Part shown: positions 1-64,000 of the stretch, in pieces
Position numbering within the stretch: position 1 is the first letter of the stretch
Layout: each line of letters begins with the position of its first letter
Assembly: GCA_043228905.1 (NCBI GenBank)
Contig: JBHGNT010000001.1
Location: forward strand, 26,102,001-26,166,000
From: Azolla caroliniana
Taxonomy: Eukaryota; Plantae; Polypodiophyta
Reading direction: 5' to 3'
Length of the DNA stretch: 64,000 bases
The notes under the pieces: model-generated
What the model saw: only the letters and a program-made list of their open reading frames with translations
Told to the model about the DNA's origin: nothing
Database searches by the model: none
Translations under genes and position numbers: made by a program

Positions 1-13
1 GGAGAAATACGGG

Positions 14-1468
14 TTGGATGACGCGCTTCGACTTTCGAAGCGGGGCTTCATGGAGTGGGTGGAGTCCCCCATCAAAGAAAGAAATGCGTCGGTACTCCTC
101 CGGGAGTTTGAGGAACGCTTTGCGCGCCTTTCGGTGCTCGATCAGACCGTTCTGGACACAAGTCGTGTCCTACTGTTTGTCAAATCGGTTGACGCACGGG
201 ATCGGGAGCAAGTGGGCTCCTTACTGGAAACCGAAGACGGGGTGATGGCCGACTGGGCTGTGGTAAAAAGAGTTTGCGGCCGTTTTGACAAACGGTGGGA
301 GTGGACTGATACAGGGGCGACCGGGGCGGGTCCTGTCGCAGCAAGGAATTTCGAACCGATACCGCAGGCGTGATGGGAAGAGGCCCGGGAGTGGCTCGAA
401 ACCGGTTCGGCTTCGATCGGCGTGGTCAGAGGCTCGTCTGGGGGGACAACTTTGGAGGAGTTGACACGGGCGGTAAAGGATCTCTAGATCGCCCAGGCTC
501 GGAGGGAAGGTGGCGAACAGGCTCGTGACCGACGGCCTCCGGCAGGAAATAGGTGCATGTGGTGCGACGAGGTCAGCCACATCCGGAAAGACTGCGGGTA
601 CTTTGCGGAGGCTTTGAGAAGTCGGGTAGTGTACCTATGGGAAGGTCGGGCGCACGACAGCGATACCCATAGGGCCCTGAACCGAAACGACGGGCGAGGA
701 GGAATGAAAAGGCTGATGGAAGAGGCGGCGGCCCGGCACACGGAGACCGTCCACTACTCGGCGTCAGCCGACATTCGGGTCGGAGGCAGCGAGGCCCGGA
801 AGGAGAGCAAAGCCGGGTTTTGGCCGACGGTGCTGGAAGGCCTCGCCGGTGCCCGACTAAAGAAAGACGAGGCCGACCGCGCGGAGAAGCGGGTCTAGGG
901 GGGTAACCGGGTGGAGTGACCCGATCGAAGAAAAGACGGGTTTCGTTGAAGCGGCTTGCCAGAACTACGAGGCTCTGGTTGAAGAAAAACGGGTAGGTAA
1001 AACCGGAGGGGCCGGACCCTCACAAAGATATGAAACCCGATTCGGGCCAAAACGGAACGAGGCCGGTGAGACCAGTGCCCGGGATAACCACAAGAAGGGC
1101 GGATACCACGAACCTACGAAAGGTCCTGGAAGAACGAATCCTCGAGAAGAAGGTGGAACTATCGTTGCGGGAGGTGCTCGGAATCGCCAAGAAGGAGTTC
1201 CACGACTCCATCGTAGACTTGGTGAAGAGGGAAGAGGCTGTCGACGGAGACAGAACCGGAAAGGCCGGTGGACGTGCAGACGACTCACATAGAGGACATG
1301 GCGCTGGAAGACGAGTGGGCGGAGAGCCACTACTCGAGGCCACACTGGGCCCGAGCGACCACGGAAACCCCGGTGAAGATCGGAGATGTTCAGGAACCGG
1401 TGGTGGCGTTCGTGGACCACGGTTCGGAAATAAACCTGATGTCCATGGACTTCTACAAGAAGGGGAAA
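14..1468 (+). pseudogene. gag: A1 gag-protease, with stops and frameshifts
   Basis: ORF pieces 14-373, 557-898 and 1268-1468 match A2/A3/A4 Gag-PR; in-frame TGA/TAG stops. Confidence 0.9.
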
Positions 1469-3281
1469 CGAACATACGGAGTCGGTCCGGAAGATGAAGG
1501 AGGCTCTTGCTGCAGCTCCGGCACTCTGGACGACTGTCTACGAGAAAGGCACTCCCGTCTACATAACGGTAGATACGAGTCCGACCGGGATCGGATGGGT
1601 CGTCAACCAAGAAGATGAGGACGGCATTCGGTTCCCAATCCAGTTCGGCGCGAAGGTCCTCAGCGAGCGACAGCGAGGATACGCCTAGGTTAAACGCGAA
1701 CTCTGGGGTATCATTTCGGCGGTGAAGGCCGATAAAGACTATCTGATCGGGACAGAGGTGATTATCGAGACGGACTGCCTGCCGATTCCCGGCATGGTTT
1801 CCGGATGCGCTACCCCAGACCTGGCAATGCTCAGGTGGATAGCTTACATGAAGTCCTTGGATCCGAAAATACGACACATTTCTGGGAAAGACAATGCCAT
1901 GGCCGACATGCTTTCGAGGGCGCGATTCGACGACGAGTGCGGCATGGTTTCGAAGGACGAGGAAGTTGGTGTGGACTTCTTCGAGACGGCTTAAGTAACA
2001 ACCGAGGGGGGGGAGCACTCCGGCGCTTAACGATTTCAACGAGAGCAAGTACGACGGGGAGTGGATGCAGATTGGGGGATTCTTAAGGAGGAAGACGCCG
2101 GACGCGTCATGGACAAAGGACGAGGCCAACCGGATCCGGAAGAAAGCGTACCGATTCTTTCTCTAGGACGGATACCTGTGGAAGCACCCGAAGAAGAGAA
2201 ACGGCATCCCACAACGAGTAGTGGCGATGAAGGAGGAACAGGAGGAGTTGCTGAAGGCCTACCACGACAGCCCCTGGGTTGGACACCGTGGGACGTGGGC
2301 CACGTTCGAGAAACTAAAGGGGAAGTACTGGTGGTCGGGACTGTACCGGGACGTGCATCGGTTCGTGACAACTTGTGAGAGTTGTCAGGTACACTCCATA
2401 GTCCGACATCGGGACGAGCTTCACCCTACATACCCTCCGGTCATCCACTTCAAATGGATGGTAGATTTGGTGACGATGCCGATGGGCGTAGGGCAGATGC
2501 GATATCTGGTGCTGGCCCGGGAGGACCTGACGAACCAGGTGGAAGGCCGAGCCCTGCAGAACAAAACGACCGCGGCCGTGTGTCGGTTCCTAATCGACGA
2601 CGTGATATGCCGGTATGGGTGCGTCGGGAAGATCGTGGCTGACCGCGGGGAGTTGGACGCCGAACAGGCCGAGGAGTTGTTCGACCGGTTAGGGGTCAAA
2701 CTCTCACTCACCACAGCGTACAATCCGGAGGCGAACGGGAAGGTGGAGCACGGACATGGACCGATCGTCAAAGCGCTAGTCCGGGCGTGCGAAGGCCAGG
2801 TCGGGAACTGGCCACGACTGTTACCTTATGCCTTGTGGGAGAACCGGACAACGCACAGTTCGGTAACCGGGTTCATGCCGTCAGAGCTCATGTTCGGACA
2901 GAAGCCGATCATGCCGATGGAACGGATGATCTCCTCTTGGGCGACAGTCGACTGGAGAGACGAGATGAACCGGAAAGAACTACTAGCGGTGCGTATACAG
3001 CAGCTCGAGCGGAGGCCAGAGGACGTGGAACGAGCGGCGGAGAGATTTCAGACGGCGAGGATGAGGAACAAGGCCCGGTTCGACCGAACGCACCGGCTCC
3101 AACCGAAGAAAATCGAGGAAGGAGACTAGGTGCTAGTGTACGACAGCAGCCTCGACAATCAGCACCGGGCAACACGGAAGTTTGCAAAGCGGTGGTTCGG
3201 GCCTTACATGGTAACGAGCGCCAACGACAACGGGACATATCACCTGGCGGAACTCAACGGTACGAGGGTGGCGATACCGGT
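1469..3281 (+). pseudogene. pol: A1 RNase H-integrase, disrupted
   Basis: ORFs 1494-1688, 1722-1994, 2221-3129 (YHDSPWVGH..CESC; MVDLV; IVADRGE; NGKVE) and 3130 onward (RWFGPY). Confidence 0.92.
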
Positions 3282-3351
3282 ACTCCTCATCCGGTTTGTT
3301 CATCGTCACTGATCTTCTCCCTTCCCATCCGGAGGGACCTGTCTCCCAACA
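3279..3351 (-). repeat. 73-bp terminal fragment of a copia family C LTR
   Basis: Reverse complement reads TGTTGGGAGACAGGTCCCTCCG..., matching the LTR starts at 22329 and 62858. Confidence 0.9.
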
Positions 3352-4902
3352 CCACGTAAGGCCCGAACCACCGCTTCGCAAACTTCCGTGTTGCTCGGTG
3401 TTGGTTGTCGAGGCTGTTGTCGTAGACTACCACCCAGTGCCTTCCTCGATTTTCTTAGGTCGTAGCCGGTGCGTTCGGTTGAACCGGGCTTTGTTCTTCA
3501 TCCTCGCCGTCCGAAGTCTCTCCGCCGCTCGTTCCACGTCCTCTGGCCTCCGCTCGAGCTGTCGTATACGCGCCGCTAGCAGTTCTTCCTAGCTCATCTC
3601 GTCTCTCCAGTCCACTGTCGCCCAAGAGGAGATCGTCCGTTCAATTGGCATGATCGGCTTCTGTCCGAACATGAGCTCTGACGGCATGAACCCTGTTACC
3701 GAACTGTGTGTTGTCCTGTCCGCCCACAAGGCATAAGGTAACAGCTGTGGCCAGTTCCCGACCTGGCCTCCGCATGCCCGGACTAGCGCTTTGACGATCG
3801 GTCCGTGTCCGCGCTCCACCTTCCCGTTCGCCTCCGGATTGTACGCTGTGGTGAGCGAGAGCTTGACCCCTAACCGGTCGAACAGATCCTCGGCCTCTTC
3901 GGCGTCCAACTCCCCGCGGTCAGAACGATCTTCCCGACGCACCCGTACCGGCATATCACGTCCTCGATCAGGGACCGACACACGGCCACGGTCGTTTTGT
4001 TCTGCAGGGCTCGGCCTTCCACCCGGTTCGTCAGGTCCTCCCGGGCCAACACCAGATATCGCATCTGCCCTACGCCCATCGGCATCGTCACCAAATCTAC
4101 CATCCATTTGAAGTGGATGGCCGGAGGGTAAGTAGGGTGAAGCTCGTCCCGATGTCGGATTATGGAGTGCATCTGACAGCTCTCACAAGTTGTCACGAAC
4201 CGATGCACGTCCCAGCCACCAGTACTTCCCCTTTAGTTTCTCGAACGTGGCCCACGTCCCACGGTGTCCAACCCAGGGGCTGTCGTGGTAGGCCTTCAGC
4301 AACTCCTCCTGTTCCTCCTTCATCGCCACTACTCGGAGCGGGATGCCGTTTCTCTTCTTCGGGTGCTTCCACAGGTATCCGTCCCAGGAGAAAGAATCGG
4401 TACGCTTTCTTCCGGATCTGGTTGGCCTCGTCCTTTGTCCATGACGCGTCCGGCGTCTTCGTCCTTAAGAATCCCCCAATCTGCAGCCACTCCCCGTCGT
4501 ACTTGCTCTCGTTGAAATCGTTAAGCGCCGGAGTGCTCCACCCCTCGGTTGTTACATAAGCCGTCTCGAAGAAGTCCACACCGACTTCCTCGTCCTCCGA
4601 AACCATGCCGCCCTCGTCGTCGAATCGCGCCCTCGAAAGCATGTCGGCCATGGCATTGTCTTTCCCGGAAATGTGTGGTATTTCCGGATCCAGGGATTTG
4701 ATGTACGCTATCCACCTGAGCATTGCCAGGTCCGGGGTAGCACATCCGGAAACCATGCCGAGAATCGGCAGGCACTCCGTCTCGATAATCACCTCTGTCC
4801 CGATCAGATAGTCTTTATCGGCCTTCATCGCCGAAACGGTAACCCAGAGTTCGTGTTTAACCTGGGCGTATCCTCGTTGTTGCTCGCTGAGGACCTTCGC
4901 AC
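3352..4902 (-). pseudogene. pol: A2 pol, C-terminal part (RNase H end and integrase)
   Basis: ORFs 4193-4828, 3870-4208 and 3589-4107 are frameshifted integrase segments. Confidence 0.9.
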
Positions 4903-5443
4903 TGTCGCGTTGTTACGCGCGTGCGTGTAGAAGGGGCGGGACCGCGGGGGTCTTGGACTAGGGAGTGGAGGAGAAAGAATAGGACACGATATGGAGGCTT
5001 AGCTCAAGAGGAGAAGAGGAAAAGAATAAGACCACGACATCGAAGGAGAGATCGGCGGAGGCAAGATGTTCAACAAGTTATGTTAAAACAACGAACGGTT
5101 ACAACAGTGGTGGCCGCCATGGCCGCACCAAAATGACCATCCGAAAACCCTAAAGGGAAACCCAAGAAGAAAATCCTAACCGAAACCCTAACCCTAAAAC
5201 GAAATGGGAAGAGGGAGAACCCTAGACTAAGTGGTATACCTTACTCGCACAAAATAGGCAACCCCCTCATAAGTGACCCCTCCCTTCCTTTTATAGCCCA
5301 AGGAGGGAGGGACCTTACAATGTGGGACAAAAATGTCCCCTCTCTTTCTATGCACCATCCTAGTATACATGTGCACATGTTGCACACCACTGACTTGCCC
5401 CTTCCACCCCAGTTTCCGCCTATGGACAAAAATCTTCACGACA
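4903..5443 (-). repeat. B1 3' LTR
   Basis: TGTCG..CGACA termini; direct repeat of 8584-9124; TATAAAAG on the minus strand at ~5290; GGTGGGGGTGGA tract at 5444-5455. Confidence 0.95.
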
Positions 5444-5535
5444 TCCACCCCCACCAAACCGCACACCCACCGGTATGTGCCAAGAAAGGAAAGGGTGAGA
5501 GATTTCGTCCACGGTGATCAACCGGGTCTTTCGCC

Positions 5536-8439
5536 TTACCGGCACCCAACTGCCTTGCCGGTCCCTTGCTGGCGCCGATCCGTCTTGCCGGCCCCGACCC
5601 GTCGACTCCATCCGATCCGCCATGTCCACCGCGTTTCCCCGGACCGTCGGCTCCATCCGATCCGCCATATCCAACGTTCACGCCTTCTTCTTCGACCGAT
5701 CCTCCCGAACGCCATTGCCGATCTGGTCACTCTTACTTTGTCCGCCATGTAGGTCCTCCGATTAGGCCCTCGGTCACCCTGTTTGCTCGACGGATTCCGC
5801 CCCTCGCGTACCGCTTGTGTTCTATCTCCGGCTCGATCCTCTCGTCGTCTCGAACACCTCGTGCCAATTCCCTCCGTTCCGCGCTCACCTTCTGTAGGCT
5901 CTTCCCGTGCGCCCTTGTTGTCTCCCGAACATGCGCTCGTTCTTCGGTCCCTCGGTGACCTCATTACACGCTCCTTGCTTCTCCCTCGCTCGCCGTGCTC
6001 TCTCGCCGTAAAGCATACCGTCATCCTGACCACCATGTCAGTGTCCTTCGCGACTCCCGTTACCGCTTCATCCCGACTCTCGTCCTCTTGGCCCGCTTGG
6101 CCTCGCATGCCTTCCGGGAAGCCGCGCTTCCCCTTCCCGGCGCGCAGCCCGTTGCTCTTCACGCACCTCCTCCGGTTCTCAAGACATAGCCTTCCATGCT
6201 CGCCGATCATCCTCATGCTTGTCGTTCGGCCCTTACGCGGCCACATCGCACGTCTCGCACTCCGCTCCGCTCTGCGTCCCCTTTCGAAAAGGTACGTTGC
6301 TTCCCCGACATCCGTGTCGGTGCTCTCGTCTTCGGTGTCCTCCGCAACCTCCGATGTTGCCGCTTCGCCCCGAGGTACACCCTCTTGGTCCGCCTGGCCT
6401 TGTATGCCCTCCGGGAAGCCGCCACGTTTTCTCTTCCCGGTGTGTACCCCGTTGTTCTCCGCGCATACCCTCCGTTTTCCCAGACACAATCCTTCGTTCA
6501 CGCCGATCACGCCCGTCTCGCTTTGTTGATCTTGGCGTCTCGTCGCACCGCCCGTCGTCCCGCACTTGCCTCTTGAAGGCTTTCCCCGACCGTCATCGTC
6601 GGTCACTCGTTGCGGCTCTTCCGGGTGCATGCTTACTTCTTGGCCCTTCGCTGGCCGTAGTGCATGCTCCGTTTTACGCGCCTCATCCGTCGTAGACCCG
6701 ACCTCCGCGTCGGTCTCTTCGTCCTGTCTTGCCGTAGCCCCTTTTGATTGCGGCTTGCCGTCTTGGCCGTGCTCGTCCGTCTTCACGCACCGGGTACCCG
6801 TTCTAGTGGCCTCATCAGTTCCGGTCTCCGACTCCTCACCGCCACCCTTTGTGTCTCCGGTCTTATGTTGAACCGCAACCGCCGAAGTCTCAAGGATAGA
6901 TGTGGAGGGCTCCTCTCGCTCTCGGTCTTCTGCCAAGCCGTAATCACCGTGCCCGGTTAGCTTCCTTCTCGCGCTTACCGGCTCCCACCGAGTGTTGTGG
7001 CCCGTCCGCCTCGACCTCCAACCGTGCCAACTTAGCCTTCGCCCGGATCGGTCTCGGCCGATCGAGTTCCAGTTAGGTCGGCTCCCTTCCGTAATCGTAA
7101 CCGGCCGGTAGATGTTTGTCCGAACAAATCCGACCTTGCCAGCTCTTCTTCGGTTCGGGCCCGGTTGACCAGACCCCGCTCCAATGTTCTTCCGCGACGT
7201 CTTTCGGTCATGTCGGATTATCGACCGGTCCATCTTCCGGTCGGGTCGGTTCCCGACTCTCTCCTCTTTGCCGCTCCCGACCTCTCCGTCGGTCCTCTCG
7301 TATATGCCCGTTCCGGGCCTCGCGTCCTCATCTTCGTACGTGTTCGCTCCGGGCCACACCTCCTCATGGTCACCGCCCTTCTCTCCGGTCTTATGTTGGC
7401 ATTTGAGCGCAACCGCCGTAGTCTCCGGTCTCGGTGTCGAGAGGTCTTGCCTCCGTCCGCTATGACCTTCCTCGTCGTCGTTTCGATCGTCCGCTTTGCC
7501 GCCGCCACCTTTCGTCTCTCCGGTCTCACGTGGGCTCTCGGGGCCGATTGCCGAAGTCTCTAGAATAGGTGTGGGAAAAGTCCCGATACCGTTACTCGCC
7601 GATGCCATGTTCGTAGCCACCTTCGTTCGAACGTCGTGGTCCATGGCTATCTCTTCCTCGTTCTCTTCGTCGCCGTGGTAGGCCGCCTTGCCGCCACCAC
7701 CGCCCGTCGCTCTAGGTCTCACGCCAGCACTCGGGCCGGCCGCCGGAGTCTCTAGGACCGGTGTGTGTAAGGTCGCGGCACCGCCGCTTGTCCGCTCCTC
7801 ACTCAATGTTTCGGGCCGCCATGTCCCGAATCCGTAGTTACCGGCCTCCATGGCCATCCCTTCACCGCAAGGCAAGAGGGTCGCTTGCTCCGCACCCTCT
7901 CCTATCTCGCCGTCATATGCTCTCCCGGCCTCCGTATAGGCCCCGTCTTCTATGTCTAGGGAGGCTTCTTCCTCCGCATCCTCCGATCGTCTCTGGCCTG
8001 TCTCCATAACAAGCCCTTCTTCGGCTCCGATTTTCGCCTTCACAAGCTCGCATGCCTCTCGTATTAGCGCTTCTAGGTCGAGCTCCTCCGAACCGTTTTG
8101 CGTTGAGCTCTCTTCCGGCAATAGTGCGTACTCACTCGCCGCTCTCTTTTCTCTGCCGCTCGCGGGCCACGTTGTTGCCGACCGCTCCCCATCGGGTTGC
8201 CGGCATACCCACTCCGGTTTCGCGTATCCGCACGCTTCCAATAGGGCTACCTCCAAGGACACCCACGACTCGTGAGCTTCTCGTAGCTCCTTGACCTCCT
8301 TGTGCTCCGATGCGGCCGCCACTCGAGGAAAATACTCTAGCCGCATCTCGTCCACGCCCCCTTTCGCCATCTCGGCCTCGTACGCTTCCAAGAACCTCGG
8401 GACATCGTCCCCGTTGAATCGGCCGACTCGATCGACCAC
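5536..8439 (-). CDS. 967-aa ORF: Gag-like N-terminus plus long E/G/R/T-rich low-complexity repetitive tail
   Basis: VGRFNGDDVPRFLEAYEAEM..FPRVA resembles family A Gag IGRFGGKDATSYLEAYRTEI..FPRVA. The original start is probably ATG 8546, one frameshift upstream (compare B2). No knuckle, PR, RT or IN motifs. Confidence 0.6.
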   Translation of the reverse strand: MVDRVGRFNGDDVPRFLEAYEAEMAKGGVDEMRLEYFPRVAAASEHKEVKELREAHESWVSLEVALLEACGYAKPEWVCRQPDGERSATTWPASGREKRAASEYALLPEESSTQNGSEELDLEALIREACELVKAKIGAEEGLVMETGQRRSEDAEEEASLDIEDGAYTEAGRAYDGEIGEGAEQATLLPCGEGMAMEAGNYGFGTWRPETLSEERTSGGAATLHTPVLETPAAGPSAGVRPRATGGGGGKAAYHGDEENEEEIAMDHDVRTKVATNMASASNGIGTFPTPILETSAIGPESPRETGETKGGGGKADDRNDDEEGHSGRRQDLSTPRPETTAVALKCQHKTGEKGGDHEEVWPGANTYEDEDARPGTGIYERTDGEVGSGKEERVGNRPDRKMDRSIIRHDRKTSRKNIGAGSGQPGPNRRRAGKVGFVRTNIYRPVTITEGSRPNWNSIGRDRSGRRLSWHGWRSRRTGHNTRWEPVSARRKLTGHGDYGLAEDREREEPSTSILETSAVAVQHKTGDTKGGGEESETGTDEATRTGTRCVKTDEHGQDGKPQSKGATARQDEETDAEVGSTTDEARKTEHALRPAKGQEVSMHPEEPQRVTDDDGRGKPSRGKCGTTGGATRRQDQQSETGVIGVNEGLCLGKRRVCAENNGVHTGKRKRGGFPEGIQGQADQEGVPRGEAATSEVAEDTEDESTDTDVGEATYLFERGRRAERSARRAMWPRKGRTTSMRMIGEHGRLCLENRRRCVKSNGLRAGKGKRGFPEGMRGQAGQEDESRDEAVTGVAKDTDMVVRMTVCFTAREHGERGRSKERVMRSPRDRRTSACSGDNKGAREEPTEGERGTEGIGTRCSRRREDRAGDRTQAVREGRNPSSKQGDRGPNRRTYMADKVRVTRSAMAFGRIGRRRRRERWIWRIGWSRRSGETRWTWRIGWSRRVGAGKTDRRQQGTGKAVGCR

Positions 8440-8561
8440 CCTTCGACGGCTTGTTGAGCCGCATCTCGCTTCGCCATCTTTCGTCCAGCTTCCATCACGA
8501 TTTTTGCTATCATCTCCTCGAAGTCCAAGTCTTCTTCCACCTCCATGCTCCCTTGCCGCCC

Positions 8562-8579
8562 TTCACGTCGGGTTCACCA
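8562..8579 (-). promoter_or_regulatory. B1 primer-binding site, tRNA-Trp
   Basis: Plus strand TTCACGTCGGGTTCACCA equals the recalled 3' 18 nt of plant cytosolic tRNA-Trp; 4 nt from the LTR. Confidence 0.85.
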
Positions 8580-8583
8580 AAGA

Positions 8584-9124
8584 TGTCGCGTTGTTACGTG
8601 CGTGCGTGTAGAAGGGGCGGGACCGCGGGGGTCTTGGACTAGGGAGTGGAGGAGAAAGAATAGGACACGATATGGAGGCTTAGCTCAAGAGGAGAAGAGG
8701 AAAAGAATAAGACCACGACATCGAAGGAGAGATCAGCGGAGGCAAGATGTTCAACAAGTTATGTTAAAACAACGAACGGTTACAACAGTGGTGGCCGCCA
8801 TGGCCGCACCAAAATGACCATCCGAAAACCCTAAAGGGAAACCCAAGAAGAAAACCCTAACCGAAACCCTAACCCTAAAACGAAATGGGAAGAGGGAGAA
8901 CCCTAGACTAAGTGGTATACCTTACTCGCACAAAATAGGCAACCCCCTCATAAGTGACCCCTCCCTTCCTTTTATAGCCCAAGGAGGGAGGGACCTTACA
9001 ATGTGGGACAAAAATGTCCCCTCTCTTTCTATACACCATCCTAGTATACATGTGCACATGTTGCACACCACCGACTTGCCCCTTCCACCCCGGTTTCCGC
9101 CTATGGACGAAAATCTTCACGACA
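8584..9124 (-). repeat. B1 5' LTR
   Basis: Direct repeat of 4903-5443, adjacent to the PBS. Confidence 0.95.
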
Positions 9125-10880
9125 GCGCTGAACCGGATTGGGAACCGAATGCCGTCCTCATCTTCTTGGTTGACGACCCATGCGATCCCGGTCGGACTCG
9201 TATCTACCGTTATGTAGACGGGAGTGCCTTTCTCGTAGACAACCTTCCGGAGTGCCGGAGCTGCAGCAAGAGCCTCCTTCATCTTTCGCACCGACTCCGT
9301 ATGTTCGTCTCGCCACTCGAATTTCGCCCCTTTTTCAGCAACCCGTATAGCGGCTCGGCAACATGGGCGTAATGCGGGATCCATATGTGGTAGAACGCGC
9401 ATGCTCCCAAGAACCTCCGTACCTCCGTGATCGAGTTACAATCGGGCTACATTGTGGAGATGGCTTCCACCTTAGCCGGAGACGGTTTCCGGCCATACGG
9501 TTCGCATAGATGTCCGACGACCATGATCTCTGATTGCCCGAAGGCCGATTTCTCCCCGGAGAAGGTGAGCCTCGCGTCCTCTAGCCTCTGCAGCACCCTC
9601 TCGTAGTCGTCAATGTGTGTCGCCACGAATTTCCGGCATCCGTCCGGTCCGATCGTTTCGTCCTTTTTCTCCACCGGACATCCCTTGATCGGGATGTCGT
9701 CCAAGAATGGCATGGTGATGTCCGGCATACAATCCCTCAGCACCTTGTTCATTGCATTCACCATGTGGGCCACCGAGTTTGTCCCTCCTTGTGGCAGGGT
9801 ACACATCCGTACTAGGCCGAGAGGAGTCTGCATCGTCGTAATGTCTCTGCTCTCTATGGCTAGTTGGAACTGATCGTACCCCGAGTACAGATCACCAACC
9901 GAGTAGATCGGCCTTCCGGCGAAGGCCTCCGCGAACTCGTCTATCGTTGGTCCGATTCCTGCGTTCCGAATGGTCACTCTGTTTATCGGTTGCAGGTTTT
10001 GAATGAAGCACAACTTCCCGTTCTTTTTCGGTACGGTAAACCACCGGTTCGAGTACGGGGCACTCGACGGTTCGAGGATACCCATATCGACTTTCTGCCT
10101 CAATAGCTCCATTAGCTCCGGGATGTGAGCTCTCGGTACCGAAATTGGCTTAGAATTCCACGGCACATGCGGTACCGTGAATATCACCATCGGCTTCACG
10201 ACTGTCGGGTCTACGCACCCGATCTCTTCCGGTGAGAATGCGAAGGCTTTCCCATGCCTTCTGAGCATTCTCCCAAACCGGTCTTCTTCCGCCTGCAGCA
10301 GGAACCCGCCCCCACCGATTCTGAGCTCCCGTAGCGTTCTGTCGGTGAAGGTGTGTCCTATGCAGGCCGGATCTCGTAAACTGGGGTCCGACGCGACCCC
10401 CTTGATTCGCAAATCGCTGCCCTCCGGTAAGGGTGCCGCGACTGGCCTTACCTTCTGGTCCACAGTCTTGTACTTCGTATTAACCCGGGCCGTCTGATCC
10501 GACTCGAGCCCCCGACTGAAGTCCGTGATGACTTCATACATCTCTTCTGAACGAACCGGTATTGTCCGGTCTTCTTTAAGGCCCTCTCCGACCACCTCTC
10601 GCAGTATTCCCAAGGTATCGTCGAAGGAGACCGCCTCCACGGCTCCGTTGATTTCCTCGCTGGGCTCGAGAACTCCGCATGCCCGAAGTCGCTCTTCCGC
10701 CCTTGTCTTTTCTCGGCCAACGACGCCGACTATCGTACACCCTCCGTTGTCGGAGAAACAAAACTTCCTACTTATGGTACAAGGTTTCTTCGGTTTCGCC
10801 TCTATCGTAAATTTGTGGGGTTTTCTCGGAGTGTCCGGACTGTCGCGGCCCCATGCCTTGACAGTCCTCTCTAAAAATCC
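9125..10880 (-). pseudogene. pol: A2 pol, N-terminal part (RT and start of RNase H)
   Basis: ORF 9447-11357 from GFLER onward contains PWNSKPISVP, WFTVPKK, DLYSGY, LPQGGTNS, FLDD. Confidence 0.92.
10815..10880 (-). promoter_or_regulatory. Candidate -1 frameshift signal of A2
   Basis: G GAT TTT TAG, then stem GGACTGTC/GACAGTCC with loop TGGGG able to pair with downstream CCCCA. Confidence 0.75.
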
Positions 10881-12997
10881 TCTCGGTTCTCGCCACCGAG
10901 GGACTCGCGGTTTCGCTCGTGGTTCGGTCACACCGTCAAGAACTGGACCGAATGACGCCTGTCCTGACTCTTGACCCTCGCGTAAGCCGACCCGTTGTCC
11001 AGCAACTTGGTCTCCATCTACGATGCCGTAATGTACGGTTCTCCTAGTATGACCGGGTGCGAGGATGTCTCCTGCACAAAGAAATGTTGATCTATCTCGA
11101 CGTCGCCGATCTTGACTCGCACATTTGGGCAGGCCCCGTGTAGTTCCTCGGTGGCGCGCGTCGCCGCCCGTATCTTCCACCCGTTCTTGGTGTTGATTGG
11201 CCATTTCCCCTTCTTGTAGAAGTCCATGGACATCAGGTTTATTTCCAAACCGTGGTCCACCAGCACCACCACCAGTTCCTGAACATCTCCGATCTTCACC
11301 AGGGTTTCCGTGGTTGCTCGGGCCCAGTGTGGCCTCGAGTAGTGGCTCTCCGCCCACTCGTCTTCCAGCGCCATGTCCTCTATGTGAGTCGTCTGCACCT
11401 CCACCGGCCTTTCCGGTTCTGTCTCCGTCGACAGCCTCTTCCTCTTCACCAAGTCTACGATGGAATCGTGGAACTCCTTCTTGGCGATTCCGAGCACCTC
11501 CCGCAACGATAGTTCCACCTTGTTGTCGAGGATTCGTTCTTCCAGGACCTTTCGTAGGTCCGTGGTCCTTTCGATCTCTGTGCCCAACCGGTATCCGCCC
11601 TTCTTGTGGTTATCCTGGGCACTGGTCTCACCGGCCTCGTTCCGTTTCGGCCCGAATCGGGTTTCGTATCTTTGTGAGGGTCCGGCCCCTCCGGTTTTAC
11701 CTACCTGTTTGTTTTCTACCAGAGCCTCGTAATTCTGGGAAGCCGCTTCGACGAAACCCGTCTTTTCTTTGACCGGGTCACTCCACCCGGTTACCTCCTG
11801 GAGCCGCTTCTCCGCGCGGTTCGCCTCGTCTTTCTTTAGTCGGGCACAGGCGAGGCCTTCCAGCACCGTCGGCCAGAACCCGGCTTTGCTCTCCTTCCGG
11901 GCCTCGCTGCCTCCGACCCGAATACCGGCTAACGCTGAGTAGTGGACGCTCTCCGCGTGTCGGGCCGCCGCCTCTTCCATCAGCCTTTTCATTCCTCCTC
12001 GGCCGTCGTTTCGGTTTAGGGCCCTCCGGGTATCGTTGGCGTGCACCCAACCTTCCCACAAGTACACTACTCGGCTTTTCAAAGCCTCCGCAAAGTCCCC
12101 GCAGTCTTTCCGGATGTGGCCGACCTCGTCGCACCACATGCACCTATTTCTTGCCGGAGGCCGTCGGTCACGAGCTTGTTCGCTGCCTTCCCTCCGAGCC
12201 TGGGCGATCTAGAGATCCTTTACCGCCCGTGTCAACTCCTCCAAAGCTGTTCCCCCGGACGAGCCTCTGACCACGCCGGTCGAAGCCAATCCGGTTTCGA
12301 GCCACTCCCGGGTCTCTTCCCTTCGCGCCTGCGGTATCGGTTCGAAATTCCTTGCTGCGATAGGACCCGCCCCGATCGCCCCTGTATCAGCCCACTCCCA
12401 CCGTTTGTCAAAACGGCCGCAGACTCTTTTTACCACGGCCCAGTTGGCCGTCAGCCCGTCTTCGGTTTCCAGTAAGGAGCCCACTTGCTCCCGATCCCGT
12501 GCGTCAACCGATTTGACAAACAATAGGACACAACTTGTGTCCAGAACAGTCCGATCGAGCGCCGAAAGGCGCGCAAAGCGTTCCTCAAACTCCCGGAGTA
12601 GTACCGACGCATTTCTTCCTTTGTTGGGGGACTCCACCCACTCCATGAAGCCCCGCTTTGAAAGTCGAAGCGCGTCATCCAGCCTATATTTCTCCAGGAG
12701 CCGTCCTTCGAACTCCTCCGAGGTCCGGCTCTCCGCCCGGACCTCGAGCACCTCCGCATGGATGCCCGGCATCGCCACTCGAGAGAATCCGGCAAGACGC
12801 CTCTCTTCCGGAATATCCCTCATCAACATCTCCGCCCGGTAGGTTGCCAAATAACTCGTGGCATCCTTTCCACTGAACCGGCCGATCGTACCGACAATCG
12901 CCTCAATAGCCCTGTCAAGGGCGCTGGTGCCCTCGCGCGCGCTCACTATCCAGTCCACGGCCGAAGCCATGGCCTCTGCAAGGTCCGACCCCCTCAT
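10871..12997 (-). pseudogene. gag: A2 gag-protease
   Basis: ORFs 12209-12997 and 11018-12139 are separated by a single TAG; CCHC knuckle; VDHGLEIN. Confidence 0.92.
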
Positions 12998-13014
12998 CTT
13001 CTGCCATGGCCTTT

Positions 13015-13032
13015 TTCATGTCGGGTTCACCA
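13015..13032 (-). promoter_or_regulatory. A2 PBS, tRNA-Trp
   Basis: TTCATGTCGGGTTCACCA, one C>T change. Confidence 0.85.
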
Positions 13033-13036
13033 AATA

Positions 13037-13687
13037 TGTCGCGTTACTACGCGCGTGCGTGGAGAAACGAGGCGGGACCACCGGGGTCTTAAACCAAAGA
13101 GCAGGTGATAGAAGGGGAAAGAGAAAGAGAGAGACGCTCGGTTACGTATGAGCCAAGAAACACAGGGACACGGCCCTGTCAACGCAGAAGACACGAATGG
13201 ACACAGAGACAGAGAGACACGAATGTTTGTATATTAATGAATGACAAATAAACAACAGAGCACGCGAGCGGTTACAACCGAACAGGCCGACGAACAGATG
13301 TCGATGCCTGCTCGTCTGCGCACGAAAGGGGATAGGATGGAGGTGCTGCCGGAAGCACACAGGTGTTCCTCGAAGCAGCGCGAGCCTCTCGAAAACCTGC
13401 AGAGAAAAGCGATGGAGAACGAATAGAGGAGAAGCGTTCGGTTTCGGTCCGACAGTAGTTCGTCCTCCTCAATGCGCGATCCCCTCTCCCCGCGTCTCCC
13501 TCTTTGTTTATATCTTCAAGAAGGGAGCCGTTTCCCTCATTTACTTCCTACCTACCGAATCTAACTACCCACGATATACCTATGTACCTAATTCCCTATT
13601 ATATACATTAAAGGGCGCGCACGCGTGAAGAGCCGGTTCACGCGCGCTATGCACCGATTGCGCCAAGGGACGGTTTTCTTCACGACA
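13037..13687 (-). repeat. A2 5' LTR
   Basis: TGTCG..CGACA termini; similar to the solo LTR at 61488-62105; outer flank GCGT lies in the A3 integrase. Confidence 0.9.
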
Positions 13688-16149
13688 GCGTAAGGAAGGA
13701 GTCACGGCCAATTCCCGACCTGCCCACCGCATGCACGCACCAATGCCTTTACAATCGGTCCGTGCCCACGTTCCACCTTTCCGTTCGCCTCGTGAAATGC
13801 CGCTAGTAGTTTCCCCTATTCTTCTTTCTTTGCCACTACTCGGAGTGGAATGCCGCTTCTCTTCTTTGGGTAACTCCATATGCACCCGTCCCGCAGGAAG
13901 AATCGGTACGCCTTCCTCCGTACCCGGCTCGCCTCCTCTCTCGCCCATGCTGCGTCCGGCGTCATCGTCCGTAGGAACCTCCCGATTTGGAGCCACTCCC
14001 CATCGTACCTGCTTTCGTCAAATTCGTTAAGCGCCGGAGTGTTCCCTTTTCTCGTCGTTATGGTAGCCAACCCGAAGAAGTCTTCGCCGACTTCTTCGTC
14101 ATCCGAAACCATGCCGTCTTCGTCGTTGAACCTGGCCCTCGAAAGCATGTCGGCCATGGCGTTGTCCTTTCCGGAGATGTGTCGTATCTCCGGGTTCAGG
14201 GACTTAATGTACGCTATCCACCGGAGCATTGCTAGGTCCGGCGTCGCGCATCCGGAAACCATGCCGAGTATCGGCAGGCAGTCCGTCTCGATAATCACCT
14301 CCGTCCTGATCAGATAATCCTTGTCGGCCTTGACTCCCAAAATGACACCCCAAAGTTCGCGCTTTACTTGGGCGTATCCTCGCTGCCGCTCGCTCAATAC
14401 CTTCGCCCCGAACCGGATCGGGAATCGTACGCCGTTCTTGCCCTCTTGACTGATTACCCACCCGATCCCGGTCGGGCTGGTGTACACCGTTACGCAGATG
14501 GGAACATCCTTGCCGTAAACCGCTATACGGAGAGCCGGCGCTGCCGTAAGCGCCTCCTTTAGTCTCCGAATCGACTCTGTGTGCTCCGTCCTCCACTCAA
14601 AACTACGCCCCTTTTTCAGTAGTCCGTAGAGGGGTTCTGCGACATGTGCGTAGTGCGGGATCCAGATGTGGTAGAACGCGATGCCCCCATGAATCTGTGG
14701 ACCTCCGTGACCGACCCGCAATCATTCCTCATCGCGGAGATGGCCTCTACCTTTGCCGGAGACGGTTTTCTACCGTAAGGCCCGCACAAGTGTCCGACCA
14801 CCAAGATCTCCGACTGTCCGAAGGCCGACTTTTGCCTGGAGAAGGTGAGTCTCGCGCCTTCTAGTCTCTACAGCACCTTCTCGCAGTCATCGATGTGAGT
14901 CGCCACGAAATTCCGACATCCGTCCGGCCCGACTACCTTGTCCTTTTCCTCCACCGGGCATCCCCTGATCGGGATGTCGTCTAAGAATGGCATGAGGATG
15001 TCCGGGATACAATCCCTGAGCACTTTGTTCATCGCGTTCACCATGTGAGCCACTGAGCTCGTCCCCCCTTGTGGCAGGGTACACATCCGCACTAGGCCGA
15101 GAGGAGTCCGCATCGTCGTAATTTCTTGGCTCTCCACGGCTAGTTGGAACTGATCATACCTCGAGTACAGATCACCGACAGAGTAAATCGACCTTCCGGC
15201 GAAGGCCTCCGCGAACTCGTCTATGGTCGGTCCGATTCCTGCGTTACGGATGGTCACCTTGTTGACCGGTTGCAGGTCCTGACTGAAGCGCAGTGTGTTG
15301 TTCTTCTTAGACACCGTAAACCACCGATTCGAATATGGGCACTCGGAGGTTTGAGGATGCCCATATCCACCTTTTGCTTTAGGATCTCCATCAACTTCGG
15401 GATGTGAGCTCTTGGCACCGGAATCGGCTTGAGATTCCACGGTACATGCGGTACCGTGAAGATCACCATCGGTTCGACAACTGTCGGGCTACGCACCCGA
15501 TCTCCTCCGGTGAGAATGCGAAAGCCTTCTCGTGCCTTCTGAGCATCCTCCGAAACCGGTCCTCCTCCTTCGGCAGTAGGAAGCCGCCCCCACTGACCTT
15601 GAGCTCTCGTAGCGTTATGTCGGTGAACCGGTGCCCTATGCCAGCTGGATTCCGTAAACTTGGGTCTGACGCGACCCCTTTCATCCGCTCCTCGCTGCCC
15701 TCCGGCAGGGGTGCCGCTACTGGCCTCACCTTCCGGTCCACAATCTTGTATTTCGTATCCACGCGGGCCGTCCGATCCGACCCGATCCTTTCCCCGGAGT
15801 CCGCGATGACTTCGTACATTCCCATCAATCCTATCGGAACGGTCCGGTCTTCTCTAAGGTTTTCATCGATCACCTTTCATAGTTCGCCCAAGGTGTCGTC
15901 AAAAGAGACCGCCTCCACGGCGCCGCTGATGTCTTCGTCGGGGAAAAGGACTCCGCATCCCTTGAGCCGCTCCTCCGCTCGCTTCCTCTCCCGGCCGCTG
16001 ACGCTGGTTATAGTACAACCTCCGTTGTCGGAGAACCAAAACTTCCTACCCATGGTACAAGTCTTCTTCCGTACTGTACATTTGTGGGGTTGTTTCCGGG
16101 AGTCCAGACTATCGCGGCCCCACGCCTTGATAGCCCTCTCTAAAAATCC
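13688..16149 (-). pseudogene. pol: A3 pol (RT, RNase H, partial integrase)
   Basis: ORFs 15463-15873, 14868-15440 (PFLDDIP) and 13816-14721. Confidence 0.9.
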
Positions 16150-18249
16150 CCTCGGGCTTCGCTGTCGAGGACCTCTCGGTTACGCTCGTAGTTTAGTCTC
16201 ACCGTTAGGAACTGGACTGAGTGGTGCCCGTCCTGGCTTTTGACTCTTACATAGGCTGAACCGTTGTCCAGCACATTGGTCTCCATCCGTGCCGCCGTGA
16301 TATATGGCTCTCCTAGTATAACCGGATGCAAGGACGTCTCCTGCACAAAGAAGTGTTCGTCGATCTCGACATCGCCGATTTTTACCCGTACGTTCGGACA
16401 TGCCCCATGTAGTTCTTCCGTGGCGCGCGTCGCTGCCCGTATCTTCCAGCCGTGCTTGGTGTTGATCGGCCATTTACCCTTCTTGTAGAAATCCATGGAC
16501 ATCAGGTTGATTTCGGATCCATGGTCTACCAACGCCACCACCGGTTCCAGAACGTTGCCGATCCGTACGGGGGTTTCCGTAGTTGCCCTGGCCCAATGCG
16601 GCTTCGTGTAGTGGCTTCCCGCCAGCTCGTCTTCCAGGCCTTCGTCTTCCAGGTGCGTGGTCCGCACCTCCACCGGCTTCTCTGGTTCTGGCTCCGTCGA
16701 GAGCCTCTTATGCTTCACGAAGTCTACGATAGAGTCGTGGAACTCCCACTTGGCAATCCCCAGCACCTCCCGCAATGACAGCTCCACTTTATTGTCGAGG
16801 ATTCGCTCTTCAAGGACCTTCCGTAGGTCCTTTGCTCTCTCGATTTCGGTGCTCAACCGATACCCCGCCTGCTTCTTCCCATCCAGCACGCCTGGGTTGC
16901 CGGCACCGGTCGGTTTCGGTCCGAACCGGGTCTCATACCTCGGGGGGCCGACCCCTGCGGCCTTTCCTGCCCGTTTGTCCTCCACCAGAACCTCGTAGTT
17001 CTGGCAAGTAGCTTCTACGAAGCCCGTTTTCTCTTCCACCGGATCGTCCCAACCGGTCAGCTCCTGGACCCGCTGTTCCGCGCGGTCCACCTCCTCCCTC
17101 CTCAGCCGAACACTGGAGAGGCCTTCTAGCACTAGCGGCCAGAATCCGGAGTCCTTCGCCTTCCGGGTCTCATCACCCCCGACCCGAATTCCCGTCGACA
17201 CTGACTAGTTAACGACTTCGACGTGCCGTGCCGCGGCCTCTTCCATCAACCTCTTCATGCCGCCACGTCCCGTATTCAGTTCCAGGGCTCTTTGGATCTC
17301 GCTCGCGTGCACCCGCCCGTTCCAGAGGTACACCACGTTGGTCTTGAGCGCGTCGGCGAAATCCGAGCAGTCACACCACATGCACCGCTGCCCAACCAGC
17401 GGCCTCCAGTCGCGAGGTTGTTTACCGCTGTCTCTTCGGGCCTATGCGATCTGCAAGTCGCGCACCATCTGTGTTAGCTCCTCCAGAGCCGCTCCTCCGG
17501 ACGGGCCTCTCACCACATCGTTCGATGCCGACCTCGACTCCGGCCAGATTCGGGTCTCTTCCTTCCTCCCAGCCGACACCGAAACCGGCTCCTCGAGCCT
17601 CCTCCCCGGGACCGTCCCCGACCCCGACGTGCTTCCGTCGCTCCAATCGCGCCGTTTGTCGAAACGGCTACAGACCCATTTTACCACGGCCCAATCCATC
17701 GTGAGTCCTTCTTCCGTTTCACAATAGGGGACCTACCTTTTCCCTGTCGAGCGCATCCACCGACTTGACAAACAGCAGTACTCGACTTGTTTCGAGCACC
17801 GTCCGGTCCAGTGTCGACAGCCGCGTGAACCATTTTTCAAACTCTTGGAGGAGCACCGACGTGTTCCTCCCTTTTCTGGGGCTTTCCACCCACGCCATGA
17901 AGTCCCGCCTCGACGGCCGGAGCGAGTTGTCAAACCTGTACTTCTCGAGGAGCTGCAGCTCAAACTCCTCCCAAGTCTGGCATCCGGCCAGCATCTCGAG
18001 CACCTCCACATGGATGCCCGACGTCACCACCCGAGGGAATCGGGACAGCCGCCTGTCCACCAAGATATCCCTCATGATCATTTCGGCCTGGTAAGCCTCC
18101 AAATAACTTGTGGCGTCTTTCCCTCCGAAACGGCCTATAGAGCCGACGATCGATTCAATGGCTCTGTCGAGGGTACCCATTCCCTCACGAGCGCTCACCA
18201 GCCGGTCGACGGCCACCGCCATTGCCTCTGCTAGCTCCGATCCCCTCAT
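16140..18249 (-). pseudogene. gag: A3 gag-protease
   Basis: ORFs 17719-18249, 17442-17699 and 16140-17201 (VDHGSEIN; ends RGDF*). Confidence 0.9.
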
Positions 18250-18294
18250 CTTTTGACTCCTTTGCTGCCCTTTTCACGTAGGGTTCACCAAAGA

Positions 18295-18881
18295 TGTCGC
18301 GTTGTTACGCGCGTACGTGTAGAAAGGGGCAGGACCACGGGGGTCTTGGACCGAGGAGCGAGAGAGAGAGATACAGAGAGAGAGAGAGATTCACCGACAC
18401 GTAGAAGTGAGAGGGAGAGAAAGGGAACGCAACACTTAATTATAATGACAGAGATTACAAACTTCGACGGTTACAACCGACAAAGCGGCGACGGGCCCGA
18501 CACAGGGACCCTACTCACGCACCCCGACGACAGTCACCGACTCCAGAACCAAAAGCGAAAGGGGAGCGACCCTGTTGGAAGCACACGGGCTGTCCACGAA
18601 GCGGAGGTAGTGACCTCCCGACACCTGCAGAGAGAGACGATTCGAGTCGAAGAGAGAGAGCTCCGCCTCCCGTTCTGCAGCATCCTCCCTCCTCCTCGTC
18701 GCGCGCGATATCCTTCTTCTCTTCTCCTCTCCTCTTTTATTCCCCTCTAATAAATGCGTGCGGGTTAGTAGTTACATCCACCGGTTCGCAGGTCAAGTAT
18801 CCAATCACGCGTTCATCCGTGTAAGGGCCGGTTTACGCGCTTTCTCTCCAATTCCGCCTATGGCCAGTTTTCTTCACGACA
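18295..18881 (-). repeat. A3 5' LTR
   Basis: TGTCG..CGACA termini, next to a Trp PBS; outer flank ACGC. Confidence 0.88.
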
Positions 18882-19516
18882 ACGCCTGCGGGAGGTGGAG
18901 AAGATGAGGATTCTTCCCATTTTTCCTGAGTTATCTCCAAAATCTGCCCGCGTTGTTTCCGTGGTGGTCGCGGAGAGATCAGGGTGCGAGGAGGGGAAAC
19001 CGAAGGAGGTGGGTAGAGGACTGTAAGGAAGTGGTTTATCACAGGCAACAGACGCTTACCGGTTTGGAAGGATTCGAGCGCCGCCCGAATTTCTTCGCTT
19101 GTGATGATTCCCCAGTCAATTTTGTTTCCCTCATAAGCACTGATGATGATCACCGCTTTGCTCTGTGGCATACTGGTAGGGTTGGTATGCATGAACGCGT
19201 ACTCCATCAGGATGTGAGCAAGTTCCTTGACTGCCTTGTTAGATCCACCATAGGTGCGGTAGGCTTTACCAGATATGGAATACACACCAAAGTATTCCTT
19301 CAGGGTCGTGGAAGGGGGAATCTCGACCTCATGGTCACCTCCTCGTTTCAAGTCCAAGGCAGCACGAATCATATTGTTGGTGACTGTGTCCGGGTGGATA
19401 CGTCGTGCGACCACTTGGGAATTAGGGTGCGTAGGAGCATCGATCACCTTTAAATAACCACCCGAGCCTCGTTCCTAAAGCCAGGAGCGGGTTTCCTGTG
19501 AAGCTGCAAGAGGCAT
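18882..19516 (-). pseudogene. Extra ORF (ORF3) downstream of D1 pol, function unknown
   Basis: ATG 19516 is in frame with the 18833-19447 ORF through one TAG; the N-terminus resembles the D2 ORF at 44512; cut by the A3 insertion. Confidence 0.65.
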
Positions 19517-22328
19517 ATTGGTCTCGGGGTTCTATTATGTGGAAGATTAGGGAAGGAGGATTCGACCAGGCCAAGACAGAGTGAGGGAAGGAGATGGTTG
19601 TGGTGTGGCAACGGGGCTACGAGGGCAAGAGAGGGCTTGTGAGCAAGAGCGGTGGGAGCAATGAACGCGCTGAGAGCGTGGAAGCGATGAATGCTGGGTG
19701 TGCAAGAAAACTTCTGTGTGTGGAGTGGGCTTGGGGTAACTGTTTTTTAGCGAACGCCTAGGGTTTTGTGCATGAAGAGGAGCCTGGAGATTCTTGGGCG
19801 TGGATGCCATAATAGGATATTATGGCCACGTGTCCTAGGGAGTTAGTATTATGCCTGGGATGCTGTGCATGTGCCTTTAAATACTTAAGTGAATGTGAAA
19901 GTGACTAATGGGGTGCCTCTAACCTGACGTGATTTGGGTGAGGTGGTAGGTGGTGTAGGTGGAACTAACTAATTGCTAAAACTATGCCTAATCCTACCTA
20001 ATGTCTACTTTGGAATGCTAGTGGGTCCTTACCGAGGGAGACACGTGGCCTCCTTCGTGGCCATGTCCGTGCCGTGAGACTCGGCGAAAGGGTTGGCTGG
20101 GGTATTTCCTTGGTACGGTCGTAGTCGGAATCCATTCACCCAGCTTTTGACAATTTCCCCGGCGAGGGTGCCAAGCTGGAACGTGCCGCTAAACTCATCA
20201 ATAATCTAGAAGGGGCCGTCCATCGAAATCGTAACTTTCCTGGCATAGCACCGAGTCGTGTCTGGAAAACGAGGACCGGTTTGCCTATGGTCAGTTCTTG
20301 TTCCAATCCCTTCCGATGTCGGTCCACAAAGGCTTTCCGTTGGCGTTGGCATTGTTCAAGTTGGGCCATGCTCGCTACTCGGTCCTCGCCAAGTTTGAGG
20401 AGTTGTTCCAGCCTCAATTGTTCAGATTGGGCCTCGGGTAGGCGTTCTTTAACTTGCACTTGGAGACTCGGGACTTGGAACTCGATGGGCCTAACGGCTT
20501 CTAGACCAAAAGCCATCCGAAAGGGGGTGGATTGAATGCTCGTTTTGAATATCGTGCGGAAAGCCCATAGTGCACTCTGGAGCTTGTCATCCCAATCGGT
20601 GTGGTTCTCGTTGACAATCTTCTTCAGGATTGTTTCGAGGATTTTGTTAGTTGATTCTGCCAATCCATTTGCCTGCGGGTAGTATGGTGTGCTTTTCCTA
20701 TCTACCACTGCGTAGTGAGTCGTAAGCTCGCGTATTATATGGTTTATAAAGTGCCCACCGTGGTCACTAACGATCTCAATTGGACATCCATAATGGCACC
20801 AAAGATGTTCGTACACGAATTTGGCCGTGGATGCTGCCATGTTGTCTCGTAAAGCCTTTGCCTTGACCCATTTTGTGCAGTAGTCTGTGGCGACGATGAT
20901 ATACTTATTACCGGTTTGGGCTGCGGCCGGTTTGAAGGGTCCCACAAAATCTAAGCCCCATTTTTGAAATGGTTCCAATGGAAGAATGGGTTGGTGTGGC
21001 ATTCGAGCTTGTTCCATCGGCTGTCCCAACCGTTGGCACAAGTCGCACTGTCGACAGAACTCGTGGGCATCCTTTTTCGTTGTAGGTCACCATGACCCAC
21101 TTTGCCATACTTTCCTTGCCCTGGACTCTCCGGCGTAGTTTCCGCCGGAGATTCCGAGGTGGGCCTCTTGGAGGATGGCCTTCTTTTTGAATTTTCGAAT
21201 GGCCCGACGCCATATTCCGTCCGAGCCTTTGTGATAGAGGATGTCAGAAACTAGACAAAAGTTATGGCTACGTACTGCGAGTTATTTCCATACATCGAGG
21301 GCCATGTGGTCGGGAGGCAAGCCAGTACTAAGGAAATGGGTCATCTCTGTGATCCATTCATCTTCTTTGTCGTCGGTTAGCGTTGCGAGATGAAATAATC
21401 CGGCATCGGGCAGATCGTCATACGTGGGCTCGGCAGGGTCTCCGGACTCGAGGTGGCTTAGGTAATCGTCGACGGCGTGTTGAACTCCGGGTCGATGTTG
21501 TATATGAAAATCAAACTCTTGTAATAGGAGCATCCATCAAGCCAGTCGACCTGTCAGGGCTTGTTTATTAACCAGGTAGAGGAGGGCCGAGTGATCGACG
21601 TGAAAAGTGAATTTTCGGCCTAAGAGGTAAATGCCGAAATTGACTGATCATGTAGATCATACCGAGGACCTCCCGTTCGGTGGTTGAATAGTTCTTTTCC
21701 GTGGCCAAGAGACGTCTACTAGGATAATGCACTGGCCGATACCAATTTGGGGGTGTGCATTGCATAAGTGCGCTCCCGATGGCAATATCTAATGCGTCCA
21801 CGAAGACGTGAAAAGGTTCCGACCATCTCGGTGGTTGTACAACTGGGGCATGCGAGAGCATTAATTTCAATCCTTGGTAAGCCTCGTCCTCGATTGAAGT
21901 CCATTGAAAGGGGAGTCGATGCACCGCCGTGTGTAGTGTTGTCGCGAAATCGGCTAGGTGGCATAACATCCGGTTGTGCCATCTGATTTGTCCCAGAAAT
22001 CGGCTGAGGCCTTTTGCGTTCGAGGGTGCCGGGGCTTTTAGGATGGCTTGTACTTTATCCGGGTCCATGGCGATACCTTCTTGACTGACGATGTGTCTGA
22101 GTAGGTTGCCGCTTGTGACCAAGAATGCACACTTTGCCGGGTTTAAACTTAACCGAGCCTGGCGACATCGATCAAGACAGAGGCGTAACTAGGTCATGTG
22201 TTCCAGTCATTGTCCATATACGGCGAAGTCGTCGAGGAAGACTTGCTTGAACGTCGGGATATACTCGTTAAAAATTTCGGTGATGATGCGCTGGAACGTG
22301 GTCGGCGTTGTTTTTAAACCGAACATCA

Positions 22329-23037
22329 TGTTGGGAGACAGGTCCCTCCGAATGGGAAGGGAGAAGAACAGTGCTGATGAACAAACTCGGCCGAGGCCGA
22401 AACCGGATGACGAGTACCTGGCTACGGAGAACCGGATGGTGCAGACCCGGTGAGAACCGGATGAGGAGAACCCGGCTGTAGAGAGCCGGATGGTGCAGAC
22501 CCGGTGAGAACCGGATGAGGAGAACCCGGCTACGGAGAGCCGGATGGTGCAGGCCCGGTGAGGAGTGCTCACTGGATGAAGAGACATATTCGTAAATATG
22601 TTTCTGAGAGTCCATCGAGGCTATATTTGTAAATAGCCAAAAAGTCATATTAGTATAAATATGACTTAGGGCAAACTTATTGTAGATGATGTAGAGTGTT
22701 GTTGTCATTCTTGTGTGTGCAAGATCAGAGCACATAACTGTGTACAGAGAGAGAGAGAGAGAGAGGAAGAGGTCGTTGCCTCTGTTGTAACCGCCGCCTA
22801 TGGCGAAGATAGAAAGCTCGAGGTTGTTTCCTCGGTGCTTTACTATTGTACACTATAACATAGTGATAGTTTGCAGCCTGTGGGCTGCCGTGGTTTTTTC
22901 CCTAGTTTGGGTTTTCCACCCAAACATCCTGTGTACTCTTCTCTTCAGTGTGTCGTGCATTCATTCCTGTTTTTGTGTATGATTCTAAGCTCGGTTGTGG
23001 CCGAGCGTTGCGCATAAGGAGCGTTTAGTTCCCGTCA
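22329..23037 (+). mobile_element. Solo LTR of copia family C
   Basis: TG..CA termini; perfect 5-bp TSD CATCA (22324-22328 / 23038-23042); homologous to 62858-63783. Confidence 0.95.
22402..22561 (+). repeat. 54-bp tandem repeat, about 3 copies, in the family C LTR
   Basis: ACCGGATGAGGAGAACCCGGCTACGGAGAGCCGGATGGTGCAGACCCGGTGAGA-type units. Confidence 0.9.
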
Positions 23038-23836
23038 CATCATGACTTTTGCCACGAAAACACCCCATTTCGTGACAAATGTTGTTTTCTCTTGATCATC
23101 CGGGTGCATTCTGATTTGGTTGTACCCACTAATACGTCTAGAAAGTTGTAGCATTCGGGACCTGCGACCGTGTCGAGAACACTATCCGTGAACGGGAGAG
23201 GGAATCCATCTGTGACCGTTGCAGCATTAAGCTTGCGATAGTCCACGCAGACTCGGATTTTCCCATTTTTCTTGGGGACGACTACGATTGGGCTTAACCA
23301 TGTGGCGCGTTTTACCGGTCGTATGAACCCGACTCGGAGGAGCTTGTCTATTTCTTCCTTGACCTTAGCCGCAAAATTGGGGTTCATCCGGTATCGTCTT
23401 TGTTGAACCGGCCAAGCGTCCGGGAGAAGGTGGATCTGGTGTTGGTAGTATTGTGGGTCCAAACCCTTCATATCCGTGTAAGACCATGCGAATACATCGT
23501 GGTAATCGGTGAGTAAGTGGATGAGGGTTGCTCGTTCGCCGGATGGTAAGTTATTAGCAATCTGTAGGGTCTGAGGGGTGTCGTCCGAACCGAGGTTCAG
23601 TGTTTCGAGCATCGATGCCTTCACGCGTTGGGAGATGGCGAGTTCACGTTCAAAAGTGTCCTGAGCGTGTCGTAATTCGGCAACAGTGGTGGGATCGGGC
23701 TCATCCTCGTTTAGAGGTGTGCCGACGGCCGACATGGCGTTGATTTCGAAGAGAGGTATGATAGTGGGATGGTCTTCTAGGAAATCGTCCACCTCGTCAT
23801 CGGCTAATCCGTCGAGCATGTGCACCCCTTCCGCAT

Positions 23837-24515
23837 TGTCGTGGAGAAAACTGTCCCTACACGGAAACCGAGTGTAACATGCGTAAACTAACCCTTACAC
23901 GTGGGCACAAGTTTTGTGTAGTACGTAGGTAGGTACAAGTCGCCTGAGGCGAAATCCTAGGCAGTACGCGTTCGGTAGGGAGGAAATCGAGGCGTATCCC
24001 TGTCCGAAAGGACAAGGAATAAACATGATGTAACAAGTGGTAATGGCCTCCCTCCTTGGGTTATAAAAGACAGGGAGAAGTGAGGAAAAGGTATCGCGTT
24101 TGTGGAGGACGAAGTGCTGCCGGACTGGAACCGAGCGCTTCTCTTCTCCTCTATCGTCTCCATAATCGTTATGTGCAGGTTTCGGGAGGCTGACTCTGTT
24201 CCGCGGGACGCCCGAGTGCTCCCGGCAGAGCCTCCATCTCGTGTTCTGTGTGTGTGTGTGTGCGTAGGCGTCGGAGCCCATCACTCGCCGGCTTGCCAGC
24301 TATAACATCTTGATTTATATATATATATACATAAACATTCGTTCTATCTCCATCTGGCGTTCTGTAGCTCATTGCAATTCCTGTGATTCTGTGGGTCTGT
24401 GCATGTGTGAATTACATCGTAAGAGTCCTTCCCCTCCCTTCATTCGGTTATTTCTCAGTTCGAGGGCCCCGGTGCTCCCGCCTCGTTCTCCACGCATGCG
24501 CGTAACAATGCAACA
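23837..24515 (+). repeat. A4 5' LTR
   Basis: Direct repeat of 40673-41400; TATAAAA at ~24062. Confidence 0.93.
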
Positions 24516-24559
24516 TATTTGGTGAACCCGACGTCAAAAGGCGGTAGAGGAATAGAAAG

Positions 24560-24883
24560 ATGAGAGGGTCGGAGCTTGAAGAAGCCATGGCTTCGGTTGT
24601 GGATCGGATAGTGAGTGCACGCAAAGGCACAAGTGCCCTCGATAGGGCTATTGAAGCGGTCGTTGGCACGATAGGCCGGTTTGGTGGGAAGGACGCCACG
24701 AGCTATTTGGAGGCCTACCGAACCGAAATCGTGATGAGGGACATCCCGGAGGATAGGCGATTGGCCGGATTCCCTCGGGTGGCGATGTCGGGCATTCACA
24801 CAGGTGCTTGAGGTACGGGCTAAGAGTCAGACCTGGGAAGAGTTTGAAGGTCGGCTCCTTGAAAAATACGGGTTTGATGATGC
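24560..24883 (+). pseudogene. gag: A4 gag N-terminus, continuing at 35335
   Basis: MRGSELEEAMAS..IGRFGGKDATSYLEAY. Confidence 0.9.
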
Positions 24884-25473
24884 TGTCGTGAAGAATTTCG
24901 GCCAGAGGCGAAAACCGGGAAACATTGGCTACATCGGCGGGGTGCTGCGTGTGTACGCACCCGTGTACATTTAGTGTGAATATCGAGGGCGCCTTTATGG
25001 CGCCGAAGAGTAGTCAAGTCGGGGACAGACGATCCCATGTAAGTCGGGATTGTCCCACATTGTAACGCATCCCCTTCCTTGTTCTATAAAAGGAAGGGAA
25101 CGCCCATTGTGTAAGGGTTGCCCATTTTGCATTAGAGGGTATACCGTTAGGTTTAGAGTTAGGTTCTTCTTCATCTCCTTCTGCGTGTTTCGCTTAGGGT
25201 TTGCTTGGTTCGGCCTCCTGTGCAAGACCCCGCTCGGCGCGACGAGCTGAGAGCTCCCCGACGGCGGCTTGACAGCAAACGTCTATTGTAACCTACGTCA
25301 GTCCGGCTCGACGCCGGGAATGTATTCTTCCCTTTATATATATATATATATATTTTCCTGTGTATATTCGCGTCGTTGTTGGCGTCGGGTGCTTACCCTT
25401 TCCTGCGTTTTCTGTACATAAGGCGTGAGTCGGGTTGTGCGTGTGTGCGTGTGCGTGTGCGTGAGTCGGTGTT

Positions 25474-25505
<32 letters not shown>

Positions 25506-25637
25506 CCTTCGGTTGCTTCCGGTGTGTCTCTGGGATGCCCAGATACAGTGAAGCACGACTTCCTACGCTCCATCACTCTCTAGTCCATGACCCCTGTGGT
25601 CCCGCCTTTCTCCACGCACGCGCGTAACAACGCGACA
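24884..25637 (+). repeat. B2 5' LTR
   Basis: TGTCG..CGACA termini; repeat of 34579-35334; contains (TA)n and (CT)n. Confidence 0.95.
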
Positions 25638-25674
25638 TCTTTGGTGAACCCGACGTGAAAGGCGGCAAGGGAGG

Positions 25675-26409
25675 ATGGAGTCGGAAGACGACGACCTTGC
25701 GGAGATGGTGGCCGAAGTGGTGTTGGAGTCAGCACGAGTGGTGATGAGGCGAGAAGCGGCGCAACAGGAGGTTGAGCAAGTGGTCGAAAGAGTCGGTCGT
25801 TTCAACGGGGACAAGGTGCCATCTTACTTGGAAGCCTGCAACGCGGAAATGGAGGAGCGTGGCGTAGACGAGGCGTTGAGGCTGGAGTTCTTCTGCCGGG
25901 TCGTAGCTGTCCGAATGCATGCGGAAGTGAAGGAGCTCCGTGAGGCTCATAGTTCGTGGGAGGCGCTCGAAGAGGCGCTCCTGAAGGCATACGGAGGACG
26001 GCGGAAGAGCCGGGGACGACACGACTTCGACCAGTGGGTAGCATTGGCAAAGACCCACCGGGGTGCAACGAAGGCATTCTGGGAGTTCAAGCGATGACTT
26101 GCTCGGCTCCCAGAGCGGGAACAAGGTTTGGTGGGGGCGGACAAAGTCCTTTTGTTCGTCAGGTCGATCGACCGAGTGGAACGGGAAGCCATCGGGATTG
26201 AGCTCGAAGACGATGATGGAGCGAATGGGCTTACAGAGGACTGGTGGAAGGTCGGAAGGGTGTGCCAAAGGCTAGACAACGAGCGAGCCGAGAAGGCTAA
26301 GAGGAAGGTACATGACGGTGTGCCATCATAGCGGGAAGAGGCCGAACGGAAAAGGGAGTTGGCAAGGATCGGCGTTGGGGCCAGGATTGTGGAGGCATAC
26401 GCAGCGCTC
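25675..26409 (+). pseudogene. B2 Gag-like N-terminal region; tail resumes at 32150
   Basis: MESEDDDLAEM..VGRFNGDKVPSYLEAC..VLLFVRSIDRVERE..GLTEDW matches family A Gag VLLFVKSVDARDRE..GLTANW. Confidence 0.8.
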
Positions 26410-26864
26410 TGTCATAACTAGACTCGAACCCATAACCTTTTGTTACACGGGTCGAGACTTTACCAATAGGTTATGAATTGTAATTTGAAGGATATTATTT
26501 TCATTTAGGTTTTATTGGGAAATTGATGTATATTCCAGATTTCTCTGGAACATTCTAGAAACTTCAGGAGTATTCCTGAAGACACTATAAAAGGAGGCGC
26601 AAGGCATTAGTTCGAACCAAATCAGTTCAACGCCAGTCTTAAGCCTTCTAACTACTGTTGTATATCTTCCTTCATATAATACATATATCTTTCGCATCAT
26701 CATTCTCTCTCTCTCTCTCTCTCTCTCACTCACTCATTCCTTCTCTCAAAGTTCGACACCTCTCATAGTACTAATCCTTCTCTGTCTTAGTACTATTCCC
26801 CAACAATAGTACTAATCCTTCTTTTAGTACTAATTCCTTCTCTGCCTTAATAGAGTTCCTGACA
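26410..26864 (+). repeat. Chromovirus 5' LTR
   Basis: TGTCA..TGACA termini; TATAAAA 26586-26592. Confidence 0.97.
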
Positions 26865-26866
26865 GT

Positions 26867-26878
26867 TTGAACCGATTT
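26867..26878 (+). promoter_or_regulatory. Self-priming PBS candidate
   Basis: TTGAACCGATTT is complementary to AAATCGGTTCAA in the LTR (31904-31915; one mismatch at 26619-26630); no TGG tRNA-type PBS. Confidence 0.75.
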
Positions 26879-26948
26879 TTGGGTGCCTGTCTGGTCTTTT
26901 CTCTCCCTCCTTTCCTACTAGTCTCTTATTTCCCTTTTCCTTCATCCC

Positions 26949-28118
26949 ATGGCCACCGTTAGCGTTGAAGAGTATCAATCCGTTTTCTCGGAATTTCAAT
27001 GCTTGAAAGAGAAGTTTCATGCTTTGGAACAAGAAAATCAACGCTTGTTGGGGGATCTTCAGCAAATTTCCTTAGAAAAGCAGCAAACGCAACAACAGCA
27101 TGGGGAACTTGCGTTACGCGTGCAACAACTCGAAGCAACCATCGTAGCAATGCAACAACAAGGGCACGGAGCACAAGGGATTCATAAAGAACCCAAGATT
27201 GGCCTTCCCACGAAGTTCGATGGAACGCGATCGCAGTTTAGAGGGTTTCTTAACCAGGTACGGTTAGTTATTCAAATGCATCCGTCCCGATATCCCACCG
27301 ATGCATCACGAGTGGGTTTAGTAGGCACGTTGTTAAATGGCTCAGCATTAGCATGGTTCGCTCCGCTACTAGAAAAGGAATCTCCAGTACTAAATAATTT
27401 TGAAGAATTCATAAGTGAGTTTAAAGCATGTTTTGGAGATACTGACAGCATAAGGACTGCAATCAACAAAATCCGGCGATTACGCCAAGGTGACCGTCCA
27501 GCCTTCGCATATGCTGCAGATTTCCGCCTACTCGCCGCCGATATCCCCTGGGATGATCAAGCATTGATGGAGCAGTTCCGCTATGGTCTACGCAACGATG
27601 TCAAGGATTTACTCTTGACTTTCCCTGAAGAGCCAAAATCATTAACAGAAGCAATCAGTCGAGCGGTCAGATGTGACAACCGCCTCTTCGAGCGACGTTC
27701 GGAACGACAATTTCAGATGCCGAGGGCAAGATCCGAGCCTACCTATGCCTCAGTGGTAGCAAAACCTTTTCAAAGGGAGTCACATAATGCGCCTCCAGTA
27801 AGTACTCCAACTCCAATGGAAATTGACACTACACGTCGTCGTGGGCCGCTATCGGAGGAGGAAAAGCAACGACGCCGAACAAACCGATTATGCCTTTATT
27901 GCGGTGGACCAGGGCATATCGCGATAAACTGTCCCCATAGACCAAGAAGACAGGTAAACCAAGTCGTTGTTAGTTCTGACTATACTAAACCCGAGTCTAT
28001 TTCAGTAGGAATCTCTGATAGTCCTCATAGTCATAATAGTCCTAATAGTACTAATAGTCCGAATCTCGCAAACAAATTTGATGTCCTTAGCCAATTAGAA
28101 GAAGAGTTAAACGACTAA
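26949..28118 (+). CDS. gag: Chromovirus Gag, 389 aa, intact
   Basis: Coiled-coil-like N-terminus; PTKFDGTR; LRQG; PTPMEID; knuckle CLYCGGPGHIAINC. Confidence 0.93.
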   Translation: MATVSVEEYQSVFSEFQCLKEKFHALEQENQRLLGDLQQISLEKQQTQQQHGELALRVQQLEATIVAMQQQGHGAQGIHKEPKIGLPTKFDGTRSQFRGFLNQVRLVIQMHPSRYPTDASRVGLVGTLLNGSALAWFAPLLEKESPVLNNFEEFISEFKACFGDTDSIRTAINKIRRLRQGDRPAFAYAADFRLLAADIPWDDQALMEQFRYGLRNDVKDLLLTFPEEPKSLTEAISRAVRCDNRLFERRSERQFQMPRARSEPTYASVVAKPFQRESHNAPPVSTPTPMEIDTTRRRGPLSEEEKQRRRTNRLCLYCGGPGHIAINCPHRPRRQVNQVVVSSDYTKPESISVGISDSPHSHNSPNSTNSPNLANKFDVLSQLEEELND

Positions 28119-28150
28119 GTCCAGCCAAAATAGGAGCCGTTTGGTTGGAC
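28106..28150 (+). promoter_or_regulatory. Candidate -1 frameshift signal of the chromovirus
   Basis: G TTA AAC, 6-nt spacer, stem GTCCAGCCAAA/TTTGGTTGGAC; pol lies in the -1 frame. Confidence 0.75.
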
Positions 28151-31100
28151 AGCCCTAGATCTGTGCAGCCCATTAGTGGTTCCATTCCCTCTAAGCAAGT
28201 TAGTGATGTGTTCGTAGCCCAAGTAGCAGTTAGTACTAAAAGTACCCCTCCAGTACATACCTTAGCCCTTCTAGATTCCGGAGCTAATTCTTGCTTCATG
28301 GATAGGAATTTTGCCCGAGCTCATCAGATATCTCTCAGAAAGCTCCCATGTCCAGCCTCAGTAGTAGTCATTGATGGTCGTCCCATTGCTTCTGGTAATA
28401 TCATAGAAGAGTCGGAACCCGTTAATATTGTCCTAGATAACTTAACATGTGTAGTATCATTTAATATTATTAGTATTCCAGAACATCCCATAGTTTTAGG
28501 ATTACCATGGTTCGAGTTACATAACCCAGACATAGATTGGAGGACAAGGGAAATCCGGTTGCGACAAACCCAAGGATCTACCCAGAAGGTTGCAACCATT
28601 TCGCTACGTCAGTTGCGTGAGGAAGGGCGCAAGGAGGAAATGTTTCTCTTCGCAATATCAGTACAACCCTCCAGCACCACCAAAGAGGAGTCCACCGTTC
28701 AACTTCCCGAGAAGTATCGTCAGTATGCTGATGTGTTCGATAAAGTACAAGCCAACACACTTCCTCATCATCGGCCGTACGATTGCGCCATCGACTTACA
28801 ACCGGGAAAAGAGCCGCCATGGGGGCCGATCTACAATTTGTCACCAACCGAGCTAGAAGTCCTTCGAGCCTATATAGAGGAGAATTTGGAGAACGGTTTC
28901 ATTCGGCATTCGAAATCTCCAGCCGGCGCACCCATTTTCTTCGTCAAGAAAAAAGATGGCTCGCTTCGACTCGTTGTAGATTACCGTGGCTTGAATAAGG
29001 TCACAGTAAGAAATAGGTATGCTCTTCCCCTTATCTCAAGTCTTTTAGAACGGATCAACGGTGCCAGGTTCTTCACGAAGATCGACTTACGAGGAGCCTA
29101 TAACCTCGTACGGATCCGACCAGGAGATGAATGGAAGACCGCGTTTCGCACCAGATATGGGCACTTCGAGTATACGGTCGTGCCGTTCGGACTCACTAAT
29201 GCGCCGGCAGTCTTCCAGCACATGGCGAATGATATATTTCGAGATCTCTTGGATGATTTTTTGATCATCTATTTGGATGATCTACTGGTTTATTCAAAGA
29301 CCCAAGAAGAACATGATTCTCATGTACTATTAGTACTAAAACGACTTCGAGAACATGGTCTGTATGCAAAGTTAGAGAAATGTAGTTTTGGGTGCAACCA
29401 AGTGGAATTTCTCGGCTATGTCATCTCCTCAGAAGGCATATCTATGGACCCAGCCAAGGTCAAAACGGTGATAGAATGGCACACTCCGCATTCGGTGCGG
29501 GATGTGCAATGCTTCCTAGGCTTTGCAAATTTTTACCGGAAGTTCATACAAAATTACTCAAAAATTGTGCTGCCTCTCACACAGCTCACCAGGAAGGGAC
29601 AATCATTCATTTGGTCTAAAGAGACGGACATGGCTTTCGAGAGTCTTAAGAAGGCGTTTACATCAGCTCCAATTTTAGGTCATGTGGATCCGGAAAAACC
29701 ATTCATTATCGAAGCTGACGCATCGGATTTCGCATTGGGGAGCATTCTGTCACAACAGGGTAACGACGAGAAGCTACATCCTGTGGCTTTCCACTCCCGT
29801 AAGTTTGACGCCGCCGAAATCAACTATGAAATTCATGATAAAGAGCTATTAGCAATAGTTGATTCTTTTATGCAATGGAGGCATTTCCTGGAGGGATCTC
29901 CTCATCAGGTCACTGTATTCAGTGACCACAAGAACCTTGCCTACTTTCAAGATGCTCGTGTACTGAATCGACGTCAAGCTCGGTGGGCCCACTTCCTCAC
30001 ACGCTTCGACTTCAAAATTACATATCGTCCGGGGAAGCACCAAGGGAAGGCAGATGCATTATCACGGCGTTCGTATCTAACACCACGTCCCGGTGAGCCA
30101 GCTTTCGATAACTAGAAGCAAGTAATCTTGGGTCCAGCACGACTGCAAGCAGCACAGGTCTTTGACATGCCCGTGGATTCCGACATTACCAATACTATAC
30201 GTGAGGACTTGAAGACTGACGCTTTCGCCCAAGCTATACTAGCACAAATTGACCCCTCTCGAGCGTCATGTTCACAATCACAATCACCAGGTATGGATTA
30301 TCGGCAATTCAAATACTGTGATGGATTACTCTTCTTTAAAGAACTTTTGTATGTTCCTAATGGTTCTTGCCGCCTTCGAGTAGTACAAAATTGCCATGAC
30401 ACATATACAGCAGGACATTTTGGTAGTACTAAAACATTAGATTTAGTACAACGATCATTCTGGTGGCCCCGTATGCGACAATTTGTCGAAGATTTTGTTC
30501 GGACTTGCGATACATGCTGCAGAGCGAAAATGCCAAGACGACATCCATATGGTTTATTAGAACCATTACCAATTCCAAGCAAGCCATGGCAATCCATTGC
30601 TCTTGACTTCATTACAGATCTTCCAGTCTCTAAGGGATTCAGTGCGATTCTCACAGTGGTGGATCGATATACGAAGATGGCTCATTTCTTACCATGTACT
30701 AAAGAAATATCTAGTGAAGACACCGCCGAAATTGTCATGCGGGAAGTATGTCGGCATCATGGACTCCCTGATAATATCATCAGCGATCGTGGACCCCAGT
30801 TTGTGTCAAAATTCTGGAAGCACCTTTTTAAAATGCTGAAGGTCACTTGTAACCTCTCCTCCGGCTACCACCCACAAACCGACGGTCAAGCCAAACGAAC
30901 AAATCAAACACTGGAGCAGTATCTGCGGTGCTTTCTCAACTATCATCAGAATGACTGGGCAGATATTCTTCAGTTCGCCGAATTTGCCTATAATAACGCT
31001 ATCCACGCATCGACTAAAGTCACGCCATTCTACGCTTATACGGGATATCATCCCCGGTGGTGTGTCCTTGAAACCCCAGAAGTGTCCACAAATCCTTGCG

Positions 31101-31702
31101 CGGAGGATCGTTTGGAGCGGTTACGCAAGATACAAGCGGATTTATCTACTCAACTCTAGCAAGCTCAACAATCACACAAGGACTACGCAGATCGTCATCG
31201 ACTTCCATCCAGTTTTAACATTGGAGATCGGGTGTGGCTGCTACGACGACACATCAAGACTACTCGCCCATGTGAGAAGTTGGATTATCGGCGATTAGGT
31301 CCTTTCCGTATTATCGGGAAGATTAATGATGTCGTTTTTCGTCTCGAGCTACCTCCGCAACTTCGGATACATCCGGTGTTTCATAGTTCTCTCCTCGAAC
31401 CCTATCACGAGAGCACTATCCCAGGACGTACTATACAACCACCACCTCCTATCGAGCTCGAAGATGGACCTGAGTATGAGGTCGCTGCCATCCTCGATTC
31501 CAAGATTGTTCGCAACAAGCTCTACTATCTAGTCGATTGGCTAGGATATAGTCCCAGCGAGCGTACTTGGGAACCGATCGAGAATGTGACCAATGCTCGT
31601 GCTTTTCTAGAAGACTTCCATCGACGATATCCCGAGAAACCGGGTCCTCAATCCAAAACGACTCGTGGAACTCGTCGTTTTAAAGGGGGGATAGTGTCAT
31701 AA
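28106..31702 (+). pseudogene. pol: Chromovirus Pol (PR, RT, RNase H, integrase, chromodomain) with two in-frame TAG stops
   Basis: LLDSGA; YLDD; EADASD; HHCC and DDE; YEVAAILDS..YLVDWLGY..TWEP; stops at 30113-30115 and 31157-31159. Confidence 0.95.
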
Positions 31703-32149
31703 CTAGACTCGAACCCATAACCTTTTGTTACACGGGTCGAGACTTTACCAATAGGTTATGAATTGTAATTTGAAGGATATTATTTTCATTTAGGTTTTAT
31801 TGGGAAATTGATGTATATTCCAGATTTCTCTAGAACATTCTAGAAACTTCAGGAGTATTCCTGAAGACACTATAAAAGGAGGCGCAAGGCATTAGTTCGA
31901 ACCAAATCGGTTCAACGCCAGTCTTAAGCCTTCTAACTACTGTTGTATATCTTCCTTCATATAATACATATATCTTTCGCATCATCATTCTCTCTCTCTC
32001 TCTCTCTCTCTCACTCACTCATTCCTTCTCTCAAAGTTCGACACCTCTCATAGTACTAATCCTTCTCTGTCTTAGTACTATTCCCCAACAATAGTACTAA
32101 TCCTTCTTTTAGTACTAATTCCTTCTCTGCCTTAATAGAGTTCCTGACA
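31695..32149 (+). repeat. Chromovirus 3' LTR
   Basis: Direct repeat of 26410-26864. Confidence 0.97.
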
Positions 32150-33350
32150 CGCTCAAAGCGATGCTCGAGGAAGAGGGAGGATCGAGACAAAAAGCTGAGA
32201 CCGAGGAGACGCACTTGTCCCACGCGACGGCGGAAGATCGGTACGACGGTACCACGGGAGAGGGTGCGGAACGAAACGCCCTCTCAACTTGCAGAGATAG
32301 AACGGCCAAGGACGAGGCCGAGATACCGATCGCGGAATCAGAACGTTGGGACCAGCGGTTTCGGGCATGTTAGCCCGAGATCCGGGTCATTGGAGAAGCA
32401 AGCCCAGACGGGGCTTGCGCGATCAGTAAGAAAATGACCGTCGACCACGAAGAGTCGGTGGCTACGGACAAGGGCGTAAAACGGACGGGCGATACTTTGT
32501 GTCTTCCCACACTTGCTCTCGAGACGATGGCAAGTCGGGCCCGAGTGCCCACGTGAGTCCCAAGCGGACGAAGGCGGCGGCGAAAGGCCAAGAATCACCG
32601 GCGAGACGATACGGGGAAGGAGCGGACGAAAGCCCACAGACCCGATTCCGGAGAACTCGGCAATTGGGCCCGTATGCCCATGTAAGACTGAGGAGATAGA
32701 TGGCAGTACCGAGGAGTCCTGGCACGATGCCAGCGAAGACGGATGGGAAACGGCCTGCGAGGAGGCCGAGGACGGACACGGCACGAGAGGATCAGCATTC
32801 CGATTCGTATGGAGCAGAATCCGGTCATGGATCGTTCGATCAGGGCCGGATTCGGTATAAAGGTGCCGATATGGAAGGGCGTGCGGGACGAGCCGCCCTC
32901 TTTTACATGGGGAGAAAGACCGACTGGGCGAAGGTCGAGATTAGGAACGAGGATGAAAGTCGGTCCTATGGGATTCCTTACACTGATCTGGCTGCCGGCC
33001 CGAGATCGGTGGCGACAGGAGAACGGGACTCGGAAATCCGGAGAAGGACGATCGGATTTGGACGAGAACCGGGCGGAGCGGACTCCCGGATGACCATTCC
33101 AGGAGGGAGGAAGAGAGCAGGCCTACGAAGAGGCCGAGGACACGGTATGTCGGTACCACGGGAGAGGGTGCGGAGTAAACCGCCCTCTTAGCATGCGGAA
33201 AAGGACGACCCGGGACAGGGTTGGGAATACAAATCGGCGGCCTACGGAGGATCCTTCACACCGGTTCTAGAGACTTCGGCAATCGACAACGCGGTCGACA
33301 TAAGACCAAGATACTGACGGTGGCGGCGAGGTGACGAAGGCTATGGGCGT

Positions 33351-33624
33351 AACGGAGTCCGGTCCTATGGGACCCTCACACCGATCCGGAGACTCCGGCT
33401 GTTCGGCCAACGTGGCAACGTAAGACCGAGGGAGAAGGAAGGTGACGGCGGGAAACGGGACCGGACTACGCGGAAGACACGAGGAGAGTCCGGGAGGGAC
33501 TCAAACAAAGACACCCGAGTTTCGGCAAGCATAGAAACGGAGTCCGGTCCTATGGGACCCTCACACCGATCCGGAGACTCCGGCTATTCGGCCAACGTGG
33601 CAACGTAAGACCGAGGGAGAAGGA
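33351..33624 (+). repeat. About 88-bp direct repeat, 2 copies, in the B2 internal region
   Basis: AACGGAGTCCGGTCCTATGGGACCCTCACACCGATCCGGAGACTCCGGC... at ~33351 and ~33536. Confidence 0.85.
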
Positions 33625-34578
33625 CAGTGGCGGCAGGGAAGAGGACCCGACGACACAAGGGAGGTGCTGGGAACGAGGTGACCAAGTGCCTAGTGGATTG
33701 CACAAGGTCGGAGTCAGGGAATGGCAAGAGAGGCCGGAGGAGGATCCTCCACACTCGCTTCGTAGATCTCGGTGGCTCCGTTGAAGTAGCGAAGACTGAC
33801 ACGGTAAGCCCGGGGTGACAAGCTGGTGGGGGCGAGGGGACGACGGCAAGCGGAAGACTCAGGACTTATCATGGCAGCACGAAGACGGGAAGGGCCAAGC
33901 GGGCTACTACGGGGTGTTCCTCGGATGCAAAGGACACCGGTATGAGGGTAAACGACGATGCATGATCTGGCCAAAAAGGGGGCCCGACGAGGCGTGCAAT
34001 AAACCGGAGTGCGACACGGGTGGTGCCAAACAACGGGCGAGGGAACATGGCACACGGAGGTGCCGAAGCGAAAAGGCGAGCGCGGAGATAGGTTGCGCGG
34101 TTCGGAGGTAGCGCGGGGAAGGGACCCTCCACAACATTCCGGAGACCATGGCAGTTCGAGCCGACGCGGCGACGTAAGACCATGGAGCAAGAAGGTGGCG
34201 GCGAGAGGACGAGGGCAACGCGAAACGACATGGGACGGCAATCAGGACGACGCGAATGATCAACGGAGGCCAAGCGGGCCACTACGGGCATGCCTCGAGC
34301 GGGGGACATCGGGCCTACGGCGGGAAGCGGGGCATTCATACGGCCGAACGAGGGCCGACGGAAGTACGAGTACTACGAAGATCGCGGCAGAGGACCCATC
34401 GACGGGTCGAACGAGCCTACGGGGAGGCGTGCGCGAAGGAAGACTCGGAGCCGACGGATCAAACCGGCAGCGAGCCGAGATGCGGATCACGGGAGACCGG
34501 TTTCTCGTCGGCCGAAATCTCTCACCCTTCAACCAGATTTGGCACGTATCGGTGGACGTTCAGTTAGACGGGGGCGGC

Positions 34579-35334
34579 TGTCGTGAAGAATTTCGGCCAG
34601 AGGCGGAAACCGGGAAACATTGGCTACATCGGCGGGGTGCTGCGTGTGTACGCACACGTGTACATTTAGTGTGAATATCGAGGGCGCCTTTATGGCGCCG
34701 AAGAGAAGTCAAGTCGAGGACAGACGATCCCATGTAAGTCGGGATTGTCCCACATTGTAACGCATCCCCTTCCTTGTTCTATAAAAGGAAGGGAACGCCC
34801 ATTGTGTAAGGGTTGCCCATTTTGCATTAGAGGGTATACCGTTAGGTTTAGAGTTAGGTTCTTCTTCGTCTCCTTCTGCGTGTTTCGCTTAGGGTTTTCT
34901 TGGTTCGGCCTCCTGTGCAAGACCCCACTCGGCGCGACGAGCTGAGAACTCCCCGACGGCGGCTTGACAGCAGACGACTACTGTAACCTACGTAAGTCCG
35001 GCTCGACGCCGGGAATGTATTCTTCCCTTTATATATATATATATATTTGTCTGTGTATATTCGCGTCGTTGTTGGCGTCGGGTGCTTACCCTTTCCTGCG
35101 TTTTCTGTACATAAGGCGTGAGTCGGGTTGTGCATGTGTGCGTGTGCGTGTGCGTGAGTCGGTGTTAAGCACACTCTCTCTCTCTCTCACTCTCTCTCTC
35201 TCCCTTGGGTTGCTTCCAGTGTGTCTCTGGGATGCCCTGATACAGTGAAGCACGACTTCCTACGCTCCATCACTCTCTAGTCCATGACCCCCGTGGTCCC
35301 GCCTTTCTCCACACACGCGCATAATAACGCGACA
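34579..35334 (+). repeat. B2 3' LTR
   Basis: Repeat of 24884-25637; preceded by GACGGGGGCGGC. Confidence 0.95.
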
Positions 35335-37113
35335 ACGCACTTCGGCTGTCGAAGCGGGACTTCATGGAATGGGTGGAGACCCCCGAAAAGGGGAGGAACA
35401 CGTCGGTGCTCCTTCGGGAGTTTGAAGAACGCTTCGCACGACTTTCGGCGTTGGATCGGACCGTGCTGGACACGAGTCGTGTCCTATGGTTCGTTAAATC
35501 GGTGGACACAAGGGACCGGGAGCAAGTGGGATTCCTACTGGAGACCAATGATGGCCTAACAACCGACTAGGCCGTGGTAAAGAGATTTTGCGGCCGTTTT
35601 GACAAACAGCGTGAGTGGGTCGATAAAGGCTTGACGGGGGCGGGTTCTGTTGCGACCAGGAAGGTCGAGGTAACCCCACCGGCGCGAAGGGAAGAGACCC
35701 GAGACTCGCTCGAGACCGACATGGTCAAAACCTCGTCCGGAGGAGCGGCTCTGGAGGAGCTGACTCAGATGGTGAGGGACCTCCAGATCACGCAAGCACG
35801 AAGGGACGACAGTGAACAAATCCGTGACCGAAGGCCTCTGGTTGGGAGCCAATGCTTGTGGTGCGACGCGATCGGCCACACCCGAAAGGACTGTGGGGAC
35901 TTCGCCGAAGCGATAAGAGCTAACGTGGTGTACCTATGGAACGGTTGGGTGCACACTAGCGAGACCCGGAGGGCCCTGTATCTGAATGTTGGACGAGGGG
36001 GTATGAAATGACTGATGGAAGAAGCGGCGGCTCGTCACGCGGAGACCGTCCACTACTCGGCGTCAGCTGGAATCCGGGTCGAAAGTGATCAAGACCGGAA
36101 GATGAAAGAAGTCGGATTTTGGCCGGTGATGTTGGAAGGCCTCGTTGGCGTAAGGCTGAAGAAAGAGGAAGTGAACCACGTGGAAAGAAGGGTCCGGGAG
36201 GTAACCGGGTGGAGTGACTCGGTCGAGGAGAAGATGGGCTTCGTGGAAGCCGTGTGCCAGAACTACAAGGTTCTGGTGGAAGACATGCGAGCGGGAAAGA
36301 CTGGGGGGGCCGGACCCTCACAACGGTATGAGACCCGGTTCGGGCCGATGTAGAGTGATGTCGGTGCATCCGGCGGCGCACCGGACAAGGCCAAGAAGGT
36401 TGGTTATCGGTTGAGCACGGAGATCGAAAGGACCATGGACCTACGATAGGTCCTGGAGGAATGGATCCTCGACAACAAAGTGGAGTTGTCGCTTAGGGAA
36501 GTGTTCGGTATCGCCAAGAAGGAGTTCCACGACTCCATCGTAGACTTGGTGAAGCGGAAAAGGCTTTCAACGGAGCCAGAGCCAGAGAAGCCGGTCGAGG
36601 TGCAAACGACGCACCTAGAAGACATGGCCCTGGAGGACGAATTGGCAGAAAGCCACTACTCGAGGTTACATTGGGCTAAGACCACTACAGAAACCCCCTG
36701 TTCGGATCAGGGACGTCCAGGAGCTAGTGGTGGCGTTGGTAGACCACTTGATGTCCATGGACTTCTACAAGAAGGGAAAGTGGCCGATCAACACCAAGCA
36801 CGAGTGGAAGATACGGGTAGCAACGCGCGCCACAGAGGAGCTGCACGGAGCCTGCCCGAATGTAGGAGTAAAAATCGGCGATGTCGAGATCGACCAACAC
36901 TTCTTCATGCAGGAGACGTCCTCGCATCCGGTGATACTCGGAGAACCGTACATCACGGCGGTGCGCATGGAGACAAAGGTGTTGGACAATGGTTCGGCAT
37001 ATGCACGAGTCAAGAGCCAGGATGGGCGCCACTCGGTCCAGTTCTTGACGGTGCGACCGAACCATGAGCGTAACGATGAGACCCTTGGTGCCGAAAACCG
37101 AGGGGATTTTTAG
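35335..37113 (+). pseudogene. gag: A4 gag-protease remainder
   Basis: Knuckle CLWCDAIGHTRKDC; protease region; ends ENRGDF*. Confidence 0.9.
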
Positions 37114-40100
37114 AGAGGGCTACCAAGGCGTGGGGCCGCGATAGTCCAGACACCCCGGAAAAACCCCACAGATGTACTATAGGCGAAAAAACCTATACCA
37201 TAGGTAGAAAATTTTGGTTTTCCGATAGTAGAGGTTGTACGATAGCCGGCGTAGTTGGACGGGAAAAGAAGCGGGCGGAGGGGCGACTTCGGGCATGGGG
37301 AGTCCTCGGCCCTGAAGAGGAAATCAACGGAGCCGTGCAGGCGGTCTCTTTCGACGACACCTTGGGGAAGTTACGGGAGGTGTTCGGAGAAGGCCCTAAT
37401 GAGAACCGGACGATTCCGGTATGTTCGGAAAAGATGTACGAAGTCATCGCCGACTTCGGTAGTGGACTCGAGTCGGATCGGACGGCCCGAGTGGATACGA
37501 AGTACAAGACTGTGGACCAGAAGGTGAGGCCAGTTGCGGCACCCTTGCCGGAGGGCAGCGGAGAGCGGATAAAAGGGGTCGTGTCGGACCCAAGTTTACG
37601 GAATCCAGCCGGCATAGGACACCTGCTCACCGACATAACGCTACGGGAGCTCAAGGTCGGTGGGGGTGGCTTTCTACTGCCGGAGGAGGAGGACCGTATT
37701 TGGAGGATGCTCGGAAGGCACGGGAAGGCCTTCGCGTTCTTACCGGAGGAGATCGGGTGCGTAGACCCGAAAGTTGTTGAACCAATGGTGATCTTCACGG
37801 TACCGCATGTGTCGTGGAATCTCAAATTGATTCCGGTACCCAGAGCTCACATCCCGAAGCTGATGGAGCTGCTGAAACAGAAGGTGGAGATGGGCATCCT
37901 CGAACCGTCGAGTGCCCTATATTCGAATCGGTAGTTTATCGTGCCGAAGAAGAATGGCACACTGCTCTTCATACAGGACCTGCAACCGGTCAACAAGGTG
38001 ACCATTCAAAACGCAGGTATCGGACCGACCATCGATGAGTTCGCGGAGGCCTTCGCAGGGAGGTCAATCTACTTGGTCGGGAACCTGTACTCAAGGTATG
38101 ATTAGTTCCAACTAGTCGTAGAAAGAAGGGATGTCACAACGATGCGGTCTCCTCTCGGCCTAGTTCGGATGTGTACCTTGCCGCAAGGAGGAACGAACTC
38201 AGTGGCGCACATGGTGAATGCGATGAAAAAGGTGTTGAGGGACTACATCCGGGACATCACCATGCCGTTTCTGGATGCCATCCCGATCAAAGGGAGTCCG
38301 GTGGAGGACAAGGACGAGGCGGTCGGGCCCGATGGTTGCCGGAGGTTCGTGACGGATCACATCCGCGACTGCGAGAAGGTGCTACAAAGGCTCGATAGCG
38401 CGCGGCTCACCTTCTCAAGAGAAAAATCAGCCCTCGGACAACCGGAGATCCTGGTAGTCGGACACCTGTTCGGGCCTTTCGACCGAGAGCCGTCCCCGGC
38501 AAAGGTAGAAGCCATCTCCACGATGAAGGATGATTGCGGGTTGGTCACCGAGGTGCGAAGGATCCTTGGGGCATGTGCGTTCTATCACATCTGGATTCTG
38601 CACTACGCGCATGTCGCGGAACCGCTTTACGGGTTGCTGAAGAAAGGGCGTAAATTTGAGTGGAGAGACGAGCACACGGAATCGGTCCGGAGATTGAAGG
38701 AGGCGCTCGCCGCGGCAACGGCTCTCCAGAAAGCGGTTTACGGTAACGAAGTCCCCATTTACGTGACCGTGGACACGAGCCCGATCGGGATCGGGTGGGT
38801 GATCAATCAGGAAGACGAAGACGGCGTACGGTTCCCGATCCGGTTCGGGGCAAAGGTATTGAGCGAGCGGCAGCGAGGATACGCCCAAATCAAGCGCGAG
38901 CTATGGGGTATTGTTTCGGTAGTTAAGGCCGACAAGGACTATCTGATCGGGACGGAAGTGATCATCGAGACGGATTTCCTACCGATTATGGGTATGGTTT
39001 CTGGATGCGCAACTCCAGACCTGGCGATGCTCAGGTGGATCGCGTACATCAAGTCCCTACACCTGGAGATACAACACATCTCTGGAAAGGATAACGCCAT
39101 GGCCGATATGCTTTCAAGGGCGAGGTTCAGCGACGAGGACGACATGGTTTCGGATAACGAAGAAGTTGGCGAGGACTTCTTAGGGTCACCTAACGTGACA
39201 ACAAGAAAGGGGAGCACTCCGGCGCTTAACGAATGCGACGAGAGCAACTACGATGGGGAGTGGCTCCAGATCGGCGGGTTCCTAAAGACAATGACACCGG
39301 ACGCGGCATGGACGAAGGAAGAGGCCAGCAGAATTCGGAAGAAGGCGTACCGATTCTTCCTATGGGACGGGAGCATATGGAAGCACCCGAAGAAGAGAAA
39401 CGGCATCCCACTCCGAGTGGTGGCGAAGAAAGAGGAGCAGGAAGAATTGTTGACAGCGTACCACGAGAGTCCATGGGCCGGAGACCGCGGGACGTGGGCC
39501 ACATTCGAGAAGATAAGGGGGAAGTACTGGTGGCCGGGACTATATCGGGGCGTGCATCAGTTCGTGACGACTTGCGAAAGCTGTCAGGTGCACTCCATAG
39601 TCCGACATCGGGACGAGCTCCACACGACCTACCCTCCGACCGTCCACTTCAAGTGGATGGTGGATCTGGTGACGATGCCGATGGGGGTAGGGCAGATGCG
39701 GTATTTGGTGCTGGCTCGGGAGGACCTAACGAACCAAGTGGAAGGCCGAGAATTGCAGAGCAAAACGACCGCGGCCATGTGCCGATTTCTAATCGAAGAA
39801 GTGGTATGCCGGTATGGGTGCGTAGGTAAGATCGTGGCCGACCGTGAGGAATTAGACGCGCAAGAAGCAGAAGAGTTGTTTGACCGGATAGGAATTACGC
39901 TCTCGCTCACCACGGTGTACAATCCGGAGGCTAACGGGAAGGTGGAGCGTAGACACGGGCCGATCGTCAAAGCGTTAGTACGGGCATGTGGAGGCCATGT
40001 TGGGAACTGGCCGCAACTCCTACCCTATGCATTGTGGGCGAACCGAACTACGCACAGTTCGGTAACCAGGTTCATGCTGGCCGAGCTAATGTACGAGTAG

Positions 40101-40598
40101 AAGCCGATCATGCCAACGGAGCATACAATCTCCTCATGGGCCACGGTGGACTGGAACAACAAGATGAGCCGGGAGGAGCTGTTAGCGGCACAGATTCGGC
40201 AGCTAGAACAAAGACCGAAGGACGTGGACCGAGCCACGAAGAAGCTACGGGTGGCGAGGGTAAAGAATAAAGGACGGTTCGACCGGACTCACCGACTAAG
40301 ACCGAACAAAATCGAGGAAGGCGACTGGGTTCTAGTGTATGACAGCAGCCTCGACAACCAACACCGAGCAACGCGGAAGTTTGGAAGAAGGTGGTTCGGG
40401 CCATATGCGGTGACGAGCACCAATGACAATGGGACCTACCATCTCGCAGAGCTTGACGGGACAAGGATGGCGGTACCGGTGGTGGGGAAAAGGATCAAAG
40501 CCTTCAAAAAGCGGCATGAGGCTGAACCGGACCCGGGCGACCTGGATAGCGACAACGACCGGCTCGGAATGGATGCCGATCCGAAAGACAAAGGATAA
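37104..40598 (+). pseudogene. pol: A4 pol (RT, RNase H, integrase)
   Basis: ORFs 37335-37934, 38142-40100 and 40110-40598; RT motif decayed to FLDA; WFGPY. Confidence 0.93.
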
Positions 40599-40672
40599 GC
40601 GTGGGCTGGTCTTCTCCGGCAGGAGTCTAATTTTGGCGCATACCGGTGGATGCGCGGTTAGGTGGGGGCGGA

Positions 40673-41084
40673 TTTCGTGGAGAAAACCGTCCCTAGGCGG
40701 AAACCGAGTGTAACGTGCGTAAACCGGCCCTTACACGTGGGCACAAGTTTTGTGTAGTACGTAGGTAGGTACAAGTCGCCTGAGGTGAAATCCTAGGCAG
40801 TACGCGTTCGGTAGGGAGGAAATCGAGGCGTATCCCTGTCCGAAAGGACAAGGAATAAACATGATGTAACAAGTGGTAATGGCCTCCCTCCTTGGGTTAT
40901 AAAAGAGAGGGAGAAGTGAGGAAAAGGTATCGCGTTTGTGTTGGACAAAGTGCTACTGGACTGGAACCGAGCACTTCTCCTGTCCTCTGTCGTCTCCATA
41001 ATCGTTCTGTGCAGGTTTCGGGAGGCTGACTCTGTTCCGCGGGACGCTCGAGTGCTCCCGGCAGAGCCTCCATCTCGCGTTCCG

Positions 41085-41147
<63 letters not shown>

Positions 41148-41400
41148 ATAGGCGTCGGAGCCCATCACTCGTTGGCTTGCTGGCTGTAACATCTTGATTT
41201 ATATATATATATATACATAAACATTCGTTCTGTCACCATCTGGCGTTCTGTAGCTAATTGCAATTCCTGTGATTCTGTGGGTCTGTGCACGTGTGAATTA
41301 CATCGTAAGAGTCCTTACCCTCCCTTCATTCAGTTATTTCTCGGTCCCAGGCCCCGGTGGTCCCGCCTCGTTCTCCATGCACACGCTTAACAACGCGACA
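40673..41400 (+). repeat. A4 3' LTR
   Basis: Repeat of 23837-24515 with an expanded (TG)n; start mutated to TTTCG. Confidence 0.93.
41089..41146. repeat. (TG)29 microsatellite
   Basis: Read directly. Confidence 0.95.
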
Positions 41401-43600
41401 ATGTATAACGGCGAGGTGTTGTGGGGAGTGGTTACGCATTCTTCGGTTATGATCAGGACCTTGGTCTTTCCTCGGTGAAACGAGATCATGTTGCGCTGCA
41501 AATGTTATTTGATATTGGTTGTGCGCAACCATGGTCTGCCTAGTAGCATTAGGTAAGCCCCCTGCGCTTCGAGTCGTAAGACAACGGCCAAGATAGTGAA
41601 CATGTGGCCTCCTAGAGTAAAGTCGAGGTGGCAGATTAATCCGATGGGGCGAACCGATCGTGTGTCGGCCATCCGAAGCCAAAAGGGGCAAGGTTCCCAT
41701 TGATTCAGGCCGAGTTTACGACAAGTAGCCTCGCTAATGACATTCACGCCAGAGCCGTCGTCAATTATGCATCCATGCAAGTCCTTCCCTTTAATCATAA
41801 TTTTTATGGCTGGATTCTGCGCATCCATGAGAGGTGGACCCGTTCCTGGCTCGGCCAGGTGCATAGGTGGTGCGGTGGACTGGTTGTTGGCCGTGAGTGA
41901 AACCAAGGTGTCCCTAAAACACGACATGAGTGGTAAGAGTTTATGCAGAGGTAAGTAGATCCTGGAACTGGTAAGGTTGTCCCACAACTGGTCATCTTCT
42001 GCCGTCGTGGCTGGAGCTGAGGACTGTGTTGCTCCGATGGTCGCATCTCCCATTTCCGTGTGCATCCGCACCACATTGTTTTTGTTGGCCGTATCCATCC
42101 ATTCTTTGGTTGCTTACTGGACTTCGTCCTGAACTTGCCATGGGGTAGCCTGGACTTTGCTGCGTGTTGTGAAGTTTTGTACATCAACCATAATACTATT
42201 CACGGCAAGAGCCTTTCCGTGGTCTATTATTGGGCATTGCGTAGCGTAGTGACCGGGTTGGTTGCACTTGAAGCAGGTAACGTCAGCTGAGTTGTTGGTG
42301 CTAGCCCGATCCGTGGGGTGCGGTTGATTCCCGGCTTCGTGTGTTTGTGGGTTGGTCCAGGGCGCGTTCGAGCTGCGCGGTTCATTGTGCGGTGGGTCCC
42401 AACGACGGTTGTCGTTATTCCTTCGGTTATTGCGCGATCCTCGGTGAGAGTTGCGCCGATCATTACGGAAATTTCTCTTATCGTAACGGTCATCCCGATC
42501 CTCTTCATTGTGATCATAATTGTCATTTGCCCGATACTGGTCATCGTGATAGCGATCACGGCGGTCATCCGATCTCTGTCGGTTGTCGTTTCGGTAACGG
42601 TCGTCGTCCCGACGGTAATCGTTGTTACGGCGCCGTCTATCCGGTGATCGCAGTCGTTGGTTATCTTGGTTCCAATAGGATTGACGCTCGTCCTGACGAG
42701 AGTATGTATCCCGAGCCTTGATGTAGTGAACCGGAGTCGTCGTTGTGCGGTTGAGCATAATGTATTCGCAGTGTTTGACAGTGTGGGATCGGCACTGGCA
42801 GATCGGACACTGTGGTCGGTGAGGACATTCGAGGGCCAGATGGCCCGATCCCGAACAAACTATGCATTGGAGGGCGTGGCGGAAGCGATTGTCCTCCTGA
42901 GGAAGGGCGCTTTGCAGGGAACTCATAGTGAAAGTCGTGTTTTGCTGAGTCCAATCGAGGGCGAGGACGCGCGCTATGACTTGCTCGATCGTTTGGTTGT
43001 CAAAATTAATAAGTGCAAGAGTCGTTCGTAGAGGCTCCCGTAGGCTGGACAAGAATACGTCTGGAATGTGTTGTGCAGAGACATCGTCGGCCACTTGTCT
43101 ATAGAGATCCCGGAACCAGATCGTGAACTGTGCGACCGTCTCGTGCGGTTCTTGTTGCATGGAGAAGAACTGCTGGAGCAATTCTCGTTTGGTCACCTCG
43201 TGATGGAACAAATCTAGGAATTGTGTGCAAACGTCATGGAAGGTGCCAAACTCCCCTGTGTCGAGGCCAGAATACCATTGCGCAGCTGGTCCATCGAGGG
43301 ATAGGGTAAACTCGGCAATTTTTGAGGCCTCGATTTCAGTAGGCGAGAGGCACTGGGTTGAGTGGTTGGCCTGTCAGGTGGACACGAAGGCACGGACATG
43401 CGACTCCGCGTCAAGGCTATCGGTGTATCGTGGGTAGGGATACGACATGGTATCTAATTCAGAGTCTTCAGGTAAAGCCGGAAAACGGTTAGGGTTAGGG
43501 TGGGTGACCTGTGGAGGACTTGGTGGGGAGATTGGTGTGGACTCGACTCGCGACCGAGTAGCAGGTGACGAGGATTGCAACCGGTGAGCCTCCGATGTTT
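41401..43600 (-). pseudogene. gag: D1 gag-protease
   Basis: ORFs 43374-43580, 42114-43211 (three CCHC knuckles) and 41505-42098 (IIDDGSGVNVI). Confidence 0.88.
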
Positions 43601-43753
43601 CTGGGAAGGACTGGTCCGTGACCGCCGAGTCGGAAGTGCCTTCGACTGGCTCAGCGCATCGGCCAGATGGCCAAGACCGCTTGATGCGATTGGGCGCCGT
43701 AATGGCGGCTGAAGGTTGTCTTCAACGTAGTTCGCTGTGATCTCACAGTTGTA

Positions 43754-43766
43754 ACCGGGTGTGCCA
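43754..43766 (-). promoter_or_regulatory. D1 PBS, probably tRNA-Arg(UCU)
   Basis: Plus strand ACCGGGTGTGCCA matches the recalled 3' end of plant tRNA-Arg(UCU); 3 nt from the LTR. Confidence 0.65.
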
Positions 43767-43769
43767 AAT

Positions 43770-44262
43770 TGTGTTAACCGTTCTGCCGAAAACACCTTCG
43801 ATATGCCTACGAGCTATCGGTATCAAGGGAACTGTAATCGTGAAGACTTGTGCACGGGGTGTCGTTAAGGGAAGAACTTGGAGAGCATACCCGGAATAGA
43901 GCCCGGGTCGTATACGTAGTTGAGACCTTAGAGATGACGACACACAGATGAAAACAACAAGAGCAAATAGATATGTATTACTGTAATCGTTAGCGATGTT
44001 TACATAAACCACGGCCTACAATCGGTAGCCTTACAAAGCTTCTATATCTATGAAATGACCTCGCCTAGGCTCTGGATATCTCCCTTCTCTGCCGAGGTAC
44101 GCAAACCTCAGTTTATATACTTCTTTTCCTTCATATAGCGTCGAGCGGTCAGTTGACTGTGAGGCTCGAAACTCGGCGTTTTACCTAATTCTCCCTTACC
44201 TACTCGCCTTACTTCTGGCGTATTATATTTAACTAGTTTCTATTTTTGGCCTATGGACAACA
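43770..44262 (-). repeat. D1 5' LTR; outer end less certain
   Basis: TGTGTTA next to the PBS, as in D2; TATATAAA on the minus strand at ~44112; CAACA at 44262; no partner LTR in the window. Confidence 0.65.
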
Positions 44263-44512
44263 CCTGGCACGCCCGTGGGACAGGACTTTGTCCGTTGGAC
44301 CCACAGTTCAACATGGATTTAACAAAACCACACGAATTACAAAAATGGTCCGTTCCTACGGGGCTTAGAGGTTGGTCTTATTCTTCTTCCAATAAGCCGA
44401 GGAAATTTTCCGCATCTCCGTGTGGCGGTGCTTCGATTATTTGCAAGAATCCCTCCAGACCGTGTTGCTTCAGCCATTTCTTAGCCGCTTCTGAGAGTAC
44501 CATGCATTCCAT
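44263..44512 (-). pseudogene. N-terminus of the D2 extra ORF3
   Basis: KWLKQHGLEGFLQIIEAPPH resembles D1 SWL*ERGSGGYLKVIDAPTH. Confidence 0.55.
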
Positions 44513-45018
44513 GTCGTCTTTGGAGTCGGTAGGTTGTGGTAAGATGGGTGCGGTGCGCCTACGTGCTCTGCGTGCTCTCGCTTGATCACTTGTAATCGCA
44601 TGTGGATGCTGAGATCTCTGTGTTCGCGAAAGGAAAGGGACTCTACGCGGCGAAGGTTTTCTTTCTCCATGCGTGGCGCCTTTTCTTGATTCCCGTGCAT
44701 GCACGTCCTGCACTATTATAGCAGTCGGTTGACACGTGGTGCGCCTATTTTTAAAGGCTTTAATTAGCCACCCACCACACCTTTTCAAAGTGCCCGTTCA
44801 CTCCTCGCCTCTGCATGATGACTTTTTGTTTTGTTTTGTTTTCTTTAATTGAGTTTTAGTTAACCAGAAGCACCGGGTCCGTATACTAGTTTTTTCCCAT
44901 CTTCACGGTTTCCGGCCACTTGTTTGTCGTTATCCGGTAACGTCGGCTCTGCCTGCCTGTCGGGTAATTTTTTCTTGCTTCCTACTGTTGTATTAGCCTC
45001 CGTTTGCTCGAACGGATT

Positions 45019-48000
45019 CTATGGCATCAGTCCACAATATGGTTTGAGTCGAAACCCATTGACCCATTTGCCCATTATCTCACCGGCGAGCGTTTTGAGC
45101 TGGTATGACCCGTTGAATTTCCGTGTTATCCAATACGGTCCGGTCCACCGGAACCGTAGCTTTCCTGGCATCTGACCCATCCGGGTTTGGAACACCAGTA
45201 CCAGCTTGCCGATCCCAAACATCTTTTCATTGCCCTTCCGGTGCTGATCGACAAACACCTTCCTTCGTCGCTGCTCCAGTTCCAACTGCATGAGACTTGC
45301 TATCTGATGCTCCTCGAGTTCGCATAATGCGGCTAACTGGATTTTTTCCAATTCCTTTTCACTTAGTCGTTCTCTAACCTGTATCCGTAGACTCGGAACC
45401 TGAAATTCGATCAGCATTACTGCTTCAAGCCCAAATGCTAACCGGAATGGTGTTGACCGGATACTCGTTTTGTATGTCGTCCGGTATGCCCATAGTGCAC
45501 TATGTAGCTTGGTATCCCAATCAATTCGGTTTTCATTGACGATCTTTCGCAGGATGTTTTGGAGCGTTTTGTTTGTGGATTCGGCCAATCCATTGGCCTA
45601 TGGATAATAAGGGGTACTGCATTTGTGCACCATGACATAGAATGTTGTTAAGCTCTCCACTACTTGACCGAGAAAATGTCCGCCTTGGTCGCTAATTAAC
45701 TCGATCGGGCATCCATACCGGCACCAGATGTACTCATATAAGAACTTTTCCATTGATGTCGCAGTGTTGTCCCGCAAAGCCTTGGCTTCTACCCACTTGG
45801 TGCAATAATCAGTGGCGACTATAACATATCTGTTGTTGATTCTCATTGTGGGAGGTTTAAACGACCCAACGAAATCCAACCCCCATTTCTAAAAGGGTTC
45901 TAAGGGTAGCACCGGTTGCTGAGGCATCCTTGCCTATTCTGTTGGCTGGCCCATCCATTGACATAAATCACAGACTTTCACGTACCAAACCGAGTCCTTT
46001 AGTGTCATCGGCCACCATAGCCCGTTGTGCCATATCTTTCTTGCCATAGCGTCCCCAGCATAGTGCCCTCCGGCAACGCCACAATGCGCTTCTCGTAATA
46101 TTGTGTCCTTTTCATTGCTTCACACTGCTCACCGCCATATGCCATCCACGCCTTTGTGGTACAAGGTGTCCTGTAGTAGACAAAAATGTCGGCTTTGCAC
46201 CCCTAACCGCTCCCGCTTATTCCAGTTCATATCCTCTAGTGGGAGTCCCGTGCTTAGGAATTGATGCATGTTGGTTAGCCACTTGTCTTCGTCGACTATT
46301 ATGCTATCGTTTGCCGTTTCGGCTGTTACTTTAAACAACTCATCATCCGGAAACTCATCCAGGACTCCGTCGCAGGTCTCACCAGAGTCTAACCGGCTGA
46401 GATAATCGGCAACCGCATGTTGTACCCCCGGCCAGTGATATATTTCGAACTCGAACTCTTGTAGCAACAATGTCCATCGGGCCAGCTTGCTGGTCAATGA
46501 TGCCTTTGAGACCAAATATAATAGCGTTGAGTGGTCGACATGAAATGAAAATTTCTTTCCCATTAAATAGTGCCTGAACTTGGTAACATTGTAAATCATC
46601 CCTAAGGCTTCTCTTTCCGTTGTTGAATAATTTCGTTCTGCCTAGGATAGTTTCCGGCTAGCATAATAGGTCGGTCGGTACCATTTCGATTTCATCAATT
46701 GCATTAGTGTGTTGCCGATTGCTATGTCGGATGCATCAACGAACACGTGGAATTCTTTTGACAAATCTGGTGGTTGCACCACCGGTGCTTGTGATAGCAG
46801 TACTTTCAGTGCCCGGTAAGCTTCCTCCTCCATATTTGTCCATTGGAACGGTGTCTAGTGAACCGTGGCATGTAATGATGTAGCAAGATCGGCCAAATAC
46901 CGGAGCATCCGGCTAAGCCACTGGCTTTGCCCTAGAAACCGACTCAAAGCTTTGGCCATGGATGGTGCTGGGACTTCTAAGATTGCTTTCACCTTATCGT
47001 GGTCTACCGCAATCCCGTCCTTGCTGACCAGATGGCCCAGCAATGCACCGCTTGTTACTCCGAACACACATTTTGCTGGATTCAGGCTTAGTCGATAACT
47101 CCTGCATTTCTCAAGACATAGCCGGAGGTGTTAGAGATGTTCTCCTTCCCGGCTATACAGGGTGAAGTCATCCAGGAATACCTGCATGAATGCCGGAATG
47201 AACTCGCCAAATATTTCCATGATTATTCGTTGGAAGGTCGTCGGCGTGGTCTTGAGCCCGAACATCATTACTACTACGACAAAGACTCCCCATTCGGTGA
47301 CAAATGTCGTCTTGTCTTGGTCGTCGGGGTGCATCCTTATTTGATTGTAGTCCCTGAATCCGTCTAGGAAGCTATACACTTCATGACCGGCTACCGCGTC
47401 CAGCACTCCATCCGTAAACGGCAGTGGAAAGGCGTCGGTCACTGTTGCCGCATTGAGTTTCTGGTAATCAACGCACACCCGGATCTTACCGTTCTTTTTC
47501 GGCACGACGACTATGGGACTTAACCATGTAGCTTTTTTCACTGGTCGGATAAAACCGACTCGTAGCAACTTGTCAATTTCCTCTTTGACCTTTGCCGCAT
47601 AGTTAGAGTTCATCTTGTAATGTTGTTGTGCTACTGGTTTGGCATCCTTACTGAGGTGTATTTGGTTTTGGTACAACTGAGGATCCAATCCCCGCATGTC
47701 TTCATAGGACCAGGCGAATACGTCCCGGAATTCCTTTAATAAAGTTATCATCGTCGTCCTCTTGTCCGGTGACATTTCCCTAGCAATATGAACCAGTCTG
47801 GCATCGTCCCCGGTCCCTAAGTTCACTTCCTCTAACTGGGATGCTTTCATGCATTGGGATACCGCCATCTCCCTCTCCAGAGTTTCCTGGGCCTTCCGTA
47901 ATTCTTTGATAGCCTCTCGATCCGGTTCCTCGACGGCGTCGTCCGATTGCATTCTATATGGTGACACTACTTCCACCACATCGATTTCAAATAGGGGTAC

Positions 48001-50595
48001 AATTTTTGGGTTTTCTTCTAAGTATTGGTCGACCTCTTCGTCTGCAAGCCCCTCGAGCATGTTTACACCTTCCACATATAGCGGTGTCAGCTCCTTGCCG
48101 GTACTCGCTCGAGGGTGGGTAGGTACCCTTACTTTAGTCTTTCCATGTCGGAAGGTAATCATGTTTTTCCGCCAGTTTTGTTTGATATGCACCGTTTTTA
48201 GCCATGGGCGGCCCAGCAACAGCGGGTAAGCCCCTTGCGCATTGCGCTAGAGAACCACCGCCGAAATGCGGAATGCGTGACCTCCGATAGTTATGTCTAG
48301 ATCCCGTATCAAACCGGTAGGTCTTACCGAACTTGTATCCACCATCCGGAGACAAAACGGGCAAGGCTCCCATTCCTAGATTGCCAGGGTATTACAAGTC
48401 CGTAGACTGATCACATTCATGCCCGATCCTCCGTCCACAATCGTCCCTAGTAGTTCCCGTCCTTTGACGATGGAGGTGATTGTCGGATTGTTCGTGTCTA
48501 CCACTGTTGGCCCTTCTTCCGGATTTGAGAAGAACGCAGGAGCCAGCAACGGAATTGATGTGGTCATTCCTGATTTCAGCCCTTCCGTAAACTGGGGCAC
48601 TAGCTATAATAACCGGCCCAATGGCAGCGTAATCTGACATTCTTGTAACGCTTGCCATGTTGGGTTTTCCGGCTGAATCGTGTCGGTGGATTATGCCGGT
48701 TTCTCCTTTTGTTGTTCAAGCTTAGCGACATTCTGCTCATTTGCCTTCTTCACCCACTCGGTGGCTTGCTTTCATATTGCCTCCTGTGTTTCCCACTCCA
48801 TTGTTTTGCCTTTTGCCCTGGTGGTGACTTGTTGTATGTTGGCGACTTCTGCTACCACCATGTTTACCGTTGGTCTTTTCTCGTAGCTTTTAACCGAACA
48901 TTGATTATTGTAATGTCCTTCTTGCCGGCAATAGTAGCAGTATGCTTTTCGGGTGTTGTTGGATTCGGCGTTTGCTCCGGTACCTGATTGAGGTCCTATT
49001 GGTGGTCGGTTGGGTGCTTGGCCTTGGTCCGGTTGGGTACTTGGCATGCCCTTGTTCGGCTGCCACTAGCGGTCCTCCTTTCTAGCATTCCATTTTTTGT
49101 TGAAGCGTTTTTTGTTCTGGTAACCCTGTCGGGGCCGGTTTTCATAGTTTCCTTGATCCTCTCTCTATTGGTTGTAACCGGGGGAGTGATTCCGGTTGTA
49201 TCGCTCATATCGTTCACCGTTGTAATCCCGGTAGCTATCATGCTGGTCTCGGTCAGGAGCGTCCTTTTTGTCACTATTCCGAATATCTTGCATAAGCCGG
49301 TAACGCTCATCTCGCCGCCAACGTTCTTCTTCCTCCTCCCAGTTGCTCCGGGGTTCGATTTGCCTTACCATTGCCGTTTGTCAGCTCAGCAAGTTATATT
49401 CTCATCGGTCCATTGTGTGCATCCTGGAATGGCATAACATGCACTGTGTCCACATGGTACATTCTATTGTCGAGTGCCCGGCATTGAGACAAGTTGTACA
49501 TTGTATAGCTTGCCGAAAATGTAAGTCGTCCTCTGTTAGTAATGTACGTTGGAGTGCCCCCAACGAGCTTGTTTTCTCCATCTCCCTAACCCTTTCTATG
49601 ACTTGGTCAATCGTGCTAGTGCGGAAATCAATCACTGCGCACATTGTATGCAGGGGTTCCCGGAGTGCTGCTAGGAATATTGCTTTAGCCTTTGCCTCCG
49701 GTGGTGCCCGATTGAGTTGACTGTGCATTGGCTGGAATCGGATTACGAATTGCTGAATGGTTTCCCTAGGTTCCTGTCGTATGGTGTAGAATAGGCCGAC
49801 CATCTCCCGTTGATCCACCTCCTTGTTGAAGAACTGTAAAAATCTGGTTTTTAAGTCTTCAAACGCCGTGATGGTGCCGGGAGTGTGCGTCAAACGCCAT
49901 CGCACTACTGGTCCTTCCAAGGTCATGCCGAACTCTGCCATCTTCGAGCATTCTGCTTCGGTGGCGGTCAAGCGTTGTGACACGTGGTTTGCTTCTCATG
50001 TTTGTAGAAATGCATAGGCATGAGCTTCTGTGTCCGGATCCTCCCAGTACTTGGGATATTGGAACGACATGTCGTCGTCCGGTGTTGGAGGTCTCCCCTC
50101 CTCTTCTTTCGGTGTCAGAGGTCTTTCCTCCTCTTCTTTCGGTGTCTCACGTGGCAGTGTCGAAAGTTGGTCCGCCACTTGCCGGTCTAGGGTTTCCAGT
50201 TCCATTAACTCTGATTCTGGTGTCGGCAAGGTATCTGACTACTCGTCCTCCGGTCCGTCTGGGGTATCGTGGCTGCTACAGTAATTCGAATGGGTGCTGC
50301 ATTCGCCGTCCGAATCCGATTCAAAGGCCGAGAATGGTTCTGAATCGCCTCCTCCTGTCGCTAGTGCCTGCATAATGGATTCCGCGTCCCAGAGACTACT
50401 GAAGCTGCTTCCTTCGTCCGGTTGGGAATTCTGTTGCTCGCATAGTGACTCTGCGGCCACTCGCTGGATTACTTTGGAAAATGAGTGATCCGCACGGATC
50501 TCTTCTGCCACCTGTTGGAAAGCCTCCCGCTTTCGCAATCGTTTGGCAAGTCTTCTTGCTCGCACCGTAACTGGGTCGTTTGTTGGTCTAGTCAT
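45019..50595 (-). pseudogene. pol: D2 gag-pol, with many stops
   Basis: ORFs 50239-50595, 49402-49983, 48376-48600, 47131-48219, 46129-46599, 45598-45879 and 45019-45588. Confidence 0.9.
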
Positions 50596-50648
50596 CTATG
50601 CCCGTCGTTGTTCGTTGCGTTTGTGCAAGAATCGTGGTCACCAAAAAC

Positions 50649-51115
50649 TGTGTTATTGCTAAGGCCGGATAATGGCTTAACACAGGGTGTCCCCTTGAGA
50701 CACTTCACCAAAGGGGTGTTGCGGTGAGATAGAGTTAGACCGACTATTAATGGAACCCTAATTGGTTACTAAGCAGTAGGATCATTAGTCACAATACACG
50801 CGTAGGATAAATTACACTTAGCAGAGAACTATACTTAACAATGATTAAGATACATAACAACATCACTCTATTAATTATCCAATCCTGATTACAATCTAAC
50901 CGGCCCTTTTTATAGGTCTCCGGTTTTAGGTACAAACCGGTGCCAATCGGCAACCGGCTACGAACCAGTTCGGATCTGGATCGGCATACCGATTCCGTGT
51001 CCGTCCGTTCGCTTCTCAGATCATAATAATTCTATATAGATATATAATCAACTCCCGGTTATTAATTATCCCCTCATTTCCCATTCTAGACTTCCCTTAC
51101 CGGCCGGCTAACACA
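50649..51115 (-). repeat. D2 5' LTR
   Basis: 7-bp inverted termini TGTGTTA..TAACACA; TATAAAA on the minus strand at ~50910. Confidence 0.8.
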
Positions 51116-53396
51116 CATCTAATCTATTCCACTTAACTTTATTACTCTAGGCAATTATTTACATGGTATTAGAGAGCGTTGGTAATTCGATCTAGCCCAT
51201 CTGTGTGTGTTTTGTTCTATGCCAACGCTCAAGAAGAATTGGCTCATCGCAATTGTAGTGCTACTACATAGCTCATATCTAAGGAAGAAGAAGAATCTAA
51301 GGAAATTGTCACAACCCAAGCTTCGAAGATGATGTCGATGTCCAATAAACGAATATAGTAACAAACGAGAAGACAATAACATGACAATATGACAATAATT
51401 TGTATTACCGTGAACCAAGATTACATGGTGGCTAAAGTCTGGTGTTGAACCGAAATGGTTCAACACTAAGTAGATCTTCGACTTATATAGTGTAAATAGG
51501 ATTGTGCATGATCGCCATTTGGCATACATGCTATGTGCCATTTGGCGATCATCTACGGTGTCTAGTGCCCCATAATCCTTGAATAATAATAATATGAAAA
51601 TATATTTATTAATTAGAGTGTAAGACCCTTATTTAAAGGTTATAAGTTCAAATCTTGATATTGACATTTCGTGATAGAAATCGACATCGACATCATGAAC
51701 ACTCAAATGGGTAGCTCTCTCCCTAGCGAGAAGTTGGACCGAAACAACTTTGCATCTTGGGAGTACAAGATGCACCAATACCTTGTCGACCAAGGTTATT
51801 GGAGCTACGTCAAAGGAGCACAAGAAAATAAACCCAACTCAACGATTCCGAATATGTAACATGGGAGCAAACGACGAGCCGAGTGATGTATTGCTTGGTG
51901 ATATGTGTCCATGACCACATGCCAAGATACCGCAGGAAGCTTGGGAGAATCTCAAGAAAATATTTAGCTTCAACTACGCCAAGAGTTGATTAATGTCCAA
52001 CAAAGGGACATGTCTATCACAAGCAACACCTAGAATATCAAGGAGCTTTGTTATTCACTCGGCTCAATAAGTGTCAATGTGGAGGATGATGAGATGGTGC
52101 AAATATGCCTAGGCGGCCTCGCACTACCGTTCGGCGCGATGAGAACCATCGTCTTAGCAAGGGAGAATCTTCCCACCTTCTTCAAACTTCAATCAATGTT
52201 ATTGGTTGAAGAAAACCATGTTCAAACCAAGAGCAACATCTCGTAAGGCCACATGCTCTACACACACTCGAACGAAGGAAGAGAAATGATGCGGTCGTGC
52301 AAGAAGAGACCGATTCAGCGAAGGACGAGGCGGATGAGGTTCAACCTATGGAAACAACTCCCATTACCGGCAAAACGGTGGAAACACAAGAGGAATGTTT
52401 GAAGAGCTTCCATGCCAGACCATACCGACGAAACAACCCTGTCAAATGTGGATATTGTGGCAAAATCGGCCACGATCATGAAGAGGAGTGTCGAAAGAAG
52501 AAGAGTGAGTCATTCTACAAGCTGACAACTCACCAATTGTGCCACCAACTCTGAATACGGAGACTATGGTGGATTGTTCGTAACAAGACATAGATTGAAC
52601 TCTATGTTGACCCTCGGCCCGACCAACACCTCTAATTCAGAAGACGTATGGTTTGTCAACTCTAGCGCATCAAACCATATGACGTCTCATCAAGAATAGT
52701 TCTGAGATCTACGAGAGCCGAATTGACCTGGCTATGTCGAGACCAGAGATGATACCAATCACCCCATTCGAGAAAGACGGCGAACAAACTTGTATAAAAA
52801 ACGTCTTACATGTACCGACCATCACAAAGACTTTGGTCTCAATCAGCCAAATTATGGAGTAAGGCATGCAAGTCCGATTTAACCAAGGTGGTTGCTTCAT
52901 CGAGAAAGAAGGTCGATTCATCATTCGTGGTCGAAGGGAAGGCCGAATGTTTATCCTCGAGTCGAATGAGGTAAAATCGGTCATGTTTGCAAACGGCCAT
53001 AAAGCCGACACCGATATAGAGCTATGACATAAAAGAATTGGCCATATCAACCTCCAAAAGCTCAAGGGGGTGCAATCGAAAGAAGTCGTCATCGGTCTCC
53101 TGACCTTCAAAGAGAAAGAGATTGAAGGCATCGGCACGCATTTCCAAAAGAACGAAACTTGTTCAAAGGTCTCCTAGATGTGATCCACCCATACATTGTC
53201 GTGATGTTTCTAACACATAGTGTGAAACCACCCTCGAAAAGAAGCAAAATAGTAGTTTAAATAAACTAGTATTGTGAAGTCAACTTTATTGGTAGCAAAA
53301 ATACTTTTTCATTTTGCCAAAGATAATTCCTTATAAATAATAGGTCAAAGGATTTTCATTTCTACAAGAAGGGAAGATGGCCTATTAACATGAACC

Positions 53397-54584
53397 ATGG
53401 ATGGAAGATTCATGTGGCGACGAAGGCAACGGAAGATCTTTATGAAACAATATCAACAAACACTAATTGCGGAATTTCATGATAGTGTGTGGACAGGTCA
53501 TCGAGGTATATGGGCAACTTTTGCAAACCTCAAGGAGAAGTATTGGTGGCCGGATGTTTACAAAGATGTAGCAAGCTATGTTGAAACATGTGCGCAATGC
53601 CAATTATACCCGAATGTTCAACATAGGGATGAACTTCATCCGACATATCCATTATCAATGCACTATAAGTGGTTGGTAGACATAGTGGTTATGCCAATGG
53701 GCTTGTGGCAAATGAGATACCTCGTGTTAGCAAGAGAGGATCTCACCAACCAAGTAGAAGGTCGGGCACTAAGGAATAAAATAACTTTGGTGGTTTGCAA
53801 GTTTCTCCTTGAAGATGTTATTTGTCGATACGGATGTGTCAGCAAAATAGTAGCCGATAGAGGAGAATTAGATGCAAATGAAGCTAAAGAGTTTTTCTCA
53901 AGGATAGGCATCAAATTATCACTTACTATAGCATACAACCCGGAGGCAAATGGAAAGGTGGAGAGGGGACATAGCCCGATTGTAAAAGCTCTAGCAAAGG
54001 CTCGTGATGGGAAGATGGGGGACTGGCCACGATTATTACCATATGCATTGTGGGCCGATAGAACTACACATAGCATGACTACAGGATATATGCTAGCCGA
54101 GCTCATATTAGGGCAAAAACCAATCATGCCTATCGAGCAAAGTGTTACCTCATAGACGGCTTTGCCATGACAAGAGGAGATGAGTCGAGAAGACTTGCTA
54201 GCTACATGGATCCAGCAATTAGAACGGAAACCCAAAGATGTCGAGTTAGCAATAGAACAGTTACGTGAGGCTCGATTGAGGAACAAGGAGAATTTTGATA
54301 AAAAACATTGTCTTCGTCTAAGAAAATTTGAAGAAGGAGATTGGGTACTTGTCTATGATAATAGCCTTGATAATCAGCATAACACTACTCGAAAGTTCAT
54401 GAAACGATGGTTTGGCCCATATGTGGTTTAGGAAATTGAAAACAATGCAACCTATTTTCTAGCGGAGTTAGATGGAACTCAACTTGCTTTGCCGATTGCA
54501 GGGAAGAGAATCAAGGTCTTTAAGAGAAGAGAGACCACAAGTCCTCACATCGAACCTCTAGACTTCGAGGTTCAAAAAGAATAA
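53397..54584 (+). pseudogene. pol: F integrase
   Basis: FHDSVWTGHRGIWATF..CAQC; LAREDLTNQVEGRAL; IVADRGE; WFGPY; clearly homologous to the family A integrase. Confidence 0.92.
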
Positions 54585-54645
54585 GCAATAGGAGCTAACA
54601 ATCATTGGCACATACCGGAGGATGTGCTGGTTTGGTGGGGGTGGA

Positions 54646-56171
54646 TGTCATGATGTTTCTAACACATAGTGTGAAACCACCCTCGAAAAGAAGCAAAATA
54701 GTAATTTAAATAAACTAGTATTGTGAAGTCAACTTTATTGGTAGCAAAAATACTTTTTCATTTTGCCAAAGATAATTCCTTATAAATAAAAGGTCAAAGG
54801 ATTGAACCTTGCAATAAATAATGATGAATATTAAGTTAGAGGCGGTTTTCAAAAGTAGAGAAAAAGATGGATATAAAAAAAAAACGCGTGAATATGAGCA
54901 CAATAGAGAAAAAATCTCATAATGTCCTCATCAGATGTCCAAATTAGAAAACAAAAGATGCCTAAGAAAGCTAACCCAAAGAGTTTTCCAAGAATATCTT
55001 GCATGTGAAATTTGGGGCTAGAAAACAGAAATAGTGAGGAAAAGAAAGTTGACTCATATAGACAAGCTTTTTTTTAGGGGAAAAAGGCAAGCAATCTAAA
55101 ACCTATAAATAAGAGCCTATTCTAGTGAAGAAGGGGGGGAGGGAGAAGGAATGCAGAAGCTCTACTCAATTGGACGGCAAAAGAAGAAGGATCAACAACA
55201 TCGAGAGGCATCATCAACAAAGAATCACCTTCTTCTATATTCCACTCTCTTCTTTCCTCCACCTCTCTTCCCCCTGCGTTTATAAATTATCTCTCGTATT
55301 CATATCAAACCCGTTGTAAAAGTGATTCTTATTTTATAAAAGAATCTATTATATTGTAATAAAGAAATGTTTGGTTTCACCTATGTGTCTTATATGTTGT
55401 CGTCATTTGTGCTTATTTGTTTGTGTCTTGTGACAAGGGAACGTTTCGGGCTTGCCCATGCACCTCTCCTTTCACAAAGGCATTCAAACTTTCATGTCTT
55501 GCGTGATAGTGTAAATCTTTCTTGTGTGATCGTGCGACTTGTGGCAAGGGAGCGTTCGGGCTTGCCCATGCACCTCTCCTTTCACAAAGGCGTTCGAAAT
55601 TGTGTCTCCCGTGTGTAAACCTTGCTTGTGTGATCGTGCAACTTGTGGCAAGGGAATGTCGGGCTTGCCCATGCACCTCTCCTTTCACAAAGGCGTTTGA
55701 AATTGTGTCTACTGTGTGTAAACCTTGCTTGTGTGATCGTGCGACTTGTGGCAAGGGAGCGTTCGGGCTTGCCCATGCACCTCTCCTTTCACAAAGGCGT
55801 TTGAAATTGTGTCTCCCGTGTGTAAACCTTGGTTGTGTGTTTGTGTGTCTTGTAACAAGGGAGTGTTCGGGCTTGCCCATGCACCTCTCTTTTCACAAAG
55901 GCATTCAAAACGTTGTCTCTCGTGTGTGTAAGTAAGCCTTTTGCTTGTGTTTCCATGTGTAAGACTTCCCCACGTGCATTCGTTCGGCTTGTGACTAGGG
56001 GTTGATTCGGGCTTGCCCATGCACCTCTCCTTTTCAAAAACACGTTCCAATACTCATGCCTTGTTTGTATAAGACTTCCTTGTGTTGTGCGTGTGAGCCC
56101 TATTTCGTTCCTGTCCATAACCCCGGCGGTTCCGCCTCATGATCCGCACATAGTGACGGATTTTCACGACA
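54646..56171 (+). repeat. F 3' LTR, about 1.5 kb
   Basis: TGTCATG..CACGACA termini; CTATAAATA at ~55102. Confidence 0.85.
55415..56045 (+). repeat. About 104-bp tandem repeat, 6 copies, in the F LTR
   Basis: Core CGGGCTTGCCCATGCACCTCTC at 55447, 55557, 55660, 55764, 55868 and 56008. Confidence 0.93.
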
Positions 56172-56877
56172 ACGTGTGGGGACTAGCACAAACGGCAACA
56201 TTCGGAGGATGTTGATACTATGTCACCTTTATCAACAACTTCTCTAGGCACATCTAGACCTTCTCCAAGAGGCAAAACAGTGAAGTGTCTGCAGACTTCC
56301 AAAAATTCAAATGTGGAGTCGAAAAGGAAACAGGTCGGCATGTTAGATGCCTTTGGTCGGACAGAGGTAAAGAGTACTTCTTTGACGAATTTTAGGCTTA
56401 TCTCCGGAAGAAGGAATTCAGCGAGAGTTTATGTGCCGGCACATACTGCAATAGAACGGAGTGGTTGAACGCAAAAATTGGCACATCCTCGAAGTAGCAA
56501 AGGCCATGTTGAACGAGAAGCACATGCCAAAGTCATATTGGCCTGAAGCACCTTGCACAAATGTCTACCTAATGAACCGATGTACGACATCCGGCGTGCA
56601 CAAGGTCACCCCTCACGAGAAGTACTACAGGAAGAGAACCGGACCTATCCCACGTCAAGATATTCGGCTCTATTGCATACGTGCACAATCCCGACGAAAA
56701 GCAACAAAAGCTAAATCCCAAGTCAAAGAAATGTATCCTCGCAGGATACTCACTAGAGCAAAAGGGGTACAAATGCTTCAACCCCTCTAATATTTGGAAG
56801 GGTTGTGTAAGTTAGGTCGTAGTCTTTGACGAATCAACATCATGGTACGAACCTAAGCCGACTTCACTTGAACTTAT

Positions 56878-57271
56878 TGTTAGGAATATGTCCCTCCTGT
56901 GGGAGGAGCCAACTATTCGAGCCAACAGTCGAAGTCAAGTAGTAGCCAACTAGTCGGGCTAAGAGACGACAGTCGATGACATGGAAAGTTGACTTAGAGA
57001 GAGTTGACAATAGATGATACAAGTCGAGGACAAGACCAACTAGTCGGCCAACCGGATGGTCAACGACAAGGCACCGATTAGTCGGGCCGACTAGACAGTC
57101 GACACAAGAGTCGACTGGTCGACTAATCGGCTGATTAACTGCTATTGTTATTACGATAATAATAGAAGTGATAGTAGTATGGACTACATTTGTAAATAAC
57201 CCATATAGTGTATAAATATCAATACACCTAGGGAAAACATTATGACGTTGTTGAACAAATGCAGAATAGAG
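56878..57271 (+). repeat. Probable LTR fragment of another family, interrupting E1 and cut by E2
   Basis: Starts TGTTAG where E1 coding similarity stops; reiterated AACTAGTCGG/GTCGAC motifs; TATAAATA at ~57211. Confidence 0.5.
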
Positions 57272-57716
57272 TGTTGAGCGGACAAGCTCAACTTGATCCG
57301 GATCGGCTGAGTAAACCATAGCCGGATCGGTATCCGAAACCCAGAGCCAAATCGGTGTCCGGAGAAGAGAGCCGAATCGGAGGGCCGGACCCACGCGCGA
57401 ACCAATAGGCCATTGGAGGTCTACGCTCCTAGACTACTAGGTAGTTATCCTAGGAGTTAGTGTCAATAGCTCAATACGAGCATTGAAGTACTTGTCAGTA
57501 CTTCCGTCAGTCCTTTTAAGGACTTGTATAAAAGTGCTCACTAAGCGCATTGTATGTATAGAGTGTTTTTATTTTGAAATTTAGTTTTACTATTCTACTC
57601 TCTATGTCTCTCCCACATACTGTGTATTTTCCAAGCTTCTATTAAACCTTGTCTTTGTTTTCTGTTGCTATCCGACTGAGCCCGTTTGTCTAAGCTTCCT
57701 CACATTCACATTCACA
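57272..57716 (+). repeat. E2 5' LTR
   Basis: TGTTGAG..CACA termini; homologous to the reverse complement of 62124-62549. Confidence 0.75.
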
Positions 57717-59723
57717 TGGTATCAGAGCACGAGGGTTGAGAATCCTATGCTGTCAACAAGTGAATTGTCAAAGACAAACCCAAACCTAACACTTGGTCAG
57801 AACAGAAAGAAGATATGGATAGAGGGATGGAAACCTTGCTTCGGACTAAGAAGCTCGACAAGAACAACTATGCATCTTGATCGTACAAGATGCAACAACA
57901 CCTGTTGGGGCACAATTACTGGAGTTATGTCAAAGGAGCGAATGAAGTAGCACCGGAGCCGGCACACAAGGACTTCCTAGTGTGGGAGCAAGGAGCAAGT
58001 AGGGTGTTGTATTGCCTCCCAACCTGTGTGCACGATCAGATGCTCGGCTACATTAGAGACGCGAAGTTGCTGAAAGAAGCCTCAGAAAATCTGAAAAAGA
58101 TTTTTGCCGCCAGTACCACGGCCCAGAAGTTGTAGCTCCAACAACAGCTCAACAACATCCAGTAAAGGGACATATCAGTTACGGACTACACCACCAATAT
58201 CAAGGAGATCTGTGACGCACTAGTGTCCATCAACGTGGCGGTGTACGAAGATGAGTTGGTGCAGATCTGCCTCAGTGGTCTAGCGCAGAGGTACGAGTCT
58301 ATCTGGACGATGATTTGCACCCGGGAGAAGCCACCGTCTTTCTTTGACCTACAATTGATGCCAATGGTCGAAGAAAACCACGCGAGTGGGTCGAGGACCA
58401 CTCAACCGGACAACTGGATGCTATACACGGAGGTAGATCAGCCCCGTGGGCGTGGAGGATCAAGTGGATCGACACGCAACACTGGCGGCTGACAAGAACA
58501 GAATCGGAGGCACAGAGATAGTGTCGACAACAATTCCGAACCCTCCACAAGTAGGGGTAGTCAAGGCGGCGCCGGAAACCGGCAATCGAAAGTTGATACA
58601 GAATGTTGGTATTGTGGCAACAAAGGCCACCGAGAAATGAGTGCTGGAAGAAGCGCGCCGACTCGGATAAATCTAGATTTGGTAAGGTTGGACAAGGGAA
58701 TCGACAGATCTCGCACTACGCAGAAGGATCAAAAGGATCCGGAACTGGAAAAACCGAAAAAGGGCTAGCCTTCCAAATCAGAGGAAGTGTAGTACGTTGA
58801 CTCTTGAGTGTCTAACCACATGACGAGCCATGAAGAGTAGTTCTCAAATTTGGAAAAACCAGAGCAACCGGGAGTCGTTGAAACCAGAGACAACACCCCT
58901 CACCCGATCGAACATGTTGGAGAAGTCCCATAAGTCATGTCAGGCAAAAAGGGAAGCTGATGAATGTGTTACACGTCCCGACAATTACAAAGAACTTGGT
59001 GTCGGTCAGACAGATCATCGACCAGGGGATGCAAAGTTCGATTCACACATCTCGGGTGCTTCATCGAGGAGGAGATCCAGATAATTGCGCAAGGGTGTTG
59101 GGAGAGGAGGATGTTTATCCTCGACACCAATGACGTTGGCGCCGTTTTATTCGCAAAAGCACAGAAGATCGAGTTGGATATCGACTTGTGGCACAAGCAG
59201 ATTGGCCATGTCAATTATCAAAGGCTTCAGGATTGTAGTCGAAACAGGTGGTGTTCGAACTCCCAAATTTTAGTGGCCAAAAGGCCCAAATTTATGAAGC
59301 CTGATAGCTCGAGAAGCAAGACCGACTTCCATTCCCCAACAAGTGAAACCAGAGCCGTAACAAGGTCGACTTAGAGGATTTAGTTTGTCCCTTGCTAAAA
59401 TATCTTTGAAGAACTTGTACTGATTTTCCAAGTCAGTCCTCGCGAGCGGATATGGGCCCCAGAGGATGGTGTAGAAACTCTCTGCCCATAAGTCGTGCCT
59501 GAAAGCGGCCGATGACAAGGAGATACATTCGGATGTATGGGGACTAACATAAAATGTCAATCTTGGCGGGAGCTGATATTTCGTCTCCTTCATCGATGAA
59601 TATAGCTAGCACACGTGGATCTATCTCATTGAGAAGAAAAGAGAGGTCTTCGACTGTTTCCAGAACCTGCAAAGTCTTTTCGATCGGGAAATAGGGAGGA
59701 AGATCAAGTGCCTATGGTCGGAT

Positions 59724-59860
59724 GGCGGAAAATAATACTTTTCTAGCCAATTCAATAGTTATTGCAGTAGAAAGGAATTTGGAGGGAATTCGGTGGAAAA
59801 GAATACTTTTTCAGCCAATTCAACAGTTATTTGCAGTAGAAAGGAATTCGGAGGGAATTC
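59724..59860 (+). repeat. 68/69-bp tandem duplication in the E2 integrase
   Basis: GG(C/T)GGAAAA..AGCCAATTCAA..GGAGGGAATTC occurs twice. Confidence 0.9.
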
Positions 59861-61487
59861 AGTTGTCGATACACTCTGGAATAGAATGACATAGCCGAGA
59901 GGAAGAATCGGTCGATCGTCGAGGCGGCACGGGCAATGTTGGAGGAGAAGAGCATGCCCAATTCTACTGGGCCGAAGCGGTCCGGATGGCCGTCTACATT
60001 CAAAACCGGATCGGGATAAGGTGTCAGCACACAAGCTATATTTCGGGAGGAAGCAGAATTTACGACACGTGAGGATATTCAGCAATATTGCATATGTGCA
60101 TGTGTTGGATGAGAGGCGGAGAAAGCTGGACCCGAAGTCGGAGAAGTGCATTTCGGTCGGCTACTCACACGAATAGAAGGGGTGTGAGTGTTATAACCCC
60201 GAACTAAACAAGTTCAAGTAAGCCGCGATGTCGAGTTCGATGAGTCGGCATCATGGTACTCCTTACCGACTCCGGCTCCGACCCCCGACAACTTCGACTA
60301 CCTGATCACAGAGGATGAGGCCAATGAGGAAATGATCCGAGCCGAAGATGATGATGATGAAGAGTTCGGTACTCGAGATGAGAGTCCGATCTCATTCCGG
60401 TAGAGTTGTCCAAATGAAGGGCTGAGTCGGAAAGACCAGCATGATGATGAGCCAGTAGGTAGTAGCGACTCAATTGTGCTCTCCCCGCGCAAGGAACCGA
60501 AGAGACGGTTCACGCGCAAAGAAAAGGGGAAGAAGAAGATGTCAGAATATGACACCGGTAGGGACGAATCAGATTGGAGCGAATTCGACTCCAGAAAGAA
60601 CGAAGATGGACCTTCGGAGACAAAGTTCAAATTGGCCAAGGGAGCCCTTAAATCGCCTAACGAGAAGTTACGCTAATCTAACCACTAAAAGAATCTCGTG
60701 AAGCGGTATGGGTATAATGAGTACATGGCGCATCACTAATGCGTACATGACTAAAGTGGCGGAAGTGTGTGAGCTAGAGAGCTACGCAGAAGTGGCGAAA
60801 GACGCGAACTGGCATGCCGCGATGGAGGAAGATATGCGGGCACTCGATGCCAACAACACCTGGGATCTGGTTGACCCTCCCCGACACTACAAACTGGTCG
60901 GTTGCAAGTGGGTCCGGCTAGTGGCGAAGAGATATGCATAGACCCACAGAATCAACTATGATGAGACCTTAGCTCTGGTAACGAAGATGACGACAGTCTA
61001 TGTGCTGCTAGCGATTGTTGCGGCAAGGGGTGGCATCTTCACCAAATGGATGTGAAGAATGCGTTTTTTCAAGGCGATCTTAAAGAACAAGTCTACATGA
61101 TTCAGCCCCTTGATTTCCAATTGGAGATGAACAAGTCAGCAGTGTACCGAGTCAAGAAGTCGCTCTATGGCTTGAAGCAAGCCCCCCGATCTTGGAATTT
61201 TAAAGTCACGCACCGGTTGCGTAAGATGGGGTTCGCAGCCTCGAAGTCTAACTCTTCGTCGTTCATCCAGAAGGTCCAGTGTGCATCTTGCTATATCTGG
61301 ATGATCTAGTCATCACCAGACCCGGACTCGCTGAAACCGGCCAAGTCAAGTCCCAATTGTTGTATGCGTTCGAAATGAAGGACCTGGGGGACCTTCATTA
61401 TTTCCTCGAGATCGAAGTGATCCTAAACCCTGGACTGGAACCTGAAGCTTCATCCCGACTCCGAACCAGCCTGCAACGAGAGACCGT

Positions 61488-62105
61488 TGTCGAGGTATTC
61501 CTCGCGGATGCGTAGAACGAGGCGGGACCTCGGGGGTCCTGTACCGAAGAGCAAGAGAGAAATGAGAAGAGACCCACTACGTGCAAGCATAGATCCACAG
61601 GGACACGGCCCTTCGACCCAAAGACGCGAGTGGGACAGCGACACAGAGAGACACGAATGTATGTATGTATTAACAAAGACAAAAACAACAAGAGGACGAA
61701 GTCGGTTACAACCGAACAGGCCGGCGAACAGATGTCGATGCCTGTTCGTAAACGCACAGAAAGAAAGGAGTAGGTTGGAGGTGCTGCCGGAAGCACTCGG
61801 GCATTCCTCAGAGCAGCGCGAGCCTCCCGAAACCTGCACAGAAAGGAGCTATGGAGTTTGGAAGAGAGAGAAGCCTTCGGCCTACAATCCGACAGCACTT
61901 CGTCCTCTCTTACTTCGCGATCCCTTCCTCCTCCTCGTCTCCCTCCTTTTATAGGCAAGAAGGGAGCCGTTTCCTATTAACTTCTTACCTACCGAATCTT
62001 CCTACCTAGGATCTTCTATGTACAACGTAAGGCGTACGTGCATGAAGAGCCGGTTCCTATGCTCCGGCGCACCGATTCCGCTCGTGGACGGTTTTCTTCA
62101 CGACA
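61488..62105 (-). mobile_element. Family A solo LTR (A2-type)
   Basis: TGTCG..CGACA termini; perfect 4-bp TSD CCGT; similar to 13037-13687. Confidence 0.93.
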
Positions 62106-62123
62106 CCGTTCCGACAGATTGTC

Positions 62124-62857
62124 TGTAAAAAGTAGCGTGCGGAAGCAAGTATGAAGACCGAACAGAAGGAAGAAAACTCAGGTTTAATAGAGAGCTTGAG
62201 CTTACGCAGTATACGCGGGAGAGAGAGAGAGAACACAAGAACTATATTCAACAAAAGTACTCAATCTCTATTCACCACACTATACATATGTGTGTTCAAT
62301 GAACACTTTTATACAAGTCCTAGAAGGACTGACAGAAGTACTGACAGTACTTCAATGCTCATTAAGAGCTCCTACACTAACTCCCAAATATATTCCTCAC
62401 GGAATATCTTTCCTAACGGCCTCCCGGTTTACGCACCGATCCGGCCCTACCTACGCATCGGTCTGCGTACCGGTTTACGCATTCGGCCTAACCGATCCGG
62501 TCCTCGGCTTCTTCAGCCGATCTGGCCGATGTTGAGCTTGTCTCTCAAACTCCCCCTCAAGCTCAACTTGAGGCTCTTCGGGATCTTCGGGCTCACAGCT
62601 TCGGTTCCTCCTGGCTTCACGCCTCGCTTGCGCTCCACGACCTGTTCAAGTCTACGCGCTTCGACCCTTCCGGTCGGCTTGTCTGCTCATGTGGCCCTTA
62701 TCAGCTCTTCTGTTGTTGCGGTGTTGACGCTTCTCCTGCTGCCTTTTCTTCCACTTGGGCCTCGGTTGATTCAGCGTATCTGAATCAAACATCCGAACTG
62801 ACTCGGCTACCTACGATCGGTTTTCGCTCTCGTCCGAGTTGGCTGTCTCCAACTTGT
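62124..62857 (-). mobile_element. 3' end of copia E3 (E2-related): 3' LTR 62124-62549, PPT and upstream region
   Basis: Minus strand AGCTTGAGGGGGAG precedes TTTGAGAGACAAGCTCAAC; shares a long block with the E2 LTR (GAGCATTGAAGTACT..CTTGTATAAAAGTG). Confidence 0.75.
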
Positions 62858-62944
62858 TGTTGGGAGACAGGTCCCTTCGGATGGGAAGGGAGAAGAACAG
62901 TGCCAATGAACAAACTCGGCCGAGGCCGATAGGCCGACGCCCAA

Positions 62945-63321
62945 ACCGGATGAGGAGTACCCGGCTACGGAGAGCCGGATGGTGCAGACCCGGTGTGAAC
63001 CAGATGAGGAGTACCCGGCGACGGAGAGCCGGATGGTGCAGACCCGGTGTGAACCGGATGAGGAGTACCCGGCTACGGAAAGCCGGATGGTGCAGACCCG
63101 GTGTGAACCGGATGAGGAGTACCCGGCTACGGAGAGCCGGATGGTGAGACCCGGTGTGAACCGGATGAGGAGTACCCGGCTACGGAGAGCCGGATGGTGC
63201 AGACCCGGTGTGAACCGGATGAGGAGTACCCGGCTAAGGAGAGCCAGATGGTGCAAACTCGGTGTGAACCGGATGAGGAGTACCCGGCTACAGAGAGCCA
63301 GATGGTGTAGACCCAGTGAGA
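62945..63321 (+). repeat. 54-bp tandem repeat, about 7 copies, in the family C LTR
   Basis: ACCGGATGAGGAGTACCCGGCTACGGAGAGCCGGATGGTGCAGACCCGGTGTGA units; one unit lacks 2 nt. Confidence 0.95.
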
Positions 63322-63812
63322 ACCGAAGGAAGAGACATATTCGTAAATATGTTTCTGAGAGCCCATCGAGGCTATATTTGTAAATAGCCGAAAAGTTATA
63401 TTAGTATAAATATGACCTAGGGCAAACTTTTAGTTGTTGTTGTCATTTTTCTATTTTGCACGAGATTAGTGTGCGTAACTGTACAGAGAGAGAGAGAGAG
63501 AGAGAGAAAGAGGTCGTTGCCTCTGTTGTAACCGCCGCCTGTGGCGAAGATTTGTGAGCACGAGATTGGTGCCTCAGTGAACTCACTATTTTATATTCCT
63601 ACATAGTGACAGTTTGCAGCCTGTGGGCTGCCGTGGTTTTTTCCCCTAGTTTGGGGTTTTCCACGTAAACCTCCTGTGTATTCTCTTCTTCTTCTTGTCG
63701 TGTTTTATTTCCCGTTTTCTGTGTATCATTCTAAGCTCGGTTGTGGCCGAGCGTCGCGCATAAGGAACGTTGGGTTCCCGTCAAGTGGTATCAGAGCGAA
63801 ACGACACAGAAA

Positions 63813-64000
63813 ATGGACGAATCGTTTGGCAGCATGTTCAAGCTCACCGGCTCCAACTATTCAGTGTGGAAGTCGAAGATGAGAGACATGCTCGTGGTTA
63901 AAGATCATTGGCTACCGGTTCAGTTCGGGGACAAGAGACCGGACAAGATCGACGCCACAATATGGGAGGTGATGCACATGAAGACAACGACGTACATACG
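63813..64000 (+). CDS. gag: Copia Gag N-terminus, open to the window end
   Basis: MDESFGSMFKLTGSNYSVWKSKMRDMLVVKDHW..., with the typical copia Gag L.G.NY..W...M motif. Confidence 0.85.
   Translation, partial: MDESFGSMFKLTGSNYSVWKSKMRDMLVVKDHWLPVQFGDKRPDKIDATIWEVMHMKTTTYI

What the first reader, a model, noticed from the sequence alone, without database searches (positions are those of the whole stretch)
4899..62109. All seven A/B/F insertions are in a 4-bp target centred on CpG (NCGY)
Seen: GCAC/GCGC (4899, 9125; empty site GCGC at 1648); GCGT (13688, one side only); ACGC (18882, one side only); GCAT/ATGT (23833, 41401; the host frame implies GCGT); ATGC/ACGC (24880, 35335; empty site ACGC at 21); ACAT/ACGT (53193, 56172); CCGT/CCGT (61484, 62106). 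Nearly all mismatches are CpG-decay transitions. The other families here make 5-bp TSDs (CATCA, CGCTC). Known: plant gypsy elements usually give 5-bp TSDs with weak sequence preference, while sequence-specific 4-bp targets are known for Drosophila errantiviruses such as ZAM and Tirant. Inference: a CpG- or methyl-CpG-reading integrase could steer these chromodomain-less elements into other transposons.
Basis: partly seen in the sequence, partly recalled or inferred. Interest (0 to 1): 0.8.

Follow-up and report, generated by a model that had tools for sequence, protein, structure and literature searches.

The report
Jumping genes that insert at CpG
These plant-type jumping genes almost always land on a four-base target with CG in the middle, a habit already reported for their moss relatives (the Phygy group); their integrase likely reads the CG sequence itself, and whether methylation of that CG matters is untested.

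Summary
All seven insertions have 4-bp duplications centred on CG or its decay products TG/CA. Related empty sites at five of them confirm the 4-bp length. It holds outside the window: 70 of 79 distinct 5' flanks (background CG 3.5%) and 18 of 19 3' flanks of related LTRs in metagenome contigs are CG-centred. The motif is better written VCGB (ACGT 34 of 79) than NCGY.

It is not new. Neumann et al. 2019 list the moss non-chromovirus clade Phygy with '4 bp (100%) (NCGN)'. These elements look Phygy-like: DUF4100 gag with many Physcomitrium homologs, Riccia and Adiantum pol relatives, no chromodomain. Formal membership could not be tested against the reference sequences.

Likely mechanism (inferred): a 4-bp-stagger intasome kinks the target at a central pyrimidine-purine step, and integrase side chains narrow this to CG; TA was seen at 0 of 79 sites. 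No methyl-reader domain is present. Methyl-CpG sensing and steering into transposons are neither shown nor excluded. New here: another host lineage, a sharper motif and candidate residues.

The parts
4903..9124 (-). Element B, non-autonomous, 4222 bp; LTRs 8584-9124 (5') and 4903-5443 (3'), 98.7% alike; TSD GCAC 4899-4902 / GCGC 9125-9128; sits in the RNase H region of A13
3350..13687 (-). Element A13: 5' LTR 13037-13687, PBS, DUF4100 gag-protease, RT-RH-INT; 3' end lost; flank GCGT 13688-13691 lies in the integrase of A18
13688..18881 (-). Element A18: 5' LTR 18295-18881, gag-pol truncated in the integrase; flank ACGC 18882-18885
23837..41400 (+). Element A23, full structure, 7109 bp after removing the nested C24; LTRs 23837-24515 and 40673-41400; pol ends near 40562, about 110 bp before the 3' LTR; TSD GCAT 23833-23836 / ATGT 41401-41404
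24884..35334 (+). Element C24, non-autonomous, 4706 bp without the nested chromovirus; LTRs 24884-25637 and 34579-35334; TSD ATGC 24880-24883 / ACGC 35335-35338; sits in the gag of A23
53197..56171 (+). Element F, internally deleted: 5' LTR remnant 53197-53354, integrase 53403-54557 (65% to P0004), 3' LTR 54646-56171 with a 104-bp array; TSD ACAT 53193-53196 / ACGT 56172-56175; sits in copia-like DNA
61488..62105 (-). Solo LTR S61, 618 bp; TSD CCGT 61484-61487 / CCGT 62106-62109
1..3281 (+). Truncated A copy (A1) carrying the empty sites ACGC 21-24 and GCGC 1648-1651
26410..32149 (+). Control: chromovirus (Chromo domain in 31160-31702), 455-bp LTRs, 5-bp TSD CGCTC
22329..23037 (.). Control: solo LTR of another family with 5-bp TSD CATCA (22324-22328 / 23038-23042)

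Best explanation
The seven insertions belong to one lineage of chromodomain-less Ty3/gypsy retrotransposons, likely the Phygy lineage known from moss, that duplicate a four-base, CG-centred target (mostly ACGT), likely because the integrase itself reads that sequence. Shown: the 4-bp length, the symmetric VCGB motif, the lineage's relatives and the lack of an extra integrase domain. Inferred: as in the foamy-virus intasome, a 4-bp stagger forces a sharp kink at a central pyrimidine-purine step, and lineage-specific side chains narrow YR to CG. Candidates are the conserved CTD beta1-beta2 loop (L-x-x-Q-H-S-x-x-R-K-F-x-x-R-W) and the invariant Glu at the PFV Ala188 / HIV Ser119 position. After insertion the duplicated CpGs would be methylated and decay to TG/CA. 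B and C24 lack pol and would use the A-family integrase in trans.
For: Central CG in 70 of 79 distinct left flanks against 3.5% background (P about 1e-91; the search motif held only LTR letters) and in 18 of 19 right flanks. TA, the commoner YR step (6.1%), appears at 0 of 79; TG/CA at 6 of 79, in line with about 11% CpG transitions per site between LTR pairs (31 of 278 sites). T first and A last are avoided (1 and 2 of 70, against 36% expected), the same edge rule as for 4-bp retroviruses (PMC4422553 passages). Majority letters of loose ends at the B LTR end read ACGT in 1547 reads and in 100 and 85 contigs; the chromovirus LTR end shows only its own polypurine tract (683 reads). The gag query returned 33 Physcomitrium proteins among the 120 listed. 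An RH-INT tree nests A and F among Riccia/Adiantum elements (quick tree). Neumann 2019: Phygy 4 bp (100%) NCGN, n=186. Intact relatives end in an SH3-like barrel plus a short disordered tail. DRGEL has E in 70 of 70 sequences and aligns to PFV DQGA.
Against: No biochemical or methylome data, so direct readout and methyl-boosted readout cannot be separated. In PFV and HIV the 188/119 residue acts outside the duplicated bases, and Arg329 contacts the edges (PMC4005685, PMC4422553 passages), so the residues that read the central CG are only candidates. The PFV CTD loop did not align in my searches (alignments stop near PFV residue 281); the loop is matched by its position in the Ty3 alignment. 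The PBS could not be tied to tRNA-Trp by any search. A23 (7109 bp) is below the Phygy size range (7656-9968). All 122 outside loci come from 11 assemblies with neighbouring accession numbers, probably one host lineage. Of 8 solo LTRs with both flanks only 3 match 4 of 4.
Confidence: 0.7

Rival explanations
1. The integrase prefers methylated CpG: the 5-methyl group at the kinked step favours capture, so the elements land in silenced, repeat-rich DNA without a chromodomain.
For: Cytosine methylation created strong target sites for an alpha-retroviral integrase in vitro (PMC11054761 passage citing Kitamura 1992; the original is not held). Decay patterns show CG and CHG methylation of these elements. 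In moss, Phygy inserted in Tcn1 was the commonest type among 26 repeated nested pairs (PMC6911290 passage), and Phygy domains are enriched at liverwort centromeres (PMC12885004 passage). At least 32 of 79 outside flanks resemble retroelements (union of the two lists, counted by hand).
Against: No MBD, SRA, CXXC or chromo hit and no room for such a domain. Flank CpG o/e is flat with distance from the site (0.795, 0.796, 0.797; 47 flanks). Decay only shows methylation after insertion. There is no genome-wide repeat or methylation background to compare with.
Confidence: 0.2
2. Pure shape readout: the 4-bp intasome only needs a flexible pyrimidine-purine step, and CG is simply one of them.
For: Four retroviruses with 4-bp TSDs favour a central YR and avoid T first and A last (PMC4422553), as seen here.
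Against: Their YR enrichment averages only 63% over background, whereas here CG is 89% of sites. TA is 0 of 79 although it is commoner than CG.
Confidence: 0.04
3. A host ACGT-binding factor (bZIP/bHLH type, recalled) tethers the intasome to its site.
For: ACGT is 34 of 70 CG-centred sites against 4.5 expected. C precedes the TSD in 43% of left flanks and G follows it in 9 of 19 right flanks.
Against: Half of the sites are other VCGB words. A bound factor would cover the very bases that are cut (inference). The symmetric motif lies exactly on the duplicated bases.
Confidence: 0.04
4. Artefact of picking LTR ends or of assembly.
For: Short-read contigs across LTRs can be chimeric (4 of 8 two-sided solo LTRs mismatch in ways CpG decay cannot explain).
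Against: The unbiased window scan, empty sites, raw reads and no CG excess at neighbouring offsets (0-5 of 79).
Confidence: 0.02

Closest known systems
Phygy clade, non-chromovirus Ty3/gypsy of Physcomitrium patens (Neumann et al. 2019, PMC6317226; passages, part 3 of 8 of the text, supplementary file 5 whole)
   Same: 4-bp TSD with NCGN preference; no chromodomain or aRH; coding region fills the internal part; gag-protease homologous to P. patens proteins (E down to 1e-99).
   Different: Another host (P. patens proteins only about 30-69% identical); about 7.1 kb against 7.7-10 kb; motif here resolved as VCGB with ACGT dominant; non-autonomous partners (B, C24) and a long-LTR sister family (F).
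Ginger1 DNA transposons (PMC2836005, passages)
   Same: Gypsy-like integrase with GPY/F motif; 4-bp CG-centred TSD (CCGG 75%, CCGT/ACGG 24%); TGT termini.
   Different: DNA transposons with terminal inverted repeats in animals; CCGG dominant there, 1 of 79 here.
Prototype foamy virus / MLV 4-bp intasomes (PMC4422553, PMC4005685, passages)
   Same: 4-bp stagger, VYRB consensus, avoidance of T first and A last; integrase homologous (E 1e-24).
   Different: Their preference is weak and accepts any YR; here CG is near-obligatory.
Drosophila errantiviruses ZAM/Tirant (PMC5408687, PMC3276498, passages)
   Same: Sequence-specific 4-bp palindromic targets.
   Different: Target CGCG (central GC, not CG); AGT/AnT termini and an env ORF, against TG...CA ends and no room for env here.

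Membership tests
Phygy | Clusters with P. patens Phygy elements in RT-RH-INT trees | tested here: inconclusive
   No labelled Phygy pol was available (REXdb fasta too large). Indirect: the RH-INT tree nests window A/F among Riccia and Adiantum elements; P. patens DUF4100 gag-protease falls among the same Riccia/Adiantum proteins. Both are quick trees.
Phygy | Ty3/gypsy order GAG-PROT-RT-RH-INT spanning nearly the whole internal part, no extra ORF | tested here: met
   A23 and A13 map to P0298, P0004 and P0126 collinearly; pol ends about 110 bp before the 3' LTR.
Phygy | No chromodomain and no extra (aRH) domain | tested here: met
   Pfam on 7 pol-bearing relatives; model with SH3-like C-terminus and disordered tail; tails of 68 of 70 relatives are 57 aa or less. 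aRH was judged only from the lack of a second RNase H hit.
Phygy | 4-bp TSD with NCGN preference | tested here: met
Phygy | PBS mostly tRNA-Trp (81%) | tested here: inconclusive
   A conserved PBS starting TGGTGAACCC follows the 5' LTRs. Its match to plant tRNA-Trp is recalled only; searches found no tRNA to confirm it.
Phygy | Size 7656-9968 bp (descriptive; the paper calls size relatively insignificant for classification) | tested here: not met
   A23 is 7109 bp. With the untested tree this is why I file the elements as Phygy-like, not as formal members.
Chromovirus (Tcn1, Tekay etc.) | Chromodomain on the integrase; mostly 5-bp TSD | tested here: not met
   only the nested element at 26410-32149 qualifies.
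Errantivirus (ZAM/Tirant) | env ORF, AGT/AnT termini, CGCG/TATA/ATAT targets | tested here: not met
   TG...CA ends, no room for env, VCGB target.

The most novel reading that the evidence does not exclude
The Phygy-lineage integrase is a methyl-CpG-sensing recombinase: its conserved C-terminal loop reads 5mCpG at the kinked target step and sends the elements into silenced repeats without any chromodomain, a targeting rule kept across moss, liverwort, fern and this host.
Probability: 0.17. Interest if true: 0.75.

Novelty: new member of a known kind. Interest (0 to 1): 0.3.

Why it matters
The preference itself is in print. This case adds another host lineage, a sharper motif (VCGB, ACGT dominant, TA excluded) and conserved candidate residues. 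That makes an apparently unexplained property testable: how an LTR integrase becomes near-specific for CpG, and whether it senses methylation. If it does, it would be a new way for a retrotransposon to find heterochromatin.

Tried and rejected
No whole genome is held, so no genome-wide logo or repeat background; I used a metagenome scan instead. I dropped 32 PPT-preceded ends and 11 duplicate flanks before counting 79. The motif did not cover family F; only two F-type 3' ends with host flanks turned up (TCGT and ATGT).

PBS identification failed: paper search 0 hits; viral and genome scans 0; 27 looser matches held no tRNA; 60 of the 122 metagenome loci held no tRNA.

The ESM Atlas gave only generic gypsy integrases. 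Foldseek of the pol model gave only RT and integrase structures among the rows shown. Cluster look-up gave no organism names. The careful RH-INT tree did not finish; the quick tree is reported. A fungal Ylt1-type identity was considered from memory and dropped, since the close named relatives are moss, liverwort and fern.

The host is not identified. A charophyte alga is a recalled guess, and the search with that name listed nothing on it. Searches (listings only) showed no paper that explains or tests the Phygy NCGN preference. Neumann's additional files 1 and 3, unseen, hold the actual Phygy TSDs and sequences.

Full report
Setting. The window is a stack of nested LTR retrotransposons. No whole genome is held.

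Observation. A scan with the clade's own LTR ends finds these seven insertions and no exception. Seven of twelve flanks have a central CG and five have CA or TG. With CG at 6.9% and CG/TG/CA at 18.9% of window dinucleotides, P is 7e-7 (6 of 7 sites with CG) or 9e-6 (7 of 7, decay included). Related empty sites show a single 4-mer for B, C24, A13 and A23 and for F, which fixes the duplication at 4 bp. A chromovirus and a solo LTR of another family make 5-bp TSDs. The two one-sided cases are likely due to one deletion that joined A1 and A13 tail to tail near 3281-3350.

Outside test. Thirty-two were internal 3' LTRs, and 90 flanks collapsed to 79 distinct ones. Central dinucleotide: CG 70, TG 4, CA 2, other 3, against 3.5% CG in the flanks; neighbouring offsets had CG in 0-5 of 79. 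Right flanks: 18 of 19 CG. ACGT made 34 of the 70 CG-centred sites (4.5 expected); T first and A last were 1 and 2 of 70 (36% expected). The motif is therefore the palindrome VCGB; 11 of 79 end in G, so 'NCGY' is a strand artefact. Of 8 solo LTRs with both flanks, 3 match 4 of 4, 3 match 3 of 4 and 2 match 2 of 4; none exceeds 2 of 5 in a 5-bp register. These loci come from 11 assemblies with neighbouring numbers, and their best LTR matches to the window are 66-77% identical, so they are independent insertions but probably one host lineage. In sequencing runs, the majority letters next to the B LTR end read ACGT in 1547 raw reads and in 100 and 85 contigs (no such row was shown for the fourth run). 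The chromovirus control shows only its own polypurine tract.

What the elements are. A1, A13, A18 and A23 are gag-protease-RT-RH-INT elements of about 7.1 kb with a DUF4100 gag. F is a deleted sister family. B and C24 lack pol but share LTR ends and primer site. Pol relatives are Riccia and Adiantum proteins at about 50-60% and unnamed ones up to 77% over the full query. The gag query returned 33 P. patens proteins among 120 listed. Quick trees nest A and F among Riccia/Adiantum RH-INT and place the P. patens gag-protease among the same taxa. Neumann et al. [quoted passage not shown] TSD, domain order and lack of a chromodomain are met. The tree against labelled references and the primer identity could not be settled, and the size is slightly below range. 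I file them as Phygy-like.

How it likely works. Intact relatives end in an SH3-like barrel and a short disordered tail, with no Pfam chromo or methyl-binding hit. In the foamy-virus intasome a 4-bp stagger unstacks the central step, which selects YR, and 4-bp retroviruses avoid T first and A last (PMC4422553 passages). The same edge rule holds here. Bendability alone fails, because TA is absent and TG/CA (6 of 79) match the decay rate seen between LTR pairs (CG 31 of 278 sites, CHG 15 of 153, CHH 10 of 795). Base-specific reading of CG is therefore inferred. Candidates are the invariant Glu at the Ala188/Ser119 position (70 of 70) and the conserved CTD loop, in the region where PFV Arg329 contacts target bases (PMC4005685 passages). 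None of this is shown biochemically.

Methylation and steering. Methylated C can create strong targets for a retroviral integrase (PMC11054761 passage), so a methyl boost remains possible (0.2). The sequence gives no positive sign: no reader domain, and flank CpG o/e is flat with distance. Decay shows methylation after insertion only. Nesting in this window is uninformative. At least 32 of 79 outside flanks look like retroelements, with no background to compare.

Verdict. Real and strong, but already described for the Phygy lineage and paralleled by Ginger1 transposons (PMC2836005 passages). New member of a known kind; interest 0.3. The open part is the mechanism, for which my searches (listings only) showed no paper.

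Noticed in passing
window 1-3281 (+) and 3350-13687 (-): Two A copies, 91-94% alike, are joined tail to tail with both 3' LTRs gone, forming a large imperfect palindrome; the same event likely removed the 3' part of A18.
   Followed up: partly
L038 (- strand, near the match); run X21 joint 5443>4934: LTR-ACGT-LTR tandems: the duplicated CG target appears to be re-used by a later insertion, so each insertion would leave two fresh targets.
   Followed up: no
window 5536-8562 (-): Non-autonomous B holds a 1008-codon stop-free frame with no Pfam hit; only its first 90 residues weakly resemble gag (E 6e-4 against P0126).
   Followed up: partly
LTR pairs of B, C24, A23, chromovirus, F: CHG transitions are about as frequent per site as CG transitions (about 10% against 1% for CHH), which suggests CHG methylation in this host.
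   Followed up: partly
window 54646-56171: The F 3' LTR is 1.5 kb and carries a 104-bp tandem array (55427-55927); its LTR ends differ from those of A/B yet it uses the same target.
   Followed up: no
window 26410-32149: Young chromovirus (LTRs 99.6% alike) whose gag, pol, integrase and chromodomain lie in separate stop-to-stop frames.
   Followed up: no
window 22329-23037 and 62858-63783: LTR family with 54-bp tandem repeats; solo copy with TSD CATCA.
   Followed up: no
window 20136-23832 + 41405-43373 and 45037-48441 (-): Two copies, about 65% alike, of another gypsy family on a long branch of the RH-INT tree; not classified.
   Followed up: no

Follow-up and report, generated by a model that had tools for sequence, protein, structure and literature searches.

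How non-autonomous LTR elements win places in helper particles, and why some of them keep an ORF, is an open question in the field. TR-GAG elements (PMC4350172) carry LTRs, a PBS, a PPT and one Gag-homologous ORF and lack RT, RNase H and integrase; TR-GAG1 is shorter than 4 kb, and its 433-aa Gag-like ORF, in which nothing is duplicated, contains a zinc knuckle. LARD and TRIM elements are likewise non-autonomous and keep LTR ends, a PBS and a PPT, with LARDs exceeding 4 kb, but both are described as no longer possessing coding regions (PMC4350172, PMC13570524). Mouse IAP 1-delta-1 is non-autonomous with a single in-frame Gag-headed ORF, a Gag-Pol deletion fusion whose product is reported to act in cis in favour of its own RNA (PMC6466679). 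The restriction factors Ty1 p22/p18 and Drt2 are capsid fragments delimited at domain borders (PMC8458377, PMC12530519), p18m and Drt2m being C-terminal domains of the capsid. Phygy elements are autonomous, 7.7-10 kb long, with a 4-bp NCGN target duplication and a dominant PBS type of tRNA-Trp, and they are listed without extra ORFs (PMC6317226). Among the titles and abstract openings listed, no description of elements such as the one analysed here was found, and moss genome supplements may list the family as an unclassified repeat.

Analysis of the window (the whole 64,000-nt stretch of DNA) showed that B1 has no PR, RT, RNase H or integrase (no Pfam family in its ORF, no pol match in the element) and shares its ends, PBS, pre-PPT hairpin and PPT with helper copies, as the first-pass annotation had recognized (Table 1). 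Its PBS equals those of the helper copies at 13032, 18290 and 24520 and is presumably of the tRNA-Trp type, a label in agreement with the Phygy row of the survey cited above; no host tRNA was found in the seven loci scanned. The LTRs match at 534 of 541 sites (98.7% identity, earlier given as about 99%), the CpG target duplication is present with one mismatch between its copies, and sequencing reads join across the element. The LTR identity and the empty site in a paralogue of the host copy show that B1 is a recent insertion. That it interrupts the RNase H of a helper was also borne out, as Pfam RT_RNaseH positions 38-102 begin just past the insertion (E 0.00096, below the curated cut-off). 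Helper A and the cis signals of B are putatively assigned to Phygy, with which they share the NCGN duplication and, presumably, the PBS type. The view of B1 as a non-autonomous parasite of Phygy-like helpers stands. The target duplication of B2 is ATGC/ACGC.

Table 1. Positions of B1, its parts and related features in the window
Feature	Position	Strand	Remarks
Whole element B1	4903-9124	-	4,222 bp, pol-less LTR element
5' LTR, 541 bp, TG...CA	8584..9124	-	Only the ends (~30 + ~55 bp) resemble helper LTRs
3' LTR, 541 bp	4903..5443	-	
PBS after 4-nt spacer	8563..8579	-	Same as helper PBS
Pre-PPT stem and G-rich PPT	5444..5483	-	Both common to B1 and helper
Target duplication, left copy	4899..4902	.	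4-bp NCGN type, GCAC, one mismatch
Target duplication, right copy	9125..9128	.	GCGC
Gag start (ATG and the 35 opening codons), a long N-terminal helix	8442..8546	-	ATG frame ends after 69 codons in B1
One-base frameshift, ATG frame vs long frame	8440..8442	-	Not present in other copies
Capsid N-terminal domain	8212..8439	-	Purifying selection, 0-fold/4-fold 0.23-0.58 vs three full-capsid copies
Junction of in-frame 83-codon deletion removing the capsid C-terminal domain	8205..8220	-	
Tail, ~886-890 codons	5539..8196	-	Duplicated modules, acidic near head; frame conserved, residues neutral
T-P-x-L-E-T motif in tail modules	~7764, 7572, 6903	-	
Arg/Trp-rich ORF end, W-x-I-G-W repeats over 45-nt DNA repeat	5590..5710	-	Candidate RNA-binding tip
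Stop codon of long frame	5536..5538	-	93 nt ahead of 3' LTR
Helper copy of Phygy-like Ty3/gypsy type whose RNase H is interrupted by B1	3350..13687	-	Gag with CCHC knuckle, PR, RT, RNase H, integrase region
Unoccupied target site with one GCGC	1648..1651	+	Inverted paralogue of host copy, 92-97% identical
B2, older diverged family member	24884..35334	+	Capsid head complete, tail degenerate; LTR identity 96%
Nested Ty3 element splitting B2	26410-32149		

B1 exceeds the TR-GAG size limit and has a single ORF as TR-GAG elements do, but this ORF is not a Gag precursor; it has the length of a LARD but not the non-coding interior, its family keeping a long frame under selection. The family further differs from TR-GAG in its non-Gag, duplicated tail, in the loss of the knuckle and in a capsid that is whole or reduced to either half. 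B1 is nevertheless less distinct from full-gag TR-GAG elements than had been proposed, because most relatives carry a whole capsid. Unlike the IAP 1-delta-1 fusion, the B1 tail bears no resemblance to pol; it has grown by internal duplication, and what suggests a cis effect in the B1 family is frame conservation. The L001/L005 subfamily resembles Ty1 p22/p18 and Drt2, whereas B1 keeps the N-terminal domain only and its family is a mobile dependant of helpers.

B1 belongs to a repeated, diverged family, copies of which were taken from metagenome contigs and run contigs. Pol was found in one of 20 loci, there outside the B part, and no CCHC motif was found in family proteins P0001-P0011. Gag makes up 110-200 of the 600-1,400 residues of the family ORFs, and element size varies, the ORF of L002 alone being longer than 4.2 kb and L001 being shorter than 4 kb. 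No relatives were found among viral contigs, the last 194 aa of the ORF gave no usable match in the Atlas, and none of 1583 candidates was a longer fused tail form (1083-3090 aa; query P0013 residues 250-618), which is weak evidence.

The B1 frame (5536-8562) spans 1008 codons from stop to stop, 967 of these from 8439, with 31 and 34 stops in the other two frames of the strand. Markov simulations of matched base composition (3 x 1000) gave longest frames of 372-502 codons; therefore base composition, noted earlier as purine/GC-rich and favourable to long ORFs, fails to explain the open frame. The absence of a CCHC knuckle from the ORF and of any similarity between the ORF and the pol copies within the window agreed with the earlier description. 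The openness of the frame was likewise upheld, but its contrast with broken neighbours is largely an age effect, as a frame of this length has a 53% probability of stop-free survival after 0.65% neutral change. The frameshift reported near 8440, which separates the frame from its ATG, is real in B1 but not common to the family; because the other copies lack this frameshift (near 8441), B1 itself is probably dead, and its product from the first ATG would be only 69 aa.

The Gag homology of the head was correctly recognized but extends over ~110 aa, not ~70, once the 35 ATG-frame codons are added, and the loss from Gag is not terminal but an internal in-frame deletion, the junction of which is also spanned by one 81%-identical contig from another run. 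A whole two-domain capsid is the normal state in the family; B1 has the N-terminal domain only, an amplified subfamily (L001, L005, P0002, P0004, P0008) has kept the C-terminal domain alone, and the capsid deletions track domain borders. The head was predicted to fold as a two-domain Arc/Ty3-type capsid (pLDDT 93), and the model aligned with dArc1 at a VIA Z of 10.3 (rmsd 7.9 over 158 residues), its N-lobe at Z 9.0 (rmsd 1.8 over 69 residues). Foldseek with the head model returned no match at E < 0.001, yet the top 10 rows were all Arc, copia or Ty3 capsids; a PDB sequence search by head profile gave nothing useful. A homologue of the head occurs in Physcomitrium (P0081, E 1.3e-14), the family capsid is 33% identical to the helper capsid, and the same tail is joined to three different Gag heads. 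The family capsid head is under purifying selection (Table 1), the yardstick being the 0-fold/4-fold substitution ratio of helper pol (~0.2). Selection on half-capsids after their deletions is not established; the B1 branch carries 3 silent and 3 replacement changes (p 0.06).

The tail residues are neutral while the frame is conserved. The 0-fold/4-fold ratio of the tail was 0.99 (CI 0.84-1.18) in three pairs without a common member, and tail replacements had a mean BLOSUM62 score of -0.66, like control frames, compared to +0.12 in pol. The plain NG86 value of 0.74 is due to transition bias, control frames giving 0.81 and 0.69. New stops in nine high-coverage loci numbered 4 against 60 expected, compared to 39 of 64 and 35 of 65 in control frames (the B2 tail, with only 77 aligned sites, was left out of this count). 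Indel clusters of non-zero length were in frame in 29/36 cases in the tail and 4/15 in the LTRs, as were nine of ten read-level rearrangements of known net length. All seven open copies (76-80% identical) share the codon phase of B1 at 99.8-100% of aligned sites, and no stops were seen between lineages differing by 20-25%, where 6.2 (L001) and 8.2 (L006) were expected. The frame was open across the B match (624-1426 codons) in seven of nine loci at assembly coverage >= 10 and in none of 11 low-coverage loci (Fisher p 5e-4 on our own classification), p-values that overstate independence, the loci being related and probably from one campaign and the high-coverage contigs being collapsed assemblies. 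The check on frame and dN/dS proposed at first pass thus gave a divided answer: indels are not frame-random, but the tail dN/dS is ~1. It is unusual for a long ORF with dN/dS ~1 to be so strongly depleted of stops and frameshifts, and the case shows that selection can act on such ORFs even where standard tests class them as neutral. For the T-P-x-L-E-T module, constraint at the protein level was seen in a first tally but was gone on a tree of 67 copies (54, 37 and 54 changes by codon position, p 0.22).

The tail is charged, as described before, and what was taken for low-complexity sequence is in fact built of duplicated modules. Family tails have grown by duplication to 400-1,200 codons, so that 80-90% of the ORF is non-Gag. 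All 12 proteins contain 14-20% Asp/Glu and 14-23% Lys/Arg in the tail, whereas the alternative frames are strongly basic, and in each of the 12 profiled the early quarter is acidic and the last one basic. Composition and the Atlas model of P0004 (mean pLDDT 0.42) suggest that the tail is disordered. Asp-Glu exchanges ran at 20 of 164, compared to 22 of 474 for 4-fold-site transversions (p 0.002). The frame runs to within ~150 nt of the 3' LTR start, the stops of all eight open copies lying from 93 nt before to 144 nt after it, and frames differ between copies over the last 100-150 nt. Relatives at 25-45% identity still carry the W-x-I-G-W end, among them P0011, P0013 and P0173, whose choice did not depend on it; the second half of the motif is lost in B1, L005 and P0007. 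The ratio for the tip (last 330 nt) was 0.80, compared to 0.91 and 1.07 in control frames, and the 0-fold/4-fold comparison with control frames revealed no residue-level constraint on it. The DNA beneath the tip is near-invariant at silent sites.

Tentatively, we favour the reading that the frame is kept because its product would be a cis-acting adaptor, made of capsid, linker and basic tip, that brings its own RNA into helper particles; recruitment of its own RNA had been raised as one option at first pass. Active copies would be transcribed and translated, RT and integrase would come from family A, and the capsid piece would dock on helper particles, a capsid half joining helper lattices. 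The tail would be a spacer of free sequence linking head and tip, and the tip, basic and rich in Trp, would stand in for the lost zinc knuckle by holding the RNA of the element itself. Any stop or frameshift within the spacer would uncouple head from tip, and the copy would stop spreading. Such an adaptor would account for the stop deficit, in-frame indels and shared codon phase despite free residues, for a head of Arc/Ty3-type fold with deletions along domain borders, and for the acidic-to-basic profile and the Trp end in distant relatives. Precedents are the cis action of the IAP 1-delta-1 fusion protein and Ty1 Gag, which has no knuckle and contacts RNA by means of basic clusters (PMC4974528). 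However, the tip gave no sign of residue-level constraint, an RNA signal explains its silent-site invariance equally well, and its basic composition is the default of the strand, other frames being basic throughout. The partial loss of the Trp motif and the divergence of frames near the end also count against it, and the loss of either capsid half would be more readily understood if the head were of little importance. The predicted complex of helper capsid and B1 N-domain scored 0.23, 0.34 and 0.22, in a set that had no folded controls. The family by itself separates a selected head, a frame selected only for openness, swappable heads and the loss of either half.

A close rival, in itself rather doubtful, is that translation matters for its own sake: ribosome passage to the RNA end would protect against decay or silencing, or couple to packaging, the tail protein being filler. 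Neutral residues in a kept frame, the clustering of 8/8 stops around the 3' LTR start with frames diverging just there, and the expendability of either capsid half would all follow, and in Ty1 and Ty3 the packaged RNA is drawn from the pool undergoing translation (PMC4974528). On the other hand, long 3' UTRs did not predict nonsense-mediated decay in Physcomitrella (PMC6009662), and non-coding LARD and TRIM elements spread without an ORF (PMC4350172). Growth of the tail by duplication without shrinkage, as well as the acidic-to-basic profile and Trp end in distant relatives, would also be left unexplained. An unlikely alternative is that composition is what counts, a long charge-balanced disordered chain partitioning the RNA-protein complex into assembly condensates. 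The charge balance in 12/12 proteins against basic alternative frames, the low pLDDT of P0004 and the excess of Asp-Glu exchanges point this way, but replacements are not milder than those in control frames, and a shared composition of close relatives follows from descent. It is very unlikely that the tail frame is under no selection and is a by-product of in-phase repeat recombination, purine-rich composition and collapsed assemblies. The dN/dS of ~1 fits this reading, repeats already in phase would recombine to in-frame indels automatically, private stops are erased in high-coverage contigs, and some contigs look chimeric; this cannot explain the lack of stops between lineages 20-25% apart (counted for L001 and for L006), composition-matched simulations never exceeded 502 codons, and B1, one real genomic copy, is in phase with all seven others. 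The poisoning of helper lattices by a half-capsid in the manner of Ty1 p22/p18, Drt2 or Fv1, once suggested by analogy with Ty1 p22 or Fv1, is the most improbable of all, for although L001, L005, P0002, P0004 and P0008 retain alone the domain that corresponds to p18m/Drt2m (PMC12530519), B1 has lost this domain, p18m/Drt2m are described as acting only on their own subfamily while the family and helper capsids are 33% identical, and the family is mobile, repeated and in need of helper particles, with a recent B1 insertion.

To return to the adaptor, its tail may, though this is doubtful, be a portable hitch-hiking module that recombination has joined to three or more Gag lineages with a mutual identity of ~30%. 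Such a module would work with a whole, N-only or C-only capsid, the N-domain-only state having arisen at least twice, and would load its own RNA into helper particles through a knuckle-free Arg/Trp tip, the spacer sequence being irrelevant. If true, this would represent a satellite strategy built on half-capsid adaptors, and the family would be a natural domain-deletion set for asking how LTR elements gain cis preference.

Two runs are not counted as evidence of expression: X19 gave no contigs on the B interior, and X18, the RNA status of which is a guess, gave 21, of which 18 were less than 90% alike. Some contigs have a chimeric look, L001 ending in a second PBS and P0005 repeating itself.

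B1, a pol-less LTR element, has the same PBS, pre-PPT stem and PPT as the family A copies of the window (autonomous Phygy-like Ty3/gypsy elements, or helpers), and each of its LTR ends matches theirs over the outer 30–55 bp, in line with the retained termini claimed by the first-pass annotation; the LTR middles differ, with no match to those of family A. These cis signals suggest that B1-family RNA would be copied by family A enzymes. The 541-bp LTRs differ at 7 sites (K = 0.013), bearing out the approximately 99% identity reported earlier, and date B1 to about 0.5–0.7 million years under plant rates that we assume. Short telomere-like AAACCCT repeats, presumably a telo-box, lie inside both LTRs. 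The flanks read GCAC and GCGC, a 4-bp duplication whose two copies differ at one base. The interrupted helper is a Ty3/gypsy copy, broken in RNase H. An inverted, internally deleted, B1-free paralogue (92–97% identical) lies head to head with this host, so the empty insertion site is available inside the window. As marks of Phygy, PMC6317226 lists target duplications of 4 bp with the pattern NCGN and a PBS of the Trp type.

Coordinates of B1 and other features (window positions)
Feature	Position	Strand
B1 element	4903-9124	minus
Telomere-like repeats in B1 LTRs	5145-5200; 8826-8880	
B1 tail region compared with relatives	5539-8196	
Helper copy hosting B1	3350-13687	minus
Inverted B1-free helper copy	1-3281	
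Empty insertion site of B1	1648-1651	
B2 element	24884-35334	plus
Ty3 element splitting B2	26410-32149	
Small element with integrase fragment	53197-54803	
54-nt tandem unit, 3 copies	22401-22562	
54-nt tandem unit, 7 copies	62944-63325	
104-nt tandem unit, ~4.8 copies	55427-55927	

A protein search returned 10 relatives (557–1518 aa), none with a Pfam domain. A pattern scan had 367 matches and yielded 20 loci; these are related, carry accession numbers from one short series and are thus not independent. Pol was found in one of the 20, there upstream of the B part, and locus L001 spans PBS to 3′ LTR without it. In four DNA runs, 2,973–15,346 contigs per run fell on the element (a stretch including some helper flank), a number that marks it as a repeat without being a copy number. 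B2 is a second, older member within the window. It lies within the gag region of a further helper copy, and an unrelated Ty3 element (455-bp LTRs 99.6% identical, 5-bp duplication) splits it in turn, making three levels of nesting. In locus L005 (its positions 597-8761), helper pol is followed by one LTR, the interior of a B element and then another LTR unlike the first; this is either an element of tandem or recombinant origin, or the product of assembly across shared LTR ends. The small element, which has 158-bp repeats (98% identity) together with the pre-PPT stem and PPT of B1 and helper, is possibly another dependent derivative.

The family resembles TR-GAG elements in its working, but does not match their size and Gag-precursor features (PMC4350172), so it was not filed with them; its place is in the continuum of non-autonomous elements outlined in PMC13570524. 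No such element appeared among the titles and abstract starts of the literature searched or in the available part of a Physcomitrium TE survey (PMC7466625).

Counted from 8439, the B1 frame runs through 967 codons without a stop, whereas the other two same-strand frames hold 31 and 34 stops. The longest frame in composition-matched Markov simulations (orders 1, 2 and 4; 1000 runs each) was 502 codons, showing that the ORF is not a chance product and that a purine/GC-rich strand, suspected earlier, does not account for it. The first ATG (8546) lies in another frame and yields 69 residues. The frameshift near 8440 said to separate ORF from ATG holds for B1 itself; near 8441 it was absent from contigs of all four runs in one contig set and two in another, indicating a lesion private to this copy. 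The chance of the frame being still stop-free at B1's age is 53%, so B1 by itself says little on selection and the relatives are informative.

The Gag-derived head has named homologues in Physcomitrium, Riccia and Adiantum (~30% identity), which together with the Phygy marks suggests that the host is a moss or some other plant without seeds. The whole head of locus L002 was predicted with pLDDT 93, matching Arc, Ty3 and copia capsids, with an N-domain at about residues 33-107 and a C-domain at residues 111-207. The capsid is whole in P0003, P0005, P0006, P0010, P0011, L012 and B2, lacks the N-domain in P0002, P0004, P0008 and L005, and lacks the C-domain in B1 (by 83 codons); the helper's CCHC knuckle was found in none of P0001–P0011. 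One contig of run X5 spans the B1 junction gap-free at 81% identity, and on this single record the deletion probably predates B1. A third deletion of the C-domain may be present in protein P0059, where the end of the N-domain leads straight into the tail region in what appears to be another frame. The 0-fold/4-fold ratio was 0.44 for pooled heads versus ~0.2 for helper pol, indicating constraint, and 0.58, 0.36 and 0.23 for the B1 N-domain against three full copies, two of three pairwise intervals excluding 1.

The tail, the ~890-codon remainder, gave 0.99 (0.84–1.18) over three pairs without a common member (control frames, 0.98 and 0.95), and its replacements were as radical as in control frames. 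However, the frame was open across the B match in 7 of 9 loci at coverage ≥10, contigs collapsed from many copies and a near-picture of the amplifying master, versus 0 of 11 at low coverage. The nine loci carried 4 new stops against 60 expected, versus 39 of 64 and 35 of 65 in control frames. Of 36 indel clusters in the tail, 29 kept the reading frame, versus 4 of 15 in LTRs (another 16 were net zero); so did 9 of 10 rearrangement joints among those listed with inserted letters, from several hundred joints. Relative to the start of the 3′ LTR, the stop codons of the eight open copies range from 93 nt upstream to 144 nt downstream. Thus, of the signs named beforehand as counting against the ORF, dN/dS near 1 was found for the tail and frame-random indels were not: tail residues are free, and the frame is kept. 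At 4-fold sites the tail diverges about half as much as the head; its Asp-Glu third-position transversions (0.12 versus 0.05 at 4-fold sites) exceed the neutral yardstick.

For such a pattern, the RNA bearing the open frame must itself gain something. We place first, tentatively, a putative adaptor, in which a capsid piece would be followed by a free spacer and a basic Trp-rich tip replacing the knuckle. Ty1 Gag has no knuckle and binds RNA through basic clusters (PMC4974528), and action in cis is described for the IAP 1-delta-1 fusion (PMC6466679). Each of the 12 profiled proteins starts acidic and is basic over its final quarter; however, codon tests at the tip are flat, B1 keeps only the first half of the Trp motif and its strand is basic by default. 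Somewhat less probable, and close to the adaptor, is translation for its own sake, although in Physcomitrella decay was not predicted by long 3′ UTRs (PMC6009662). A condensate role of the tail through composition is unlikely. That the tail frame is under no selection is very improbable: in-phase repeats can give in-frame rearrangements without it, but do not produce the missing stops. Capsid poisoning of the p22/Fv1 type, suggested earlier, is slightly less probable still, since p18m and Drt2m are C-domains, each specific to its own subfamily (PMC12530519 and PMC8458377), and B1 lacks that domain.

Distant proteins P0013, P0173 and P0174 have the B1-family layout and end in W-x-I-G-W ... S-K-W. 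With this end as query, 8 proteins were recovered among 12 candidates, chosen for the motif and not for their heads. The capsid of P0177 and P0178 is of another type, and that of P0179 and P0181 of yet another, without C-domain; the three heads are 29–32% identical mutually and 26–35% to the helper. Unlike heads on a common tail end mean that the tail has switched heads, and N-domain-only forms have at least two origins; single records among these proteins may be assembly chimeras.

A 54-nt tandem unit, a multiple of three, is common to two related elements 40 kb apart, and a 104-nt unit forms a separate array.
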